Positions 1 to 64,000 of a stretch of DNA of 64,000 nt are shown piece by piece; the first letter of the stretch is position 1, and every line of letters starts with the position of its first letter. Under the pieces are notes generated by a model. That model ran no database searches. It was not told the DNA's origin and saw only the letters and a program-made list of their open reading frames with translations. This DNA comes from Gammaproteobacteria bacterium (GTDB lineage Bacteria > Pseudomonadota > Gammaproteobacteria > Eutrophobiales > Eutrophobiaceae). The stretch spans positions 3,936,001 through 4,000,000 of the forward strand of contig OZ220696.1 of NCBI GenBank assembly GCA_965116495.1, in the 5' to 3' direction. The position numbers and the translations under genes were made by a program.

Positions 1-580
1 TGGGCCGGCTGTTCCCGGCGAGAATGATAGGCGGATGAGGACGTTGCACCGGCTTCGGGTAGAATCGGCAAGGGGGCAAATCATAAAAATCATCGTGGTA
101 CTCGGAAACGCGGTCACACCACAGGCGTTTTATCACTTCTATATAAGAGCGGGTGCGCGCCCCGCGTTGTTCAAACGGCGCGCCCACAACCTTGAATTCC
201 TCGGCCATCCAGCCAAGGCCGACCCCGAATAACAGGCGCCCGTTGGAAAGCCAGTCAACGTTTCCGGCTTCTTTTGCGGTGTAAACAGGATTGCGTTGCG
301 GCAGGACGCAAATTGCGCTGCCCAGGCGTATCCTGCCGGTGACCGCGGCGAGATAGGCCAGTGACGTGAATATATCCAATTCGACGTTGTCTTCCACGTT
401 CTCCAACGGCATCTGGCCGTCTTCAGACACCGGGTAGTTTGCCTCGTAGTTATCCGTTATGACGACATGTTCGCCAATCCAGAGGGAATCAAAGCCCAGG
501 GCTTCGGCGGTTATGCCGAACGTGCGAATTAATTCCGGGGTGGAGTAGAGATTGAGAGGAACCAGTACACCGAGTTTCAT
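1..580 (-). CDS. LLM-class (luciferase-like, probable F420-dependent, Rv2161c-type) oxidoreductase, 3' end outside window
   Basis: Not in the ORF track. Manual translation from ATG at 580 gives MKLGVLVPLNLYSTPEL...LWIGEHVV...VLPQRNPVYTAKEAGNVDWLSNGRL...FYPKPVQRPHPPI, a close paralog of 4482..5363. Confidence 0.9.
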   Translation of the reverse strand, partial: MKLGVLVPLNLYSTPELIRTFGITAEALGFDSLWIGEHVVITDNYEANYPVSEDGQMPLENVEDNVELDIFTSLAYLAAVTGRIRLGSAICVLPQRNPVYTAKEAGNVDWLSNGRLLFGVGLGWMAEEFKVVGAPFEQRGARTRSYIEVIKRLWCDRVSEYHDDFYDLPPCRFYPKPVQRPHPPIILAGNSRP

Positions 581-610
581 ACTATGCTTCCTGATTAAAT
601 AACAAGAGAT

Positions 611-714
611 TAGGCCATTCTTGTCCGGCAACCCGGCAACAATGGTTTATAACTTTATGATATATTGGGTTTTGGCCGCATCAAGGTTTTTATTTTAGGC
701 CGACGCACTATTAT
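611..714. promoter_or_regulatory. Divergent LLM/tetR control region with two operator-like sites
   Basis: TAGGCCA at 611, TAGGCCG at 696 followed by TATTAT at 709, and IHF-like TAACTTTATGATA at 650-662. Confidence 0.55.
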
Positions 715-769
715 TCGCAAGCATTTTTCGAGTATCATGCAACATCATGGGCGGATAAATACCGATATA

Positions 770-1405
770 ATGAACGCAGAACAACCGGAAAAACCGGACA
801 AGCCACAATCGAACAATAAAGTCACCGGGACCAAGGGGCAGAAGCGCCGCCAGCAGATCATTGACGCGGCGAAGCAGGCCCTGATAGAGGGTGGCGCGAA
901 CAGCCTGGTCCTGCGCGATGTCGCGGACCAGATTGGTATCACCCACGGCAATCTTCAATATTACTTCCCCACGAAAAACGATCTGCTGATAGCGATATTC
1001 GACCAGGCGGTAGAGAAATACACGGAGAGCATGAAGGTGGCAGTCTCCGAAACGTCCACCAGCAAGGGCAGGCTGGATGCCATCATCGATGCCGGTATCG
1101 CCGAGTTGAAAGCGCCCGAAACCGCGTTATGGCGCATGATGATGTCCCTAGCGGACCACAACACGGACATGGCCTCGATTTTGAAGAAGGAAAACGACCT
1201 GTATGAACAGGTCGTGGCGGAGGAATTGGAGTTAATTTCTCCAGGGCTGTCTATTCAACGCAGGCGCCATATCGCCCGGATCATCCACGCCATACTCGAC
1301 GGACTCGGCATCCAGTTCTCCTATGAAGATGCGGAAGGCCCGGAGATGCGGGCGCTGGCCAGCGAGATTAAGATAGCGTTATTCGCCATGCTGCAGGCGA
1401 GTTAG
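770..1405 (+). CDS. TetR/AcrR family transcriptional regulator
   Basis: N-terminal HTH (IIDAAKQALIEGG..LRDVADQIGITHGNLQYYFPTKNDL). Start moved from TTG 665 to in-frame ATG 770. Confidence 0.92.
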   Translation: MNAEQPEKPDKPQSNNKVTGTKGQKRRQQIIDAAKQALIEGGANSLVLRDVADQIGITHGNLQYYFPTKNDLLIAIFDQAVEKYTESMKVAVSETSTSKGRLDAIIDAGIAELKAPETALWRMMMSLADHNTDMASILKKENDLYEQVVAEELELISPGLSIQRRRHIARIIHAILDGLGIQFSYEDAEGPEMRALASEIKIALFAMLQAS

Positions 1406-2193
1406 CGTTTGCTAATCATAAACGAACGTAATTCTTCGGTAGTGTATGTCTTCTCTACTTTGCCGTAATTCAGCTCAGCATTGGCGCGGCCGTATTCGAA
1501 AGAAATCAACTCTTTGACGGGTAACATGGAATCGGAATGCGCGCCGAACTGCAGGTTCCCCGAACCGGTATAGACTTCTGCCTTCCCGTCCGAACCAATG
1601 ATCGGGTTGACCTGGTAGTTCAGTGTAACCATCTGTGCCAGAATTGGTAATTGCCCTCCTTCTGCGTCCGGTATAACGCGCAGACAGATAAGGGGTACCG
1701 CATCTCCGTCACTTGCCAGTTCATTCCTTGCCGGTTTCATCATGGCCCGGATGGCCCGGTCGTCAGGTTTGACATCCATCACTGCCTCTACATGACCGTC
1801 GCTGTGCTTGATAACGTCGATCCGGTGGGCGCGTTTTTTGCCAAATCCGTACAGTTCACGATCCACAATCTGTGAGGTTTCACTGGTACAGTACACCCCC
1901 GCCAGGTAGCCGTGGACTTTGCCTTGCCATTCACACAGGATACCGGTAAACACCTCGTTGTAGGCCCCTACAGTGCTCCAATGATTTCTCTCGATCACCA
2001 TGAATGCAGTGGCAGGTTCATGGAGTGAGAGAACGGGAGGCAGGATGTCAAGTATGGCGTCATCCTCAGTCTTCCAGGTGACGGTAACGGCTTCAAAATC
2101 GCGGAAATAGTAGGGACCTCTATGCACAGAAGGGCTGTGTAGAGGTGCGAATGCGCCCCATTTGTCAAAAGTGAGTCGTCCGGGTTTTGGCAT
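1402..2193 (-). CDS. Acetoacetate decarboxylase-like (ADC superfamily) protein 1
   Basis: GPYYFRD and DRELYGFGKK (Schiff-base Lys motif), LRVIPD..LAQ; paralog of 5494 and 7756. Confidence 0.85.
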   Translation of the reverse strand: MPKPGRLTFDKWGAFAPLHSPSVHRGPYYFRDFEAVTVTWKTEDDAILDILPPVLSLHEPATAFMVIERNHWSTVGAYNEVFTGILCEWQGKVHGYLAGVYCTSETSQIVDRELYGFGKKRAHRIDVIKHSDGHVEAVMDVKPDDRAIRAMMKPARNELASDGDAVPLICLRVIPDAEGGQLPILAQMVTLNYQVNPIIGSDGKAEVYTGSGNLQFGAHSDSMLPVKELISFEYGRANAELNYGKVEKTYTTEELRSFMISKR

Positions 2194-2218
2194 TGTATTA
2201 TTCTCGCAGGGTTGTCAG

Positions 2219-4465
2219 CTAAATTTGTGTTATCCGAACCGGAATAGCGTTCAGTACTGCTGTCCCGGATAAAGTATCCAGGTTCATGTCGTCTACCAGT
2301 ACATTCATGTTTGACCCCGGTTTCTGCCGGGCGATGTTCAAGCGCATACCTTCCCTGTTGTGTCCCCATCCATGAGGCATACTCACGACTCCCGGCATGA
2401 TATCTTCGGTAATCTCAACAGGTATTTCGATCTCCCCGGTATTTGTGCTCAATCTGGCCGGCCTGCCGTCATCCAGGGACAGCCGCTGCGCATCTTCCGG
2501 ATGAACCTGCAGGGTGCAACGGGATTGACCTTTCGCCAGAATATCAACGTTGTGACCCCATGAGTTGATACTGCGCAAATGCCGGCGTCCGATTAGTAAT
2601 AGTTCTTCCCCGGAAGGGTGTTGCAGCGGCGCCTGAAGCAATGTGCGGGCTTCTTCCATGAAGGCTGCGGGAGCCATCTCAATTTTTCCGTTGGGTGTGC
2701 GCAATACTTCGGGTAAGCGCGGTTGTAAAGCGCCAAAATCAACCCCGTCAGGTTTGGAAATTATTTTTTCCAGTGTTATACCGTCCGGGTTCGCGCCAAA
2801 TCCATCGCCATAGGGGCCGACTCTGAACCCGGCGTCCAATACCCGTTCCACACCGCGCTTGCCTGAGAGCCGGCTCATTGCAGAGGGAATATCAATACCG
2901 TGAGCTATGGAATACTCATCAGCCGCCGCTTCGGCGATAATTTCACTGATCATCCGGTCCTCCATTTCCTGTAAACCTTGTTCGTCCTGAACCCCAAGCC
3001 CGGCTGCTATAGCGCTGATTTGCAGTAATACATCCCAATCCGATACCCACTCCGCGGGTGACGTGAACAGGGCAGGGGAGAACCGGACAACATTCCGCAC
3101 TGCATACATGGCCGAAAAACTCCCGTAGTAGCATGTTTCGAAAGTAGGGGTTCCCGGCAGGATTACATCGGCATGGCGCGAGGTTTCGTTGATATAAATA
3201 TCCAGCGACAGGAAAAAATCCAGTCGGGACAGCGCCTTGTCCAGGCGTTCCGGGTTCGGGGCACTGGATACCGGATTTCCGCACATGGTAACCAGGGCGC
3301 GGATTTGTCCATCTCCAGGTGTTTCAATTTCTTCAGCCAGACAGGCAACCGGCAATTCACCACAGGTCGGCGGCATGTTGCGAACACGGCTACGGAACGT
3401 GGATTTGGGTAGCGGTTCACCTGTACCCGGTTTACCCTTTGTGTTGGCAGCAAACGATGGCGCCTTGGCAAACATCATACCGCCGGGTTTATCAAGATTG
3501 CCGGTCACGATGTTAATGACTTCAATTAACCAACTGGTAACCGTACCGTACTTCTGCGTGGTGGAGCCGACCCGGCCGTAAACGCCTGCTCTTTCCCTTG
3601 TCGCCAGTTCATGGGCGATTGTTTCAATGGATAAGGCATCTATCCCGCAGTTGGCCGACATTTGTTCCAGGGAAACCAGTTTTGCCAACGCTTCTATCGT
3701 ATCCAGGCCTGATATGAACGGGGCGATAGCGGCTGTTTTCGACAACCGGTCACGAAATATGACATGCAGCACGGCCAACAGGAAATACTGGTCCTGTCCC
3801 GGGCGAATGAACAAATGCCGGTCGGCAATTTTTGCCGTCTCAGTACGGCGAGGGTCCACAACAACCAACTTGCCGTTGCGCTTTTTCAAATCCCGCGCAC
3901 GTTTCCTGAAATTGGTTGCCAGCCATAAACTCCCGTTGGAAATTTCCGGGTTTGCACCGATGATGAGCAGGTAGTCAGTGCGGTCTATATCGGGTACGGG
4001 GTTGGTGGACTCATCACCATACATTTCGGTGCAAGTGAGTATCTTCGGGAGTGCATCGACAGAGTTGGCCGTATACAGATGAGGCGTAGCAAGGGCTTCG
4101 TACAGAAACAGAAAGCCGGTATTAAAAGCTGCGCTGCGTAAAGTGGCATTACCCACGTACAGGGCAACAGACTCCTTACCATATCGTTGTGTTACGTCTG
4201 ACAGTTTTTCATCGATAACCGCAAAGGCTTCATCCCAGCCGGCAGGCACAAGCTTGCCGTTTTTTCGCACCATTGGTGTCCTTAGCCGGTCCGGGTCATC
4301 TCCCAGTTCCATTAGTGCCACACCTTTAGGACAGACATGTCCCAGGGTCATCAGATCATTGTTATTGCCACGAATGCTGACTACCTTATTTTCTTCGAGC
4401 GTAAGTTCCAGCCCACAGATGGCTTCACAATTCGGACAGATGTAGTAGCTCTCCCGGCGGGACAT
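2219..4465 (-). CDS. Molybdopterin-dependent oxidoreductase (DMSO reductase superfamily, cytoplasmic, N-terminal 4Fe-4S)
   Basis: CPNCEAICG..CPKG, DPDRLRTPM, VVVDPRRTETA, HADVILPG, C-terminal PGVVSMPHGWG. No Tat signal. Confidence 0.9.
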   Translation of the reverse strand: MSRRESYYICPNCEAICGLELTLEENKVVSIRGNNNDLMTLGHVCPKGVALMELGDDPDRLRTPMVRKNGKLVPAGWDEAFAVIDEKLSDVTQRYGKESVALYVGNATLRSAAFNTGFLFLYEALATPHLYTANSVDALPKILTCTEMYGDESTNPVPDIDRTDYLLIIGANPEISNGSLWLATNFRKRARDLKKRNGKLVVVDPRRTETAKIADRHLFIRPGQDQYFLLAVLHVIFRDRLSKTAAIAPFISGLDTIEALAKLVSLEQMSANCGIDALSIETIAHELATRERAGVYGRVGSTTQKYGTVTSWLIEVINIVTGNLDKPGGMMFAKAPSFAANTKGKPGTGEPLPKSTFRSRVRNMPPTCGELPVACLAEEIETPGDGQIRALVTMCGNPVSSAPNPERLDKALSRLDFFLSLDIYINETSRHADVILPGTPTFETCYYGSFSAMYAVRNVVRFSPALFTSPAEWVSDWDVLLQISAIAAGLGVQDEQGLQEMEDRMISEIIAEAAADEYSIAHGIDIPSAMSRLSGKRGVERVLDAGFRVGPYGDGFGANPDGITLEKIISKPDGVDFGALQPRLPEVLRTPNGKIEMAPAAFMEEARTLLQAPLQHPSGEELLLIGRRHLRSINSWGHNVDILAKGQSRCTLQVHPEDAQRLSLDDGRPARLSTNTGEIEIPVEITEDIMPGVVSMPHGWGHNREGMRLNIARQKPGSNMNVLVDDMNLDTLSGTAVLNAIPVRITQI

Positions 4466-4481
4466 GGACAGAAATCATCAG

Positions 4482-5363
4482 TTAAATTGATGAAACGAAA
4501 TCCAGGTATTGTTCGGCTAACCTGTTTAACAGACTTTCGACCTCGGCTGCAGATGTTGCAAAGTGCAAAAGGACGAGTTCGTCGACACCCAGTTCCCTGT
4601 ATTCCTCAATCATTTCGTGGTCATAGTCATGTCCATAGGGACAGGCATAAACCTTAATCTCTTCTCTTGGCCGGTTCGCCTCAACAAGCGCGGCTTCCAG
4701 GTCCGCGATTTGCGGAGCCAGTTGTTCGGGATTGGCGCCGATGGCAAACCAGCCCTGGCACTGGTCTGCAACGCGCCTGAAACTGGGTTTACTGTTACCG
4801 GCAAAAATAATGGGCGGGTGGGGCGTTTGAACGGGCTTCGGATAGAAGCTGCAGGGGCGTAAGTCATAAAATTCATCATGGTATTCAGAGACAGGGTCGC
4901 ACCACAGGCGTTTTATCACCTCGATATACGAACGGGATCGCGCCCCGCGCTGTTCATAGGTGGCGCCGACAGCTTCAAACTCCTCTCTCTGCCACCCCAG
5001 CCCGACGCCGAGTTCCAGGCGCCCGTTTGAAAGCCAATCCACGTTTGCCGCTTCTTTTGCCGTGTAAACCGGATTGCGTTGCGGCAGCACGATGACAGCG
5101 GTGCCCAGCCGTATTCTGTCAGTGATCGAGGCAAGGTAAGCCAGGGAAGTGAATGCATCGAGTTCAGCATTATCGGCAGCTTCTTCGTACTCCATCCTGC
5201 CATCTTCGTATACGGGAAAGTTCGGATCGTAATCATCCACCATCACAACATGCTCACCGACCCACAGCGAGTTAAAACCCAGTTTCTCCGCAGTCGTTCC
5301 AAGCGCGCGCAGAAACTCCGGGGTTGCGGTAAGGTTAAGCGGGACCAGTACGCCTAATTTCAT
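4482..5363 (-). CDS. LLM-class probable F420-dependent oxidoreductase (Rv2161c-type)
   Basis: LWVGEHVV, RIRLGTAVIVLPQRNP, LSNGRLELGVGLGW, PKPVQTPHPPI. Confidence 0.9.
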   Translation of the reverse strand: MKLGVLVPLNLTATPEFLRALGTTAEKLGFNSLWVGEHVVMVDDYDPNFPVYEDGRMEYEEAADNAELDAFTSLAYLASITDRIRLGTAVIVLPQRNPVYTAKEAANVDWLSNGRLELGVGLGWQREEFEAVGATYEQRGARSRSYIEVIKRLWCDPVSEYHDEFYDLRPCSFYPKPVQTPHPPIIFAGNSKPSFRRVADQCQGWFAIGANPEQLAPQIADLEAALVEANRPREEIKVYACPYGHDYDHEMIEEYRELGVDELVLLHFATSAAEVESLLNRLAEQYLDFVSSI

Positions 5364-5493
5364 GGTTTATTCCCCCGATTTCCGCCAGGTGGCGTTCGAA
5401 GCCTGAAACAGCGGAAAAATACCCGGTACATGTTAACTCGAACCACCGTGTGGTCCGGGCCCATGTTCGTGTTACCGGCGGTTGCGCTCTTTC

Positions 5494-6249
5494 TCAGTAG
5501 GTCTTGAGAATTTTCCCGTAGGGCAGGTCGGCCGTCATCCTGACATATTTGGCGTCGACAATCTGCACTACCGGCAGATTCACATCGGATATTCTGTCAA
5601 CTTCCAGTGATGCCGAACCGTTGTATAACTCGTCCTTGCCATCAGGGCCCTTGTGGGGGACGCCGGTAAACAACACCGAGTTCAACTGCGCCACGGCGGG
5701 CGTATCGCTGCCCTCGACATCGGGTATGACTTTAAGGACCGCGAGCGGCAGTGCCGCCAGTTCCGAAGCGGGCAGGTTTCTATCCGGGAAGAAAAAGGTT
5801 TTGGCGACTATGTGGCCCGGTTTGACCTCTACAACACCCTCGATCTCACCGGTCCCGTGCTTGATCAACTCGATACGGTGGGCGAGTTTTTTTCCGAAAC
5901 CCCAGACTTCCCGGCCTATGATGAGGGCATTTTCCGTCGTCACGTATACGGCGTTGGTGTAACCGTATACCTGGCCTTCATGCATACACAGGATCCCGGT
6001 GTACACCTCGCCGTAAGGGCCGCCACTGGTACTGATATTATTGACTTCCAGCACCATGAACGCGGTTGCAGGTTCAATCAGTTCAAGCTCCGGCGGCATG
6101 ATATCAAGTGCCGCATCTTCATCGGTCAGGTAGGTAATCACCAGCGCTTCGGTATCGCGGTAATACCAGGGGCCTTTCTTATAAGAAGCATTGTGTGCGG
6201 GCATTGTTGAGCCCCATTGATCGGGTGTCAGTCTTCCCATTTTTGCCAT
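5494..6249 (-). CDS. Acetoacetate decarboxylase-like protein 2
   Basis: GPWYYRD, GREVWGFGKK, LKVIPD..VAQL; RBS GGAG upstream. Confidence 0.88.
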   Translation of the reverse strand: MAKMGRLTPDQWGSTMPAHNASYKKGPWYYRDTEALVITYLTDEDAALDIMPPELELIEPATAFMVLEVNNISTSGGPYGEVYTGILCMHEGQVYGYTNAVYVTTENALIIGREVWGFGKKLAHRIELIKHGTGEIEGVVEVKPGHIVAKTFFFPDRNLPASELAALPLAVLKVIPDVEGSDTPAVAQLNSVLFTGVPHKGPDGKDELYNGSASLEVDRISDVNLPVVQIVDAKYVRMTADLPYGKILKTY

Positions 6250-6334
6250 GATGATAATCTCCGCTGTTTCTTTGTCCTTTATGGGGAAAGAATGTGAGTC
6301 TTCAAAATAAATTATATTTGATAAAGCGTTGGTG

Positions 6335-6478
6335 AGTATAGGCCAAATTATTTATTTTTGCAAATCGTCCAGCAAATGAGTTAACCTACTGAATAGTATA
6401 TTAAATCATCGATTTTATAGTGTTAATTATGTAAATTATCATAAGATACCTATATTTAAATTAGGCCAATGGCATAAT
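6335..6478. promoter_or_regulatory. Divergent promoter cassette with paired operators
   Basis: Minus-strand TTGCAA-17-TATACT (6363..6335); TAGGCCA at 6339; TAGGCCAATGGCATA at 6462; IHF-like TAACCTACTGAAT at 6382. Confidence 0.7.
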
Positions 6479-6539
6479 AATATTCATTATCCACAGGACG
6501 CTGGTCAATCAGCCGGTGCATGTATAGTTAAAAACGATA

Positions 6540-7697
6540 ATGCAGCATTCCAGTAAAAATTCTGATATTGCCTTAATAATTGCGGTCGCGGCCGGGACAT
6601 ATATCAGTATCACCTCGTCTAATTTCTCCCCGCTTTTAATCGGCATATTAGCGGATTCAGACATAGTAGCTGAAATTACCGGAGCCTATATTTTAGCACT
6701 TGAAATTTGTGCCATCCCTGTTGCGACGCTCGTAGTATTGCCTTTCATACAGCATGTTAATCGGCAAAGGTTAGCAATTGCAGGTGTTGTGTTCGCTACG
6801 ATTGCTCAATTGATCAGTCCGTTTTTCCTGGAGAATTATGAGCTCTTTATAACACGTTTTTGTGTTGGGCTTGGGCTGGGTTGTGTTTATGCCGCGGTCA
6901 ATTCAGTAGGCGCAACTTCCGAATATCCAGATAAGGTATTTGGCTATTCAACAGCTATTACATTTCTCCTGTACGCAATTACGCAACCACTGATGTCCAT
7001 GGTCATCGGGAGTTTTGGGTTTGGCGGTGCATGTATCTTTCTTACGGTAGCAGGATTGATTTCTCTGCTGTTTATTCGCAACTTTCCCAGTGAACCCAGC
7101 ATAGTCAAACAGCAAAAAATAGAGGTGCATTGGCGCTATTACATTGCCTTACTGATTACAATTATATTAATTAATCTTGCCGCCGGTACAACCTGGGCAT
7201 TTGTGGAAAGAGTAGGAGTTAGCAGGTTTGGATTGGATATTGAAATAATTGGTTTGATTCTCGGGATAGGAACAGCAGCCGGGGTAGTGGGGGCTTATTC
7301 AGCTTCATGGGCTTATACCCACCTGGGTCGCATAAATTCAATATTGTTTGGCTTGGTCTTGTTTGGAGCGACAAGTTACGGGATCACAAATTCAACTACA
7401 ATACCAGTCTATACCGGCAGTATAATTCTTTACTGGTTTATCTATCTGTTTCTTTATCCACTACTGTTCAGCGCTGCTGCTGAGCTGGATCGTTCCGGAC
7501 GTCTGGCTACCATTACCGGCGGTTTATTATGGCTTGCTGTTGGCATCGGACCTGCGGTTGGCGGACTGATTGCTTCTCGATATAGCTACGGCATGCTTGG
7601 ATGGTTCAGTTTTTTCTGTTGCGTTCTAGCAGTGCCTTTTTTCTATAGGGTAGGCCGGTACTTGGAGACCCGTTATGAAAGCTCTTCAAAAGCTTGA
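6540..7697 (+). CDS. MFS transporter
   Basis: About 12 hydrophobic segments and an RFCVGLGLG MFS-type motif; visibly AT-richer than its neighbours. Confidence 0.85.
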   Translation: MQHSSKNSDIALIIAVAAGTYISITSSNFSPLLIGILADSDIVAEITGAYILALEICAIPVATLVVLPFIQHVNRQRLAIAGVVFATIAQLISPFFLENYELFITRFCVGLGLGCVYAAVNSVGATSEYPDKVFGYSTAITFLLYAITQPLMSMVIGSFGFGGACIFLTVAGLISLLFIRNFPSEPSIVKQQKIEVHWRYYIALLITIILINLAAGTTWAFVERVGVSRFGLDIEIIGLILGIGTAAGVVGAYSASWAYTHLGRINSILFGLVLFGATSYGITNSTTIPVYTGSIILYWFIYLFLYPLLFSAAAELDRSGRLATITGGLLWLAVGIGPAVGGLIASRYSYGMLGWFSFFCCVLAVPFFYRVGRYLETRYESSSKA

Positions 7698-7755
7698 GTT
7701 TTTTACCTTTGGTCAAGCGGACTACGAAAGGATAAAACAGGTGGTATTCAGTCCG

Positions 7756-8589
7756 TCAGCGAATCGCCCTTATTGCCTGTATGTTCCCCGCTGAGGCCTC
7801 TACCTCTGCAGCTTCGAACTCTTCCGCCGTGTAGGTCTTCAGGATCTTCGGGTACTCCAGCACGGAGTCATAGCGCGAAAATTTGAACGATGCAACACCG
7901 CGAATGGGCAACTGAAGGTCGGACGGCCACCCGAAGGCGAGATGTCCGGGGCCGCTATAGACCATGGCACGGCCCTGCGCATCAACGTGAGGATGGACCG
8001 GATACGGCTGAGAGACGAGTTGCGCCAAGGCAGGACGGTCTCCACCCTCAGAATCAGGGAATGTCTTGAGAAATATCATCGGAATAGACTGGTGCGCGCC
8101 CAGTGCTTCGGCCGACTCGTGCGTAGCCGGCCGCATTACGGCACATGCTGCCCGGTCACCGTTCTTGATCTCCATGATCGCCTGGATGTCTCCATCCTCG
8201 TGCTGAGTAACCTCGATGCGCTCAGCGGTCTTCTTGCCACATCCAACGATTTCCCGGGCAACCACCCGGGAAGCGACGCCGCTCGTGTACACGGCAGGGA
8301 TGTAACAGCAGTCTTCTCCCTGCCACTTGCACATGATGCCCATGTAGGCCTCGCTATAGGGCCCCAGCGTCGTCCAATGGTTGTCCGCAATTGAGACGAA
8401 TGCCGTCGCCGGCTCGACAAGCTCGAGATCGGGAGGCATGAGGCTGCGCGCCGCATCCTCGTCTGTTTCAAATTCAATGATGATCCCTTCGGTGTTGATA
8501 TAATACCAGGGACCCTTGGATGCACAGGAGTCATGAACCGGCGAGAATGGACCCCACTTGTCCAGCGTAAGCGTACCCGTTTTACCCAT
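7756..8589 (-). CDS. Acetoacetate decarboxylase-like protein 3
   Basis: Start moved to ATG 8589 (RBS GGGGAG; MGKTGTLTLDKWG aligns with paralogs); AREIVGCGKK motif. Confidence 0.85.
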   Translation of the reverse strand: MGKTGTLTLDKWGPFSPVHDSCASKGPWYYINTEGIIIEFETDEDAARSLMPPDLELVEPATAFVSIADNHWTTLGPYSEAYMGIMCKWQGEDCCYIPAVYTSGVASRVVAREIVGCGKKTAERIEVTQHEDGDIQAIMEIKNGDRAACAVMRPATHESAEALGAHQSIPMIFLKTFPDSEGGDRPALAQLVSQPYPVHPHVDAQGRAMVYSGPGHLAFGWPSDLQLPIRGVASFKFSRYDSVLEYPKILKTYTAEEFEAAEVEASAGNIQAIRAIR

Positions 8590-8625
8590 CTTTCTTATCT
8601 CCCCTGTTGATTGAGGTAAGTATGG

Positions 8626-8654
8626 AATATAGGCCATTGGCCGGGTCTTATCAA
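8626..8654 (-). promoter_or_regulatory. sigma70 promoter overlapped by operator
   Basis: Minus-strand TTGATA-17-TATATT; TAGGCCATTGGCCGG at 8630. Confidence 0.65.
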
Positions 8655-8750
8655 GTCGCAACATTGTTGATGCCAGGTCCGTTGCTTATAATGTTAATAA
8701 AACTGAACAAACTGTTCGCAGTAACATAAGACTTTTGGAAAGGTATTATT

Positions 8751-9545
8751 ATGCATATTGATCTGAGTGATAAGCGTGCGCTGGTTACTGGAGGAGCTTC
8801 AGGTATTGGCGCTGCGATTGCCGAAGTATTTGCTGACTCGGGGGCACATGTCGCCGTTCATGCCCGTACCCTTGCGAAAGCGGAAGCAACTGTAGAACAG
8901 ATTAAGGCGGGTGGCGGGCAGGCCTTTGCTGTTGAAGCCGACCTGACCGACCCGGCGGCTATCGAAGCCATGTGTGATGCCGGGGTCAAGGGACTCGGCG
9001 GCATCGACATCGTCATGAATAATGCCGGCCTGTATATCCCGGAAGCAATGGTGGAAAGTGACATCGATACCTGGCGCAGGACCATGGCGGTCAACCTGGA
9101 AGCGCCGCAACTCATCACCAGGATTACGCTTCAAACCATGATCGAACAGGGCACGGGGGGAAGGCAGTTATATGTCTCGTCGGTAAGCGCAATCATGGCG
9201 GAAGTGCTGGGTAGCCCTTATTGCGCTTCCAAGGCAGGGCTGAATGCCCTGGTCCGATGCCTGGCCGTAGAAGTCGGCCAATACGGCATAACCGCAAACA
9301 GCATCAACCCCGGCTGGGTGGATACGCCTATGGCGAGGAAGGCGTTTGAGGATATGAAGGAAGAAGGGCAGACGCTTGAAGAGATAATTGAAGAGAGTAT
9401 GAGTGATAATACCCTTGGTGTTGTCATCAAGCCGGCGGATATTGCCGCCATGGCGGCCTATCTCGCCAGTGAGCATGGTCGTTGTATTACCGGGCAGGAT
9501 ATCAATATCTGCGCCGGCTTGAGCCTCGTACGCTACGGAGACTGA
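8751..9545 (+). CDS. Short-chain dehydrogenase/reductase
   Basis: TGGASGIG, NNAG, YCASK. Confidence 0.93.
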   Translation: MHIDLSDKRALVTGGASGIGAAIAEVFADSGAHVAVHARTLAKAEATVEQIKAGGGQAFAVEADLTDPAAIEAMCDAGVKGLGGIDIVMNNAGLYIPEAMVESDIDTWRRTMAVNLEAPQLITRITLQTMIEQGTGGRQLYVSSVSAIMAEVLGSPYCASKAGLNALVRCLAVEVGQYGITANSINPGWVDTPMARKAFEDMKEEGQTLEEIIEESMSDNTLGVVIKPADIAAMAAYLASEHGRCITGQDINICAGLSLVRYGD

Positions 9546-9560
9546 TTACAACGTATAGTT

Positions 9561-9627
9561 GGGGTCAGAGTAAAATCTTGAAGAACATTGCCGGTGGCAG
9601 GGTCAAGGGTGATTTTACTCTGACCTC
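9561..9627. repeat. REP-like inverted pair, family A (GGGGTCAGAGTAAAA...TTTTACTCTGACC)
   Basis: Inverted repeat; the same unit recurs at 35343-35425. Confidence 0.75.
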
Positions 9628-9644
9628 GAGTATTATCCCCTGTT

Positions 9645-9673
9645 CGTCATTCCGGGCTTGACCCGGAATGACG
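9645..9673. repeat. REP-like hairpin, family B (GTCATTCC...GGAAT)
   Basis: Perfect 12-bp stem CGTCATTCCGGG/CCCGGAATGACG between convergent genes; related to 52667 and 55068. Confidence 0.75.
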
Positions 9674-9714
9674 ACATAAACAGTGCGACGCTATTTATGT
9701 CGTTATGTATAGAA

Positions 9715-10860
9715 TCAAACAGCGTCCTTCAGACGCCTGGCCAGGTAACGCTGAAAATAAAAGAGGCAGGCTTCCTTGACGCTGAGGGGACCTGCTTCAG
9801 CGTAGCGTGAGCCGATGGTTCTTTGCAGCCGCCAGGTGGCCTGGTAATCCTCCGGGTTGAGCACCTCGAAAAATTCCCTGTTGTAGCGGCTTAACTCGTC
9901 ATTCAGTTCTTCTTCAGGTACCAGGGCGCCCATCATTACGCGGGTACGGTCGATGCTGAGGGGCAGGATCCGTTTCCAGAAGACAATCCCCGGGGATGCA
10001 TCGACGGTGCTTGACGGATAAATTACATAGGTCAGCGTCTCTTCCCTGTCCCGTGGTTCGATGTCTGCGCTCCAGCGCTCCATCAGGTCGGCGTAGATCG
10101 GCGCTTCGGCGCGTACCAGGTCCAGCATCAGTGGGGTACGCAACAGGCTCCAGTCCTGCTCATCCTCGCCGCAGTGCGAGTCGTCGCCAGGCATCCACGG
10201 CTGCAGGGTCTCCGGGTGCAGGGTACGGTGATGGTGCGCCTCGGCGTTGTTTTCCATGGTCAGCTTCCAGTTCCCCTCCCATATTTCGTCGTACATCGAG
10301 GAAATCCGCATCCTGTCGATGTGGTAAGGAGCCAGCCGCTCACCCAGTTCCTGCAACCGCGGCGCCAGGGGTTCTGCGTCGGGGTCGAGATTGACAAAAA
10401 TGAAACCGAGCCAGGTTTCCAGCTTGAATTCCGGCAGTCGGCAGTTGTCCTTATCCAGGATACGGCTTTCACTCATGTTGGTTGCGCCCATCAACCTGCC
10501 GTCAAGCTGGTAGGTCCAGCCGTGGTAGGGGCAGGACAACCGCCCTGCGCTCCCTTGCCCCATGACAACCTGCATATAGCGGTGGCGGCAGACGTTGGAG
10601 AGCACCCGCAGCCTGTTATCGGTCCCGCGTACCACGACCAGCGGTTCGCCGGCCAGTTCGATGGTGAAGTAATCCCCCGGGTTCTCAGCTTCTTCTTCGC
10701 GTCCGACGCAGATCCAGTCGCGGCGGAACAGGTGTTCGAGTTCGAGTTCGTAGAACTCTTCGGACAGGTATGCCTGCGGCGGCAGGCCCCGGGCTTCCTC
10801 AAGGGGAGTGGAGAGCGACTTTATCAGCGTGTCGATTAACACTCGGGTTGCAGCTTGCAT
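9715..10860 (-). CDS. Rieske non-heme iron oxygenase alpha subunit (choline/carnitine/stachydrine oxygenase-like)
   Basis: NVCRH..CPYHGW Rieske motif; NWKLTMENNAEAHHHRTLH and ED mononuclear-iron ligands. Confidence 0.88.
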   Translation of the reverse strand: MQAATRVLIDTLIKSLSTPLEEARGLPPQAYLSEEFYELELEHLFRRDWICVGREEEAENPGDYFTIELAGEPLVVVRGTDNRLRVLSNVCRHRYMQVVMGQGSAGRLSCPYHGWTYQLDGRLMGATNMSESRILDKDNCRLPEFKLETWLGFIFVNLDPDAEPLAPRLQELGERLAPYHIDRMRISSMYDEIWEGNWKLTMENNAEAHHHRTLHPETLQPWMPGDDSHCGEDEQDWSLLRTPLMLDLVRAEAPIYADLMERWSADIEPRDREETLTYVIYPSSTVDASPGIVFWKRILPLSIDRTRVMMGALVPEEELNDELSRYNREFFEVLNPEDYQATWRLQRTIGSRYAEAGPLSVKEACLFYFQRYLARRLKDAV

Positions 10861-10904
10861 TTCAACCAGTATCCCGGTTCAGGACTACACAGTTCCGGAG
10901 CGCC

Positions 10905-11249
10905 TTAACGCCATTCCACCGGTTTATCCGATACCAGCATGGTGATGTCTTCAAAGTCATCGCTCATTTCGAAATCGATAGTAGTCCCTTCTTCAACATA
11001 CAGGATGTCGCCTACGCCTATCGAAAAGTTCTCACCTCCATGGACATTGACTTTGGCGGAACCCTTGAGTACGAAGGCAAATTCGTCAAAGGGGTAGGTA
11101 AAGGTGTGTTTTCCGGCTTCCTTGAAAGCAACGACTGCCCGTGTCTTGTCGGCTGACCGGTAGAAAACATGTTCCCCGCCGCCGAATTCCGGTGTCAGTT
11201 CCCAATCAACGTCTTTCATGTTAAAGCGTAAGGCTTTTGGTGTGTTCAT
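10905..11249 (-). CDS. Cupin (EutQ/DUF861-like)
   Basis: YPFDEFAFVLKG..GDILYVEEG. Confidence 0.8.
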   Translation of the reverse strand: MNTPKALRFNMKDVDWELTPEFGGGEHVFYRSADKTRAVVAFKEAGKHTFTYPFDEFAFVLKGSAKVNVHGGENFSIGVGDILYVEEGTTIDFEMSDDFEDITMLVSDKPVEWR

Positions 11250-11410
11250 GCTTCACTCCCATTTTAACTTGTCTTTTTTTCATCATGCTTCGTTGGGTTT
11301 CCTCATTCGGTCGGTCATGTACATAAGTACACTCCCTCCCTCTCTCGTCGCCCGCCTCGCCTGATGAAAAAAATCCTGCGTTAAAATTCTCAAAATAAAT
11401 CGGTAACAAT

Positions 11411-13369
11411 CTATGTATTTATTATTTCCATAACCTGTAGCGCCGCGCGCTCCCCATGTTCAACTGCGCCAAACCACTCCTGGATGCCCTTGTGTTCCGA
11501 GTGACCAAAGGCAATACGCCCGAATGGCCTGGTAATAACCTGCTGCAGGGCCGGCTTGCCATCGTTACCATGGAATAATCCCGGGACTGCAGCGACATAG
11601 GAGTGGCCCCAGCGGTTCACGATAATGCCGGCGATATCTTTTTCATCATCGAAACCCAGCGGGCCAAACATGGTGGTCAACTGTCGGCGCACCGACGCTT
11701 CGATATCGGCATAGCTTTTTGACATCAGTTCCCATCTTATTGCCGCCGCTTGTTCCTTTGCAGGTAATCCCGGTTTGGTAAACCCGGCATAAAAGGTCAG
11801 GACAACCGGTTTTTCGGGGTTGAGCGGGGGCTGGTTGTCACCAAAAACCAACGGCCGCCTGATATTGCAGAATCCGCCAAGGCCATTGTCCGTGAAGAAA
11901 TGACAGGCACTCACCCCTAATTTTGCCATTGGCTTCCAGTTCCTGAGCGCTACATTGATGATCATGTTGGAACCATAAACCATTTGACCGAAAGCATCTT
12001 CATATGCGCCGGGCAGGTCCTGGATAATATGCTTGTTTACCCAGCCGCCAATAGCAGACACGGCGCCTTTGGCCCTGACACGATAGACTTTGCCATCCTG
12101 TTGATAATAGACCGTAACACTCTCTGCCCTGGCCGGGTCACCATCATGCTCGACACGAACAGCTGTAGCGTTTAAACGGATTCTCACCGGGTTGCCCGGG
12201 TTATCAAAATTATCAAACCGATATGCCGAATCATGAATCTCTGCAAAGCGCGTCCCCCCTGAAATCGCGTTCGGCAACACCTTCTTCAGCATGAGACGAT
12301 AGATCGCATCGTTGCCTCCGGGGAACGAGAAAATGCCGGCAACCTCCTTGTCATCAGAAGGCACCCGGTACAGTGATTTGTCACCGAAGCCTTTATCAAA
12401 CCCCGGTAATGCAGACATCATTGCGTAGCGAGCGGAAATTGCATCGCAACCCATCCCCGAGGTGGTAGAGAGGGTTATGGACAGCAGTTTGATTACACGG
12501 GGTTGAATCTGGAGGACGTCTTCCAGATATTCCCGGTAGGTGATACTGTCCAGCCACTGCGACCAGTCGTCTCCGGCTTTATTGACGCCGGTTCCCTCAC
12601 GCAGGCGCTTCAGGTCCGCTTTCTCAGCCGCTGAAAAAGCCGTGTTTGCATAAGCATTCTGACTTGAATCCCTGTCCCAGTAGGATTCCTCCAGACCGAA
12701 GGTCTCGTCGTCAAAGAAGTAACCCGCGCTAGCCGCCTGTTCGGCAATGCCCAGCATAGGCAGGTAATTTGTCGGAGATAATCTCAGATCACCCTTGTAG
12801 CCTTCCAGGGTCTGGAATTCCGGGTGGCGCGGGATTTCCAAATCATTAAACAACTCGTCATACCAGTCACCCTTGACAGCGGGAACCACGGTAAGGTTCG
12901 ACCCTTGCGGACCGGTGATTTTATAGCCGTCGACGATAAATTCGTTACGCTTTGCTTCGCCGCCCGGAAGGGCGTGGTTTTCCAGGATAAGGCACGTTTG
13001 TCCCGGCCTGGATTCCTTCAGGAATGTGCGGGCGGCCGACAAGCCGGCGAAACCACCGCCGATGATGACAAGATCGTATGCTTCTCCGGTGTCGACCGCA
13101 CCACGCAGTATCCCGTCAATTTGTTTGTCACGTATCAGGTGGGCGGCGCTGGTGGTATTGTCAGTGTTGCCGTTTGCGCGGGCGTAATCGCCGACACCGG
13201 CATAGCCGTCCCAGGGGTGAACCGTTTCCGCGTGATGTTGTGCTGCTGTATCGCCCGGCCTGGCTGTGGCCGTATTGGGCGCCGGCATGCTCAACAGCAT
13301 GGCGCCGGAACCGATCAGCGTTCCTTTGACGAAGTCACGGCGGGTAATATCGCTGTCATATTTCCTCAT
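11411..13369 (-). CDS. Tat-exported FAD-dependent oxidoreductase, spermidine dehydrogenase (SpdH)-like
   Basis: ITRRDFVKG twin-arginine signal, IIGGGFAGL, LENHALPGGEAKRNEF, FPGGN, IVNRWGHSY. Confidence 0.8.
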   Translation of the reverse strand: MRKYDSDITRRDFVKGTLIGSGAMLLSMPAPNTATARPGDTAAQHHAETVHPWDGYAGVGDYARANGNTDNTTSAAHLIRDKQIDGILRGAVDTGEAYDLVIIGGGFAGLSAARTFLKESRPGQTCLILENHALPGGEAKRNEFIVDGYKITGPQGSNLTVVPAVKGDWYDELFNDLEIPRHPEFQTLEGYKGDLRLSPTNYLPMLGIAEQAASAGYFFDDETFGLEESYWDRDSSQNAYANTAFSAAEKADLKRLREGTGVNKAGDDWSQWLDSITYREYLEDVLQIQPRVIKLLSITLSTTSGMGCDAISARYAMMSALPGFDKGFGDKSLYRVPSDDKEVAGIFSFPGGNDAIYRLMLKKVLPNAISGGTRFAEIHDSAYRFDNFDNPGNPVRIRLNATAVRVEHDGDPARAESVTVYYQQDGKVYRVRAKGAVSAIGGWVNKHIIQDLPGAYEDAFGQMVYGSNMIINVALRNWKPMAKLGVSACHFFTDNGLGGFCNIRRPLVFGDNQPPLNPEKPVVLTFYAGFTKPGLPAKEQAAAIRWELMSKSYADIEASVRRQLTTMFGPLGFDDEKDIAGIIVNRWGHSYVAAVPGLFHGNDGKPALQQVITRPFGRIAFGHSEHKGIQEWFGAVEHGERAALQVMEIINT

Positions 13370-13426
13370 CTGCAACCACCTGTATGAACTACTGCATGAT
13401 AATCATTAACTGAAGTAAGCGGCAAT

Positions 13427-13466
13427 AAAAAAAGCCATGACACACTCCTTGTGCCATGGCTTTTTT
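13427..13466 (-). terminator. Intrinsic terminator between the TonB receptor and the SpdH-like gene
   Basis: A7-GCCATG...CATGGC-T6 hairpin, with a U-tract on both strands. Confidence 0.75.
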
Positions 13467-13548
13467 GCTGTGTAACTTCCGGGGGCAGAATTAATCCTGT
13501 CCCCGGCAACGTGCAATATACCAATTCCCGTCTGTCACTGATATGTCA

Positions 13549-15708
13549 TCAGAAGCTATATCCGATGCTTCCACCAACCCAACGTTTAGGGGCAAAAACG
13601 TCCTCTCCGGAACCAAAGAACAGGCTTGCGTCAACCCCGAAGGTTCGATACTCTTCATCGGTCAGGTTATTAACAAAAATGGCCGCGCTCCAGGCCTCAT
13701 CACCGCTCGTGAAATCCAGTCTGGCGTTTACTATGCCATAAGAACTTTCAGTGACAATTTCGGATTCAGATAAATTAAATTTTTGGTCATCAGTCCAACG
13801 AAAATCCCCTTGCAGCGCCAGTTGCCCACCAAAAGCAGACCACGAATAACGCACCAGGCCATTAAAAGTAACGTCAGGCGCTAATGGCGCTTTTTCTTTT
13901 CCGGTTGGGTAAGTTTGGGCAGGAGCGAAAGTGACAGGGTCCAAGGAATTAAAATCGGTAGGCAGGCCGGTTATCTCGGTGTCACTGAAAGATGCCCCCA
14001 GCAGAATATCCAGTCCCTCAACAGGATTCGCGACCAACTCAATCTCACCACCGTAGAATTCTGCTTCTGCATTGAACAGTAGTGCATTAAAGAAAGGATC
14101 GATGTTATAGGCTTGATAATCATCATAGTCATAATAATAAACCGATACATTCAGACGCGTGGTATCGCTTAAACTTGCTTTAAATCCTGCTTCGTACGAG
14201 GTGAGTACTTCACCACTGTAAGGTAAAACATCGCCGCTGACCGGCGTCAGTGGAAAATTAAAACCGCCGGACTTGATGCCCCGGTTCCAACCTGCATACA
14301 ACAACCAGTCATCATTCAGGTTATAGTCAAGCTGTACCTTTGCGTTAAAGTCGTCTTCATTAAGTGAGCCTGTGTAAGTCGGGAACCCGAAGTCAGGCGC
14401 AGTTAACGTATAGTCCTTATCGTCATCGTTGTAGCGCACACCGAGTATCAGGGCAAGTTGATCAGTAAGATCAAATTCTGTTTGCCCGAAAATCGCATAG
14501 GTTGTCGTGCTCTGAACGGCGAACTCATCGAAAATATCAGGACCAAAATAAAACAGCCCGGATTGCTCGGTGGAAAAATCGCCATCAATGTCTAAATAGT
14601 ACACACCAATGACAGAACGATGTCGTTCACCTTCCCAACTCAAACGAAGTTCCTGGGAAATTTGTTCAATATCAGCAGTCTGGGTGTAGTGGTAAACGCT
14701 GTCGGGTGTTGAGTCTGAATCTTCAGCGTAATCATGTTCAATATCCTGGTAATCAGTGATAGAGGTCACTGTAAAGCCACCAAGGTCCCAGCTGATTTTG
14801 CCATACAAATTGATGACTTCAGTCTTTTGATAAAAGTCGAAATCATTGGAAATGGTGTAAGGATTACCGTCTATTTCATCTACATAACCAAAAAAATCAG
14901 TTGCGTTATATGACGGCACATTTAACGTCCACCCATTTGGCGCAGCGTCTTCGTCCGCATATTGCGCTTTCAACAAGATGCTTAGCTCTTCAGAGGGTTC
15001 AATCAACAATTGTCCCCGCACCGCCCAATCATCAGCTTGCTGCGCATCGGTGCCAATGTCATTATCGAGGAGACCATCATCCTCGTTATAGACCATCGAC
15101 AGGCGACCCGAAACCTGGTCGGTCAGACCGCCACCTGCAGCAGCTTCAACCCGTCTACGTCCTTCTTCACCCAGGGTCACATCAACAAACCCCCCAAATT
15201 CCTGTGATGGTTTGGTGGTGATGTAATGTACCAACCCCCCCGTGGAGTTGCGCCCGAACAAGGTGCCCTGGGGGCCGCGTAAAACCTCTGCACGCTCGAC
15301 ATCGAACATGCTGAAGCGCGTAGTGACGTTAGAACTCTGGTAGGCCTCATCTATATATAAGGCAACCGGCGCTTCCTGATTCGCCGTGTAATCGTTTTGA
15401 CCAACACCACGAACGTTAAATGAGGCGATCGCACCGCCGCCATAACCGGATACTTCAAGGCCGGGAGTTTGCGCAATCAAATCATTGGATTCAACGAAAC
15501 CCAGCTTTCTCATTTGCGCACCACTGAAAGCCGTTACCGAAACACCGATGTCCTGCAGGTTCTGTTCACGTTTTTGTGCCGTGACTACGACTTCTTCCAG
15601 TACCGCGGCAAATAAAGTGCCTGATGCAAAAACAAGTACAAAAGCCGCTGAAATACAGGTGAACAAGCTTGACCGTAGAGGGACCAGTAATTCACGAGGA
15701 TTATTCAT
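13549..15708 (-). CDS. TonB-dependent receptor
   Basis: Signal peptide, LEEVVVTAQKR, EVLRGPQGTLFGRN, C-terminal Phe. Start moved to ATG 15708 (RBS GGAGAG). Confidence 0.93.
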   Translation of the reverse strand: MNNPRELLVPLRSSLFTCISAAFVLVFASGTLFAAVLEEVVVTAQKREQNLQDIGVSVTAFSGAQMRKLGFVESNDLIAQTPGLEVSGYGGGAIASFNVRGVGQNDYTANQEAPVALYIDEAYQSSNVTTRFSMFDVERAEVLRGPQGTLFGRNSTGGLVHYITTKPSQEFGGFVDVTLGEEGRRRVEAAAGGGLTDQVSGRLSMVYNEDDGLLDNDIGTDAQQADDWAVRGQLLIEPSEELSILLKAQYADEDAAPNGWTLNVPSYNATDFFGYVDEIDGNPYTISNDFDFYQKTEVINLYGKISWDLGGFTVTSITDYQDIEHDYAEDSDSTPDSVYHYTQTADIEQISQELRLSWEGERHRSVIGVYYLDIDGDFSTEQSGLFYFGPDIFDEFAVQSTTTYAIFGQTEFDLTDQLALILGVRYNDDDKDYTLTAPDFGFPTYTGSLNEDDFNAKVQLDYNLNDDWLLYAGWNRGIKSGGFNFPLTPVSGDVLPYSGEVLTSYEAGFKASLSDTTRLNVSVYYYDYDDYQAYNIDPFFNALLFNAEAEFYGGEIELVANPVEGLDILLGASFSDTEITGLPTDFNSLDPVTFAPAQTYPTGKEKAPLAPDVTFNGLVRYSWSAFGGQLALQGDFRWTDDQKFNLSESEIVTESSYGIVNARLDFTSGDEAWSAAIFVNNLTDEEYRTFGVDASLFFGSGEDVFAPKRWVGGSIGYSF

Positions 15709-15782
15709 TAAATTCTCTCCGGGTGATATGTAAGTTAAAGCCAAAATATTGATATTGCAGTCACTCAACAAAATATTCAGCG

Positions 15783-15926
15783 AGTATAGGCCAGAGTATA
15801 GTTTATTTCAACAATTGTTTAAAATTGATAAGTCATTAATATACAATGTATTAAACAATTTTAAATTAGAATTATCAAAAAACAGGATTTAACGATGGGA
15901 TTAATAATAGGCCAGCGGCTTATAGT
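15783..15926. promoter_or_regulatory. Divergent promoter cassette with paired operators
   Basis: Minus-strand TTGAAA-17-TATACT (15811..15783); TAGGCCA at 15787; TAGGCCAGCGGCTTA at 15908 running into TATAGT; IHF-like TAAGTCATTAATA at 15829. Confidence 0.7.
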
Positions 15927-16020
15927 TTTTACGCGTGAATGTTAAAAGGGAACGCGTAACGCCACATTTGTCGGTAATTTACTTGTCCTGAAGCCATAAA
16001 AAACCACCCGGGATAGCAGG

Positions 16021-18114
16021 ATGAAAACCATTCTCGTAACAATCATCGCATTCATGGTTACATTTCAAAAACCGGCTTTTGCTCTCGATACTGATCTGCC
16101 CGGTTATACCTATGAGCAGGCGCAACTGGGCAGGGCAGTCTATAAACAATCCTGTGAGTTGTGTCACGGGGCAAATTTAAATGATGGTTCGTCACCACCG
16201 ATTACCGGTGACCTTTTCTATAGTATATGGGGTGGACGTTCTGCAGGAGAGTTACTGCAGTATATTGAAACAGAGATGCCGACCGGTTCACCGGGAACAC
16301 TTGACAGTAAACAATACCGGCAAGTTCTGGCTTATATGTTCCAGGTGAGCGGTTTTCCTGCGAGGGATGGTGAACTGTCACAAAATCCGGATGAGTATGA
16401 TACTGCGCGTTTACCGATACCGTCCGGAGGCCGGATTTCTGCAGATATTGTCGCCATACCACCGCCACCCGATCCACGGGCGAACCCGCTTGATAAAATC
16501 ACAAGGGTAAGCAGTCAAACATTGGCGCAAGCGCCCGCCGGGGACTGGTTAATGTGGCGTCGAACATACGACGCAAAGGGCTTCAGTCCATTAAAAAATA
16601 TCAGCGCGAAAAATGTGACGGACCTGAAGGTGGCATGGGCATGGACAATGCCCGATGGCAGGAACATTTCAACACCATTAGTCCATGATGGGGTTATGTT
16701 CATGTATGGTGCGGGCAGCCTCGTGTATGCGTTTGATGCTGTTACGGGGGATATTCTTTGGCGTTATGAGAGGGAGAAGAAGTGGCACTCTCCACGTTCT
16801 TTTGGTCCGCGCGCCATATCAATTTATAACGACAAAATCATTCTGACCACCGATGACGGAAATATCGTCGCACTCAACGTAAAGACCGGCAAAGTCGAAT
16901 GGGATAAATCCGTATTAAGTGCTACCACCCTTTGGTTTTCCGCGGGTACCCTGGTTGCCGATGAAAAAATTCTCATCGGCACGGCTACTGCCAGCGCACC
17001 CGGCATGAACTTTATCGCAGCGTTTGATGTACATACCGGTGATGAATTATGGCGCTTCCATACCATCCCACAGGATGGACAGCAGGGTAGTGATAGCTGG
17101 AATGGGGTTGCAACAGGGCAACGCCAGGGTGCGGGCGTCTGGGTACCAGGTAGCTATGATCCGGAATCAAATCTGGTTTTCTTTGGTACCGGTAATACTT
17201 ACAGGCCACAACTTTTGAGAATATTGGCCGAAGGCGCCGCAAGCAATGATGGGCTTTACACCAATTCCACACTCGCGCTTGATATAGATAGCGGAAAACT
17301 GAAATGGCATTTCCAACATCTACCGAATGATCAATGGAATTATGATTGGGCCTTTGAACGAACAGTTGTGGTCTTACCTGTCAACGGAGTTCACAAAAAA
17401 GTGGTCATTACAGGCGGTAAGCAAGCCATTTTTGAAGCCTTGCAGGTTAGTAATGGTGAGTATCATTTCTCGATAGATACAGGTTTGCAAACTGTGATCA
17501 AGGCAATAGAGCCACTGACGGGCACTAAAAGAATAGCTGCGAATGTATTACCTGAAAAAAATCAAACGCGTTTTGTCTGCCCCGATTCCCTGGGGGCCAG
17601 GAACTGGCAGCCAACATCATTCAACAGTGAAACAAATACACTCTTCACGCCATATAGAGAGTCGTGCATGAAAATACGATCGCCATTATTACCCGGTGAT
17701 ACTCCGCACGGACTTTTTGGCCAGAAACCTTATCCGGCACCGGGTAGCGACGGTAACTTTGCCGGCCTGCGGGCTATAAACCTGGAAAGCCAGGAAATAT
17801 TGTGGTCAACCCGTAAACGGGCAGAGCTGAGTACCGGCGTATTGGCGACCGCGGGAGGGTTGATATTCTCGGGTTCGCGGGACCGGGTATTTTCTGCCTA
17901 TGATCAATCTGGTGGTACAGAATTATGGCAAGTTCGTCTCAATGGAGTTCCCAGCGGTGGCCCCATCAGTTTTATGGTAGAAGGTAAACAGTACATCGCG
18001 GTTACTACCGGTGACTCTGAAGGTTTCGGTGAATACAATTTGGGTGAAGGAGATCAAAATCCAAAAAAGAGCAGTGCAACTATTTGGGTATTTGAGTTAC
18101 GTGATTCCAGTTAG
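16021..18114 (+). CDS. Periplasmic PQQ-type beta-propeller dehydrogenase with N-terminal c-type cytochrome
   Basis: Sec signal, CELCH heme motif, WLMWRRTY..FSPL, STPLVHDG, YDPESNLVFFGTGN, GGPISFMVEGKQYIAV. Confidence 0.88.
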   Translation: MKTILVTIIAFMVTFQKPAFALDTDLPGYTYEQAQLGRAVYKQSCELCHGANLNDGSSPPITGDLFYSIWGGRSAGELLQYIETEMPTGSPGTLDSKQYRQVLAYMFQVSGFPARDGELSQNPDEYDTARLPIPSGGRISADIVAIPPPPDPRANPLDKITRVSSQTLAQAPAGDWLMWRRTYDAKGFSPLKNISAKNVTDLKVAWAWTMPDGRNISTPLVHDGVMFMYGAGSLVYAFDAVTGDILWRYEREKKWHSPRSFGPRAISIYNDKIILTTDDGNIVALNVKTGKVEWDKSVLSATTLWFSAGTLVADEKILIGTATASAPGMNFIAAFDVHTGDELWRFHTIPQDGQQGSDSWNGVATGQRQGAGVWVPGSYDPESNLVFFGTGNTYRPQLLRILAEGAASNDGLYTNSTLALDIDSGKLKWHFQHLPNDQWNYDWAFERTVVVLPVNGVHKKVVITGGKQAIFEALQVSNGEYHFSIDTGLQTVIKAIEPLTGTKRIAANVLPEKNQTRFVCPDSLGARNWQPTSFNSETNTLFTPYRESCMKIRSPLLPGDTPHGLFGQKPYPAPGSDGNFAGLRAINLESQEILWSTRKRAELSTGVLATAGGLIFSGSRDRVFSAYDQSGGTELWQVRLNGVPSGGPISFMVEGKQYIAVTTGDSEGFGEYNLGEGDQNPKKSSATIWVFELRDSS

Positions 18115-18141
18115 GAAATGATCTGTACAACTGTGTTAGTA

Positions 18142-18287
18142 AATATTAGGCCAACACATAGTATTTTACGAAAAAATTTACTAATTATATAACTATATGA
18201 TAAACATATAATAAATAAAAATATTAATAAGATTATATAACTCATAATATTAATATTTTGACTAATAATAGGCCATTATATTATAAT
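18142..18287. promoter_or_regulatory. Promoter cassette with paired operators
   Basis: TAGGCCA at 18147 and 18269; plus-strand TTGACT-18-TATAAT (18258..18287); IHF-like TAACTATATGATA at 18190. Confidence 0.7.
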
Positions 18288-18314
18288 AAGAACTTGTTGA
18301 ACAGGAGAAAGCCA

Positions 18315-19373
18315 ATGTCAGACACACAAAATGAACACCCACTAAGCCTGGACCACGCCGCAATCTGGGTCGAAGACATGGAAAAAACAGTCGGCTTCCT
18401 CACTGACGTGGTAGGCTGGCGGCGCCATCCCATGGAGATTATGGTGAGTGACGAGGACGAAACCACCGGCGGCATGGAGGCCGTGTTCGTCGACGCCAAC
18501 GGCATATGGCTGGAAATGATATTACCCACGTCACCCGGTCCGGGCATGGACATCCTCAAGGAAAAAGGCGACGGCGCCATCATTGAGATCAACTTCGAGC
18601 CCGGCAATTACGATGCAGTGCTGGATGACATGAAGGCCAGGGGCATCCCGATGTTCAACATGGACGGTTCTCCCCTGGGTGAAGACGGCGGAGTCATCAA
18701 GGAAGGCGTGGTCGATGAAGGCGATTTCGAGCATACCGGCCAGCGCATTGCCTATTGGTCCACCGAACTGAGTCGGGGGACGGTCGTCGAGATCTTCGAG
18801 GTGATCAAGGGTGACGAACTCAACCTGATCAGCCAGCGCGATCGGCAGTGGGAAAAGGAGAGCCTGCAACAGCAAGGGCCGCGCATGAGCCACATTTCCA
18901 TCGTCGTTGCGGACCTGGAGCGCACGGCCGGTTTCTATACCGATGTTATGGGGCTGAAACGGCACCCGATGCAACTGGGCATTGACGGCGCTTCCAACGA
19001 GGAGATCGGCGGCATGAAGGCCGCGTTCATCGATGCGGGCGATGTCTGGCTGGAACTGTTCCAGCCTGTCGGTCCCGGACCGCTCATGGACCTGCTGAAT
19101 GAAAAAGGCGACGGTTACGTAGCGGAATTGTGTACCGAAGTCGATGACCTGGCTGCGTATTACGACGAAATGAAAGCAAAAGGCGTGCAGATGGTGGGCA
19201 TCGACGGAACACCGCTGGATGACAGTGAAAAGTATTACGTGCTCGACCCCTATGGCGAGAAGATAGCCTATTTCCCCGCTGAGGTGAGCCGCGGCATGAC
19301 CATCGAAGTCATCGAGAGAGGGCCCCGGGAGACCAGCATCCTGCACCGGCGCGATGATGCGTGGAAAGACTGA
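18315..19373 (+). CDS. VOC-superfamily protein with two tandem methylmalonyl-CoA-epimerase-like modules
   Basis: Internal duplication (DHAAIWV/SHISIVV, WLEMILP/WLELFQP, EKGDG twice). Start moved to ATG 18315 (RBS AGGAG). Confidence 0.8.
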   Translation: MSDTQNEHPLSLDHAAIWVEDMEKTVGFLTDVVGWRRHPMEIMVSDEDETTGGMEAVFVDANGIWLEMILPTSPGPGMDILKEKGDGAIIEINFEPGNYDAVLDDMKARGIPMFNMDGSPLGEDGGVIKEGVVDEGDFEHTGQRIAYWSTELSRGTVVEIFEVIKGDELNLISQRDRQWEKESLQQQGPRMSHISIVVADLERTAGFYTDVMGLKRHPMQLGIDGASNEEIGGMKAAFIDAGDVWLELFQPVGPGPLMDLLNEKGDGYVAELCTEVDDLAAYYDEMKAKGVQMVGIDGTPLDDSEKYYVLDPYGEKIAYFPAEVSRGMTIEVIERGPRETSILHRRDDAWKD

Positions 19374-19451
19374 TCGGGAATAACCCGTATTCTCTCCTGC
19401 TCAATGATTCAGGCTGGGATGCATTCGTGCTAATCTACTGATTGGTGAGAT

Positions 19452-20801
19452 ATGCAGGCTAGCAGTTTGGATGTTATCCAACAGGACATTTTCACGGCCT
19501 ACCGGAAACTGACCCCCGCGTCCGGGGCATACTATCAACGCGCCCGCCAGTCATTGGCCGGTGGCACTACCGGGAATTTACGTTTTTTCCCGCCATATCC
19601 TGTTTATGAAACCGGTGGCCGGGGCGCCAGGGTCACGGATCTGGACGGTAACGAGTACATCGACTGTTTTCTCTGCAACGGTCCTCTTCTGCTGGGCCAT
19701 AATCATCCGGATGTGATCGCCACTATAGCAAGGCACAGCAAAACGGGTCCGCTGGTCGTCAACCCCCCCATCATTGCAGAGGCCGCGGAACTGGTGCAGG
19801 AAACTGTCCCCTGCGCCGAGCGGGTGCGATTCCTGAACAGCGGCACCGAGGCCGTCATTATGGCCGTGCGCTATGCGCGGGCCTTCACCGGCAACAGCAA
19901 GCTCGTTAAATTCTACGGCCACTACCACGGCCAGGCTGACCAGTTCCTGACCGGACTTGGGCCGACCGCTGAACCGTTCGGCGCCGGTGTTCCCGGTGAG
20001 GCGGCAAGCAACACCTTATTGACCGGCTATGGCGATATCGATGCATTGGCAAAACTTATGGAAAACCACGATGACATCGCAGCCGTCATCCTGGATCCGG
20101 CAATGCACGCGGGAGGGTTGTGGGGTAGCAACGGATCATTCCTGCAAGCCGTTAGATCTCTCACGTTGGCGCGTAACATCGTACTCATATTCGATGAAGT
20201 GATTACCGGTTTTCGCCTGGCGCTGGGTGGCGGTCAGGCTTACTACGGCGTGACGCCGGATTTAACCACTCTCGGCAAGGCCCTTGCTGCGGGAGAGAAG
20301 CTGGCCGCGGTTGCAGGTAAAGAGGAAATCATGCGCGTGGTTGATCCCCTGGCGGCTTCCGGTACGCCGCGTGTTTTCCAGTCCGGCACAGGTAACGACG
20401 GTAGCGCGGGCATTGCAGGCGCCATCGGCGCAATCAGGACATACCAGCAACTGAATGAGAGGGGAGAATACAGTCACCTGTTCAATATCGGTGAAGCGCT
20501 GGCCGAAGGTATCCACCAGGCATTTTCGTCCCGGGAGATACCTTGTCATGTGAACCGGTTGGGGCCCATGCTGCAGCTTTTCCTCTCGGCAGAAGAACCC
20601 GGTTTCGAGCGCTTTTCCTTACTGGACATGAAGGTGTTATCACTATTCTTTCTGGCGCTCATTAACGAAGGGGTGATCCTGACATTGCCCACCTCGCACC
20701 ACATTTACCTGTCTTTTATGCATAGCAGCGAGGACATCGACGTCATCATTGACAGGACGAACCTGGTTCTGGATAAATATGATTTCAGATCACTGTTATA
20801 G
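19452..20801 (+). CDS. Class III PLP aminotransferase, GSA-aminomutase-like subgroup
   Basis: NSGTEA, HYHG, IFDEVITGFR, PDLTTLGK. Confidence 0.88.
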   Translation: MQASSLDVIQQDIFTAYRKLTPASGAYYQRARQSLAGGTTGNLRFFPPYPVYETGGRGARVTDLDGNEYIDCFLCNGPLLLGHNHPDVIATIARHSKTGPLVVNPPIIAEAAELVQETVPCAERVRFLNSGTEAVIMAVRYARAFTGNSKLVKFYGHYHGQADQFLTGLGPTAEPFGAGVPGEAASNTLLTGYGDIDALAKLMENHDDIAAVILDPAMHAGGLWGSNGSFLQAVRSLTLARNIVLIFDEVITGFRLALGGGQAYYGVTPDLTTLGKALAAGEKLAAVAGKEEIMRVVDPLAASGTPRVFQSGTGNDGSAGIAGAIGAIRTYQQLNERGEYSHLFNIGEALAEGIHQAFSSREIPCHVNRLGPMLQLFLSAEEPGFERFSLLDMKVLSLFFLALINEGVILTLPTSHHIYLSFMHSSEDIDVIIDRTNLVLDKYDFRSLL

Positions 20802-20860
20802 AATTCATCCCTGGCTGCAGGGATTAACTCGCGTTTTCAACATACAACCGGAGTACTACC

Positions 20861-22294
20861 ATGACTGACACGAGCAAAGCGGAGCTGGACAGGCTGTTTG
20901 AACAACAAAAAGCTGCCTTCCTGGCCGACAACAATCCCTCCTATGAACAACGGATGGAATGGCTGCAGGCCATGGAGAAGATGATGGTCGACTTGCGTCA
21001 GCCCATCCGTGATGCGCTGGGCCGGGATTTTGACTCTCACCCGGAGTTGATTACCGACCTGTTTGAAACCGGCGGGGTACTGGGCCGTTGTCGCAATGCC
21101 ATGGTCCATTTGCAGGAATGGATGGCCCCGGAAGAGCGGCCTTTGCTGGATATAATTCATGGGTCATCACGTTGTGAAATCGTCAAACAACCCAAAGGCG
21201 TGATGGGTAACATAGCACCCTGGAATTTTCCCATTGAGTGTTCCCTGGTCATGGTCGTTGACATGCTGGCGGCCGGCAACCGCGTTATCGTCAAGATGTC
21301 TGAACTGGCCCCGGTAACCGCAGACCTTATCCGGGAGAGTGTCGGCAAGTATTTTCCGGAAGACGTGCTGGCCGTCGTTATCGGCGATGTTGAGTTTTCC
21401 GAGTATTTTTCCGAATTACGTTGGGACCACCTGACCTATACGGGCAACACCAACGTGGGACGGCTGGTCATGCAGGCGGCGGCAAAGAACCTGACCCCGG
21501 TGACCCTGGAACTGGGCGGCAAGAATCCGACCATTTTCCTTGAAGATGGAGTCGACGAGCAACTGATCAAGGAATACCTGAGCTTCAAGTTCTGCAAGAA
21601 CGGACAAATTTGTACATCCCCCGACTATGCCCTGGTACCTGAAGGCTTGCTGGATACCTGGCTGGAACTGGCCAGGAAGGTATGGAAGGAAGCCTATCCC
21701 ACCTATATCGGCCATCCTGATGTAACCGGCATCATCAATGAACGCCATTATGACCGCATCATCAAATCCCTCGAAGAAGCGGGCAACAGCGGCGCCCAGG
21801 TGATTAACCTGAGTGATGAAGAACCGGACCGTGCACGGCGTCAAATCCCGATGTACCTGGTGGTGAACCCTGCAGATGACCAGGAAGTCATGCGCGAAGA
21901 AACCTTTGGCCCTGTTACGCCGGTGCGGACCTACAAGACCCTGGACGAGGCTTATGCCTACATTAACAGCCGCGAGCGCCCCCTGGCTTCTTACCTGGTG
22001 ACCATGGCCCGTGAGCCGGAAACGGTCGAGCAATTCAAGCGTGGTATTGTTTCAGGCGGCGCCGGCATCAATGTCTTTGGTTTCCAGGCAGCGGAGCCGA
22101 CCGCACCCTTCGGCGGGATTGGATCCAGCGGTACCGGGTGTCATGGCGGCCCCCAGGGATTTAACAATTATTCCCATTCCAAGACCGTGTATAACTGTTC
22201 CCAGGACAATCCCCTGAAGATGTCCGTCTGCGCGCCCTATGGTGAGATCACACAGGCCTTTGCGGATGGCATTTTTGCCGTGCATGAACAATAG
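20861..22294 (+). CDS. Aldehyde dehydrogenase (coniferyl-aldehyde DH / class 3-like)
   Basis: PWNFP, LELGGKNP, GQICTSPDY, EETFGP, PFGGIGSSG. Confidence 0.92.
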   Translation: MTDTSKAELDRLFEQQKAAFLADNNPSYEQRMEWLQAMEKMMVDLRQPIRDALGRDFDSHPELITDLFETGGVLGRCRNAMVHLQEWMAPEERPLLDIIHGSSRCEIVKQPKGVMGNIAPWNFPIECSLVMVVDMLAAGNRVIVKMSELAPVTADLIRESVGKYFPEDVLAVVIGDVEFSEYFSELRWDHLTYTGNTNVGRLVMQAAAKNLTPVTLELGGKNPTIFLEDGVDEQLIKEYLSFKFCKNGQICTSPDYALVPEGLLDTWLELARKVWKEAYPTYIGHPDVTGIINERHYDRIIKSLEEAGNSGAQVINLSDEEPDRARRQIPMYLVVNPADDQEVMREETFGPVTPVRTYKTLDEAYAYINSRERPLASYLVTMAREPETVEQFKRGIVSGGAGINVFGFQAAEPTAPFGGIGSSGTGCHGGPQGFNNYSHSKTVYNCSQDNPLKMSVCAPYGEITQAFADGIFAVHEQ

Positions 22295-23083
22295 ATGAAC
22301 AGTTCCGTCAACCCCCTTTCCCAGGAGTCCAAGGTTGCCCTGGTCACCGGCGCCGCCGGTGGTATCGGCAGCGCAGTGGCTATTACCCTGGCGCAACAGG
22401 GGGCATCCATTATTCTTACCGATCAGGAATCCGAGTCAGACAGGCTGACCCAAACCAGGCAATCCATAGAGAAGCTTGGGCAACCGGTTACCGCGCTGTT
22501 CGCTGACCTGGCCGCCGGAGAGCAGATTGATGTACTGGTAGAGCGTGCCTACGAGGAATTCGGATCCATCGACGTGCTGGTGAACGTTGCAGCCATCCAC
22601 CGTTATCCTGATCCCTTGCTGAAAATAAGCGAAGCGGACTGGGACCTGGTCCAGAACGTAAATTTCAAGAGCTGTTTACGCCTGTGCCAGCGCATTGTAC
22701 CCAACATGGTCAAACAAGGCTCCGGCAACGTGATAACTGTTGCTTCGGACAGCGCCTTTGATGTTATTGCCGGGGAAGGGCCTTACGGTATTTCCAAGAT
22801 CAGCCTGACCAAGCTCGCCGCCTATCTTGCCAAAGAAATTGCCGGCTCGGGTGTGCGTATAAACGCCATTGCCCCCGGTTGGGTAAGAACACCCTTGATA
22901 GAACAATACTGGTCGGATCCCGAATTCATGCGGGAAGCCAAGGCCGGCATTCCTTTGCAGCGCATTGCCGAACCCGAAGAAATTGCAAACGTGGTCCTGT
23001 TCCTGGCCTCGGACCTGGCAAGCTATGTCCATGGCCATTGCATGGTGGTAGACGGCGGGCGTATTGCCGGCGTGCCCTGTTAG
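22295..23083 (+). CDS. Short-chain dehydrogenase/reductase
   Basis: TGAAGGIG, YGISK, VDGG. Confidence 0.9.
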   Translation: MNSSVNPLSQESKVALVTGAAGGIGSAVAITLAQQGASIILTDQESESDRLTQTRQSIEKLGQPVTALFADLAAGEQIDVLVERAYEEFGSIDVLVNVAAIHRYPDPLLKISEADWDLVQNVNFKSCLRLCQRIVPNMVKQGSGNVITVASDSAFDVIAGEGPYGISKISLTKLAAYLAKEIAGSGVRINAIAPGWVRTPLIEQYWSDPEFMREAKAGIPLQRIAEPEEIANVVLFLASDLASYVHGHCMVVDGGRIAGVPC

Positions 23084-23122
23084 TCAGGGTCCATGATAGA
23101 AGTGCCTGTCTGAACATCGCTT

Positions 23123-23501
23123 ATGCAGGAATTTGTCAGCAAGGTGGCGCTGGTAACCGGAGCAGGTTCGGGTATTGGGCGCGCCACATCCTTGGGCTTT
23201 GCCAGGTGCGGCGCAAAAGTAGTGGTTGCCGATATCAACCTTTCGGCTGCGGACGATACGGTAAAGATCATCAAATCAGAAGGTGGACAGGCGACGGCGA
23301 TGCAGGTTGATGTGTCCAGTTTGCCCGCCGTCGAGGACATGGTAGCGCAGACTGTTGCCTAAAGCGCTGGAATCCGAGCCCATAGGACGTTTCGGCCAAC
23401 CGGGGGAGGTGGCCAATGCAGTCATCTGGCTCTGCTCCGAGCAGGCCTCCTTTGTCACAGGTCACGCGTTGGCCGTGGACGGTGGTTACGTAGCTCAATA
23501 A
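23123..23501 (+). pseudogene. SDR pseudogene with internal deletion
   Basis: 79-aa N-terminus (TGAGSGIG) is joined out of frame to the C-terminus [34 protein letters not shown]. The NNAG and YxxxK core is missing. Confidence 0.88.
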
Positions 23502-23687
23502 AACACTTTATAATTTGGCGGATGCCTGGTATCACAAATTAAAGATACTATTTTCTCGAAGGTCAATATTGGCTGGAAAGGGTGCGGGTTTTGAGGGATG
23601 GGTAGTTTAACTACAGAGGGCAAGTCCGTCCCGGGATTGCCCGTTGGCCCTCAGAAACATATGTGGGTATAAGTAGAGAAACAATAT

Positions 23688-24090
23688 ATGGCTGTAAATT
23701 TACGGCGCCCCTCAATCAGCACATCTTTCATAGAAAATTTTGATTTTCTAAAGCGGTTCCTGACGCGCTATTTTTCAGAACGGCAGGATATTGAGGATGT
23801 GGTGCAGGAAACCTATTTACGTGCCTACGGCGCCGAGCAGAAAAAAGTCATTGAACATCCCAGGGCATTTCTCTTTCAAATTGCCAAAAACCTGGCCCTG
23901 ACGGAGTTGAAAAAAAGTCCAGACAGATTTACGATTACATTGATGATTACGATTTGCCCCTGGCCATTGGCCAGGATGACCCTGTGCAGGGAGAAGTTGA
24001 GGCAAAGCAGAATATCGGACTCTACTGTGAAGCCGTAGCCGCCCTGCCGGAACAATGTCGACGTGTCTTTCTGTTACGTACACTGATTAA
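23688..24090 (+). pseudogene. ECF (FecI-like) sigma factor pseudogene
   Basis: DIEDVVQETYLR..PRAFLFQIAKNLA, a frameshift at the A-run near 23910, then KSRQIYDYI..EAVAALPEQCRRVFLLR, cut off at the repeat element before the region-4 HTH. Confidence 0.85.
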
Positions 24091-24276
24091 AGGGCGCCTC
24101 TAAAAATTAGAGGCGCCCGTGCAGTGTATGGACGTGCTGCCATTTAATCATGACATTCATCCTGAAGCGTCACCCTTCGGGCAGCCTGTGCTGTACCAAT
24201 CGGCGGTCATGCCGATTGGTCACGCAAGTGATTGAAAATGAAGGAAACGGAAAATCAACATTTTTAGAGGTTCCTT
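24091..24276. mobile_element. MITE-like non-autonomous element
   Basis: Imperfect terminal inverted repeats AGGGCGCCTCTAAAAAT / ATTTTTAGAGGTTCCTT with TTAA at both junctions; internal hairpins at 24092-24118 and 24195-24220; no ORF. Confidence 0.6.
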
Positions 24277-24373
24277 AAATCTCATAGGCTCAGGAAATAT
24301 TAGAACATTTCTTCCGGTATATCCAGGCAGGTGGTATCTGGCCCGGATAGCAATACTGCCATCGCTTCCATCA

Positions 24374-25468
24374 TTAACCCTTTCGTATCTGTTTCATTAT
24401 GCCTGCAGTGGTTTGATACGTGGTTCCCTTACCGCGCCCCTGTTTCCTGATTACCCCTTTGTCGACAAGCCGTTTGAGCAGGGTTTTGAGGCCGGAACGG
24501 GTCATATCCGTATTTTCCAGTATGTAAGCGATTTTGCACTCGCCGACGCCTTCAATGACCTGGAATACGTGTTTTTCGTTGGCGTTCATCACCCCGACAG
24601 GCGCTTCCTTCATAATTGTACTGTTTAAATAGTCGGCCTGTATTGAAAGGGTTGTTAAAAAGAAGTCAAGCCAGTCTCCGTACTCTGGCTGTGCGGCTTC
24701 CAGTGTGGATTGTGTGTTTCTCAGGCTCACATAGTAACGTTCTTTATTATCCTCAACGATCTTTTCGTGTGAAGCATATTGGGCCCACCTGTAACCATGC
24801 CGCAATAAAAGCAAGGTGGTAAGGAGACGGCTCAATCTGCCGTTGCCGTCACGAAATGGATGAATCGCAAGGAAATGAACGATGAACCCGCCAATAACAA
24901 TGAGCGGGTGACACTCATCGCCTGAGACAAGTTCGTTGTATCCGGATACAAGACCGGTCATTGCCGCCTGGGTGGCCGGGCCGGGTAATGTCGTTTTAAA
25001 CCATGTTCTGATCACTTCACCTGTTGCGCTGTCGATTTCAACGACATCGTTGATGATATCCTTGTATGCGCCCCTCTGTTTTGAGGGGAGTTGATCTTCC
25101 GTTAATTTATTCGTAAGCAACTGGTGCAGTTCCCTGATCGTTTTTTCGGAGATGGTGAGTTTTTCAAAATTATCATAAATATAATTTAATGCCTGAACGT
25201 ATCCTGCTACTTCTCTCTCGGACCTGGACGAGATGTCTGTTATCCGGCAACCTTTTTCCACCAGTTCCCTGACTTGCTCATCGCTCAGTACGGCGCCTTC
25301 AATCCTGGTGGACGCGCCGGAAGAAGTGATGATGGAGGCCTGTTTAAGGCTCTCCACAAGAGCGGGCCGTTGAAACCAGGTTGCCTCAAAGGTTCCCTGG
25401 AACCTTTCGATTCTGGAAATGAGGGAAGCCTGGTAACCTGTAATTGCCAGGTGGTTAATCTTCTTCAT
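24374..25468 (-). CDS. Fic family protein (class II, C-terminal winged HTH)
   Basis: HPFRDGNGRLSR catalytic motif; N-terminal inhibitory STRIEG. Confidence 0.92.
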   Translation of the reverse strand: MKKINHLAITGYQASLISRIERFQGTFEATWFQRPALVESLKQASIITSSGASTRIEGAVLSDEQVRELVEKGCRITDISSRSEREVAGYVQALNYIYDNFEKLTISEKTIRELHQLLTNKLTEDQLPSKQRGAYKDIINDVVEIDSATGEVIRTWFKTTLPGPATQAAMTGLVSGYNELVSGDECHPLIVIGGFIVHFLAIHPFRDGNGRLSRLLTTLLLLRHGYRWAQYASHEKIVEDNKERYYVSLRNTQSTLEAAQPEYGDWLDFFLTTLSIQADYLNSTIMKEAPVGVMNANEKHVFQVIEGVGECKIAYILENTDMTRSGLKTLLKRLVDKGVIRKQGRGKGTTYQTTAGIMKQIRKG

Positions 25469-25539
25469 GGCTAACATCCAAAAAGCACCCATATAACATC
25501 CATATTTTAACACGTGAAACAGCCAAATAACAGCTAAAA

Positions 25540-25670
25540 AGTGTTGCCGCCGACAATAACGGAAGGATGGGGTTGCTGCACCGGCTTGGGATAGAAGCGA
25601 CAGGCGGGCAGACTATAAAATTCATCCTGATACCCGGTGCGCCAGCATCGCCCAGAGACGTCGCAGGGTT
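25540..25670 (-). pseudogene. Fragment of a third LLM oxidoreductase
   Basis: Reverse strand reads LRRLW..(frameshift)..YQDEFYSLPACRFYPKPVQQPHPSVIVGGNT, matching the two intact LLM paralogs. Confidence 0.85.
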
Positions 25671-25768
25671 GTTCCCGGGGTTTGCACGCCGAGTGGACCA
25701 GGGCGCGTTCGACCTATTACCATGAAAATTCGGTGATTACTGCTGATATTTCAGTGTAGTGACAGCTT

Positions 25769-26938
25769 TTATATCCTTGGCCGCAGTTCGATATTTTGGA
25801 TCAGTTTCAGAGGCAATGCGGTGATTGTCCCAGTGAGGGCATACTTCTGCTCACCGGGATAGACTACCCACAAGCGCTCCAGCCCCAGGTCTTCGATGAC
25901 CACGTGCATGGACTTCGTCGTGCGCGGTGCGTCGGTGCATTTGAACTCGAAGCCCCAGCGCTGTCCCCGTCGCAACAACATCAGGTCCAACTCAGCGCCG
26001 CGCTGGGTCCTGTAGAAATAAGCCTCGCGTTCACCATGCGCAATGAGCGTCTGCTCCAGGGCGAATCCTTCCCAGCTAGCGCCGTAGCGCGGGTGTACCT
26101 GCAACTCCTTCATTTCTTCCAACCCCATCAGGAAGTGCAGGATTCCGCTGTCACGCAGGAATACTTTTGGCGCCTTGATCAAGCGCTTGCCGAGTTTTTC
26201 GTACCAGGGCGGCAGTACGCGCAACATGAAAGAACCTGTCAGCAGGTCGCGGTAGTGGTTTACCGCGGTAACGCTCACGTCCATTGAGCGTCCCAGCTCC
26301 GCTGCATTCCAGGTTTGTCCGTGATAATGCGCCAGCATCCTCCAGAAGCGGCCCAGTGCTTCAGGTGATACCTTCGATCCCAGCCCGGGAATGTCCCGCT
26401 CCAGGAACGTGCGCGTAAACGATTGCATCCAACGTGCCCACGCCGGTGTTGACGCCGCCAGCCAGGCCCGTGGAAAACCGCCCCGCATCCACAGGCTGTC
26501 CTGGTTTTGTGGGCCCGCCTCGGCCAGTGAGAAGCCTCCCACGTCCACAAAGAGAATCCGCCCGGCCAGCGTTTCAGACACCCCCTTGATCAAGTCCAGA
26601 GAGGCACTTCCCAACAGCAGAAAGACCGCTTTCCGGCTTTGGCTGTCACAGATTGGACGCAGTAATTCAAAAAGCGCCGGCATTCGTTGCACTTCGTCGA
26701 GAATAACCAGGCCTTGGCTCTCACGCAGCAGTTTCTCGGGAGTCATGGACAGCGCTTCCCGCGTCGCGGCGACCTCGAGGTCGAAAATTGTGAATGGGCC
26801 CGACCACGCTGACGCCACCTGCCCGGCGAGAGTAGTCTTGCCAACCTGGCGGGCTCCCAGCAATGCTACTACCGGGGCCTCGGAGAGGCCTCCGATAACA
26901 GCAGAGAGGAGGTCTGCTCGTGTTATATATTGTTGCAT
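25769..26938 (-). CDS. AAA+ ATPase with DUF4143 / nuclease-like C-terminus
   Basis: GARQVGKTT, ILDEVQ, ETLAGR, GGFP, PKVFLRDSG, ELDL..FEFK. Confidence 0.9.
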   Translation of the reverse strand: MQQYITRADLLSAVIGGLSEAPVVALLGARQVGKTTLAGQVASAWSGPFTIFDLEVAATREALSMTPEKLLRESQGLVILDEVQRMPALFELLRPICDSQSRKAVFLLLGSASLDLIKGVSETLAGRILFVDVGGFSLAEAGPQNQDSLWMRGGFPRAWLAASTPAWARWMQSFTRTFLERDIPGLGSKVSPEALGRFWRMLAHYHGQTWNAAELGRSMDVSVTAVNHYRDLLTGSFMLRVLPPWYEKLGKRLIKAPKVFLRDSGILHFLMGLEEMKELQVHPRYGASWEGFALEQTLIAHGEREAYFYRTQRGAELDLMLLRRGQRWGFEFKCTDAPRTTKSMHVVIEDLGLERLWVVYPGEQKYALTGTITALPLKLIQNIELRPRI

Positions 26939-27059
26939 ATCTGATTTATAAAATAAGATATTCAACAATTAAATCACGAGAGTCATGTTCTGTCAATGCA
27001 CCCATCGAAACACCATATTCCGCATAAGCTCTTCCGATGGCTTCATTTTCGGTCGCAGG

Positions 27060-27335
27060 CGCCCGCTGGCGCAAAACAGCCTTAAACAGATCAGCAGATA
27101 CACCACTGAAAATTTCGGAGAGCAGCAGAAAAGGAAATATATAAAACTCCTACGAGATAAGATGCGTAGTGCGGCTAAAAGTCCCGATAAGGGCCAAAGG
27201 CGCGGTGAGATCAAAGAGGGCTATCACAGTATCCGGGCAGGAAAGCACCATATTTACTATCGTATTCAAGAAACACATATTGAAATCACCGGCGCGCTGC
27301 ACCAATCGATGGAACCAGACCTGCATCCAACGGGT
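27060..27335 (+). pseudogene. ParE/RelE-type toxin remnant without antitoxin
   Basis: PLAQNSLKQISRYTTENFGEQQ..GYHSIRAGKHHIYYR..LHQSM. No native start or stop and no parD. Confidence 0.7.
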
Positions 27336-28268
27336 CTATGTCGCCTTACCCCTGCGTATACGCCAGCCGTCAAGAAACACGGCAATAATTATCACTCCCC
27401 CCGTTATCAGGCGTTTTGCCGGTTCGGATACGCCTAGCTGCGCCAGTCCGTTCTGTAGTACTGCGACGATCAGGACGCCTGCGAATGCGCCGATAACGGT
27501 GCCGCGACCCCCCATTAAACTTGTGCCGCCGATAACCGCCGCAGCAATTGCAGCCAGTTCCATGCCGGAACCGGCATTCGGATCGGCCGACCCCAGGTAG
27601 GCTGCATTGAATACGCCTCCGAGACCTGCCAGGGCGCCGGACACGGCCAGTACCAGCAGGCGGTAGAGCCTTGTATTGATCCCGGACATGCGCGCTGCAT
27701 TGGCATTGGTGCCCGTGGCGGTGATGTAGCGTCCCAGCACTGTCCTGGTCAAAATAAACTGGCCCGCGATGACCGTCACAAGGGCAATGATTAATGCAAC
27801 GGAAACGCCGGTCCCTGTAATCGGCAACGCGAGTTTCTGGATCGAGGCGCCTATATACATAGTTTGTGAGTTCGTCGTGATATAGGCCAGTCCACGCGCC
27901 ATTTCCAGCATCCCCAGGGTGACGATAAATGAGGGAAGAGAAAGATAGGCCACCAGAATGCCGTTCATGGTGCCGCAGAGAAAACCTGCGCCTATTCCGA
28001 TCAGGCAGGCAGCATACAGGGGAAGGCCCCAGTTGAGCAGCGCCACTCCCACGACCGTGGCGCTGAAACCGAGTACGGAACCAACCGACAAATCGATGCC
28101 CCCGACAATCAGGACAAGCGTCATGCCGACAGTGACGATTGTCAGTGCGGGCAGCTGGTTAAGGATTGTTGTGAGTGTTACGAATGAAAAGAAATTGTCC
28201 GAAGCAAGGCTGAAAAACAGGATCAGCAGGACCAGGGAAACCAGGATAAAGTTTTCTCTAGCCCGCAT
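27336..28268 (-). CDS. rbsC: Ribose-type sugar ABC transporter permease (5' end interrupted by MITE)
   Basis: GGIDLSVGS, PSFIVTLG, AARMSGI, AAVIGGTSLMGGRG. Confidence 0.88.
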   Translation of the reverse strand: MRARENFILVSLVLLILFFSLASDNFFSFVTLTTILNQLPALTIVTVGMTLVLIVGGIDLSVGSVLGFSATVVGVALLNWGLPLYAACLIGIGAGFLCGTMNGILVAYLSLPSFIVTLGMLEMARGLAYITTNSQTMYIGASIQKLALPITGTGVSVALIIALVTVIAGQFILTRTVLGRYITATGTNANAARMSGINTRLYRLLVLAVSGALAGLGGVFNAAYLGSADPNAGSGMELAAIAAAVIGGTSLMGGRGTVIGAFAGVLIVAVLQNGLAQLGVSEPAKRLITGGVIIIAVFLDGWRIRRGKAT

Positions 28269-28502
28269 TTCTCACCAGGTGATGCGATGATTACGCCGGA
28301 TTTTTGCCGCCAGCGGGTGCCTGCGACCGAAAGCATAGCAGTAGCTCTGGTTGAGGGAGCACGTGCCCGCTGGCGGCAAAAAGACAAGTAAGGACGCATC
28401 AAGCGCAGTCTGTAATGTTGACATAGTAAAAACATTACCATAGCTTGTTGACAGCAAATAAATATACGATGGCAACAAGCGACCTGGTGAGAAATGCGGG
28501 CT
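28260..28502. mobile_element. 243-bp MITE with perfect 21-bp terminal inverted repeats
   Basis: AGCCCGCATTTCTCACCAGGT (28260-28280) is the exact reverse complement of 28482-28502. Confidence 0.8.
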
Positions 28503-28562
28503 GTTATGAGTCTTGAAAAACTGGATGTAGTCCATGCCGTAACCGTGTTGGCGCATCTCTGG

Positions 28563-30089
28563 TCAGTGTGTAACGCCTGCAACCCGCGTGGTGAATTCGC
28601 TGAAAGAAGCCGCAAGTATGTCCGCTTCGGACCAGTTATCCCGGTTAAATTCCCTGACGAGTTTCCGGTCCGATAATACAAGTATGCGATCGCTTACCAG
28701 CATGATCTCTTCAATCTCGCTTGATGTGAATAATATGGTTTTCCCCTTGTCCCGCAAATCATGGACGAGGTTGTAGATGGTGTTTTTCGCGCCCACGTCG
28801 ATCCCTCTCGTGGGTTCGTCAAACAGCAATATGTCCGCTTCGCAGTGCAGCCAGCGTGCGATAAGCACTTTCTGTTGATTCCCCCCGCTGAGCTGGTCTA
28901 TATCCTGGCCCAGACCCTGGCATTTAATGTCCAGCGCCCCGGCCAGTTCGTCGCCTGCTTGTTTTTCGCGGCTGTAATCCAGCAGGGTTAATGGTGTCAA
29001 TCCACGTGTAGCGCCCGGGATCATCATATTCGTCAGAATTGAGTGGCCTGAAAATAACCCCATGGACTGCCGGTCTTCACCCAGGTATGCCATCCCTGCC
29101 GTTATTGCCGTGGTCGGGTTCCTGATCCCTGTTTTTCCATGGGCAGTATGCCGAGTGATACTGCCTCCTGCCAGTGGAGTCAAGCCGAACAGTGCATTGA
29201 GTAATTCGCTGCGTCCGGAGCCGGACAGGCCGGAGATACCGATTACTTCCCCTGCGCGGCACGAAAAACTTATTTCATGGGGCAGACCTGCGCTGGTTAT
29301 GCGCTTGACTTCCAGGACAACCGGGCGGCTTGCTGCCGGCGCGGGTGACCTGCTGTTTTGCTGGTGGATATGGCCACTCATATATTCCATGAGCCGCGCC
29401 ACACTCAGAGTCTTTGCCGGCGCGCTCGTTATGATTCGTCCGTCCCTGAGCACCGTGACCGTATCGGATACTTCAAGCACGTCCCGCAACCGGTGGCTGA
29501 TGTATATTACCGATGTGCCTGAATTCGCCACGTCAGTAATGACCTTGTGCAGGTGGGCGGTCTGCGGCGCCGTGAGCGCAGCCGTCGGTTCATCCAGGAT
29601 CAACACCTTGCAATCCATGCAAAGCGCCTTGGCCAGTTCCACCAGTTGGCGTTCGGCAATGCCCAGTGTTTCCGTTCTTGTATCCGGACTGAGATGGTCA
29701 AGACCGACAACCCGGAGCAATGACCGTGCCTGTCGTTCAAGATCCTGTTTCAATATTACGGAACGGTATTGAGGTAATTTCCTCAGCGCGATGTTTTCCG
29801 CGACACTGAGCGTATCAACCAGGCTGAATTCCTGGGTGGCACAGGATATGCCGGCGTTGAACGCATCCCTGGGGCCGGCCGGTTCGTAATCTGTTTCATC
29901 AAGAACGATTTTGCCGCTGTCCTTGTGCAGAAAGCCTGCGAGAATACTGCCCAGGGTTGTTTTGCCGGCGCCGTTTTCGCCTACGACCGCGTGTATTTCG
30001 CCGCGTGCGATGGTCAGGGTGATACCGGTAAGAACGGGCGTTGAAAACGACTTGTTGAGGTTCGAAATACGTAAACGGGCAGATGCCAT
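28563..30089 (-). CDS. rbsA: Sugar ABC transporter ATP-binding protein (two NBDs)
   Basis: GENGAGKTT, LDEPT, LSGGNQQK, DEPTRGIDVGAK. Confidence 0.9.
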   Translation of the reverse strand: MASARLRISNLNKSFSTPVLTGITLTIARGEIHAVVGENGAGKTTLGSILAGFLHKDSGKIVLDETDYEPAGPRDAFNAGISCATQEFSLVDTLSVAENIALRKLPQYRSVILKQDLERQARSLLRVVGLDHLSPDTRTETLGIAERQLVELAKALCMDCKVLILDEPTAALTAPQTAHLHKVITDVANSGTSVIYISHRLRDVLEVSDTVTVLRDGRIITSAPAKTLSVARLMEYMSGHIHQQNSRSPAPAASRPVVLEVKRITSAGLPHEISFSCRAGEVIGISGLSGSGRSELLNALFGLTPLAGGSITRHTAHGKTGIRNPTTAITAGMAYLGEDRQSMGLFSGHSILTNMMIPGATRGLTPLTLLDYSREKQAGDELAGALDIKCQGLGQDIDQLSGGNQQKVLIARWLHCEADILLFDEPTRGIDVGAKNTIYNLVHDLRDKGKTILFTSSEIEEIMLVSDRILVLSDRKLVREFNRDNWSEADILAASFSEFTTRVAGVTH

Positions 30090-30096
30090 CTCCCGG

Positions 30097-31068
30097 TTAC
30101 TCTACGGAGACCCTGGTTACCAGGTCCAGGGGGGTAGTTTTATCTGCTATTGTCGAACCGGAAGATAATGCCTCAAGTGCATATTCGATGCCATACACGG
30201 CCAGTAAATCTGCATGCTGATCGATGGTTGCCAGTACTTCTTCTGCCCTGATGAGGTTATGGATTGCGGAAATATTGTCGAAACCGACTATTTTTATCCC
30301 GCCCTTCTTCCCGGCCTGGGCAACAGCCGCCGCGGCGCCCAGGGCCATGTTGTCGTTTGCGCACAGGATGGCCGCCAGGTCAGGATGTTGTACCAGCATG
30401 GCCGCCGTTACCGTCACCGCCAAGGTCTGGTCCCATTGGGCACTCTGTTGCGCCACGATATCCATTCCCGCATCGGTCATTGCCTTGCGCAACCCGGCCG
30501 TACGCCGTTGCGAGTTAAAAGCAGTAGGTACGCCTTCAAGTATGGCGACCTGGTCGCCGGCGTTCAGTTTTGACACAAGGTATTTGCCGACTGTCTCAGC
30601 GCCCTGGAAATTGTCCGGTCCGACAAACGGAATTTCAAGGTCATATTCGCTGAGTACCTTTTTTTCCAGCCGGTTGTCTATATTGATAATGGCAATCCCT
30701 GCGGAATGCGCTCTCGCCAGTGCGGGGACAACCGCCTTGGAGTCAGCCGGTGCGATCACAATGGCGTCCACCCTGGAGGCAATCATCTGGTCGATCAGGG
30801 CAACCTGCTGGGCGAGGTCAACCTCATTCTTTATGCCGTTGATGATCAGGTTGTAACGCTCTTGGTTCGCGGCCTGGTGTGCCTTTGCCCCTTCCGCCAT
30901 GGTGACGAAAAATTCATTTGCGAGGGATTTCATTACCAGCGCAATCACCGGGCGTTCCTTGTCCAGGCTGCCCTGGCCGGCACCCCGGCCTGTCCGTTCA
31001 GGGTCGCCGCAGGAAATGACGACCAATAAGCAAAGTGCCGCCGTTACGGCGCTCTTTGTGTGTTGCAT
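30097..31068 (-). CDS. Sugar ABC substrate-binding lipoprotein (RbsB/AlsB-like)
   Basis: Lipobox VISC, KSLANEFF, ANDNMALGA, VGFD. Confidence 0.88.
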   Translation of the reverse strand: MQHTKSAVTAALCLLVVISCGDPERTGRGAGQGSLDKERPVIALVMKSLANEFFVTMAEGAKAHQAANQERYNLIINGIKNEVDLAQQVALIDQMIASRVDAIVIAPADSKAVVPALARAHSAGIAIINIDNRLEKKVLSEYDLEIPFVGPDNFQGAETVGKYLVSKLNAGDQVAILEGVPTAFNSQRRTAGLRKAMTDAGMDIVAQQSAQWDQTLAVTVTAAMLVQHPDLAAILCANDNMALGAAAAVAQAGKKGGIKIVGFDNISAIHNLIRAEEVLATIDQHADLLAVYGIEYALEALSSGSTIADKTTPLDLVTRVSVE

Positions 31069-31345
31069 GATAAACCCGGGAAGCTGTCTGTACAGTTGGT
31101 TTGTTATATAGTCTGATCTTTCCGCCGGACCAGGTCCACAGCTGTTGAGGATAATCGATCATATCATGCTGCCTGCCGGTCGAACACAGCGGAAGGCATG
31201 TGACTTCTTGGCAGGCGCCTGAGGAATTCATGACATGGCCCCACTATGCTAAACTCCGGTCATCTGTCGTGTCCCGGGCAGCAGGCGGCATCCAGTTGAA
31301 CCGGCCGGCCGTGAATCTACCGCAAAACCAAAGTCAGACATCATT

Positions 31346-32317
31346 ATGAAACCCGGACGGGTAATAGTAGTCGGCGCTATAAATATCGATATGGTTATTA
31401 CCGCGCCGCATCTTCCCGCCCCGGGCGAGACAGTCGTCGGCGACGGGTTACAGGTGTTCGGGGGTGGTAAAGGGGCAAATGCTGCGGTGGCCGCCGCCCG
31501 CGCCGGCGCAGATGTAATGCTGGTTGGCGCAGTCGGCGCCGACGAGACCGGTAACCAGGCGCTCGCGTTATTGCAGAGTGACGGCGTTGATACCAGCGGG
31601 GTAGACGCGCTCACCGGCGAACCGACCGGCACGGCGTTAATCGTTGTTGATGAGCAGGGTGAAAATCAAATCGCGTTGGGTCCGGGTGCAAATCATGCGG
31701 TATCACCGGAACATGTACGCACCGTTTTAGCCGGTTTAATGCCCGTTGCCGATCTGGTACTGGTGAGTACGGAAATTCAATACGGCGCGGTAGCCGCAGC
31801 TATTTCCGCGGCGCAGACAGCAGGGGTGGCGTGTGTACTGAATCCTGCGCCGGTTGTTTCCGGGCTCATTGATTTATTGCCTTTGCGCCCTGTGCTTACG
31901 CCGAATGAAATTGAACTGGGTGAACTGGTTCATGACATTACCGGCTCTCCGGCAAAAGGCGAGGGTGATGAAGTGATTACGGAGAACCTCCGTATTTTAA
32001 CTGAGCATACCCATGCCCCGGTTGTCGCGACCCTGGGTAGCGCCGGCTGCGCCGCGCTGCTGCCGGGCGGAAAGATCAAACGCTTTTCCAACCCGCCATT
32101 GACGCATGTTGTCGATACGACCGGCGCAGGGGATACGTTTAACGGCGTGCTTGCGGCAGGTCTGGCTGCGGGTGATGACATAATGGACGCCATAAACACA
32201 GCCGTCATTGCGGCTTCATTATCGGTAGGGGCTGCCGGCGCACGGGCAGGCATGCCCGATGAAACGGAAATTTCCGCGGCAAAAGCAGAACTCCCGGCAG
32301 CTTTTGTCGTAACATAA
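31346..32317 (+). CDS. rbsK: Ribokinase / PfkB family kinase
   Basis: GGKGANAAVAAAR, LNPAP, TPNEIE, DTTGAGDTF. Confidence 0.85.
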   Translation: MKPGRVIVVGAINIDMVITAPHLPAPGETVVGDGLQVFGGGKGANAAVAAARAGADVMLVGAVGADETGNQALALLQSDGVDTSGVDALTGEPTGTALIVVDEQGENQIALGPGANHAVSPEHVRTVLAGLMPVADLVLVSTEIQYGAVAAAISAAQTAGVACVLNPAPVVSGLIDLLPLRPVLTPNEIELGELVHDITGSPAKGEGDEVITENLRILTEHTHAPVVATLGSAGCAALLPGGKIKRFSNPPLTHVVDTTGAGDTFNGVLAAGLAAGDDIMDAINTAVIAASLSVGAAGARAGMPDETEISAAKAELPAAFVVT

Positions 32318-32367
32318 GTCCGGATCACTGAAAGAGGCAGACAGCACAGGTTTAAAACGAGAATTTC

Positions 32368-33387
32368 ATGATGGATAAGGCAATGAAAGATGTTTTTCTT
32401 GATGAACTCAGGCTGTGTGAGGTTGGTCCGGGGCAAACTGTTGCCGTGTTATCCGAGGGGGACCTGTTACGCGACTACGCCGAATACTCCCTCAGTGCAG
32501 CCTCCGAGCTCGGCGCTCACGTCACAGATGCCAATCTGCAGGTCGAACGGGCCATGGACGCGAGTGAGCGAATTGCGAACGTCGGCAAAAACCCCCTCAG
32601 CGAGCATCCCGCGCTGCTCCAGCAATGCTGTGAGGCGGACATGGTGATCGACCATATGCTGCTGCTGTTCTCCCATGAGCAGGTTGCCATGCAGGAGGCA
32701 GGCGCGCGCGTGCTGATGGTAGTTGAACCGCCGGAAATCCTGCAGCGGCTGTTTCCGACACCGGCATTGCGCAAGCGGGTGGAAGCGGGCGAACGCCGGC
32801 TCAGTGGAGCCAGGCGCCTGCGTTTTACCAATGCGGCGGGCACCGATGTGACTTATAATCTCGACGGCAAACCGATACTGACCGAATACGGTTATACCTG
32901 CTCTCCCGGGCGCTGGGATCACTGGCCGGGGGGATTTCTTGCCACCGTAGCTGCTGATAAAGGCGTCAATGGCCGGGTGGTAATGGATTCGGACGACATC
33001 ATCTATCCACTCAAACGCTTCGTCACCTCACCGATCGAATTTGTGATCAGGGATGGCGCGGTCATCGAGATAAACGGCGGCCCGGATGCGGATCTGCTGA
33101 AGCATTTTATTGACGACTACCAGGATCCACGCGCCTATGCCATCTCGCATATCGGCTGGGGTCTCAACGCCGCCTGCAAGTGGGACGTTGATCTCCCGGG
33201 GATTGGTATGGACGGGCGCGCCTGTTATGGCAACGTGTTGTTTTCCATGGGGCCGGACACGGAGTTCGGGGGTGACAACGATACACCCTGCCACCTCGAT
33301 CTGCCCATGCAGAATTGTACCCTTCTGCTTGACGACGAGCTGATCGTGGACGAGGGCAAGGTCGTGCCCGCGGACATGCGCGTGTAG
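32368..33387 (+). CDS. nicX: 2,5-dihydroxypyridine 5,6-dioxygenase-like (NicX family)
   Basis: VEPPEIL, TEYGY..PGRWDHWP, ISHIGWGL, GNVLFSMGP, TPCHLD (His/His/Asp iron ligands). Confidence 0.75.
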   Translation: MMDKAMKDVFLDELRLCEVGPGQTVAVLSEGDLLRDYAEYSLSAASELGAHVTDANLQVERAMDASERIANVGKNPLSEHPALLQQCCEADMVIDHMLLLFSHEQVAMQEAGARVLMVVEPPEILQRLFPTPALRKRVEAGERRLSGARRLRFTNAAGTDVTYNLDGKPILTEYGYTCSPGRWDHWPGGFLATVAADKGVNGRVVMDSDDIIYPLKRFVTSPIEFVIRDGAVIEINGGPDADLLKHFIDDYQDPRAYAISHIGWGLNAACKWDVDLPGIGMDGRACYGNVLFSMGPDTEFGGDNDTPCHLDLPMQNCTLLLDDELIVDEGKVVPADMRV

Positions 33388-33528
33388 TGCGGCGTGTGAA
33401 TCTTTTCTCATACTGTAATAGACAATTATGACCGTCAACCAGACCTGTTCCCGGCAGATCTGAACAATTTCCTGATCGTTTCCGGAATCGGCAACCGCAC
33501 TGGGCCTCACCATTTATATTTAAAAGAC

Positions 33529-35328
33529 ATGTCCCAAACAATCAACCGCAGGGATCTTGATTTCCTGATATACGAAATGCTCGACGTGGAGAGCTTATGC
33601 GAGCGCGCGTATTTTGCCGGACAAGGGCGTGATGTTTTCGACCCCATGCTTGATCTTGCCGAGGACGTTGCCCGGGAACACTTTCAGGCCTGTGCCGAAG
33701 CCGGTGACAAGCATCCTGCCGAGGTAGTAGACGGCAAGGTCAGGATGATACCCGGGGCCGGGAAAGCGGCGGGCATCATGTTCGAAGCCGGCTTTGTCGC
33801 AGCCGGCATGGATGCAGAACACGGCGGCTTGCAGTTACCGTTCACGGTCGCCAGTGCCTGCATGGCTATTTTTCAGTCGGCTAACATAGGCCTGTCCGGC
33901 CTGCCGTTACTCACGGCCGGTGTCGCCAACCTGCTGATAGAATACGGGAACGACGCACAAAAGGCCTTGTATATTCCGCCGCTGCTGGACGGCCGCTTTT
34001 ACGGCACCATGTGCCTGTCGGAACCCCATGCGGGGTCATCCCTGACGGATATCCGTACCAGGGCCGAGTTGCTGGAAGACGGGACCTATGCGATTACCGG
34101 CAACAAGATGTGGATTACCGGCGGCGAACATGAACTGGGCGAGAACATCATCCACCTGGTACTAGCCAAGATCCCGGGCGGGCCGCCGGGCGTGAAGGGC
34201 ATCTCCCTGTTTATCGTGCCGCGCCACCGGGTTAATGCAGACGGCAGTGTGGCTGAACATAACGACGTTACCCTGGCCGGCTTGAACCACAAGATGGGGC
34301 AACGCATCACCCCGAATTGCGCGCTTAATTTCGGCGAGAACGGGCGCTGTGCCGGTTACCTGGTGGGCGAACCCCATCGTGGGCTGGAGTACATGTTCAT
34401 GATGATGAACGAAGCCCGCATCGGGGTAGGACTCTCTGCGGTGGGCGCAGGCTATGCAGGCTACCTGTATTCGCTGGAATATGCCCGGGAGCGCGCCCAG
34501 GGGCGCATACCGGACAATAAAGACCCTGCAAACAAGATGGTGCCGATCATCCGGCATACCGACGTGAAACGGATGCTGCTGGCGCAGAAGGCCTATGTTG
34601 AGGGCGGACTGGCCCTGTGCCTGTTAGCCGCAAGGCTGGTGGATGAGATGAAAACCCATCCGGACCGGTCGGCCCGGCAGGAAGCCGGTTTATTACTGGA
34701 TGTATTGACACCCGTTGTCAAGGCGTGGCCGTCCGACTGGTGCCTGGAGGCAAACAAGCATGCCATACAGATCCTGGGTGGTTACGGTTATACCCAGGAT
34801 TTTCCGGTGGAACGCCTGTACCGGGACAACCGCCTGAACATGATCCATGAAGGGACCAACGGCATCCACGGTATTGACCTCCTGGGCCGCAAGGTCATGA
34901 TGAAGAACGGCGCGGGATTCAGGTTGCTGGTGCGCGAGATACAAAAAGATGCCGACGGCACGGCGGCGCACCCGGCATTGTCCGAATTCGCCACAGCCCT
35001 GACTCGCGCCGTGGCAACTGTGACGGAGACGACGGAAGTCCTGGCCGCAACCGCGGCCAGGGGGGAGTTGAACCGGTTTCTGGCCAATTCATCTACATAC
35101 CTGGACATGCTCGGCCACGTTGTTATTGCCTGGATGTGGCTGAAACAGGCCGTGGCCGCCCAGGCGGGACTTGCGGATGCAAATGATGCCGACAGGCAGT
35201 TCTACCAGGGCAAGATGCAGGCCTGCCGTTATTTCTTCCGCTGGGAACTACCGAAAACGCAGGCGCAGTCCGAATTATTGTCCGGGTTGGATACGACCTG
35301 CCTGGATATGCCGGAAGAGGCGTTTTGA
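33529..35328 (+). CDS. Acyl-CoA dehydrogenase (about 600-aa type)
   Basis: GTMCLSEPHAGS, GISLFIVP, MMNEARIG, IQILGGYGY, IHEGTNGI. Confidence 0.93.
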   Translation: MSQTINRRDLDFLIYEMLDVESLCERAYFAGQGRDVFDPMLDLAEDVAREHFQACAEAGDKHPAEVVDGKVRMIPGAGKAAGIMFEAGFVAAGMDAEHGGLQLPFTVASACMAIFQSANIGLSGLPLLTAGVANLLIEYGNDAQKALYIPPLLDGRFYGTMCLSEPHAGSSLTDIRTRAELLEDGTYAITGNKMWITGGEHELGENIIHLVLAKIPGGPPGVKGISLFIVPRHRVNADGSVAEHNDVTLAGLNHKMGQRITPNCALNFGENGRCAGYLVGEPHRGLEYMFMMMNEARIGVGLSAVGAGYAGYLYSLEYARERAQGRIPDNKDPANKMVPIIRHTDVKRMLLAQKAYVEGGLALCLLAARLVDEMKTHPDRSARQEAGLLLDVLTPVVKAWPSDWCLEANKHAIQILGGYGYTQDFPVERLYRDNRLNMIHEGTNGIHGIDLLGRKVMMKNGAGFRLLVREIQKDADGTAAHPALSEFATALTRAVATVTETTEVLAATAARGELNRFLANSSTYLDMLGHVVIAWMWLKQAVAAQAGLADANDADRQFYQGKMQACRYFFRWELPKTQAQSELLSGLDTTCLDMPEEAF

Positions 35329-35342
35329 ATATATGATATATA

Positions 35343-35425
35343 GGGTCAGAGTAAAATTACTGATTTTCGGTGTTTGAAATTCAGGGGTCAGAGTAAGAAA
35401 TCCTAAGAATTTTTACTCTGACCCC
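35343..35425. repeat. REP-like cluster, family A
   Basis: Two direct GGGTCAGAGTAA copies and one inverted TTTTACTCTGACCCC. Confidence 0.75.
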
Positions 35426-35448
35426 ATATATTTATCGAGGAGATTCCG

Positions 35449-36663
35449 GTGGATTTTACCTATTCAGAAAAAGTACAGGCGTTGCAAGAACGGCTCAACG
35501 AATTTATGCAGACTCACGTCTATCCTGTGGAGGAGGCCTACCGGGACGCACTGGCAGGCGCCGGGAATCCCTGGACTACCCCGCCCATCCTGAAGGACTT
35601 GAAGCAAAAGGCGCGGGCGCAGGGGCTCTGGAACCTGTTCTATCCGAAGGCGCACTCTGGTGGAGATGCGCTGACCAACCTGGAATATGCCCCGCTGGCC
35701 GAGATCATGGGCCGGGTCACCTGGGCGGCTGAAGTGTTCAACTGCAACGCGCCGGACACCGGCAACATGGAAACCCTGATCCTGTACGGGACGGAGGAGC
35801 AGAAAGAACGCTGGCTGGAACCCCTGCTGGCCGGTGAGATACGCTCCGGTTTTGCCATGACCGAACCGGACATTGCCTCATCTGATGCCACCAATATCTC
35901 CTGTTCCATAACAAGAGAGGGCAACGGCTACGTCATAAACGGGCGCAAGTGGTTTACCACCGGTGGTATGCGCGACAACTGCGAGATCCTGATCGTCATG
36001 GGCAAGACCGACCCCGGCAACCCGGATCGCCACAAGCAGCAGTCGATGATCCTGGTGCCCAGGGATACACCGGGTGTGGAAATAGTCCGTCACGTGCACA
36101 GCTTCGGTTACAACGATGCGCCGTTCGGCGAGGCGGAAATCCGCTTCGACAACGTCAGGGTGCCGCTGGACAACATCCTGCTGGGAGAAGGGCGCGGTTT
36201 CGAAATCGCCCAGGGACGCCTCGGGCCGGGCCGCATCCACCATTGCATGCGCCTGGTCGGCTGCGCCCAGCGCGCCCTGGAACTGGCCTGCCGGCGGGTG
36301 GAAGCGCGCGCCACCTTCGGCAGGAAGATCAGCCAGCACCAGTCGGTGCGGGAAGATATCGCCAGGGCCTACTGTAAAATTGAGCAGGCGCGCCTGTTGA
36401 CCCTGCTGGCCGCGGACAGGATGGACAAACACGGTAACAAGGTCGCCCGCGACCTTATTGCGGCCATCAAGATCACCGCGCCGGTAATCGCCTGCGAGGT
36501 GATTGACGATGCGATACAGATGCACGGCGCCGCCGGTCTGACCGAGGACTTTTTCCTGGCGGAGGCCTATAACTATGCCAGGCAGATCCGCCTTGCCGAC
36601 GGTCCCGACCAGGTCCACATGATGTCCCTGGGCAAACAGATCATCCAGCGTTATTCAGCGTGA
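35449..36663 (+). CDS. Acyl-CoA dehydrogenase (ACAD10/11-like bacterial subgroup)
   Basis: FNCNAPDTGNME, MTEPDIASSDATNI, QGRLGPGRIHHCMR, RLADGPDQVH. Confidence 0.92.
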   Translation: MDFTYSEKVQALQERLNEFMQTHVYPVEEAYRDALAGAGNPWTTPPILKDLKQKARAQGLWNLFYPKAHSGGDALTNLEYAPLAEIMGRVTWAAEVFNCNAPDTGNMETLILYGTEEQKERWLEPLLAGEIRSGFAMTEPDIASSDATNISCSITREGNGYVINGRKWFTTGGMRDNCEILIVMGKTDPGNPDRHKQQSMILVPRDTPGVEIVRHVHSFGYNDAPFGEAEIRFDNVRVPLDNILLGEGRGFEIAQGRLGPGRIHHCMRLVGCAQRALELACRRVEARATFGRKISQHQSVREDIARAYCKIEQARLLTLLAADRMDKHGNKVARDLIAAIKITAPVIACEVIDDAIQMHGAAGLTEDFFLAEAYNYARQIRLADGPDQVHMMSLGKQIIQRYSA

Positions 36664-36777
36664 AGATAACACGCCGCCTGGCCTTGACCTTGACCTTGTT
36701 ATTTGAGCCACAGGACGCACAGGGCAAACTGTGTGATCTCTGTGACGTCTGTGGCTGAAATGACGGTCAGATAGATT

Positions 36778-37788
36778 ATGGAAACTTCCCACCTGGCAAA
36801 ACTGAACTTCTATCTTGAGGATCACGTGGACGGTTTCCGCGGGCTGGTCAAGGCGGAGAAGTTCCCGGGCGGGCAGTCGAACCCCACCTGGCTGCTCAGC
36901 GCCGGCAGCGGCCGCTATGTATTGCGCAGCAAACCTCCCGGGCAGTTGCTTAAATCGGCCCACGCAGTCGATCGCGAGTTCAGGGTGATCAAGGCACTGG
37001 CAGGGACCGGCGTACCGGTCGCCCGGGCCCTGCACCTGTGCGAGGATGAAGATGTCACCGGCGCCATGTTCTACGTGATGAGCTACGAGGAAGGGCGGGT
37101 TTTCTGGGACCCGGCGCTGCCGGATATCGGCCGGGAACAACGCGCCGGCTACCACCGTGAGCTGATGCGCGTCCTGGCAGCCATTCACGAAATAGATGTC
37201 GATGCTGTCGGACTGGCCGGCTACGGCCGTGCGGGCAATTACTACGAGCGCCAGATCAGCCGCTGGACAAAACAATATAAAGCGTCTGAAACCGGCAGGA
37301 TTGAGGCTATGGACACGCTGATGGACTGGTTACCTGCCAACCTGCCCGAAGATGACGGGAGGAGCGGCCTGATCCACGGCGATTTCCGCATCGATAATGT
37401 CATTTTTCATCCTGGTGAGGCCCGCGCCCTGGCCGTTATCGACTGGGAACTGTCCACCCTGGGGCATCCGTTATCGGACCTGGCTTACTATTGCATGTGT
37501 CTGCGGCTCCCCCCGCAGGGCGATGTGAGGGGTCTGGCCGGAAAAGACCGCGCGGCTTTGGGAGTCCCTGACGAGCAGGCGATTATCGAGCAGTACGGCG
37601 AATTCCGCCGCCTGCCGGCAATCGAGAACTGGCATTTCTACCTGGCGTTCAGCTATTTTCGTATGGCCGCTATCTGCCAGGGCGTGTATAAACGCGGTCT
37701 GGACGGCAACGCGTCCAGCGACAGGGCCCTGGAGATGGGCAGAATAGTAGAACCAATGGCTGCCGACGCAGTAGAACTTATTGCGTAA
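36778..37788 (+). CDS. APH-like phosphotransferase (ACAD10/11 kinase-domain-like)
   Basis: GGQSNPT, SAHAVDRE, HGDFRIDN, DWELSTLG. Confidence 0.9.
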   Translation: METSHLAKLNFYLEDHVDGFRGLVKAEKFPGGQSNPTWLLSAGSGRYVLRSKPPGQLLKSAHAVDREFRVIKALAGTGVPVARALHLCEDEDVTGAMFYVMSYEEGRVFWDPALPDIGREQRAGYHRELMRVLAAIHEIDVDAVGLAGYGRAGNYYERQISRWTKQYKASETGRIEAMDTLMDWLPANLPEDDGRSGLIHGDFRIDNVIFHPGEARALAVIDWELSTLGHPLSDLAYYCMCLRLPPQGDVRGLAGKDRAALGVPDEQAIIEQYGEFRRLPAIENWHFYLAFSYFRMAAICQGVYKRGLDGNASSDRALEMGRIVEPMAADAVELIA

Positions 37789-37825
37789 AGACTGGCATTA
37801 CAATAACACAAATAAACTGGTAGAC

Positions 37826-37837
37826 TAGACTGGTCTA
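37826..37837. promoter_or_regulatory. Putative TA autorepression operator
   Basis: TAGAC-TG-GTCTA inverted repeat just upstream of the antitoxin start. Confidence 0.45.
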
Positions 37838-37854
37838 AAATCAATGGTGAGATC

Positions 37855-38103
37855 ATGGCTATGGAAACTATCGGTGCTTTTGAAGCGAAGACACACCTGC
37901 CGCGGTTGTTGGAACGCGTGGCTCGCGGTGAGTCTTTAACCATTACAAAACATGGCAAACCGGTTGCGCATCTGGTCCCTGTAGATAGCAACCGCAAGCG
38001 GGCAAGGGAAGCAGCCGCGCGTATTATCGAACGCCGCCAGCACATTGCGCGAGTGTCATTGAAACAACTGCTGTCTACCGTTCATGAAGGACACCGTTAT
38101 TAA
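37855..38103 (+). CDS. Phd/YefM family antitoxin
   Basis: IGAFEAKTHLPRLLERVARGE..ITKHGKPVA. Confidence 0.92.
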   Translation: MAMETIGAFEAKTHLPRLLERVARGESLTITKHGKPVAHLVPVDSNRKRAREAAARIIERRQHIARVSLKQLLSTVHEGHRY

Positions 38104-38513
38104 TGCCCATCGTCATTGATAATTCTGTCTACCTGGCCTGGTGTATGAGTGATGAGGATGCCCCCTTGGCAGATAAGGCCATGTCACGCGTCATCGAAGA
38201 AGGCGGAGTTGTGCCGGGAATATGGTGGTATGAACTACGCAATGCCCTACTGATGAACGAACGCCGCGGGCGCATCTCCCGGCAACAGGTAGCAGATACG
38301 CTGGTCGATAGCCAGTCTCTCGGTATTTCAGTTGATGGTGGACACGATGAGACGCTGGTACTTGAACTTGCGCGGCAGTTTGAGTTAACCATCTACGATG
38401 CTGCGTATATTGAAGTGGCTCATCGACGTAGTATGCCTCTGGCTACACTTGATGTAAGGTTACGGCAAGCGGCAGAAACAGTCGGAATAGCCATTGTCGG
38501 CGCCCAGGAATGA
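38103..38513 (+). CDS. vapC: VapC (PIN domain) toxin
   Basis: VIDNSV, YELRNAL, LTIYDAAY, LATLD; TAATG coupling to the antitoxin. Confidence 0.9.
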   Translation: MPIVIDNSVYLAWCMSDEDAPLADKAMSRVIEEGGVVPGIWWYELRNALLMNERRGRISRQQVADTLVDSQSLGISVDGGHDETLVLELARQFELTIYDAAYIEVAHRRSMPLATLDVRLRQAAETVGIAIVGAQE

Positions 38514-38675
38514 GTGGTGATTCGCCTTCCTGAAATTTGCCGTTTCAATAAGATCGCCGCGTTAGCAAAATTTGGACCCCCCAGCATTACCCGGGAGATA
38601 AACACAGTTTGACAGTTCCGGGAATCTCAAGGTATCCCCCTGGTGTGAACCGCAAAAATCCGGAGATTATCAACC

Positions 38676-39440
38676 ATGACAACAGACTTGTTTGACCTGA
38701 CCGGCAAGATTGCGCTGGTGACCGGCGCCAGCCGGGGAATCGGAGAGGCGGCCGCCAGGCTGCTGGCGCAGCAGGGCGCCCATGTCATTATTTCCAGCCG
38801 CAAGCAGGAGGGCTGCGAGGTAGTGGCCCGGAGTATCAGGGATGAAGGCCGCCGGGCGACTGCTTATGCCTGCCACATCGGCGACCCGGAGCAAATCGAA
38901 GCAATCTTTGAGTACATCCGGCAGGAGCATGGCCGGTTGGACATTCTGGTCAACAATGCCGCGGCAAACCCCTATTACGGCCATATCACGGATACCGGTA
39001 TGGCCGCGTTTACCAAGACCGTTGAAGTCAACATACGCGGTTACTTCTTCATGTCCGCAAACGCCTGCAAGTTGATGAAGGAAAGCGGCGGGGGCGCCAT
39101 CGTCAACGTGTCATCCGTCGACGGCATCAGGCCGGGAGACAAACGGGGCATCTACTCGATTACCAAAAGCGCCATCATCCAGATGACCAAGGCGTTTGCG
39201 CTGGAGTGCGGCCCGGACAATATCCGGGTCAACGCCCTGCTGCCGGGACTGACCGAAACGAAATTCGCCGGCGCCCTGACCGAAAATGAAGAAGTTCTGA
39301 ATGCCTGGTTGCAGCATATGCCGCTGCGGCGCTATGCCCAACCCGATGAAATGGCCGGCGCCATCCTGTTCCTGGCCTCACCGGCCTCCGGCTTTGCCAC
39401 CGGTAGTATTCTCCCTGTGGACGGGGGTTACCTGATTTGA
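38676..39440 (+). CDS. Short-chain dehydrogenase/reductase
   Basis: TGASRGIG, NNAAANP, YSITK. Confidence 0.93.
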   Translation: MTTDLFDLTGKIALVTGASRGIGEAAARLLAQQGAHVIISSRKQEGCEVVARSIRDEGRRATAYACHIGDPEQIEAIFEYIRQEHGRLDILVNNAAANPYYGHITDTGMAAFTKTVEVNIRGYFFMSANACKLMKESGGGAIVNVSSVDGIRPGDKRGIYSITKSAIIQMTKAFALECGPDNIRVNALLPGLTETKFAGALTENEEVLNAWLQHMPLRRYAQPDEMAGAILFLASPASGFATGSILPVDGGYLI

Positions 39441-39452
39441 TGAGCCTCTGCC

Positions 39453-39923
39453 TTAAACCGGAGCATCCTGAATTTTGGGCGTGCTTGCCCCTACCGGGAT
39501 CTCCAGCAATTCGATGATATTGCCATCCGGGTCCCGCCCGTAGGTGAAAATGGAACCGTCTCCGAATTCCACCGGATTGCCGTTGAATTCCATGCCTGCG
39601 GTCTTGAGGCGGGCATACTCTGCCTGGATGTCATCGACGACGAAACACAGGTGGACGAGACCGTAATCACAGGCGCGGTGGCTTTGGTCGTCAGGGATCG
39701 GAGATGTAAATTCAAAAATTTCAAGAAAGACATTGCCCACTTTGACAAAGGCATAACGCGCGGCGCTGTCTTTCAGGCGGGTCATGCGATCAGCGATTTC
39801 ATTGCCTTTATTCCATGAGTGAACTTCACTGACCTGCTTGCCGCCGAGCGCGCCGCAATAAAACGACAGGCAACGTTCCAGGTCCGGGGTCGACAGGGCA
39901 ACGTGATGTAATCCGCTTATCAT
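39453..39923 (-). CDS. VOC/glyoxalase family protein
   Basis: Start at ATG 39923: MISGLHHVALS..LEIFEF..HLCF..YGRDPDGNIIEL. Confidence 0.88.
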   Translation of the reverse strand: MISGLHHVALSTPDLERCLSFYCGALGGKQVSEVHSWNKGNEIADRMTRLKDSAARYAFVKVGNVFLEIFEFTSPIPDDQSHRACDYGLVHLCFVVDDIQAEYARLKTAGMEFNGNPVEFGDGSIFTYGRDPDGNIIELLEIPVGASTPKIQDAPV

Positions 39924-39930
39924 GAGCCTG

Positions 39931-40806
39931 TCAGCTTGCGCTTGCGCGCCGCAGGCGCAGGTATTCCTGCAAGGGATCTTCCGTACTTTCAGGATCGAAA
40001 TAGGAAAATGATTCAATAAACATCCAGAACAGGTCGGCATGGGAGGAAATGCCGAGTTTCGAATATATTCTTTTTCTGTGAACCCGTTCCGTTTCCGGGG
40101 CAATGTTCAGTTCCCGCGCGGCTGCCTTGGAAGAATGGCCGCGCAGGATCAGGCCGGTAATCTCCCGCTCCCGCTCCGTCAGCACCTTGCTGCCGAAACG
40201 CATGAACGCTCCCGTCATCTGTTCGGAAATGCAGTTGGCGCTGGAGATTTCCGTCACTTTGCTGACCGACTTCGATCCCTGTGAGTGCTGGCGCGTGAGG
40301 GCGCTTACCAGGGGGGCGAGTTTATGCAACATGGCCAGTTCCACCTTGCTGAACGGCGTGGAAGGGATCTGCCGTTCAATCACCAGCCCTATCGAGAGGG
40401 ACTGGTCGATCCTGGTGAAGAACAACCCGTCATCCTCCACATGCTTCTCCGAATAATAAACCCGGTGGTATTCGGTTTCGGTGAATTCATCCGGCGCAAC
40501 GTCGTTGATGTGGTAGAAATCATCCGCACCCCCTGCCCAGATAACCTTGTTGATGTACGGACTGATAGGGTAGGCGGCCCGTAGCAGGGTCAGGTGCAGC
40601 CTGTCCCGCTCAGGGCCCGGCTGGGCGTCATACATCCGTTCCGGCGGGAGATGATCCACGTAGCGGAATACCGCCGCCTGGTCAAAAGCAACTTCACCTG
40701 CCAGCAGTTCCGTCAGCCTGCTCCAGAGGTATGCGCTCCCGATAGCCTCCACCGCATCGGCCATTTTACCGATCCGGTCTGTGTTTCGTTTCAGTGAACC
40801 AGCCAT
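39931..40806 (-). CDS. LuxR-type HTH regulator with N-terminal ligand-binding domain
   Basis: LTEREREI..GHSSKAAARELNIAPETERVHRKRIYSKL. Confidence 0.88.
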   Translation of the reverse strand: MAGSLKRNTDRIGKMADAVEAIGSAYLWSRLTELLAGEVAFDQAAVFRYVDHLPPERMYDAQPGPERDRLHLTLLRAAYPISPYINKVIWAGGADDFYHINDVAPDEFTETEYHRVYYSEKHVEDDGLFFTRIDQSLSIGLVIERQIPSTPFSKVELAMLHKLAPLVSALTRQHSQGSKSVSKVTEISSANCISEQMTGAFMRFGSKVLTEREREITGLILRGHSSKAAARELNIAPETERVHRKRIYSKLGISSHADLFWMFIESFSYFDPESTEDPLQEYLRLRRASAS

Positions 40807-41002
40807 AGTGATCAGCAGTTATTCCAGGATACCGGAAGATATTACACCGGTTATACTACCAATGGAACGTTCCAGGTTAACCCAAATGAGGTATTGCCAC
40901 ATTATCCGGGCATTTTACAGTTGGAACGGGAAAAACAACGGTCACATCACGCGGCTCAACGCTATCCGGGACATAAGCCTGTATGCCAGCAACCGACAAA
41001 AT

Positions 41003-41724
41003 AACGGCCTCGGTCATCCAGCGGCGGCTTTTTTTCATCAATGAGCAAATGGGTGAGGCGATGCTGCGCACCTATCTCGGATGCGGCTGAAACAGCTGGC
41101 GCTATCGGCGCGCGCTTTCTCCGGCTCGATGTTTCCCGGGAACAGGAGGTTGCAGGCTGTTTTCAGGAACTGGCTGCGCAACAGTCGCTGCTGGACATCG
41201 TGGTCAATAATGCGGGTATCGTGCCCGGGGACAATTTCGTGTTGACGGAGGCGGCCCGCGACGACAGCCTGCGCGGCGTATTCGAAGTGAACACCTATGG
41301 CGTATTTTACGGATTGAAACACGCCCCGGCCTGTATGCGTGATTTCGGCTCCATCATCAATACCTCATCCCTGGCCGCCCACCTGGCGCTACCGGGCAAC
41401 AGCCAGTACTCCGCCAGCAAGGCCGCCGTCGCGCAGTTCACCCGGACTTCCGCGGTGGAACTGGGACCGCGCGGCATCCGCGTCAACGCGGTCTGCCCTT
41501 CGTTCATACGCACCGATATGGGAGGCGGGGAACTGGGAGAAAACATGTCGGCGGAACTCACTGCCCTGGGAAGGATTGGCGAAGTGGAGGACCTGGTGGG
41601 TTTGTATCATTTTCTGGCTGCCGATGAGAGCCGCTTTATCAGCGGCCAGGTCTTCAACGTGGATGGTGGCTGGACGGCCGGTGTCAGCATGGGTTTGATG
41701 AGCAGGTACCAGGAATTTGAATAA
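41003..41724 (+). pseudogene. SDR with degenerate N-terminus
   Basis: NNAG and YSASK are intact but the ORF lacks TGxxxGxG. A decayed NGLG remnant lies upstream in another frame, ending in a stop. Confidence 0.65.
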
Positions 41725-42518
41725 TGCGCGGCCTGCCGGACAAGGTGATCATCGTTACCGGCGCCGGCAGCCCCGGGGGCATGGGCCAGGCTGCGGTATT
41801 GAAAGTTGCCGAATACGGCGCCCACGTGGCCGTGTCGGACCTGGCGCACGCCAAAAGCCGGCTGGATGAACTGGTTGACCGGCTTGAGGTTATGGGGCGG
41901 CGCGCCCTGGCGCTCACCTGTGACGTGACGGATGATGACGCTATCCGCGCCTGCATTGACGGGGTCATGGGTGAATTCGGCAGGATAGACGGTCTTTTCA
42001 ATAACGCGGGTTGTGGAAACATGTCGCTTTTTCTGCATACGGACCTGGAAGAATACGACCGGATGTTCGCCATCAATACCCGCAGTATCGCTTCTTTCAT
42101 GCAGGCCGTCATCCCCCACATGAAAGCATCGGGCGGCGGCGCCGTCGTCAATAATGCTTCCCTGGGCGGGATTTACGCCAGCACCCACTTATCCGCCTAC
42201 GAAACGTCAAAGTTCGCCTTGGTTGGCTTGAGCAAATCGGTGGCGCTGGAAGTCGGCGCCGACAATATCCGGGTGAACCTGGTATGCCCCGGCGCGATTG
42301 ATACGGAAATGGGCGCGAAGATGCCCGTCTACTATGCGGAACATACCGGGGTCTCCGAAGAACAGTCCTACAAGGCAATTGCCAAAGACGCCGCCTTGGG
42401 GAGATGGGGCCGGCCGGAAGAAGTGGCGGAGGTGGTGGCCTTCCTGCTGAGCGACCTGTCCAGTTACATGACCGGCGCCGCCGTACCGGTCAGCGGCGGT
42501 TCACCGCAATCGCTATAA
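41724..42518 (+). CDS. Short-chain dehydrogenase/reductase
   Basis: TGAGSPGGMG, NNAG, YETSK. Confidence 0.9.
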   Translation: MRGLPDKVIIVTGAGSPGGMGQAAVLKVAEYGAHVAVSDLAHAKSRLDELVDRLEVMGRRALALTCDVTDDDAIRACIDGVMGEFGRIDGLFNNAGCGNMSLFLHTDLEEYDRMFAINTRSIASFMQAVIPHMKASGGGAVVNNASLGGIYASTHLSAYETSKFALVGLSKSVALEVGADNIRVNLVCPGAIDTEMGAKMPVYYAEHTGVSEEQSYKAIAKDAALGRWGRPEEVAEVVAFLLSDLSSYMTGAAVPVSGGSPQSL

Positions 42519-42637
42519 ATCAGATCGGGCCTGTTACGTCCAGATTAATCAGACTGTCATCACATGCCTGGAATGACTACGGCAGGCAGCTATCTCGTGA
42601 CATTGTTAATCGATTGTAATCTCTGTATACTTTCATT

Positions 42638-42874
42638 ATGTCAAGGACGAGACACCCGAAAAGGGAAGTTGAGGAAGCACTGGTTTATGCAGAAGCAGCG
42701 GGGTGGACAGTCAATACTACAAAATCTGGCCATCGGTGGGGTGTGATCCGCTGTGTGGAATCCAGCCGTTCGGGCTGTCAGTATTCTATCTGGTCTACGC
42801 CCCGAAATCCACACAATCATGCCAGGCATCTACTACGAATGGTGCATAAATGCCCACACCAGAGTGGACCTTAG
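42638..42874 (+). CDS. Small HicA-like putative toxin
   Basis: HPKREVEEAL.YAE..GW...GHRWG..C..C..SIWSTP.N pattern; toxin-first two-gene unit. Confidence 0.55.
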   Translation: MSRTRHPKREVEEALVYAEAAGWTVNTTKSGHRWGVIRCVESSRSGCQYSIWSTPRNPHNHARHLLRMVHKCPHQSGP

Positions 42875-42887
42875 AGGAGTACACGTG

Positions 42888-43208
42888 ATGCAGACCCACC
42901 ACTTTACACTGATTATCGAAGGCCCGGACATGCAGGAAGAGGCAATCATCGATACTCTCTTCGAGAATGGCTGTGATGATGGGACGATTGGTCGGTCAGA
43001 TGGCATTCAATTCATCGTATTCGATCGTGAGGCAGTGAGTTTTGCTGACGCGGTGCAGTCAGCTGTCGACGATATTGAATGTATTCCAGGGCTGAAGATT
43101 GTTAGCATCGCTGATGCTGACCAGGCTCTTGATCCCAATCAAGTGCTTGATCCAACTCTCAGCAGGCCGTCAGACCGCCGTCCAGCACGATTGACGCCCC
43201 GTTCATAA
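42888..43208 (+). CDS. Acidic putative antitoxin (GCDD/FDREA, HicB-like), no C-terminal HTH
   Basis: RBS GAGGAG; MQTHHFTLII..LFENGCDDG..FDREAVSFADAVQSA. Confidence 0.55.
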   Translation: MQTHHFTLIIEGPDMQEEAIIDTLFENGCDDGTIGRSDGIQFIVFDREAVSFADAVQSAVDDIECIPGLKIVSIADADQALDPNQVLDPTLSRPSDRRPARLTPRS

Positions 43209-43914
43209 AGCTGTTCTGTTCCGAACACAGCCATAGGATGGCGTCCACCACCTCGTCAGGCTGCGCCATGCGCTTTAACGGTATGCGATCAGTCATGCGG
43301 CTCTCCATACCTTCATCTCCGGCGCGCAACATTCCGGCGACCAGCGGGGTGGGCGAGTAACCCGGGCACAGCGCATTGACGCGCACTCCTTTCCGGCCGT
43401 ACTCCACCGCGGCCGTACGCGTCAGGCCGACCACGCCATGCTTGCTGGCGCAGTAAGGTCCCAGCATGGGCGCGCCCAGTACCCCGGCAACGGACGCGAT
43501 ATTGAGTATCATCCCTGTTCCCTGTTCCAGCATCTGCCGTATCTCGCGCTTCATGCACAGGAAAACACCGGTCAGGTTGACTTCGAGGACCCGGGACCAC
43601 AGTTCATCATCACAGTCCGCCAGCGGACGTTGCTCATGGGCTATACCGGCGTTGTTAACGGCGACGTCAATCCTGCCGAACCGTTCAATGACCGCGTCAA
43701 TGAAACGGTCTAACTGTGCCGCTTTGCTGACGTCACAGGGAAACATGAGGTGTTCTCTGCCAAGTTCTCCGGCCAGGTTGTGCAGGGCGGAATCGTTGAC
43801 GTCACATAATGCCAGCGTATCGCCCTGGTCCGCAAACCGCCTGGCCGCCAGCCGGCCGAAACCGGAACCCGCGCCGGTAAGCAATACGACCCTGGCGGCG
43901 CCGGCTTCAGGCAT
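43159..43914 (-). CDS. Short-chain dehydrogenase/reductase
   Basis: TGAGSGFG, NNAG, YCASKHG. Confidence 0.92.
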   Translation of the reverse strand: MPEAGAARVVLLTGAGSGFGRLAARRFADQGDTLALCDVNDSALHNLAGELGREHLMFPCDVSKAAQLDRFIDAVIERFGRIDVAVNNAGIAHEQRPLADCDDELWSRVLEVNLTGVFLCMKREIRQMLEQGTGMILNIASVAGVLGAPMLGPYCASKHGVVGLTRTAAVEYGRKGVRVNALCPGYSPTPLVAGMLRAGDEGMESRMTDRIPLKRMAQPDEVVDAILWLCSEQNSFMNGASIVLDGGLTAC

Positions 43915-44144
43915 TTTCCGTACCGTATCCGGCTGCGGGAAACGCGGTCAATATTTTCGTCACGGTCAAAATCATCTTTACCCGGGTCAGGCGGTTTACC
44001 GGCCCAGTCTACCAGAATAGTAATGCCGGACGCGAGGGTTGCAATTAACTCAAATGAGGTATAGGAAAAGCGGCGTTTTCTTACGAAAATCAACAATTAG
44101 GTTTTCTTTGCGCGTTTACAGGTTAACAGACGGGGGATCAATCA

Positions 44145-46502
44145 ATGACACCAAGACCGTATTTCAGGCTGACAAACACATTTTCGGCCATTGCCCTGGC
44201 TTCCATCATTTTCGCAACTCCGGCATCCGCCGCGCTGCTGGAAGAGGTCATAGTGACCGCGCAGAAGCGCCAGCAGGACGCCCAGGACGTGGGGATCGCG
44301 ATCAGTTCATTCTCCAATACGCAAATGCGATCATTGGGCGTGACCGATGCGGCTGACCTCGCCGACCTCACTTCCGGCGTAACCATCAATATGGAATACG
44401 GCACCGCGCCGTTGTTTGCCATCCGCGGCGTCAGTGTCAACGACTTCGCGGCAACGACCCCGCCGGCAGCCGCCGTGTACCTGGACGGCGTGTACAAGGC
44501 GTCCAATATCAACAGCGGCCCGCAGATGTTTGACATGGAGAGGGTCGAAATCCTGAAGGGACCGCAAGGCACACTCTGGGGCCGCAATACAACCGGCGGC
44601 GCGGTCAGTATTACCAGCGTCAAACCCTCCCAGGAAAGCGATGGTTTTATCGAGGTTGGATACGGCACCCATGATCACATACAGGTTGAGGGCGCAATCG
44701 GCGCCGGCTTGACGGATACCCTGGCCACCAGGCTGTCGTTCCGTTATATGGAAAGTGACGGGGCCTTTGATTCGGTGACGAACGGTGAACACGGCGCCCT
44801 TGACAACGTGGCGCTCAGGGGGCAGTTGCTGCTTGAGACGGGCAACTTTACCGGCCAGCTCATCGCGCATTATGCGCAGGACAAGGGCGAGATAGAGCCC
44901 ACGGTCGCCTATATTCTGGGAAGCTGCAGCCCGGCAGCCGGTATCGTGACGACCATTGGCGGCGTTCCCGTGGCAGGTGATCCTGAACATCCTTCCTGCG
45001 GCAACAGCACCAAGGCCACGAATCCGTTTGACGACACCGTGTCGACAGACTGGGACTCGGATAAAAATAACAAGTTCTACGGCGTGACCCTGAAGCTGGG
45101 TTGGGATATCGGCAGCAATATGAGCATTCATTCCATCAGCGCCTATGACGGTTTTGAACGTCTTGACGGCCTGGATTTCGAGGGAACGGCCACCATTTAC
45201 GGGCGCCAGATATACGACCAGGAGTTTGACCAGTTCAGCCAGGAACTGCGCCTGGAAGGCCAGTTGGACAACGGGTTCTGGTTGCTGGGCTATTACTTTG
45301 ACAACAGTGAGATCAAGGACCCGGCGAACCTTACCCCGGTCGGCGCGACTTATGACTCGATACCCCCTGATTTCAATGCCGTACTCACAGGCGCGCCGCT
45401 GCAACCGGGTGACGGCAGCAGTAGTTACTTCGGCGGGTTCCCGTTTGACCTCGAAACTTTCCAGGAGACCACGGTCCACGCTGCTTTCGCGCACGTGGAA
45501 TACGGCATTGCGGAAAACCTGAGACTCATCGGCGGTGTGCGTTACGAAGATGAAAAGAAGAAGGGCAGGCACGCCGACCTGACCGCGTTACCCGGCGCCG
45601 GCCCGGTCAATGACGCGATCGGCGTGGCCTTTGGCGGAAACCGGGCCGAACAGGAAACGTCTTTCGAAGATGTTTCCTGGAAGGTGGGTCTGAACTACCT
45701 GCCAAGCGCGGACATGATGCTCTACGGCACCTATTCGGTCGGGGTCAAGAGCGGCGGCACCGACCAGGCTTTTGCCGGGTTCAACAACCCTCCGTTCGGC
45801 AAGGAAACACTCAAGGCGCTGGAAGGCGGCATCAAGTGGGACATTACGGACAGCTTCCGCTTCAATGCCAGCGCCTACTGGTATGACTACGAGGATATGG
45901 TGCAGCGGTTTTCCGTTTACATCACCAATGAATTCGGGGATCCGGTCGGTGCCGAGCGGCTGGATAACGTCGAGGCTGCCGACGTGTACGGCCTGGACCT
46001 GGAGCTGACCTTTGCACCGGCAGAGGGCCTGGAGTTTCTGGCTACCGCTACCTTCCTCGACACGGAAGTGGATGATAAAGTGGCCAGTGCGGGCATCATC
46101 GATACCGACGGCAGCGGCGGACCAAGCGCCGGCGATACCGTCGTGTCCATCGACGGCAATGAACTGCCGTTCGCGCCCGATTTCTCACTCACCGGTGTGG
46201 CCCGTTACCTCATGCAACTGGATAATGACTACAGTGTGAGTTTGCAGATGAGCGTCAGCCATACCTCCGACCATTTCATCTCCATTGAAAACGTGCCTTT
46301 TGAAGAGCAGGACCATACCAAGTTGGGCGCGCATGTCGCCTTGATGGGACCGGGAGACAAGTGGTCGCTTTCCGTCACGGGGACAAACCTGACCAATGAA
46401 TTTCACGCGATAAACGGTTTCCCGTCAGGACTGGGCGGCCGCGGTTACTATATCAATACCCCGCGTACCGTCATAGGCAGGTTGAGCTACAACTTTTTCT
46501 GA
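44145..46502 (+). CDS. TonB-dependent receptor
   Basis: Signal peptide, LEEVIVTAQKR, EILKGPQGTLWGRN, C-terminal Phe. Confidence 0.93.
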   Translation: MTPRPYFRLTNTFSAIALASIIFATPASAALLEEVIVTAQKRQQDAQDVGIAISSFSNTQMRSLGVTDAADLADLTSGVTINMEYGTAPLFAIRGVSVNDFAATTPPAAAVYLDGVYKASNINSGPQMFDMERVEILKGPQGTLWGRNTTGGAVSITSVKPSQESDGFIEVGYGTHDHIQVEGAIGAGLTDTLATRLSFRYMESDGAFDSVTNGEHGALDNVALRGQLLLETGNFTGQLIAHYAQDKGEIEPTVAYILGSCSPAAGIVTTIGGVPVAGDPEHPSCGNSTKATNPFDDTVSTDWDSDKNNKFYGVTLKLGWDIGSNMSIHSISAYDGFERLDGLDFEGTATIYGRQIYDQEFDQFSQELRLEGQLDNGFWLLGYYFDNSEIKDPANLTPVGATYDSIPPDFNAVLTGAPLQPGDGSSSYFGGFPFDLETFQETTVHAAFAHVEYGIAENLRLIGGVRYEDEKKKGRHADLTALPGAGPVNDAIGVAFGGNRAEQETSFEDVSWKVGLNYLPSADMMLYGTYSVGVKSGGTDQAFAGFNNPPFGKETLKALEGGIKWDITDSFRFNASAYWYDYEDMVQRFSVYITNEFGDPVGAERLDNVEAADVYGLDLELTFAPAEGLEFLATATFLDTEVDDKVASAGIIDTDGSGGPSAGDTVVSIDGNELPFAPDFSLTGVARYLMQLDNDYSVSLQMSVSHTSDHFISIENVPFEEQDHTKLGAHVALMGPGDKWSLSVTGTNLTNEFHAINGFPSGLGGRGYYINTPRTVIGRLSYNFF

Positions 46503-46524
46503 CAGGAACTGCTTCAGTAAAGTG

Positions 46525-46556
46525 AAAAAACCGCCGTTTCAAACGGCGGTTTTTTT
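46525..46556. terminator. Bidirectional intrinsic terminator
   Basis: A6-CCGCCGTTT C AAACGGCGG-T7 between convergent genes. Confidence 0.88.
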
Positions 46557-46579
46557 ATGGGACCGCCGGTTGTCCTTGA

Positions 46580-47998
46580 TCATTCCGTTATCACCTGCCC
46601 GTCACGGACCAGCTCACCGGTTACCTTATCTACCGCTTTACCGGTTAATTCAATGATCCGGTCAATGTCTGCGGGATTGACGATCAGGGGTGGGGCGAAG
46701 CCGAGAATATCCCCATGGGGCATGGCCCGGGCGATCAGCCCTTGCTCCAGGCAGGCTGCGGCAACCCGGGGTCCGACCTTCAGGGCGGCGTCAAAACGCT
46801 GTTTTTTTGACTTGTCGGCTACAAACTCCAGCGCGCCGAGCAGACCCTCCCCGCGCGCTTCGCCAACCAGGGGGTGGCCGCTAAAGGTCTCGCGCAGGCG
46901 CTGCTGGAAGTAGGCGCCGGTTTTCAAGGCGTTTGCTACGATGTCTTCCTGTTCCAGAATTTCCAGGTTGGCGATACCGGCCGCCATGGCCAGGGCATGG
47001 GCGGAATAGGTCCAGCCATGACCGATGGGGCCGAACTGTTCGGATCCCTGCTCGAGCACATTCCAGACCTTGTCGCCGACGATCACGCCGGACAGGGGCA
47101 GGTAACCGCTGGTCAGTCCCTTGGCGATGGTGATGAGGTCCGGTTCAATGCCGTAGCGTTCACAGCCGAAGTCATGTCCGATGCGGCCGAAGGCGGTAAC
47201 CACCTCGTCGGCAATCAACAGGATATCGTACTTTTTGAGCACTGGCTGTATGGCAGACCAGTAGCCCTCGGGAGGCGGTATGATACCGCCCGTACCCATT
47301 ACCGGTTCGCCGATGAACGCGGCAACCGTGTCCGGCCTTTCGGCGAGGATCAGTTTTTCCAGCTCTGCGGCGCAGTATCGTGAAAACGCCTGCTCATCCA
47401 TGCCGTCTTCAGCGCCGTAGTAATAATGTGGTGTTACGGTATGTTTGACTACATCCAGAGGCAGGTTGAAATGATTGTGAAACACGGGCAGGCCGGTCAT
47501 ACTGCCGGTCATGATCCCGGAACCGTGATAACCGCGCAGGCGCGAGATTATCTTGCGTCTTTGCGGGCGTCCGAGCACATTGTTGTAGTACCAGACCAGC
47601 TTGAGCTGGGTTTCATTGGCGTCGGAGCCGGACATACCGTAATAGACCTTGCTCATGCCGTCGGGGGCCATTTCAATAATCCGCCTGGACAGGTCGATAA
47701 CAACCTCGCTGGAATGGCCTACATAGGTGTGGTAGTAGGCCAGCTTTTTTGCCTGGGCATGGATAGCATCGGCGATTTCCATGCGGCCGTAACCGACGTT
47801 GACGCAATACAACCCGGCAAAAGCATCCAGCAGTGTATTGCCCTTGTTATCCCGGATATGAATTCCGTTCCCGGAATCGATAATGCGCGGCGTGCCCAGG
47901 GCGCCGCTGGCATGGGCTTTCAGGTCGGTAGAGGCATGGAATACCGTCTGCCGGTCCAGTTCCTCCAGGCTCAGGTTGTTGTCAAATTGCTTGGGCAT
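46580..47998 (-). CDS. doeD: Class III aminotransferase, L-2,4-diaminobutyrate transaminase (DoeD)-like
   Basis: FHAST, YYHTYVGHS, KVYYGMSGSDANETQLK, GPIGHGWTYS, IARAMP.GDILGFAPP match recalled DoeD of ectoine catabolism. Confidence 0.7.
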   Translation of the reverse strand: MPKQFDNNLSLEELDRQTVFHASTDLKAHASGALGTPRIIDSGNGIHIRDNKGNTLLDAFAGLYCVNVGYGRMEIADAIHAQAKKLAYYHTYVGHSSEVVIDLSRRIIEMAPDGMSKVYYGMSGSDANETQLKLVWYYNNVLGRPQRRKIISRLRGYHGSGIMTGSMTGLPVFHNHFNLPLDVVKHTVTPHYYYGAEDGMDEQAFSRYCAAELEKLILAERPDTVAAFIGEPVMGTGGIIPPPEGYWSAIQPVLKKYDILLIADEVVTAFGRIGHDFGCERYGIEPDLITIAKGLTSGYLPLSGVIVGDKVWNVLEQGSEQFGPIGHGWTYSAHALAMAAGIANLEILEQEDIVANALKTGAYFQQRLRETFSGHPLVGEARGEGLLGALEFVADKSKKQRFDAALKVGPRVAAACLEQGLIARAMPHGDILGFAPPLIVNPADIDRIIELTGKAVDKVTGELVRDGQVITE

Positions 47999-48406
47999 GA
48001 TCGGTTCCCTGGTTACGGGTTATCGAGATAATTATGTCATTTACTGCTTGCTTTTCATAGCAAACGGAGTGTCAGGGATGAATGCCAACAGCCTGGAACG
48101 TGCATTTTTCCGCTTCCGCTATAGACACCCGCCAATGGAATGTGGTATAAGTCCGCTCCTTGACGCAATACTGCATTTGCGGACTGGTAAACGGAATGAC
48201 AGTCCGTGTCTTCTTGAGGGTGATGCCCTGGAAATCCCTGTATTGAACTGCAAAGCGATTTGCCCGGCTTTGACGTAGATTGATATTCGGCAGTTTCGAA
48301 GTATCAACCTGTTACGTTGCCCCCATGGAAACGGCTACATAGTACGCCGTCTCGACCAGCCAGATCGCACTGAATTCTATAATATTAATACCTGGAGAGA
48401 GTGACT

Positions 48407-49585
48407 ATGCCCGGTCGAAACTATTTACACATACCCGGTCCGACGATTGTGCCCCAGCGCATTCGCAATGCCATGGCGATAGAGCAGGAAGACATGCGCG
48501 CAGCGGATTTCCCGGAATTCACGTTGCCGTTGTTTAACGACCTGAAAAAGATATTCAAGACGGAGACGGGACGGATATTCATCTTTCCATCTTCCGGCAC
48601 CGGGGGGTGGGAAGCCGCCATCACCAATACCTTGTCGCCCGGGGACAAGGTCCTGATGTCCCATTTCGGCCAGTTCAGCCAACTCTGGGTAGACATGTGC
48701 CGGCGCCACGGTCTTGACGTTCATGCCATCGAGATGGATTGGGGCGATGGTGTCCCCGTTGACCGCTATGCGGAAATACTGAAAGCCGATACCAACAAGG
48801 AGATCAAGGCTGTCTTTGCCACCCAGAATGAGACGGCTACGGGTGTGAAGAGTGATATCCCGGGAGTACGCAAGGCGCTGGATGCGGCGGATCACCCGGC
48901 CCTGTTGTTTGTCGATGCGGTAAGCTCCCTGGGCAGCATGGATTTCCGCATGGACGAGTGGGGTGTGGACCTGGCGGTCAGCGGTTCGCAAAAAGGTTTT
49001 ATGCTGCCCACCGGACTCGGTATCGTCGGCGTCAGTGAAAAAGCCCTTGCCGCACGGGCAGACGCAACCTTGTACCGCACATTTTTTTCCTTCGACGACA
49101 TGATCGGCGCCAACGACAACGGTTATTTCCCGTATACCCCCAACACCATCTACCTCAGAGGGTTACGGGAATCCATCGACATGCTCATGGAGGAAGGGCT
49201 GGATAACGTCTTTGCCCGCCATACCCGCATGGCTGTCGCGGTGCGCAAGGCGGTGTCGGCATGGGGCCTGTCCCTGGTTGCAAAAGACGAGAACTGGTAT
49301 TCCGATACGGTCAGTGCGGTGCGGGTGCCGGAGGGATTTGACGGCAACGCAGTGGCGCAGCACAGTTATAAATACTATAACGTCGCCCTGTCCATCAGCC
49401 TCGGCAAGATTGCCGGTCAGGCATTTCGCATCGGCCACCTGGGTGACCTGAATGAAGTGATGGTCCTGACCCCGCTCAACGCCGCAGAAATGTCGATGAA
49501 AGACATGGGGATTGATATCGAGTTGGGCAGCGGCGTGGCCGCCGCGCAGGAATACCTGCGTAACACCCGCCAGGCCAGGTTCTGA
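48407..49585 (+). CDS. sgaA: Serine-glyoxylate aminotransferase
   Basis: PGRNYLHIPGPT, SGTGGWE, FGQFSQLW, NETATGV, SGSQKG, YFPYTP; serine-cycle context. Confidence 0.88.
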   Translation: MPGRNYLHIPGPTIVPQRIRNAMAIEQEDMRAADFPEFTLPLFNDLKKIFKTETGRIFIFPSSGTGGWEAAITNTLSPGDKVLMSHFGQFSQLWVDMCRRHGLDVHAIEMDWGDGVPVDRYAEILKADTNKEIKAVFATQNETATGVKSDIPGVRKALDAADHPALLFVDAVSSLGSMDFRMDEWGVDLAVSGSQKGFMLPTGLGIVGVSEKALAARADATLYRTFFSFDDMIGANDNGYFPYTPNTIYLRGLRESIDMLMEEGLDNVFARHTRMAVAVRKAVSAWGLSLVAKDENWYSDTVSAVRVPEGFDGNAVAQHSYKYYNVALSISLGKIAGQAFRIGHLGDLNEVMVLTPLNAAEMSMKDMGIDIELGSGVAAAQEYLRNTRQARF

Positions 49586-50532
49586 TGAGTTTTACCCAGT
49601 ACCCGCCGGCGCCGGTCCGGTTACAGCGCAGTGAACTCGCCGTTCCCGGTTCCAACCCCGGCATGTTTGAGAAAGCAGCCCGCTCCGCCGCGGACTTTAT
49701 CTTCCTGGACTGCGAGGATGCGGTGATCCCCGATGACAAACCCCAGGCCAGGAAGAACATCATCGCGGCGTTGAATGATATCGACTGGCAGGGTAAGACC
49801 ATGTCGGTGCGCATCAATGGTCTTGACACGCATTATATGTATCGCGACGTCGTGGATATAGTAGAGCAGTCCGGCGCCAACCTGGATACCGTGCTGATCC
49901 CGAAGGTAGGCACTGCTGCAGACGTGTACATGGTGGATTGCCTGTTGACCCAGATTGAGGATGCCAAGGGCCTTGACAAGAGGATCGGCATAGAGTGCCT
50001 GATTGAGACTGCATTGGGCGGGGCCAACGTCATGTCCATCGCACAGTCCTCCACACGCCTGGAGGCCCTGCACTTCGGTGTCGCGGATTATGCCGCCAGC
50101 ATGCGGGCGCGCACCGTGAACATCGGCGGCCTGAACCCGGATTACCAGTGTGACGGCGCGTTGGGCGACCAGTGGCATGCCGCGCTGGTGAACATCGCCA
50201 CTGCGTGCCGGGCCTTCGGACTGCGCGCCATAGACGGCCCGTACGGTGATTTCAACGATCCGGACGGTTACGTGGCTGCGGCCAAACGGGTGGCGGCGCT
50301 GGGTTACGAAGGCAAATGGGCGATCCACCCCAGCCAGATCGAACTGGCCAACGATGTGATGTCGCCGCCGGAAGCCGAAGTCACCCGGGCCCGGCGCGTG
50401 CTGGAGGCGTTACGGGAAGCGGCCGCGCAGGGCAAGGGCGCGGCGCAACTGGACGGCAAGATGATCGACGCAGCCTCGGAACGCATGGCAAGAAATATCG
50501 TGCGGCAGGCTGAATTGATAAACAAGAGGTAA
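49585..50532 (+). CDS. mcl: L-malyl-CoA / beta-methylmalyl-CoA lyase
   Basis: [38 protein letters not shown]. Confidence 0.9.
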
Positions 50533-50537
50533 AAATT

Positions 50538-51719
50538 ATGGAAATTCATGAATACCAGGCGAAGGAGATACTGACTGATTTCGGCGTGCCGGTCCCGAGG
50601 GGGGGATTGGCGTATAGCCCGGAACAGGCGGTGTATCGTTCCCATGAACTGGGCGGTGATGCCTGGGTGGTCAAGGCGCAGATCCATTCGGGCGGGCGCG
50701 GCAAGGCCGGCGGGATAAAATTCTGCCGGGACGACGATGAGATCTGGGCGGCCGCCGATGAACTGCTCGGCAAGCGGCTGATCACCAATCAAACCGGCAA
50801 CGCCGGCAAGATCATTCACCGGTTATACGTCGAGGAGGCCAGTGAAATTGCCAACGAGTACTACGTCGGGTTCGTACTGGACCGGCAGAAGGAAAGGATC
50901 TCCGTCGTCGCGTCATCTGAAGGCGGTGTCGAGATTGAGGATATAGCCAGGGAAAACCCGGATTCACTGATTCGCGTCACTGTCGAGCCGGCAGTGGGGA
51001 TGCAGCCCTTCCAGGCACGGGAAATCGCCTTCAAACTGGGGATCGATAAATCCTTGAGCAGCCAGGCGATTACCGCGCTGCTGGGTTGCTACCGGGCGTT
51101 CCGCGACCTGGACGCCACCATGGTGGAGATAAACCCCCTGGTCGTGACGAAGAACAATCACCTGCTGGCGCTGGACGCGAAGATGGGGTTTGACGACAAC
51201 GCCTTGTTCCGGCGCCCGAATATTTCCGAGTTGCGGGACAAGTCCCAGGAAGACCCCCGGGAGATGAAGGCAGCGGACCGCGGCCTCAGTTACGTGGGCC
51301 TGGAAGGAAACATCGGTTGTATCATCAACGGGGCCGGTCTGGCCATGGCGACCATGGACATGATCAAACACGCCGGCGGCGAGCCGGCCAACTTCCTGGA
51401 CATAGGCGGCGGGGCTTCGCCGGATCGCGTGGCAAAAGCCATTAACCTGGTCCTGGGTGACAAGAACGTCAGGGCGATACTGGTCAATATATTTGCCGGG
51501 ATCAACCGCTGTGACTGGGTCGCCGAAGGGATCGTCCAGGCGGTAAGCAAGATCGACCTGGAATTGCCCTTTGTCGTCAGGCTGTCGGGCACCAACGTGG
51601 AAGAAGGCCGGGAAATACTGAAGAACAGCAATTTACCGATCATCATGGCAGATACCTTGCACGAGGCGGCGGAGAAGGCGGTTGCCGCCTGGCAGGATTA
51701 CGAAAAAACTCAGGCTTGA
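50538..51719 (+). CDS. mtkA: Malate-CoA ligase (malate thiokinase) beta subunit
   Basis: SucC fold with [15 protein letters not shown] signature; adjacent to mcl. Confidence 0.85.
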
Positions 51720-51730
51720 CGGGATAAATC

Positions 51731-52618
51731 ATGGCGATATTGATAGACACAAATTCAAGAGTCATTGTCCAGGGTTTTACCGGGCAGACAGGAACATTCC
51801 ACACCCGGGACATGATCAATTACGGCACCAACGTCGTCGGCGGCGTTACCCCCGGAAAAGGCGGCGCCTCGCACCTGGATCGGCCCGTATTCGATACGGT
51901 CAAGGATGCGGTAGCCGAGACTGGGGCCGACAGCAGTATTATATTTATCCCCCCGCCATTCGCCGCGGACGGCATCATGGAGGCGGCGGATGCGGGCATA
52001 AAGTACTGTGTCTGCATTACCGACGGTATCCCCGCCCACGACATGATCCGGGTGAAACGCTATATGCGCCGTTACCGCCAGGAACACAAGATGGTGCTGA
52101 TGGGGCCCAACTGTGCGGGGACAATCAGTCCCGGCAAGGCGATGCTGGGCATCATGCCCGGGCATATCTACATACCGGGCAGGGTTGGCGTCATCGGCCG
52201 TTCCGGCACCCTGGGCTACGAAGCGGCATCGCAGATGAAGGCGCTGGGGATAGGGGTATCCACCAGTATCGGCATCGGTGGGGACCCGATTAACGGCAGC
52301 TCCTTCATGGATCACCTGGTACGGTTTGAAGCGGACCCGGAGACCGATGCCGTGGTGATGATCGGTGAGATTGGCGGCCCCCAGGAAGCGGAAGCCGCGG
52401 AGTTTTACCGGGATAACATGAAAAAGCCGGTGATAGGATACATCGCCGGTTTGACAGCGCCCAAGGGCAAGCGCATGGGGCACGCCGGCGCCATTATTTC
52501 CGCATTCGGCGAGAGCGCCGCGGAAAAAGTGGAAATCCTGCAGGAATGCGGCGTAACCATAGTACCGAAGCCGTCTGAATTCGGGAGCACCGTAAAGGCA
52601 GTGTTGGATGCGCTGTAA
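51731..52618 (+). CDS. mtkB: Malate-CoA ligase alpha subunit
   Basis: SucD fold, GPNCAG, RMGHAGA phospho-His; follows mtkA. Confidence 0.85.
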   Translation: MAILIDTNSRVIVQGFTGQTGTFHTRDMINYGTNVVGGVTPGKGGASHLDRPVFDTVKDAVAETGADSSIIFIPPPFAADGIMEAADAGIKYCVCITDGIPAHDMIRVKRYMRRYRQEHKMVLMGPNCAGTISPGKAMLGIMPGHIYIPGRVGVIGRSGTLGYEAASQMKALGIGVSTSIGIGGDPINGSSFMDHLVRFEADPETDAVVMIGEIGGPQEAEAAEFYRDNMKKPVIGYIAGLTAPKGKRMGHAGAIISAFGESAAEKVEILQECGVTIVPKPSEFGSTVKAVLDAL

Positions 52619-52666
52619 TTGTCTTATCTTTGTAGTTATGAATACGTAATCTTAATTTATCCTATC

Positions 52667-52786
52667 GTCATTCCGGCGTAGGCCGGAATCCAGTCGATAA
52701 AATAATTCCTCGTAATGAAGGTTGGTTTGACTGGATTCCGGAGCCTGCCCCGGCATGCTTTAAGCCGGGGTCAGGCCCGGAATGAC
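52667..52786. repeat. REP/BIME-like pair, family B
   Basis: GTCATTCCGGCGTAGGCCGGAATCCAG ... CTGGATTCCG..CCGGAATGAC inverted arrangement. Confidence 0.8.
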
Positions 52787-52809
52787 GGTGTGAGCCGGAG
52801 GAGAATAAG

Positions 52810-53781
52810 GTGAGTAAGCCCAGAGTGATAGTAAGCCGTAAATGGCCGCAGGAAGTCGAAAGCAGGATGCAGGAGATCTTCGATGTGCAATTGAACGAAG
52901 AAGATATTCCAATGTCCGCCAACCAGATGCAGGCGGCATTGCAGACCGTTGATGCCTTTTGCCCTACCGTCTCGGATAAGGTCAGCGCAGAAGTCCTGTC
53001 TGTAGACAACCTGAAAGCCGGGATTATCGGCAGCTATGGCGTGGGGTTTAACCATATTGATCTCGATGCCGCCAGGACGCGCGGGCTGGTAGTAACCAAT
53101 ACCCCCGAGGTGTTGACCGACTGCACCGCGGACATCGCCATGACCTTGTTGCTGATGACGGCGCGCCGCGCCGGGGAAGGGGAGCGGCACGTGCGCAACA
53201 GGGAATGGAGCGGCTGGCGCCCGACCCACATGATGGGCACAAAGGTGACCGGCAAGACCCTGGGCTTAATCGGCATGGGCAGGATCGCCAGGGCCATGGC
53301 GCAGCGGGCGTATCACGGGTTCGGCATGAAGATCATCTTTACCGATCCGTATCCGCCGCCTGCTGAACTGGTCAGTGAGTTACAGGCAGAATCCCGCGCC
53401 TCGATAGAAGAGGTGCTGCAGGAAGCGGATTTTGTCTCCCTGCATTGTCCCGGAGGCAAAGAGACCTACCATTTAATCAACAGGGAACGTTTATCCATGA
53501 TGAAACCGGGGGCGTTTCTCGTTAACAGCGCCCGCGGCGATGTCATCGACCAGTCCGCCCTGGTTGAAGCGCTCGATAACGGCACCATCGCGGGGGCCGG
53601 CCTGGACGTTTACGAGGGAGAACCGGCAGTGCCCGCAGATCTGTTGACCCTGGATAACGTCGTGCTGTTTCCACACCTGGGCAGCGCTTCCACGGAAACC
53701 CGGGTCGCAATGGGCATGCGGGTGGTGGAGAACCTGCAGGCATTTTTCAACGGTGAGGCGCCACGCGACCGCGTCGTGTGA
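52810..53781 (+). CDS. hpr: D-glycerate dehydrogenase / hydroxypyruvate reductase
   Basis: GMGRIA, NSARG, GLDVYEGEP, PHLGSA; position within the serine-cycle operon. Confidence 0.78.
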   Translation: MSKPRVIVSRKWPQEVESRMQEIFDVQLNEEDIPMSANQMQAALQTVDAFCPTVSDKVSAEVLSVDNLKAGIIGSYGVGFNHIDLDAARTRGLVVTNTPEVLTDCTADIAMTLLLMTARRAGEGERHVRNREWSGWRPTHMMGTKVTGKTLGLIGMGRIARAMAQRAYHGFGMKIIFTDPYPPPAELVSELQAESRASIEEVLQEADFVSLHCPGGKETYHLINRERLSMMKPGAFLVNSARGDVIDQSALVEALDNGTIAGAGLDVYEGEPAVPADLLTLDNVVLFPHLGSASTETRVAMGMRVVENLQAFFNGEAPRDRVV

Positions 53782-56558
53782 AACCCGAGTCAAAATCCAC
53801 CTTTGATTTCCCCGAGCAGTCCTCGGTAGCGGGACTGGATTCGGCGGTTGCCAGTTATGCAGGCAACCTTATTGACCTGCTGGCGGAGTTGTTGCGCCAG
53901 GTCATCAGGCAAAGAAAACCGGAAATACTCCCGATTTTTGATGGAGAGCAGGTCCTGCCCAGGGATGACAACGAACTGTTGCTGGCCGGGTTACAGGCCT
54001 GGGGTATCTGGTTCCAACTGCTCAATATCGCCGAAGAAAACGCGGCAATGCGCCGGCGCCGCGTCACCGAGAGTCTGCAGGGACTGGAACATGTTTCCGG
54101 CACCTTCGACAACGTGATCGGACAGGCCTTTGAGCTGGGTTTGTCCCACCTGGAAGTCCAGGACCTGCTCAACCGCCTGAAAGTAATGCCCACCGTGACC
54201 GCGCACCCTACAGAGGCAAAACGCGTTACCGTCCTGCAGATACACCGCCGCATCTACGTGATCCTGTACCGGTTGGAAGCCACGCGCTGGACCCCGCGGG
54301 AACGGGAGGTGCTGGAACAACAACTCCGTAACGAAATCGACCTGCTCTGGTTGACCGGGGAATTGCGCCTGGAAAAGCCATCCGTCGTCCAGGAGGTTAA
54401 ATGGGGGCTGCATTTCTTTGAGCAGACCTTGTATGACCGCGTCCCTGAAACCCTGGAAAGACTTGACTGGGCCCTGGAAAAATATTATCCGGACGTGAAA
54501 TTTACCACCCCGCCGTTTTTCAGGTTCGGTTCGTGGATAGGCGGCGACCGGGACGGCAACCCGTTTGTCAACAACACCATTACCCGGGAAGCGCTGGTAT
54601 TGAACAGGCAAGCCGTCTTACGGCATTACCAGGGCCGCCTGAACAGCTTGTTCTCCCAGATCAGTGTTTCCATTCACGCGATCCGCCCGCCTGCCGGATT
54701 TGCAAAACACCTGGACAGGTTGCTGGATGAAAGCGGCCGCCGGAACAGCCTGGAAAAACGCAACCCGGGGGAGATCTTCCGCCAGTATGTTATCTGCCTA
54801 CGGGAAAAGATAAGGAATACCGAGAAGAAGAACACGCTGAGCGAGTTCAGCTACGCTGATGCCGACCAGTTTATCCGTGACCTGAGAATTCTTGAACAGG
54901 GACTGGAGGGCGCCGAGTGCGCGCACCTGGCGAGTTCCCGGGTAACCCCGCTGCTGCGCCAGGCCGAGGCGTTCCGGTTCTGCACGGCATGTCTTGATAT
55001 CAGGGAAAACTCCACGGTCATCACCCGCACCCTGCAGGACATATGGCGCTTGCGGCAGTGCCCCACTACCATTCCTGCGCAAGCAGGAATCCAGTCCCGG
55101 GAAGTATCGCCCCCCGCGCCGGATTCCGCCGTCTGGCTTGAATGGGTACAGGAGGAATTGTCCACGCCTGCCGATGAACTCCCGAATATCTCCCTTGCCG
55201 ACAGGCAATCGGCCATGACCTTCGGCCTGTTCCAGATGATTGCGGAAACCCGGCGCACCCTGGACCGGCAGGCAATCGGTGGTTTTATACTGAGCATGAC
55301 CCGGTCGGTGGCGGATGTATTAGGCGTGTACCTGCTGGCAAAGTATGCCGGCGTATTCTCCGACAGCCTGGCGGTGGAAAGTTCGCCGCTGCCGGTGATA
55401 CCGCTGTTTGAGACCATAGAAGACCTGCGCATGGCCCCCAGGATCATGCAAAAGGTGTTGCAGACACCGGTTGTCAGGCGCAGTGTCAGGGAACAGGGCG
55501 GGATACAGGAAGTCATGATCGGTTATTCGGATTCGAACAAGGACGGTGGTTTTTTAACCGCGAATTACGAATTGAGCCGGGCCCAGGCCGAACTGACCAG
55601 GACCGCGGAAAAGTGCAGGATCCCCATCGTCTTTTTTCACGGCCGCGGAGGGTCGGTCAGCCGCGGCGGCGGGCCTGCCGGGAGCATTATCGCGGCACAG
55701 CCGGCGGGTTCCGTAAACGGCAGACTGCGCATTACGGAACAGGGTGAAGTTGTCTCCACCAAGTACGCCAACCACGGTACCGCGCAGTACGAGATGGAAC
55801 TGCTTGCCGCCAGCGTCATGGAACATACCCTGAATTCCACGGCGGGGAAACAGTTCAAACCGGATCCCGAGTTCGAGCAGGCCATGGACGCGCTGTCCAA
55901 CCTGGCCTACACCGAGTACCGGCAGTTGGTGGAGGAAACCGGGCTGGTTGATTACTACCAGACGGCAAGCCCGGTGGGAGAACTGGGCAAGCTCAGGATC
56001 GGCTCACGGCCGGATCGCCGGTTCGGTGTCGGTTCGCTGGATGACCTGCGCGCCATTCCATGGGTATTCGCCTGGACCCAGAACCGCCACCACGTCCCGG
56101 CCTGGTACGGGCTGGGAAGCGCCGTTGAGAAGTTTATCAAGGTCAGGGGCAACGAGGGAAAGAAACTGCTGAAGAGAATGTATAAACGCTGGCCGTTGTT
56201 CAGTTTGGTAATCGATGAGGCGGAGAAATCCCTGGCCTTTGTGGACACCGACGTAATAGGCCAGTATGCCGGCCTGCTGGACCAGGAGATCATCAAGGAG
56301 ATAATCTCCGCGAAAATATTGCAGGAATATAAACTATCCATCGCGGGCGTGCTCATGATAACCGGCGAAAAAAAACTGGCGGAACAGTTCCCGCGCTTCA
56401 GCAGAAAACTGGAACGCCGCGGCGATATCCTCAAGCAGGTCGGGCTGGCCCAGGTCGAATTGGTCAAACGCTTTCGCGAACAGGGCAAACAGGCAGACCT
56501 GGTCGCGTTGCTGCTCTCCATCAACTGCGTCAGCGCCGGGTTGGGGTGGACCGGATAA
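53778..56558 (+). CDS. ppc: Phosphoenolpyruvate carboxylase
   Basis: TAHPTE, GSWIGGDRDGNP, VMIGYSDSNKDGG, FHGRGG, LRAIPW, C-terminal GLGWTG. Confidence 0.95.
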   Translation: MKPESKSTFDFPEQSSVAGLDSAVASYAGNLIDLLAELLRQVIRQRKPEILPIFDGEQVLPRDDNELLLAGLQAWGIWFQLLNIAEENAAMRRRRVTESLQGLEHVSGTFDNVIGQAFELGLSHLEVQDLLNRLKVMPTVTAHPTEAKRVTVLQIHRRIYVILYRLEATRWTPREREVLEQQLRNEIDLLWLTGELRLEKPSVVQEVKWGLHFFEQTLYDRVPETLERLDWALEKYYPDVKFTTPPFFRFGSWIGGDRDGNPFVNNTITREALVLNRQAVLRHYQGRLNSLFSQISVSIHAIRPPAGFAKHLDRLLDESGRRNSLEKRNPGEIFRQYVICLREKIRNTEKKNTLSEFSYADADQFIRDLRILEQGLEGAECAHLASSRVTPLLRQAEAFRFCTACLDIRENSTVITRTLQDIWRLRQCPTTIPAQAGIQSREVSPPAPDSAVWLEWVQEELSTPADELPNISLADRQSAMTFGLFQMIAETRRTLDRQAIGGFILSMTRSVADVLGVYLLAKYAGVFSDSLAVESSPLPVIPLFETIEDLRMAPRIMQKVLQTPVVRRSVREQGGIQEVMIGYSDSNKDGGFLTANYELSRAQAELTRTAEKCRIPIVFFHGRGGSVSRGGGPAGSIIAAQPAGSVNGRLRITEQGEVVSTKYANHGTAQYEMELLAASVMEHTLNSTAGKQFKPDPEFEQAMDALSNLAYTEYRQLVEETGLVDYYQTASPVGELGKLRIGSRPDRRFGVGSLDDLRAIPWVFAWTQNRHHVPAWYGLGSAVEKFIKVRGNEGKKLLKRMYKRWPLFSLVIDEAEKSLAFVDTDVIGQYAGLLDQEIIKEIISAKILQEYKLSIAGVLMITGEKKLAEQFPRFSRKLERRGDILKQVGLAQVELVKRFREQGKQADLVALLLSINCVSAGLGWTG
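55068..55094 (+). repeat. Family B REP hairpin inside the ppc coding sequence
   Basis: ACC-ATTCCTGC-GCAA-GCAGGAAT-CCAG, translated as TIPAQAGIQ. Confidence 0.75.
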
Positions 56559-56630
56559 CGCGGGTTCATTCCGCATCAAAACCGGCATACTTTCCCCTGG
56601 CCGGGGAGGCGCCGGCCCAAGTCGTGAATT

Positions 56631-57371
56631 CTATGGATTACTGGACATGATCCGTTCCTTGATTTTTTCCAACGTAGAGGTGAGGTGCGTTTTCAGTGCG
56701 CCGGTAGCTTTATCTGCATTACGTTCCTGCAGCGCTGTGATAAATTCTTCATGTTCCAGAAATGATTCGTCAGAAACCGCCTCAAGCGCGCCTGACAGAT
56801 TTTGTAATCGGGTAATATGACGTTGCGTGGTTACATGGACTGAAATCAACGCGGCGTTACCGCTGGCTGCAACAAGGGCGCTATGTACGGCGTTGTTCAA
56901 TTCAAAATAAGCTGTGATATCGTGCCGATGATTGCATTGCCGCATTTGTTCGTGCAATTTACGGATTTCCTTGAGTTGTTGTTCACTTGCACGTTCACAG
57001 GCCAGGCCAATTGCCAGGGTCTCCAGGGCGATGATTAATTCGGCATTCTCTACAGCATCCGTCATGGTCGGACGGGTTACAACGGCGCCTTTACCGGGTA
57101 ATAGCTCCAATAGTCCTTCCTTGGCCATAATCTGAAACGTTTCCCGTAATGGAGAGCGGGAGACGCCATAGCGTTCGCACAGTATTCTCTCCTGCAGTCG
57201 TGAACCAGGCGCCCAGATACCCTCTACGATCTCATTTCTTAACCTGACCGTAACTTCTTCCTGCAGTGAGCGCCGGGGGATCATGTAAGGCGAGTCTGCT
57301 TGCGATGATTGTAAAGATGCGCCAATGTTACCGGACATGGCTGGATTATTGGTCTGTTCTTGCAATTTCAT
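56631..57371 (-). CDS. GntR (FadR/FCD) family regulator
   Basis: PGSRLQE..YGVSRSPLRE, FCD His motifs; exact start uncertain. Confidence 0.9.
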   Translation of the reverse strand: MKLQEQTNNPAMSGNIGASLQSSQADSPYMIPRRSLQEEVTVRLRNEIVEGIWAPGSRLQERILCERYGVSRSPLRETFQIMAKEGLLELLPGKGAVVTRPTMTDAVENAELIIALETLAIGLACERASEQQLKEIRKLHEQMRQCNHRHDITAYFELNNAVHSALVAASGNAALISVHVTTQRHITRLQNLSGALEAVSDESFLEHEEFITALQERNADKATGALKTHLTSTLEKIKERIMSSNP

Positions 57372-57460
57372 ACCCAAAATTTTATTTCGTCAAAAACCCG
57401 GAGTCTATGTTATCTGGTAGAGACTCATATTCTACCGGGAGATGATAATTTGGTTGCAAT

Positions 57461-57490
57461 CAAAATACAATTATTGTATTTTGTATACAA
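57461..57490. promoter_or_regulatory. Putative GntR operator
   Basis: CAAAATACAA-TTA-TTGTATTTTG inverted repeat overlapping palindrome TTGTATACAA between divergent genes. Confidence 0.65.
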
Positions 57491-57565
57491 TATATAAACG
57501 CATCAAACTACAACTACAGGCAACCGGCACAAACCTGCCTGTAAGCGCAACCCAGGGGGTGTCTC

Positions 57566-59824
57566 ATGAACCGTATCCGGATTTCTGTCTGTCTGGCGTC
57601 ACTGTTTTTCTTGTTTTCTTCCATTACCTTTCCTGTTATCGCGCAACAGGCAGAAGCTTCTCTTGAAGAGGTTGTCGTCACTGCGCAACGCCGCGCACAG
57701 GGCTTGCATGACGTGCCCATTGCCATCACTGCCCTGGGTGGGGCTTTCCTGGCGGAAAAGCAGGTTTTTGATACGGAATCCCTGTCCCAGTACACTCCCA
57801 GCCTGCATATCTTCGCCGAACAGACCGGCAGTGAGTTTTATACGATAAGAGGGATCGGACGGGCAAACGAGGACCTGGCCTCGGACTCCGGCGTTGCCGT
57901 TTTTATCGACGATGTCTATGTGCCCCGCCAGGGCGCGGCCAACCTTGCCCTGTTCGATGTCGAGCGGGTTGAAGTCCTGCGCGGGCCCCAGGGAACATTA
58001 TGGGGTAAAAATGCCGTTGGCGGCGCTATCAACATCATTACCCGCAAACCCGGAGATGAAATGTCCGGCTATGTCAGCGCGGACCTGGCCGAGCACAGTA
58101 CGGTGAACGTGCGCGGCGGAGTCAGCGCGCCGCTGGTAGAAGATACACTGTACGGGCGCCTTGCGTTTTCCACCAGGAACCGTGACGGTCTCTACCGGAA
58201 CCTGAACACCGATGAGGAAGCCAACGATACCGACGTGCAGGCTTTCCGCGGTTCCCTGCGCTTCACGCCGGGCGAGCGGACTACCATAGACTTTTCGGCT
58301 GACTGGGAAAAGGTCGAGCAGGACGGCGTGTTGAAGAGCATTATAGTGGATGTGCCCGGCACGCCGTATATATTGAAGGACTTTTTCAAGGCCACGTTTC
58401 CCACGCAGGAAGACAACGTGCGCACTTCGCGCGCCGGTACCCATGGTGAGCAGGGCGTTGAGCAATATGGTTTCAACCTCACCGCGCGCCATGCCTTCGA
58501 CAATGCGGATTTGACCCTTGTTTCAGGTCTGCGCTTTGAGGACAGTTATAACCTGGAAGACAATGATCGTGCCCCGGAGAAATCCGCGGAAGTATTTTCC
58601 GAGCAGGAAAGCTGGCACTTCAGCCAGGAGATCAGGCTATCTTCAAGCAACGACAGCAATATGGCATGGACCGCCGGGCTGTACTATTTCCACGATAACG
58701 GCGACCGCGACCAGATGCGCTTTTCCGATTTTTTCGGTCCCGGCGGCCTGGTAGGTCCGGGCTCGCCGGAGCTTCAGAACTCCACCACCACGTTCAAGCA
58801 ACACCTGATAACGGATGCATACGCGGTATTCGGCGAATTGACTTACCGGTTTGCCGAGCGCCTCAGCATTACCCTGGGCGGTCGCTACAGTTATGAGAAA
58901 AAAGACTACGATATCAATGCGTTCGCAGTAGCCAACCCCGGTTCGACATCTTCCTACTCCCTGTTCCAGCCCGGTGGGAATTACACCGCGGCCGATGCCA
59001 AGTCATGGGAGGATTTCTCCCCCAAGGCGGTTCTGTCCTATGAACTGGTCGATAACGTCAACACCTATTTTTCCTTTACCAAGGGTTTCAAGAGCGGCGG
59101 ATATAACGGTAGCCCGGATACCGCGGCCGATGTCATTCCGTTCCGGCCGGAAGAAGCCACCCAGTACGAAATCGGCCTCAAGGGACGTTTAATGGATGGG
59201 CGCCTGTCGGCAAACCTGGCAGGTTTCTTTATAGACTTCGAAGACCTGCAATTGCAGGGGTTTGATCCGGAAACAGGATCGCCTATTACCAACAACGCGG
59301 CACAGGCGGAGATCCTCGGCGCGGAGATCGAGTTTGACCTGCTGGTGAATAATTTATTGCTCAACTTCGGCGCGTCTTACCTGGACCATGAGTTCAAGGA
59401 GTTTGCCATTGAAGTATTTGACCCCACTATAGAAGGCGGCCCTCCTTTCCGCCTGGTCAACAAGGCCGGGGACAGGCTTGGAGCGATTCCCAAGTACAAT
59501 ATTCACGCCGGGGCAACCTACACTTGGCCGCTGAGCAGCGGCGCCTCGTTCTCGATATCCGGTGACGTGGTCGCAGTTGACGAGACAATAACCATATTTG
59601 ACACGCTCTGGTCGGATTCATACGAAGTGTTCAACGTGCGCGCGACATGGCGCTCGGCTTCCGGAAACTGGGACGTCTCGTTATGGGCGAAAAACGTGAC
59701 AGATAATGATTATTACCGGGGCGGCGGACCGGTGCCCGACATCGATGACAAGATATCCCGCCTCGGCCTGTTTGCCGACCCGCGTATCGTGGGCGGCACC
59801 ATTACCTGGCGTTTTAACGATTAA
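57566..59824 (+). CDS. TonB-dependent receptor
   Basis: LEEVVVTAQRR, EVLRGPQGTLWGKN, GFKSGG. Confidence 0.93.
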   Translation: MNRIRISVCLASLFFLFSSITFPVIAQQAEASLEEVVVTAQRRAQGLHDVPIAITALGGAFLAEKQVFDTESLSQYTPSLHIFAEQTGSEFYTIRGIGRANEDLASDSGVAVFIDDVYVPRQGAANLALFDVERVEVLRGPQGTLWGKNAVGGAINIITRKPGDEMSGYVSADLAEHSTVNVRGGVSAPLVEDTLYGRLAFSTRNRDGLYRNLNTDEEANDTDVQAFRGSLRFTPGERTTIDFSADWEKVEQDGVLKSIIVDVPGTPYILKDFFKATFPTQEDNVRTSRAGTHGEQGVEQYGFNLTARHAFDNADLTLVSGLRFEDSYNLEDNDRAPEKSAEVFSEQESWHFSQEIRLSSSNDSNMAWTAGLYYFHDNGDRDQMRFSDFFGPGGLVGPGSPELQNSTTTFKQHLITDAYAVFGELTYRFAERLSITLGGRYSYEKKDYDINAFAVANPGSTSSYSLFQPGGNYTAADAKSWEDFSPKAVLSYELVDNVNTYFSFTKGFKSGGYNGSPDTAADVIPFRPEEATQYEIGLKGRLMDGRLSANLAGFFIDFEDLQLQGFDPETGSPITNNAAQAEILGAEIEFDLLVNNLLLNFGASYLDHEFKEFAIEVFDPTIEGGPPFRLVNKAGDRLGAIPKYNIHAGATYTWPLSSGASFSISGDVVAVDETITIFDTLWSDSYEVFNVRATWRSASGNWDVSLWAKNVTDNDYYRGGGPVPDIDDKISRLGLFADPRIVGGTITWRFND

Positions 59825-59883
59825 CACAGGTACTACATAACAACAACCGCCTCAACTGAAGGGGCGCTGAGGACACTGTTGCC

Positions 59884-61221
59884 ATGCAAGAGCAGGAAGT
59901 GAACGTTGTCGAAATAATGGACAACGCAAAACTACGGGCATTCCAGAAAGGCGTGATCGCCACCTGTTTTGCCCTGATTATGGTCGATGGTTTCGATACC
60001 CAGTCAATTGCCTTTGTTGCACCGGCGTTACGTCATGCCTGGGAGATATCACCCAATACATTCGGTTTATTGTTCAGTGCCGGGCTACTCGGCAGCATGC
60101 TCGGCGCCATGATATTAGGGCCCGTTGGCGATCGTCTTGGGCGCAAGCCGCTCATTCTGGCATCAACCCTCTTGTTCGGTATCATGTCATTGTTGAGCGC
60201 ATGGGCGTCCTCGGTAGAAATGCTGGCAATATACCGGTTTACAGGTGGTCTGGGACTGGGCGGATTACTGCCCAACGCCATTGCATTGGTGTCGGAATAT
60301 TCACCCAGGCGGGTACGTTCCACCACGATTGTCGCGACGTTTATAGGGTTCCCGCTGGGCGCCGTCATCGGCGGCATGAGCAGCGCCCATATTATTCCCG
60401 CATACGGGTGGGAAATGGTATTCATCATAGGCGGTGTCCTGCCATTGATCCTGCTGGTTATCGCCTGGTTCCAGCTTCCGGAATCGATCAAGTTTCTTGC
60501 GCTCAACAAAAAACAGCCGGAGCAGATTGCTTCTATCCTGGCCCGGATTGACCCGTCGCAGAGCGCCGTTGCTGTTGAGCGCTTGCGCCTGCCGCACAAC
60601 AAACCTGTACAACAACCAGTCAAGAAATTGTTCATGGATGGTCGGGCAATGTGGACCTTGTTCCTGTGGCTGTTGACTTTTTCGGCATTATTATTGACCT
60701 ATTTCCTCGTACACTGGATACCGCTGGTACTGGTGGATGCCGGGATCGCGCAGCAAAATGCCATCAAGGGGGTAGCGTTACTTAACCTGGGCGGCATTAT
60801 CGGTAGTATTATCATCAGTCGAATCAGTGATAAGCGCGGTCCTTACCTTGCCATGTCCGTTGCCATGGGAATAGCCATCGTATTCATTGCCGCAATCGGT
60901 ATCAGCACCCCGGCCGGAGCGGCGGTCGTACTGGCCATTATTTTTCTGGCAGGGTTTACCTTCGTGGGAGCACAGTTGAATATCAGCGCAATCGCCGCAA
61001 TCAACTATCCGGTTGAGATTCGCAGTGCAGGTAGTGGCTGGAGCATTGCAGCAGGGCGCGTCGGTTCCATTGTAGGACCCCTGGTTGGTGGAATCCTCGT
61101 CAGTGTTAACCTGGACATCGATAAAATCTTCTTTGTAGCCGCGGTTCCCGCAGCCGTAGCCTTGTTCGCCATTATCATGATGTCGAGAAAAGCATCTGAC
61201 TTTGTGACGGAAGAGCAGTAG
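59884..61221 (+). CDS. MFS transporter, aromatic acid:H+ symporter (PcaK/MhpT-like)
   Basis: DGFD, GDRLGRK, SEYSP.R.R, LPES. Confidence 0.88.
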   Translation: MQEQEVNVVEIMDNAKLRAFQKGVIATCFALIMVDGFDTQSIAFVAPALRHAWEISPNTFGLLFSAGLLGSMLGAMILGPVGDRLGRKPLILASTLLFGIMSLLSAWASSVEMLAIYRFTGGLGLGGLLPNAIALVSEYSPRRVRSTTIVATFIGFPLGAVIGGMSSAHIIPAYGWEMVFIIGGVLPLILLVIAWFQLPESIKFLALNKKQPEQIASILARIDPSQSAVAVERLRLPHNKPVQQPVKKLFMDGRAMWTLFLWLLTFSALLLTYFLVHWIPLVLVDAGIAQQNAIKGVALLNLGGIIGSIIISRISDKRGPYLAMSVAMGIAIVFIAAIGISTPAGAAVVLAIIFLAGFTFVGAQLNISAIAAINYPVEIRSAGSGWSIAAGRVGSIVGPLVGGILVSVNLDIDKIFFVAAVPAAVALFAIIMMSRKASDFVTEEQ

Positions 61222-61239
61222 ATTGACTAATGTAGATCG

Positions 61240-63039
61240 TTGAGCGTAACCATAACCTTGCGCCTCAGAGTCGGACAAAGGAGTGAACAGCCGGCGGATA
61301 CCGGTATTACCAGAAAACAGAAGTGGTCCTCGTCTGCCATTATATTGACGCTGCTACTCTCGACCTGGTCTTTCTCGGCCGTTCCCCAATCAACCCGAGA
61401 CGCAGGTGGAAAGGCTCAGCCCGATGAACGGGAAGCGTCCCGGCCGAATATTCTGCTTATTGTCGCGGATGATCTGGGATATACCGATCTCGGCGTCTAC
61501 GGCAGCGAAATTGAAACGCCCAACCTTGATGAATTGGCCCGGGGCGGGCTAATATTTTCGCAGTTTTACAGTTCACCGATGTGTTCACCGACCCGGGCCA
61601 TGTTGCTGTCCGGTATGGATAATCACCGGGCCGGAGTAGGCAACCTTTACGCGAAGCTGGCAGATAATCAAAAGGGTCAAACCGGCTACCAGGGCCATCT
61701 CCGGAACCGTGTTGCCTCGTTGCCGGAATTACTGCAGGCTGGTGGTTATCACACTTACATCACCGGCAAGTGGCATCTCGGTGAGAGCGAAGAGCACAGC
61801 CCGGCTGCCAGGGGTTTTGAAAAATCCTGGGTACTGGCGGAATCCGGCGCGGGGCACTTCAGCAATATGCAATCACTGTCCGGACCGGGGCAGGCCATAT
61901 ACCGGGAAAACGGGAAGAAGCTCGGTAGTTTGCCGGCAGATTTTTATTCCACGCGCTTTTACGCCGACAAGATGATCGATTATATCGGGCAGGGTCTTGG
62001 TGACGGCAGACCATTTTTTGCCTACCTCGCTTTCACCGCGGTGCATTTTCCGTTACAGGCGCCGGGAGAATCCATTGAAAAATATTCCGGCAGATATGAT
62101 GAGGGATACAACGTTTTACACGCACAACGGTTTCAGCGCCTCAAGGAATTGGGCATTATACCTGCCGGTACCGAAGCATTTCCCCCGTTGCCCGCGGAAA
62201 AGGCCTGGGACCGGCTCACCGGACAGGAGCGCAGGGTATCTGCAAGAAGTATGGAGATCTATGCAGCAATGATCGATGACCTGGACAGGTATGTCGGGAA
62301 GGTGATGGATTACCTGAAAGACGCCGGTGAGTATGACAATACGCTCGTTTTTTTCATGTCCGACAATGGCGCGGAAGGCCATCGTCTTGATGATGGCTTG
62401 ATACCTTTACGGGAATGGTCACATCAATGTTGTGATAACAGTTATGGCAACCTGGGCAATGCTGACTCGTATGTCATGCTGGGACCGAATTGGGCGCGGG
62501 CTGCCACCGGCCCGTTTCGAATGTTCAAGGGGTTTACCACGGAAGGCGGTATCCGCGTGCCGGCGTTCATATATTATCCGGCTTACATCCAGGGGGGCGA
62601 AGTGCGTAAGGAAATCCTGACGGTGATGGATGTAATGCCGACACTGCTGGAAATTGCAAACATAAGGCATCCCGGTACGGAGTTTAACGGTCGCGAAGTG
62701 TTGCCCATGCAGGGTCGTTCGCTTGTGGGCCTGTTGAGCAGGGGGACGCTAGCAGCCGCTGACAAAGAATTTTCAATGGGCTGGGAGTTGCTGGGCAAAC
62801 GGGCTTATCGCAAAGGCGACTGGAAGATCGTCTGGCAACCGGACCAGGAAACATGGGAACCCTGGACGGATGGAATAAACACCGAACAGTGGCAGCTGTA
62901 TAACCTGGCGGACGACCTGGCGGAGATGCGGGATTTATCTGTGCAACACCCGCAAAAACGCCATGAATTAATTAGCCTGTGGAAGGACTACGTGCAGGAA
63001 AACAATGTGATCTTGCCGGATTGGATCAGTGGATATTAA
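61240..63039 (+). CDS. Formylglycine-type arylsulfatase (AtsA-like), secreted
   Basis: PNILLIVADDLG, CSPTR, GKWHLG, SDNG; start uncertain. Confidence 0.92.
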   Translation: MSVTITLRLRVGQRSEQPADTGITRKQKWSSSAIILTLLLSTWSFSAVPQSTRDAGGKAQPDEREASRPNILLIVADDLGYTDLGVYGSEIETPNLDELARGGLIFSQFYSSPMCSPTRAMLLSGMDNHRAGVGNLYAKLADNQKGQTGYQGHLRNRVASLPELLQAGGYHTYITGKWHLGESEEHSPAARGFEKSWVLAESGAGHFSNMQSLSGPGQAIYRENGKKLGSLPADFYSTRFYADKMIDYIGQGLGDGRPFFAYLAFTAVHFPLQAPGESIEKYSGRYDEGYNVLHAQRFQRLKELGIIPAGTEAFPPLPAEKAWDRLTGQERRVSARSMEIYAAMIDDLDRYVGKVMDYLKDAGEYDNTLVFFMSDNGAEGHRLDDGLIPLREWSHQCCDNSYGNLGNADSYVMLGPNWARAATGPFRMFKGFTTEGGIRVPAFIYYPAYIQGGEVRKEILTVMDVMPTLLEIANIRHPGTEFNGREVLPMQGRSLVGLLSRGTLAAADKEFSMGWELLGKRAYRKGDWKIVWQPDQETWEPWTDGINTEQWQLYNLADDLAEMRDLSVQHPQKRHELISLWKDYVQENNVILPDWISGY

Positions 63040-64000
63040 TGTCAGAGAAGAATAAACCCGGGTTGCGATCCGGCATTACCACCAGGGGACTGACCCGTTC
63101 GCCCCACCGCGCATTCTTGCGCGGCATGGGCCTGGGTGATGATGATTTTGATAAACCATTCATCGGCGTTGTGACAACTGCGGGAGAAACCACCCCGTGT
63201 AATATGAACCTGTCGCAACAGGCACAGGCCGCCAAGTCCGGCATCACCGACGCCGGAGCGGTAGCGCGTGAATTCACGACCATATCGGTTGCCGACAGCA
63301 TGTCCATGAATCACCAGGGGATGCGCTTTTCCCTGATTGGACGTGAATTGATCGCCGACAGTATCGAAGCGGTAATGCGCGGCCACGCTTACGACGGCCT
63401 GGTCGGATTTGCCGGCTGTGACAAGACATTGCCCGGCATCATGATGGCCATGGCGCGCTGTAATTCACCTGCGGTGTTTATATATGGCGGCAGTACCCTG
63501 CCCGGGAACCTGCACGGACAGGAAGTTACCATCCTGGACGTAACAGAAGGCGTAGGCGCCGTACTTGCGGGAGAAATGACGCGGGCACACCTGGATAAAC
63601 TGGAACAATGCAGTATTCCCACTATCGGGTCCTGTCCCGGGCAATTTACCGCAAATACCATGGGTATGGTGTCCGAGGCGCTGGGCCTTGCGCCGCCTGA
63701 TTCTTCCGTAATCCCGGCGGTATATGAAGCGCGTGAAGCCCTGGCGTACAGGGCGGGGGAAAGAGTGGTGGAGATATTGCAAAATGGCGGACCTTTACCG
63801 CGCGACCTGATCACTCGAAAAAGTCTGGAAAATGCCTGCGCAGTGGTGGCGGCTACGGGTGGGTCCACCAATGCTGCCTTGCATATTCCCGCGATTGCCC
63901 ACGAAGCCGGCATCCGTTTCAGCCTTGATGACATGGCAGAAAAACTGCAAAGCACGCCGTTGATCGCCGACATGAAGCCGGGCGGGAAATATCTGGCGAA
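63039..64000 (+). CDS. ilvD: Dihydroxy-acid dehydratase (IlvD/Edd family), truncated by window end
   Basis: Not in the ORF track. ATG overlaps the sulfatase stop: MSEKNKPGLRS..TPCN..RELIADSIE..GCDKTLPG..CPGQFTANTM..GGSTNA. Confidence 0.85.
   Translation, partial: MSEKNKPGLRSGITTRGLTRSPHRAFLRGMGLGDDDFDKPFIGVVTTAGETTPCNMNLSQQAQAAKSGITDAGAVAREFTTISVADSMSMNHQGMRFSLIGRELIADSIEAVMRGHAYDGLVGFAGCDKTLPGIMMAMARCNSPAVFIYGGSTLPGNLHGQEVTILDVTEGVGAVLAGEMTRAHLDKLEQCSIPTIGSCPGQFTANTMGMVSEALGLAPPDSSVIPAVYEAREALAYRAGERVVEILQNGGPLPRDLITRKSLENACAVVAATGGSTNAALHIPAIAHEAGIRFSLDDMAEKLQSTPLIADMKPGGKYLA

Follow-up and report, generated by a model that had tools for sequence, protein, structure and literature searches.

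Two described systems come close to the locus reported here. The fumonisin (fum) cluster of Sphingopyxis MTA144 combines a TonB receptor, a TetR regulator and a class III aminotransferase and acts on a lipophilic amino compound; from its gene list, we take it to contain a carboxylesterase and a ThDP enzyme and no ADC, VOC or reductase. Sphingosine metabolism in Pseudomonas (sphBCD) reportedly involves a TonB receptor, an exported flavoprotein and a lipid-sensing regulator. The present locus, in a gammaproteobacterial window of 64,000 nucleotides (the whole stretch of DNA that was analysed), shares the receptor, regulator and aminotransferase with the fum cluster, but has neither a carboxylesterase nor a ThDP enzyme, and FumI is only a distant match. 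It is also like sphBCD in outline, yet its core genes, set against descriptions only, were not matched to SphB, C or D. No described pathway matching the module was found in the sources searched, nor any characterised enzyme nearer to its proteins than distant family level, and the module is apparently undescribed.

Gene content and shared operator

The block is ≈25 kb long. It belongs to a conserved gene set that is rare among bacteria, and no other copy found is as expanded. It reaches ≈2 kb beyond the window's left edge, where LLM1 continues and is followed by an acyl-CoA ligase gene. Every gene named in an earlier sequence-only reading was found in its place. The features are as follows (window positions, except for the ligase in the source genome G000):

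G000:C1:3934001-3935644, DmdB/AlkK-like acyl-CoA ligase, 55 nt after LLM1, outside the window
1..580, minus, LLM1, TIGR03619 F420-type luciferase-like oxidoreductase, 5' part; the gene runs on left of the window
611..625, operator half-site, LLM1/TetR divergent region
696..710, operator, 2 mismatches in right arm, TetR promoter
737..1405, plus, TetR/BetI-type repressor, start 737 or 770; predicted palindrome binder
1402..2193, minus, ADC1, accessory ADC-fold paralogue, invariably beside the Mo enzyme
2219..4465, minus, Mo-bisPGD oxidoreductase, accessory
4482..5363, minus, LLM2, TIGR03619 F420-type, predicted C=C (enone) reductase
5494..6249, minus, ADC2, core ADC-fold enzyme
6339..6353, operator half-site over predicted -10 of ADC2
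6462..6476, operator, 1 mismatch, MFS promoter, 123 nt from the 6339..6353 site
6540..7697, plus, MFS transporter, accessory in genus, inserted together with ADC3
7756..8589, minus, ADC3, accessory divergent ADC-fold paralogue, likely start 8589
8630..8644, operator, 2 mismatches, between ADC3 and SDR1
8751..9545, plus, SDR1
9715..10860, minus, Rieske oxygenase alpha subunit, CntA/GbcA/Stc2-like
10905..11249, minus, EutQ-like cupin
11411..13369, minus, SpdH-like TAT-exported flavoprotein (TAT motif)
13549..15708, minus, TonB-dependent receptor, core, likely start 15708
15787..15801, operator half-site over predicted -10 of the TonB receptor promoter
15908..15922, operator, 1 mismatch, 121 nt from the 15787..15801 site
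16021..18114, plus, N-terminal cytochrome c + PQQ-type beta-propeller dehydrogenase (cyt c-PQQ), accessory
18147..18161, operator half-site, third copy of control cassette
18269..18283, operator half-site in spacer of TTGACT-18-TATAAT promoter, VOC operon
18315..19373, plus, tandem VOC protein, methylmalonyl-CoA-epimerase-like, core
19452..20801, plus, class III aminotransferase, GSA-aminomutase-like branch, core
20861..22294, plus, class 3-type aldehyde dehydrogenase (ALDH), core
22295..23083, plus, SDR2
23123..23500, plus, SDR remnant with internal deletion, stop and frame change

The nine intergenic operator sites follow the palindrome TAGGCC-N3-GGCCTA. TAGGCCA occurs nine times in the 24-kb genome bin with the block, against a bin mean of 1.26 and at most 5 in every other bin, while WTAGGCCA occurs 12 times in the window compared with 3.33 ± 1.84 in 100 shuffles, none of which reached 12. 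Outside the genus, the palindrome lies upstream of core genes in 21/21 loci with a close TetR orthologue but in only 2/10 AraC-only loci. Situated at promoters and tracking with the regulator, as expected for a TetR regulon, the palindrome is predicted to be the operator of this TetR clade. Genes inserted into the block came with a copy of the operator cassette. The claim of an operator shared across the block was thus borne out by the enrichment beyond chance and by the sites at core genes elsewhere. Together with the recurrence of the core in other genomes, it supports one co-regulated, conserved, apparently undescribed amine-catabolic system, and we regard the block as very probably a single regulated module.

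Conserved core and genus-specific additions

The comparison set comprised 38 loci outside the genus, of which 10 were fetched by ADC (all 10 also with VOC) and 28 by VOC (18 also with ADC). The reservation that the genes might not co-occur elsewhere does not apply, as the core recurs in this set. It consists of the tandem VOC, a TonB receptor (30 loci), one ADC (28), an aminotransferase-ALDH pair (25 and 27), an SDR, a regulator (TetR 21, AraC 12) and a C=C reductase (alkenal reductase 22, LLM 11). The aminotransferase and ALDH genes are adjacent and co-oriented in 24/26 loci. A cupin is found in 14 of the 38, mostly without a Rieske gene. The module is rare; its hosts include Steroidobacteraceae and Sphingomonadaceae, several are marine lineages, and one carrier is cultured (Pseudomaricurvus alkylphenolicus KCTC 32386, locus L047). 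A CoA ligase was found in 6/38 loci at the cut-off used. A ligase gene can follow LLM1 or ALDH immediately, and several loci are flanked by genes for acyl-CoA dehydrogenase, thiolase and hydratase. Two variant loci (L102 and L138) contain VOC, EthD, SpdH-like, ligase and acyl-CoA dehydrogenase genes, with ADC and aminotransferase absent from the examined stretch.

The additions specific to the genus are the Rieske, Mo enzyme and cyt c-PQQ genes and two of the three ADCs, ADC1 and ADC3. Outside the genus, SpdH-like genes were found in 5/38 loci, Rieske in 1/38, and the Mo enzyme and cyt c-PQQ in none of the 38, while within the genus each of the nine loci that extend far enough carries both the Rieske and the SpdH-like gene. 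The source genome holds 5 SpdH-like and ≈21 Rieske matches elsewhere. The description of the system as built around three ADC-fold enzymes is therefore not supported, since no more than one ADC of this clade is seen at any locus outside the genus, and neither is SpdH- or CntA-type C-N cleavage as its core.

Active sites and exchange of the C=C reductase

The genome has no PF06314 matches other than ADC1-3, which belong to the ADC-like superfamily by this match and their double-barrel fold; for acetoacetate decarboxylase (NF002614) they score 69.7, 96.8 and 59.1 bits, all below the cut-off of 150. The Schiff-base Lys120 and Glu81 (Lys115 and Glu76 of acetoacetate decarboxylase) are each conserved in 42/42 alignment rows, but the Arg29 equivalent is replaced in all 42 (Thr33 in 41, Phe in ADC1) and that of Glu61 by Met65 in ADC2. 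Arg29 and Glu61 presumably form the carboxylate site of the decarboxylase, so ADC keeps the lysine but appears from its residues to lack this site and to have a neutral one. ADC2 resembles the decarboxylases of Clostridium acetobutylicum (3bh2) and Legionella (3c8w) in fold (TM 0.8), Lys115/Lys116 and Glu76 equivalents and GRE motif, but differs in the two replaced residues and in that its gene is paired with those of a C=C reductase and an aminotransferase. The fold also matches MppR, the aldolase-dehydratase Sbi00515 and Swit_4259 (TM 0.69-0.73, 16-22% identity), which use lysine Schiff-base chemistry on enones or in C-N ring closure; these are biosynthetic and act on alpha-keto acids, whereas the context of ADC2 is catabolic. 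For the Arg/Gln that presumably serves the alpha-carboxylate in MppR and Sbi00515, no counterpart was apparent before Lys120 in ADC2, which carries the GRE motif instead. In the part of the source available, MppR closes a C-N ring via its lysine (10.1101/2023.03.21.533663).

The C=C reductase is either an NADPH 2-alkenal reductase, whose best solved relatives are all double-bond/2-alkenal reductases, or an F420-type LLM, and nearly never both: of the 38 loci, 21 have the alkenal reductase alone and 10 the LLM alone, while 1 has both and 6 have neither. As both occur together in 2/74 loci, they are not strict alternatives. At least four changes are forced on the ADC tree (38 rows), and either reductase fills the same slot behind ADC-SDR in Halieaceae-type operons; ADC was adjacent to the alkenal reductase in 0/20 loci holding both genes. 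From this replacement the LLM is predicted to reduce enones or enals. LLM1 and LLM2 (73% identical) both exceed the TIGR03619 cut-off of 166.9 (240.6 and 185.8 bits), and LLM2 is a predicted F420-type enone reductase. The source genome has cofD and a fused cofG/H above cut-off, which indicates a host supply of F420. All 8 LLM-type genomes tested have cofD matches (6 above cut-off), with cofE-cofD inside locus L098, but so do 2/2 alkenal-reductase-type genomes, and F420 supply therefore does not explain the swap. LxmJ is an LLM that reduces activated C=C bonds with F420H2, according to the available part of its description (PMC8498797). It and the TIGR03619 (Rv2161c) family share with the LLMs of the block the fold and an F420-making host; the sources searched gave no reaction for TIGR03619, for which the gene replacement points to enone/enal reduction. 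Two features overlooked by the sequence-only reading constrain the chemistry: the C=C reductase is interchangeable, and the module is linked to a CoA ligase and to beta-oxidation.

The aminotransferase falls below both HemL cut-offs (319 versus 398 and 312.5 versus 527.3 bits; two other HemL-like genes lie elsewhere in the genome). It matches GSA aminomutases with E 1e-70 versus 2e-22 for the fumonisin aminopentol transaminase FumI, and its branch holds beta-transaminases and the MycA domain; the enzyme keeps an invariant Arg44. The best solved relative of the ALDH is 9nxl, named a steroid aldehyde dehydrogenase (E 3e-87). The tandem VOC has a conserved H14/E67/E91/E159 site, unlike the His/Gln/His/Glu that we take to be the metal site of methylmalonyl-CoA epimerase, and scores 61.5 bits against that family's cut-off of 114.95. 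An extradiol dioxygenase/HPPD assignment was rejected (TM ≈0.6, rmsd 7-9 Å, 11-16% identity), one His and three Glu not matching a site that is presumably 2-His-1-Glu. The Mo-bisPGD enzyme carries an Asp close to where FDH has its Sec/Cys ligand and shows no export signal. Among solved structures, the TAT flavoprotein has a single strong relative, SpdH (E 2e-54): heme ligand His562 is kept, ligand His54 lies outside an alignment that starts after residue 54, and positions 282 and 443, presumably substrate-binding, differ. The Rieske protein is closest to CntA and GbcA, but its 155.8 bits lie below the GbcA cut-off of 670 and the block has no Rieske reductase gene. With Pseudomonas SpdH and the CntA/GbcA/Stc2 N-dealkylases, these two accessory proteins have only family membership in common.

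Candidate chemistry and significance

We tentatively suggest that the module may degrade a lipophilic saturated N-heterocycle, or a related beta-amino alcohol or ketone, through a ring-opening deamination that leads into beta-oxidation. Gene content, co-occurrence, operator and residues were observed; the reactions, all of them, and the class of substrate are what we infer. The compound would be imported by the TonB receptor (and MFS), and an SDR would oxidise a hydroxyl group placed two carbons away from the C-N carbon, giving a cyclic beta-aminoketone. ADC2 might then hold the ketone as a Lys120 Schiff base and expel the beta-nitrogen by retro-aza-Michael elimination, in kind the opposite of the ring closure by MppR, to yield an enone bearing a free amine arm. 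Reduction of the C=C by LLM with F420H2, or by the NADPH 2-alkenal reductase in other genomes, would make the elimination irreversible. The aminotransferase would turn CH2-NH2 into an aldehyde and the ALDH the aldehyde into an acid, with the DmdB/AlkK-like ligase and acyl-CoA dehydrogenases completing the route through CoA ligation and beta-oxidation. The tandem VOC could correct a stereocentre alpha to a carbonyl or isomerise a ketoaldehyde. The SpdH-like, Rieske, cyt c-PQQ and Mo enzymes and extra ADCs may act at entry, by N-dealkylation or by redox of an N-oxide or alcohol, and would broaden the congener range. Against this N-heterocycle chemistry, a beta-hydroxy leaving group (dehydration or retro-aldol) suits the ADC residues equally well, and the scarcity of the CoA ligase, the lack of ADC-alkenal reductase adjacency, the variant loci, the two loci with both reductases and cofD in both genome types all count. 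Known beta-aminoketone alkaloids are mostly plant products, whereas several hosts are marine.

Degradation of sphingoid-base-type long-chain amino alcohols is unlikely, even if it accounts for every core family, TonB uptake included. An SDR would give a 3-keto-4-ene, followed by C=C reduction and C1 loss or C2-C3 retro-aldol cleavage by ADC, then transamination, ketol/ketoaldehyde isomerisation by VOC and fatty aldehyde oxidation. The class 3 fatty-aldehyde-type ALDH, the neutral ADC site and a PF12625-type AraC in some loci, which we take to be the type of SphR, would fit; but neutral ceramidase (PF04734) is absent from the source genome and 22 genus relatives, the aminotransferase is only distantly like FumI, the ligase is of the medium-chain DmdB/AlkK kind, and the module is rare whereas sphingolipids are common.

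Somewhat less probable are unsaturated, alpha-methyl-branched beta-amino acids such as the Adda-like residues of peptide natural products, passing through transamination to a beta-keto acid, VOC epimerisation, ene reduction and ADC decarboxylation. The beta-transaminase/MycA branch, the invariant Arg44 of the aminotransferase and the MCE-like VOC agree with this, as does Adda degradation by an aminotransferase and beta-oxidation in the available part of one source (PMC11446756). However, ADC lacks the Arg29/Glu61 of a beta-keto-acid decarboxylase, a ketone product leaves the tight aminotransferase-ALDH pairing unexplained, and peptidases are only sporadic near the loci. We give equally little weight to a polyamine, polyamine conjugate or N-alkyl amine cut by the SpdH-like and Rieske enzymes, with fragments going to aminotransferase and ALDH. 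This was the sequence-only reading (complex amine, polyamine conjugate or alkaloid), of which amine catabolism stands and the polyamine substrate is not favoured: the affinities to SpdH and CntA/GbcA and the constancy of both genes in the genus speak for it, but their rarity outside, the many paralogues and the altered SpdH positions speak against it, and ADC, VOC and C=C reductase are left without a role. An amino-steroid or other terpenoid amine, losing nitrogen from a side chain that then enters beta-oxidation, seems improbable: 9nxl, an MCE-like epimerase suited to methyl-branched chains and the Steroidobacteraceae and Sphingomonadaceae hosts would agree, but a KshA-type domain above cut-off is absent from the source genome and steroid-ring genes do not recur among the annotated neighbours. 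A chance collection of unrelated catabolic genes is very improbable. The order of the genes varies from lineage to lineage and some are accessory, which would fit it, but the same core spans families and two classes, the operator follows the TetR clade and inserted genes bring its cassette, so that core co-occurrence and operator distribution largely refute it.

Regulated catabolic clusters are ordinary, but this module brings together several enzyme families that lack a known reaction, and it offers handles on them: the TetR with its defined operator, suited to ligand screening, and a cultured carrier. The repeated gene replacement predicts activated C=C reduction for an F420-type LLM family in Gammaproteobacteria. 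Slightly more speculatively, the N-heterocycle reading could mean a new route of alkaloid/N-heterocycle mineralisation in Proteobacteria, with an ADC-fold C-N lyase opening the ring by retro-aza-Michael elimination, pulled by an F420H2-dependent TIGR03619 enone reductase. If true, it would give the first reactions for the TIGR03619 family, a new tandem-VOC family and a new ADC clade together. If ADC is a C-N lyase, the fold would gain a catabolic reaction, and TonB-rich oligotrophs would have a way to recycle nitrogenous natural products.

Gene content and surroundings of the block

Every gene that the sequence-only reading had listed is present in the block. Its left limit lies beyond the window, where the end of the luciferase-like oxidoreductase gene LLM1 is followed after 55 nt by a DmdB/AlkK-like acyl-CoA ligase gene, and its right limit is formed by SDR2 and an SDR remnant. 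In the source genome (G000; 4.34 Mb, GC 54.7%, completeness 99.5%), where the window corresponds to G000:C1:3936001-4000000, the three genes for acetoacetate-decarboxylase-fold proteins (ADC1–ADC3) are the sole matches to PF06314, and TetR, VOC and cupin are single-copy (E 1e-15). At the same threshold the SpdH-like flavoprotein (6 matches), the Rieske protein (22) and the PQQ proteins (9) have many paralogues; five SpdH-like genes lie outside the block, and at least two of them adjoin TonB receptors (near 1821191 and 2729869). Loci near-identical to the block are found in records titled Gammaproteobacteria MAGs. Contigs from RNA runs (four runs, one study), mostly 95–99% alike, touch 22–25 of 30 bins, possibly through DNA carry-over.

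Features to the right of the block
23688-24038, + strand: ORF for an ECF sigma factor, 116 aa long and limited to region 2; apparently truncated, with a paralogue that matches residues 1–82
24374-26968: Fic and DUF4143/AAA_14 genes
25540-25640, - strand: fragment left from a third LLM copy, with 74% DNA identity to LLM1 over 96 nt, between the Fic and DUF4143 ATPase genes

The block likewise has DUF4143 genes beside it in genomes G016, G009, G014 and G001. To the left of the window (G000:C1:3921142-3930753) lie genes for an acyl-CoA dehydrogenase, TonB receptors and a molybdoenzyme of 915 aa, which has an NrfD-like membrane partner. This region is syntenic in several relatives and carries no operator sites. 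The molybdoenzyme and its partner presumably resemble the PadB/PadD phenylacetyl-CoA oxidoreductase.

Distribution and core gene set

Of 22 genus relatives, 11 have ADC matches, against none of 18 other relatives. The aminotransferase is likewise present in 11 of the 22, with both genes together in 10, and the Mo enzyme in 5, every one a cluster carrier; it neighbours ADC1 wherever its position can be read from the contig. Carriers outside the genus are, by record title, Halieaceae, Pseudomaricurvus alkylphenolicus and Pseudomonadales and, by homologue names, Steroidobacteraceae, Sphingomonadaceae and Phenylobacterium. The module is rare, occurring in 1 of 400 other genomes in an even sample of the class, in 0 of 400 in an even sample of the phylum and in 6 of 151 genomes of the family of G425. 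Searches of plasmid records gave distant homologues only. One module (L045, GC 64%) stands in a MAG record titled Klebsiella pneumoniae and groups with the Pseudomonadales MAG locus L040 in the ADC tree; the record is probably mislabelled or mis-binned.

In a tblastn census with per-gene identity cut-offs, 74 loci remained after removal of six duplicates, and 38 of these lie outside the genus and span 7 kb or more. The counts are lower bounds because many loci are cut by contig ends, and they are partly selected, as 10 loci were fetched by ADC and 28 by VOC; kin are not independent.

Number of the 38 loci outside the genus with each gene
VOC 38; TonB receptor 30; ADC 28; ALDH 27; aminotransferase 25
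2-alkenal reductase 22; TetR 21; cupin 14; AraC 12; SDR2 12; LLM 11
EthD 9; MFS 8; ligase 6; SpdH-like 5; Rieske 1; SDR1 1
Mo enzyme 0; cyt c-PQQ 0

In the ADC tree, ADC1 and ADC3 form long-branched clades and are not recent copies of ADC2. From these counts and this branching it follows that the core contains one ADC, and that the oxidative amine-cleaving genes are additions to it. The earlier view of a system centred on three ADC enzymes and founded on oxidative amine cleavage is thus not borne out. In locus L017 (G016) the cyt c-PQQ gene is down to 463 aa, consistent with accessory-gene decay.

Two kinds of variant locus were also seen. L102 and L138 (G047:C3:5000-24999) contain a receptor, an SpdH-like protein, a cupin, an acyl-CoA dehydrogenase, SDRs, a ligase, VOC and EthD; ADC and aminotransferase are absent from the stretch examined, and L102 has operator-like sites. 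In L136 (G014:C3:3150000-3169999) a VOC-aminotransferase-ALDH operon lies 35 kb away from ADC2, with an extra LLM inserted after VOC, a retained 121-nt operator pair, and EthD, flavin oxidoreductase and PQQ genes as neighbours.

The operator and its predicted regulator

The genome bin with the block holds 9 copies of the motif TAGGCCA vs a mean of 1.26 per bin (next highest bin 5), and the window holds 12 copies of WTAGGCCA vs 3.33 in shuffles. A motif search located nine intergenic sites.

Intergenic TAGGCCR sites
611, 696, 6339, 6462, 8630, 15787, 15908, 18147, 18269

The sites form same-strand pairs with a spacing of 121–123 nt (85 nt at TetR), which overlap sigma-70-like -10 elements or spacers; nine genus relatives have such pairs in their loci too. 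The full palindrome, TAGGCC-N3-GGCCTA, is seen in distant loci. The three 170-nt control regions are more similar to one another than in 200 shuffles, partly owing to the common motif and AT content. Inspection ruled out a sigma-54 interpretation of the motif, as the GG-N10-GC spacing is absent. Two further TAGGCCA matches (27882 and 27945) fall inside the permease gene of a sugar ABC transporter/ribokinase region (27336-32317) unrelated to the block.

Among 47 loci, with those below 4 kb and six duplicates excluded, the operator stands upstream of core genes in 21/21 loci with a TetR at least 41% identical, 0/4 with a TetR of 30–40% identity, 2/10 with AraC only and 7/12 with no regulator in the stretch examined. 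We infer that the TetR of the block binds this operator. In a matrix scan of the whole source genome the block holds seven of the ten best sites; the others lie between divergent gene starts of a PQQ protein and a TonB receptor (L133), at a small-ORF start (L134) and within a gene (L135). Since all three are unpaired, we claim no regulon beyond the block. The relatives G005 and G009 have two operator cassettes each (ADC2/SDR1 and receptor/VOC). In the source genome the space between these two cassettes is taken up by the MFS-ADC3 pair and by the cyt c-PQQ gene, each with extra operator sites, which suggests that they were recruited into the regulon.

Core enzymes and candidate substrates

The ADC2 model (pLDDT 90.5) has the ADC fold, with acetoacetate decarboxylase (AADC) as nearest relative, followed by Sbi00515 and MppR. 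Lys120 and Glu81 are invariant in 42 aligned rows, as are Glu34, Asn70, Tyr102 and Glu114, and Arg29/Glu61 of AADC are replaced by Thr33/Met65. Given the catalytic roles that we take the AADC residues to have, this site is better suited to a neutral ketone than to a beta-keto acid.

The VOC family comprises 141 clusters at E 1e-20. Its sequence is MCE-like; H14/E67/E91/E159 form a conserved site, and a second one varies more. Foldseek comparison of the model (pLDDT 94) with structures returned distant HPPD/HMS matches only; judged from the model, the protein is no close relative of HPPD, and a closer fold relative may exist beyond that search. The ESM Atlas yielded nothing beyond generic clusters of VOC and class III aminotransferase proteins. 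The aminotransferase belongs to the GSA-aminomutase branch, under the cut-off of that family, with Arg44 and Lys276 invariant. The ALDH is class 3-like, with a steroid aldehyde dehydrogenase as best match. In 24 of 26 loci its gene is next to that of the aminotransferase, which points to the conversion of CH2-NH2 into COOH by this pair. Of the other proteins, the flavoprotein retains His562 of SpdH (cf. PMC12564564), the Rieske protein has CntA as its nearest relative and an intact cluster motif, and SDR2 and the PQQ protein have generic relatives only.

A PF16884 reductase that many other loci contain has no orthologue in the source genome; among solved structures its relatives are double-bond, 2-alkenal and prostaglandin reductases. 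The 38 loci divide into reductase only (21), LLM only (10), both (1) and neither (6). Halieaceae-type operons alternate between ADC-SDR-LLM and ADC-SDR-reductase-EthD, and in the ADC tree, with the paralogues and four rows for short or unscored loci omitted, the starred branches require no fewer than four LLM/reductase changes. The replacement is not strict, as two of the 74 loci have both. LLM1 and LLM2 are both above the TIGR03619 cut-off, and the source genome carries cofD and a fused cofG/H. By analogy with LxmJ, an LLM that reduces an activated C=C with F420H2 (PMC8498797), the LLM of the block is predicted to catalyze such a reduction. In L098, cofE and cofD directly adjoin the module (2520-4222). 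As a marker separating LLM-type from reductase-type loci cofD was rejected, being present in both.

The module would combine a Schiff-base enzyme that lacks a carboxylate site with an almost obligatory enone reductase, an SDR, an amine-to-acid pair and CoA-dependent oxidation. Tentatively, the best fit to this set would be a route that forms a ketone, opens the ring by beta-elimination of nitrogen and continues through reduction, transamination and oxidation to beta-oxidation. MppR makes such a C-N ring via lysine, in the synthetic direction (10.1101/2023.03.21.533663). Opening of a 4-oxoproline-type ring would give an alpha-aminoketone similar to 5-aminolevulinate, of the class on which GSA-type aminotransferases naturally act, and the ketoaldehyde from that enzyme would suit a glyoxalase-fold enzyme or the ALDH.

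Other substrates remain as candidates. Sphingoid bases are one, although no ceramidase was found in the source genome or the 22 genus relatives. Beta-amino acids have a parallel in Adda, degraded by an aminotransferase and beta-oxidation according to PMC11446756, yet Thr33/Met65 of ADC2 speak against them. Polyamines would be at odds with the scarcity of SpdH-like and Rieske genes outside the genus, and amino-steroids with the steroid marker KshA, which had no match above cut-off in the source genome.

Full-text literature searches returned no pathway with the gene set of the block; subscription papers and supplements were mostly beyond their scope, and single-gene descriptions may be missed. 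The block is a real, conserved catabolic regulon, apparently undescribed, and a system of a known kind whose chemistry is likely new.

Follow-up and report, generated by a model that had tools for sequence, protein, structure and literature searches.

The window analysed here is a 64,000-nucleotide stretch of contig OZ220696.1 (assembly GCA_965116495.1), from a member of the Gammaproteobacteria. It holds a 22-kb catabolic cluster in which the motif TAGGCC occupies five promoter regions, together with a gene for a TetR-family regulator. The features are as follows, with operator sites listed without strand.

611–625: site T1, predicted half-site operator within the 5′ leader of an LLM gene read leftward from 580, with no −35 behind it
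650–662, minus strand: IHF-like site TATCATAAAGTTA, at +39 from T1
696–710: site T2, near-palindromic predicted operator overlapping the leftward TTGCGA-17-TAAAAT (720–692) and the rightward −10 of tetR, TATTAT (709–714)
770–1405, plus strand: TetR-family regulator of 211 aa, TetR_N plus BetI-type C-terminal domain, recognition helix ITHGNLQYYF
6339–6353: site A of cassette C1, half-site inside the spacer of the leftward TTGCAA-17-TATACT (6363–6335)
6382–6394, minus strand: IHF-like site ATTCAGTAGGTTA, at +43 in C1
6462–6476: site B of C1, near-palindrome over the extended −10-like TGGCATAAT (6470–6478), before the MFS gene (6540–7697)
8630–8644: unpaired predicted operator in the spacer of the leftward TTGATA-17-TATATT of an ADC-like gene (start 8589)
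15787–15801: site A of cassette C2, half-site in the spacer of the leftward TTGAAA-17-TATACT
15829–15841, minus strand: IHF-like site TATTAATGACTTA, at +42 in C2
15908–15922: site B of C2, the best predicted operator genome-wide, whose last bases lie in the −10 TATAGT before the PQQ/cytochrome c dehydrogenase gene (16021–18114)
18147–18161: site A of cassette C3, half-site directly past the stop of the PQQ gene; leftward gene absent, −35 eroded
18190–18202, minus strand: IHF-like site TATCATATAGTTA, at +43 in C3
18269–18283: site B of C3, within TTGACT-18-TATAAT (18258–18287)

All nine TAGGCC sites reported in the first-pass annotation are present on the plus strand (611, 696, 6339, 6462, 8630, 15787, 15908, 18147 and 18269; the one at 696 reads TAGGCCG), and in all nine the intact half lies on the same side, as in direct repeats. 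The mismatches to a 15-bp palindrome given there also hold, being one at 6462 and two at 8630 and 15908; these are three of only six places in the 4.34-Mb genome with two mismatches or fewer. The three pair spacings of 123, 121 and 122 bp were recovered, and the 611–696 pair is spaced by 85 bp; however, the sites at 611, 6339, 15787 and 18147 are only left half-sites, with 5–6 mismatches to the palindrome and the left half alone kept. The site at 8630 has neither a partner site nor an IHF-like site. The annotation had named intergenic enrichment as a check on its motif. Across the cluster's 1,963 intergenic bases TAGGCCA occurs seven times, where the remainder of the genome would predict 0.07, with site 8630 left out of the count because it falls within a crude ORF call.

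The four sigma70-like promoters and the four IHF-like sites of the same annotation are likewise there as written: the promoters have the consensus matches described, and the IHF-like sites lie on the minus strand at +43, +42, +43 and +39. The last TA of the operator is the first TA of the −10 box. The leftward TTGCGA-17-TAAAAT at 696 is an addition to the promoter list. From C1 the leftward promoter precedes an ADC-like gene ending at 6249 and then LLM, molybdopterin-oxidoreductase and ADC-like genes, while the leftward genes of C2 encode a TonB receptor, an SpdH-like oxidoreductase, a cupin and a Rieske oxygenase, and downstream of C3 site B lie glyoxalase-like, class III aminotransferase, aldehyde dehydrogenase and SDR genes. 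The operator at 8630 was found in 6/6 genomes with the MFS+ADC module; the rightward TTGTTG-17-TATAAT (8664–8692) of the SDR gene there holds only a decayed site. A simple pattern for sigma54 −24/−12 promoters, run over positions 1–23000, gave none at the cassettes and a single match at 8806, inside the SDR gene.

The regulator scores above the Pfam cut-off for PF00440, and its C-terminal domain reaches the cut-off of TetR_C_6. Its recognition helix is invariant in 33 homologues. The structure model is all-helical (pLDDT 88), apart from residues 1–19, which have pLDDT under 50 and are predicted to form a disordered basic N-terminal arm. Foldseek matches the model to TetR structures with TM 0.52–0.76; the closest solved structures are 14–23% identical, and identity to the structures of LuxR, SmcR and HapR is 16–18%. 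BetI, the choline-sensing repressor, shares the TetR_C_6 domain and is the best NCBIfam match, but orthology was rejected because the scores are below the cut-offs (63.2 bits vs 201.3; 54.9 vs 118), and there are no bet genes among the annotated targets here.

We then compared loci that encode homologues of this TetR. An unseeded search returned TAGGCC-N3-GGCCTA as the top spaced palindrome in 57 such loci, with 38 copies in 33/57 against 0.06 expected, and at spacer 3 only; the homologous loci thus carry the full palindrome. (Six of 63 loci, L061, L094, L098, L119, L123 and L128, were dropped as near-duplicates, and L125 and L127 were not used, their match being truncated at its start.) The comparison set of 401 genomes from the phylum has five single copies, in five genomes. 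TetRs of roughly 30% identity with the same recognition helix have 2–5 half-sites upstream in 15/15 cases, whereas 12/13 with another recognition helix have none. A matrix trained solely on the homologue loci ranks the sites of the cluster 1 (15908), 2 (6462), 3 (696), 5 (8630) and 11 (18269) genome-wide, and no strong matrix sites are clustered elsewhere in the genome. These cross-genome comparisons strongly support the earlier suggestion that the TetR at 770 reads the palindrome and represses these units, binding itself being a prediction. The TetR encoded next to these sites very likely has TAGGCC-RNY-GGCCTA as its operator, and we predict with high confidence that TetR binds and represses at these sites. 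The pair pattern is found in 10/11 tetR-bearing congeners and 1/11 others (G004, which is GC-rich and by eye a chance case), but since both lie in one cluster it is confounded with tetR, and we drew nothing from it on what binds the motif. In a looser form, across 81 family genomes, it gave mostly chance matches, with controls equally frequent.

With the IHF consensus WATCARNNNNTTR (PMC8421141), an IHF-like site at one mismatch or fewer is present in 32–53% of intergenic regions, so that presence alone is common. Position is more informative: of 460 TAGGCCR occurrences in the genome only six have an IHF-like site at +38 to +45, and four of the six are those of the cluster. Within the host family, a site with at most one mismatch lies at +41 to +44 in 32/33 long cassettes and at +39 in 13/14 short ones, against 0.002–0.11 per cassette type in composition shuffles; an 86-bp pair of two half-sites in G002, which lacks an IHF-like site at +39, was excluded from the counts. 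Over 12 genomes, 11/13 columns of the site at 650–662 do not vary. Only within the host family does the IHF-like site hold up as a conserved motif at a fixed position. Both ihfA and ihfB are encoded in the host genome, above their NCBIfam cut-offs, and IHF is likely to bind the conserved sites. Counter-silencing of H-NS was set aside because PF00816 was not found in G000.

The geometry of the pairs is equally restricted to the host family, where 31/33 long cassettes span 119–123 bp and T2 lies 85 bp from T1 in 13/14. The standard deviation of the pair spacing is 2.1 bp there, compared to 16.7 outside, and the middles of the cassettes do not align (z < 2 in 33/36 comparisons, no more alike than shuffles). 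Elsewhere in the same TetR subfamily pairs occur throughout at divergent promoters with free spacing (84–145 bp, after leaving out 8 of 48 distant pairs outside 80–145 bp), with no 10.5-bp phase (R = 0.15) and an IHF-like site in only 2/36. No helical phase was seen among these distant pairs at 10.0–11.0 bp; a period of 11.5 bp gave p of about 0.05, uncorrected over four periods. The existence of pairs by itself says no more than that each back-to-back promoter has its own operator, and since homologous regulons manage with free spacing and no IHF, this regulator does not require a loop. The IHF-bearing loci fall in one TetR clade (from a quick tree and a group test that ignored ungrouped rows), so that independence holds for the paralogous cassettes only, not for the genomes.

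Every one of the 33 A sites is a half-site (5–7 mismatches), and its degenerate half is a conserved T-tract, WWTAGGCCRNYRYAWTGTTTT. In 6/6 PQQ–glyoxalase genomes the tandem gene order retains site A, the IHF site and the 122-bp spacing, and so does an MFS–glyoxalase locus of another family member (L154). In the six tandem-order genomes the core of C3 site A is invariant in 7/7 columns, compared to 1/6 at the −35 position and 1/25 in the flank (C3 of G007, where the contig ends upstream, was excluded). At T1, TAGGCCA is invariant in 12/12 genomes of the genus, none of which has a TTG-type −35 at spacer 16–19. By sequence, then, the half-site survives where it is without a promoter of its own.

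With an assumed position for the centre of the IHF bend, the 85-bp unit has near-equal arms of 44 and 41 bp and is 8.1 turns long, while the long cassettes have unequal arms of 46–49 and 73–75 bp. The 85- and 122-bp units are 3.5 turns apart, and two 114-bp variants are 8–9 bp short, which is not a full turn. The lengths 85, 114 and 119–123 bp share no 10.5-bp phase, and only two independent length changes are seen.

We propose that TetR would repress each cluster promoter from the spacer between −35 and −10, and that half-site A upstream likely cooperates with the main operator B through the predicted IHF bend, the two forming a looped complex. Judging from gene content only, an amine-type substrate might conceivably release it. 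What we find is the arrangement of loops assisted by architectural proteins (lac/gal/Mu type): a predicted bending site flanked by two operators whose distance is constrained. The loop is supported by the fixed spacing, the near-symmetric 85-bp unit and the half-sites kept without their own promoter; against it are the asymmetric arms of the 122-bp units, the absence of a common helical phase among the 85-, 114- and 122-bp units, and the IHF-free regulons with free spacing. On the sequence evidence half-site A probably acts at a distance. Contact between two TetR dimers, closing a TetR–TetR loop, is our best guess and a tentative one; TetR-family proteins are normally dimers, according to the available text of PMC3705450. 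For the host family, the looped operator–IHF–operator explanation as a whole falls a little short of an even chance. We put forward with more reserve a single further claim: that a TetR regulon with one operator per promoter may, in one uncultured family of Gammaproteobacteria, have turned into a portable looped repressosome usable from either side, its half-site, IHF site and full operator copied in fixed geometry before each catabolic module.

TetR could instead repress the promoters independently, with IHF serving RNA polymerase, either through an upstream AT-rich contact at the rightward promoter or by stimulating the leftward one; TetR on A would then block the upstream contact without touching TetR on B. 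Such an arrangement needs no TetR tetramer, and the T-tract in the degenerate half of A suits it. The distances suit it too, since the assumed bend centre is about 48 bp away from A and about 50 bp away from the DNA just upstream of the −35 of B, compared to 74 bp for B itself. IHF does stimulate promoters, for example carAB P1 (available text of PMC6524683). We nevertheless consider this explanation less likely than the loop: the 85-bp unit does not fit, its IHF site being centred between the operators and downstream of the leftward start, and the genome has no general spacing habit of this kind, occurrences of an IHF site 17–19 bp upstream of a −35 numbering 0, 1 and 2 against a mean of 2.1. 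Another alternative is activation of the rightward promoter by TetR bound to half-site A, acting over the IHF bend in the manner of Vibrio LuxR/SmcR, with repression from the symmetric site B. The available text of PMC3705450 describes LuxR as repressing from symmetric sites and activating from half-sites, LuxR requires IHF at luxCDABE (10.1101/227371, accessible portion), and the A sites, half-sites in all 33 cases, have their centres about 140 bp before the predicted rightward start. We think this improbable, because A in most cassettes takes up the 17-bp spacer of a leftward promoter close to consensus, so that TetR bound there should keep polymerase out, and because the stronger site B overlaps the very promoter to be activated. 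Neither a cluster of strong sites beyond the locus, as in a global regulon, nor more than 16–18% identity to the Vibrio regulators was found.

The pair might also be no more than two back-to-back promoters with an operator each, the spacing and the IHF-like site being relics of duplication. The free-spaced divergent pairs of the subfamily and the frequency of IHF-like matches in intergenic DNA agree with this, as does the gain and loss of the MFS+ADC and PQQ modules between cassettes across genomes, which implies duplication. Against it, length and IHF position are kept although the middles are shuffle-like, and site A is invariant where its −35 and flanks have decayed; we give this reading little credence. 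The same movement of genes, with the direct-repeat-like orientation of the nine sites and a core containing GGCC, could mean that the motif is read by something else, be it another regulator, a methyltransferase switch on GGCC or a direct-repeat recombinase. This is highly improbable given that the full palindrome is found in the homologous loci, that the half-site tracks the TetR helix, that the motif is near-absent from the 401 phylum genomes without this TetR, and that we saw no other regulator or recombinase family recurring in these loci.

Among known systems, SmcR and IHF are reportedly found together at vvpE. The Vibrio LuxR/HapR/SmcR regulators share with the present system symmetric and asymmetric sites, IHF-bent DNA and a proposal of looping, and here too an asymmetric half-site lies upstream, separated from the promoter by an IHF-like site; in the available text of PMC3705450, PMC2677876 and 10.1101/227371 they are global quorum-sensing regulators without a known ligand, which use IHF for activation. 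By contrast, the regulator described here is local, its strong sites are all in one cluster, and its half-sites lie in promoter spacers.

A repression loop of the O1–IHF–O2 type occurs in phage Mu. Effects of IHF on the Mu Pe promoter (PMC3820752) and repression looping at gal (PMC6524683) are described in the accessible portions of those papers. The Mu operator and the lac/gal loops share the order of operator, bending-protein site and operator, and a weak auxiliary operator beside a strong one; they differ in having repressors of other families with known oligomer contacts, and in being single loci rather than a cassette at several promoters. At E. coli carAB P1 (RutR, IHF, PepA and PurR), a TetR-family protein and IHF are again part of a higher-order promoter complex, and IHF potentiates repression at a distance, as in our proposal. 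According to the same available text (PMC6524683), carAB P1 has one RutR site, from which RutR activates, PepA wraps the DNA, and there is no operator pair. Systems of local TetR-family repression in which each divergent promoter has a single operator, such as Tn10 TetR and SimR (for SimR, available text of PMC3241653), have an HTH repressor encoded beside its targets, autoregulation, a 15-bp palindrome that overlaps promoters, two operators that differ in strength and a disordered basic N-terminal arm, all seen or predicted in the present case. What sets the present case apart is its spread over five promoter regions in a catabolic cluster of 22 kb, the operator ending in the −10 TA, the fixed IHF-like site and the fixed 85- or 122-bp spacing.

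We found no description of this operator or gene cluster in the literature, though supplements and regulon databases could hold the motif, and no local TetR-family repressor closing an IHF-assisted loop turned up in the literature searches. RalT (PMC12928067) was rejected as a match to the motif, the likeness in the available text arising only through primer sequences. Assigning the operator to a widespread, uncharacterised TetR subfamily outlines the regulon of a catabolic pathway in Gamma- and Alphaproteobacteria and beyond, and because the half-site tracks the recognition helix even at 30% overall identity, the two form a clean protein–DNA code pair. The cassette of the host family offers a natural before-and-after comparison, of free spacing without IHF and fixed spacing with it, that bears on how an architectural protein enters a regulon. 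If the loop is true, repression looping extends to a family of repressors that are generally regarded as dimers acting independently. Otherwise the case is that of an ordinary, though well-supported, TetR regulon whose promoter is tuned by IHF. Metatranscriptome contigs from a related strain (four runs of one study), which carry no starts, strand or level, cover parts of most of the cluster genes.

The source genome is a single contig of 4.34 Mb (55% GC), and the catabolic cluster occupies bases 1–23,083 of the window. Its regulator, its TAGGCC sites and its other genes are:

770–1405 (+): tetR, within the catabolic cluster
696, 6462, 8630, 15908, 18269: fuller operators (type B, or single)
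611, 6339, 15787, 18147: half-sites (type A)
Cluster genes: three acetoacetate-decarboxylase-like (ADC-like), two luciferase-like monooxygenases (LLM), molybdopterin oxidoreductase, MFS transporter, two SDRs, Rieske oxygenase, cupin, spermidine-dehydrogenase-like flavoprotein, TonB receptor, PQQ/cytochrome c dehydrogenase, glyoxalase-like, class III aminotransferase, aldehyde dehydrogenase

This gene content hints at an amine as a possible substrate. Among solved structures, the flavoprotein (11411–13375, minus strand), which has a twin-arginine-like N-terminus, has relatives only in those of the spermidine dehydrogenase SpdH (E about 2e-54). The pathway recurs: the ADC-like or cupin, SDR, TonB receptor, glyoxalase-like, class III aminotransferase, LLM and aldehyde dehydrogenase families are each present in 30–56 of 62 homologous loci, and a literature search found no paper combining them. 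The last intact cluster gene is followed by a broken SDR gene (23080–23500; fragments with an in-frame stop). At 23688–24120 there is a truncated ECF-type sigma gene (region 2 only) and, behind it, a hairpin repeat at about 24093–24120; in G022, a related genome, the same element is inserted between the counterpart of site 8630 and the SDR gene. In a related strain, contigs from an RNA library jump over 1524–4476, as does the gene order in G015 and G022, both of which lack the molybdopterin oxidoreductase and the greater part of one ADC-like gene.

The nine TAGGCC sites and four promoters described in the first-pass annotation were all found exactly as reported, and a fifth promoter, TTGCGA-17-TAAAAT, lies at site 696. 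The proposed intergenic enrichment also held, with TAGGCCA occurring seven times in the 1,963 intergenic bases of the cluster against 0.07 expected. The genome has six matches to the 15-bp palindrome with at most two mismatches, three of them within the cluster. At every one of the nine sites the intact half is the left half, a point that the annotation had left unstressed. In both site types the terminal TA of the operator is the first TA of the −10 box, and the operator spans the −35/−10 spacer. Leftward promoters, mostly TTGCAA-17-TATAYT, carry the A sites, and rightward promoters carry the B sites, with TAnnnT in 25/33. The second half of the A site has a conserved sequence of its own, WWTAGGCCRNYRYAWTGTTTT, found in both Alpha- and Gammaproteobacteria; two site classes are described for LuxR and HapR (PMC3705450; PMC2677876). 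A TetR dimer bound in the spacer would be expected to block polymerase, since this is established TetR behaviour. Outside the cluster, two copies of TAGGCCA lie 93 bp apart on opposite strands in AT-rich DNA (contig positions 3747056 and 3747149), and fit the full operator poorly.

The protein encoded at 770 is a TetR-family member rather than BetI, and no close solved structure was found for it. Orthologues (86–97% identity) are present in 11 of 22 congeners, where the cluster and sites are conserved with them, and more distant homologues (43–75%) came to light in genome and metagenome collections. We tallied every perfect 6-N(0–14)-6 palindrome, without a seed, in 57 of 63 homologous loci (six near-duplicates were dropped). 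TAGGCC-N3-GGCCTA ranked top, with 38 copies in 33 loci (0.06 expected), always with a spacer of 3; 401 genomes of the phylum contain five single copies, and the 400 besides the source genome have no close TetR homologue, only two distant hits. A matrix trained on the homologous loci alone and run across the source genome ranked 15908, 6462, 696, 8630 and 18269 at 1, 2, 3, 5 and 11; the half-sites ranked 788, 1,714, 2,019 and 204,922. As there is no second group of strong sites elsewhere in this genome, the predicted regulon looks local.

An independent line of evidence comes from more distant proteins. All 15 TetRs of about 30% identity that share the recognition helix of the TetR at 770, ITHGNLQYYF, in another gene context, have 2–5 TAGGCC upstream (background: two or more in 32 of 5,000 windows), but they are close kin picked by helix pattern and so count as one lineage; 12 of 13 TetRs with other recognition helices have none. 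It is very probable that TetR reads this operator, an assignment common to the looping, polymerase-assisting and activating readings weighed below, and that it acts in the manner of a local TetR repressor. Binding of the motif by some other protein is very improbable: no other recurrent regulator family was seen in the homologous loci, where one large shadow-ORF cluster remained unsorted.

The recognition helix is shared by TetRs (about 30% identity) at loci of Ralstonia, Cupriavidus, Burkholderia and Paraburkholderia (L079–L089, L131–L134). About 300–490 bp upstream of the match to TetR, these loci have two or three asymmetric half-sites (TAGGCC-RNY-NNAACG-like), directly repeated at a distance of 22 or 44 bp ahead of flavin oxidoreductase genes; many of the tetR promoters also carry an overlapped ATAGGCCTAT. 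This suggests that phased multi-dimer binding may operate in a second regulon.

In the family (the genus plus genomes G437 and G438), 31 of 33 long cassettes span 119–123 bp and two 114 bp (SD 2.1), counting those with TAGGCC at both ends, so that any that had lost a site would go uncounted; the genus listing has both sites at each expected region, save one cut by a contig end. Counted from the start of A, the IHF-like sequence WATCARNNNNTTR with at most one mismatch lies on the bottom strand at +41 to +44 in 32 of 33. Short units, of the type at 611/696, number 14; the length is 85 bp in 13 of them and 86 bp in the other, and their IHF-like site is at +39 (at most one mismatch in 13). Because such matches occur in 32–53% of intergenic regions, only their position counts as evidence: it is exactly +43 in 22 of 29 genus cassettes, where the mean for an offset is 0.28. 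The genome has six TAGGCCR-plus-IHF combinations, four of them cluster sites, and contains ihfA and ihfB. DNA from the IHF-like site to B cannot be aligned between cassette types (z < 2 in 33/36 comparisons), so length is kept though sequence is not. A quick tree places the IHF-bearing loci in one clade, which argues for one origin with several paralogous copies. Upstream of a TonB receptor gene in G002 (L035:684–770), two A-type half-sites lie 86 bp apart, with no IHF-like site at +39.

Outside the family, 36 operator pairs span 84–145 bp (SD 16.7) with no 10.5-bp phase, and an IHF-like site falls between +38 and +45 in two of them. Pairing by itself is therefore not special; it is one operator per back-to-back promoter, as is also described for SimR (PMC3241653). 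In six loci outside the family (L093, L095, L096, L099, L102, L130) the glyoxalase/SDR divergent region has pairs 84–87 bp apart without an IHF-like site, possibly a second constrained spacing.

Half-site A probably acts at a distance; it also occurs where no leftward promoter goes with it. Site 18147 lies behind the stop of the PQQ gene with no gene on its left; across the six genomes that have this order, every column of its core is the same (7/7, and 4/4 at +11 to +14), and the −35 position (1/6 columns invariant) and flank (1/25) have drifted. An MFS–glyoxalase junction in G437 (L154) lacks a leftward −35 and has independently kept A, the IHF-like site at +43 and the 122 bp. None of 12 genomes has a −35 for site 611, and in four of them the site is no more than 10 bp from the start codon. 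A lone half-site could act as a roadblock to read-through, but this leaves the fixed IHF position and cassette length unexplained. The cassette is reusable: in the source genome its B side drives the glyoxalase gene, a task that falls to the A side in G014 and G002, and MFS+ADC and PQQ modules were gained or lost between cassettes.

The bend centre is assumed to lie at the W of the consensus, in line with the IHF crystal structure. The short-unit arms are then 44 and 41 bp, textbook loop geometry. The long-unit arms are 46–49 and 73–75 bp (66 in 114-bp variants), which would be lopsided for dimer–dimer contact, and lengths of 85, 114 and 122 bp share no helical phase. For these two reasons we hold a repressor loop, with two TetR sites across an IHF bend, at slightly below an even chance; IHF has a known consensus with an A-tract arm and bends DNA by over 160 degrees (PMC8421141). 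The long unit sets A opposite DNA just upstream of B's −35, which would suit IHF aiding polymerase with TetR on A as blocker, a reading we consider unlikely. That the fixed pair is a relic of duplication is very improbable.

Loops of the operator–IHF–operator kind are found in phage Mu. TetR proteins cooperate with IHF for activation in Vibrio (10.1101/227371) and at carAB P1 (PMC6524683); LuxR/SmcR-like activation from A is improbable here. In the partial collection of literature searched, no description was found of this operator, of the gene cluster or of an IHF-assisted repression loop that a TetR forms in nature. The TetR operator–IHF cassette itself is a real observation.
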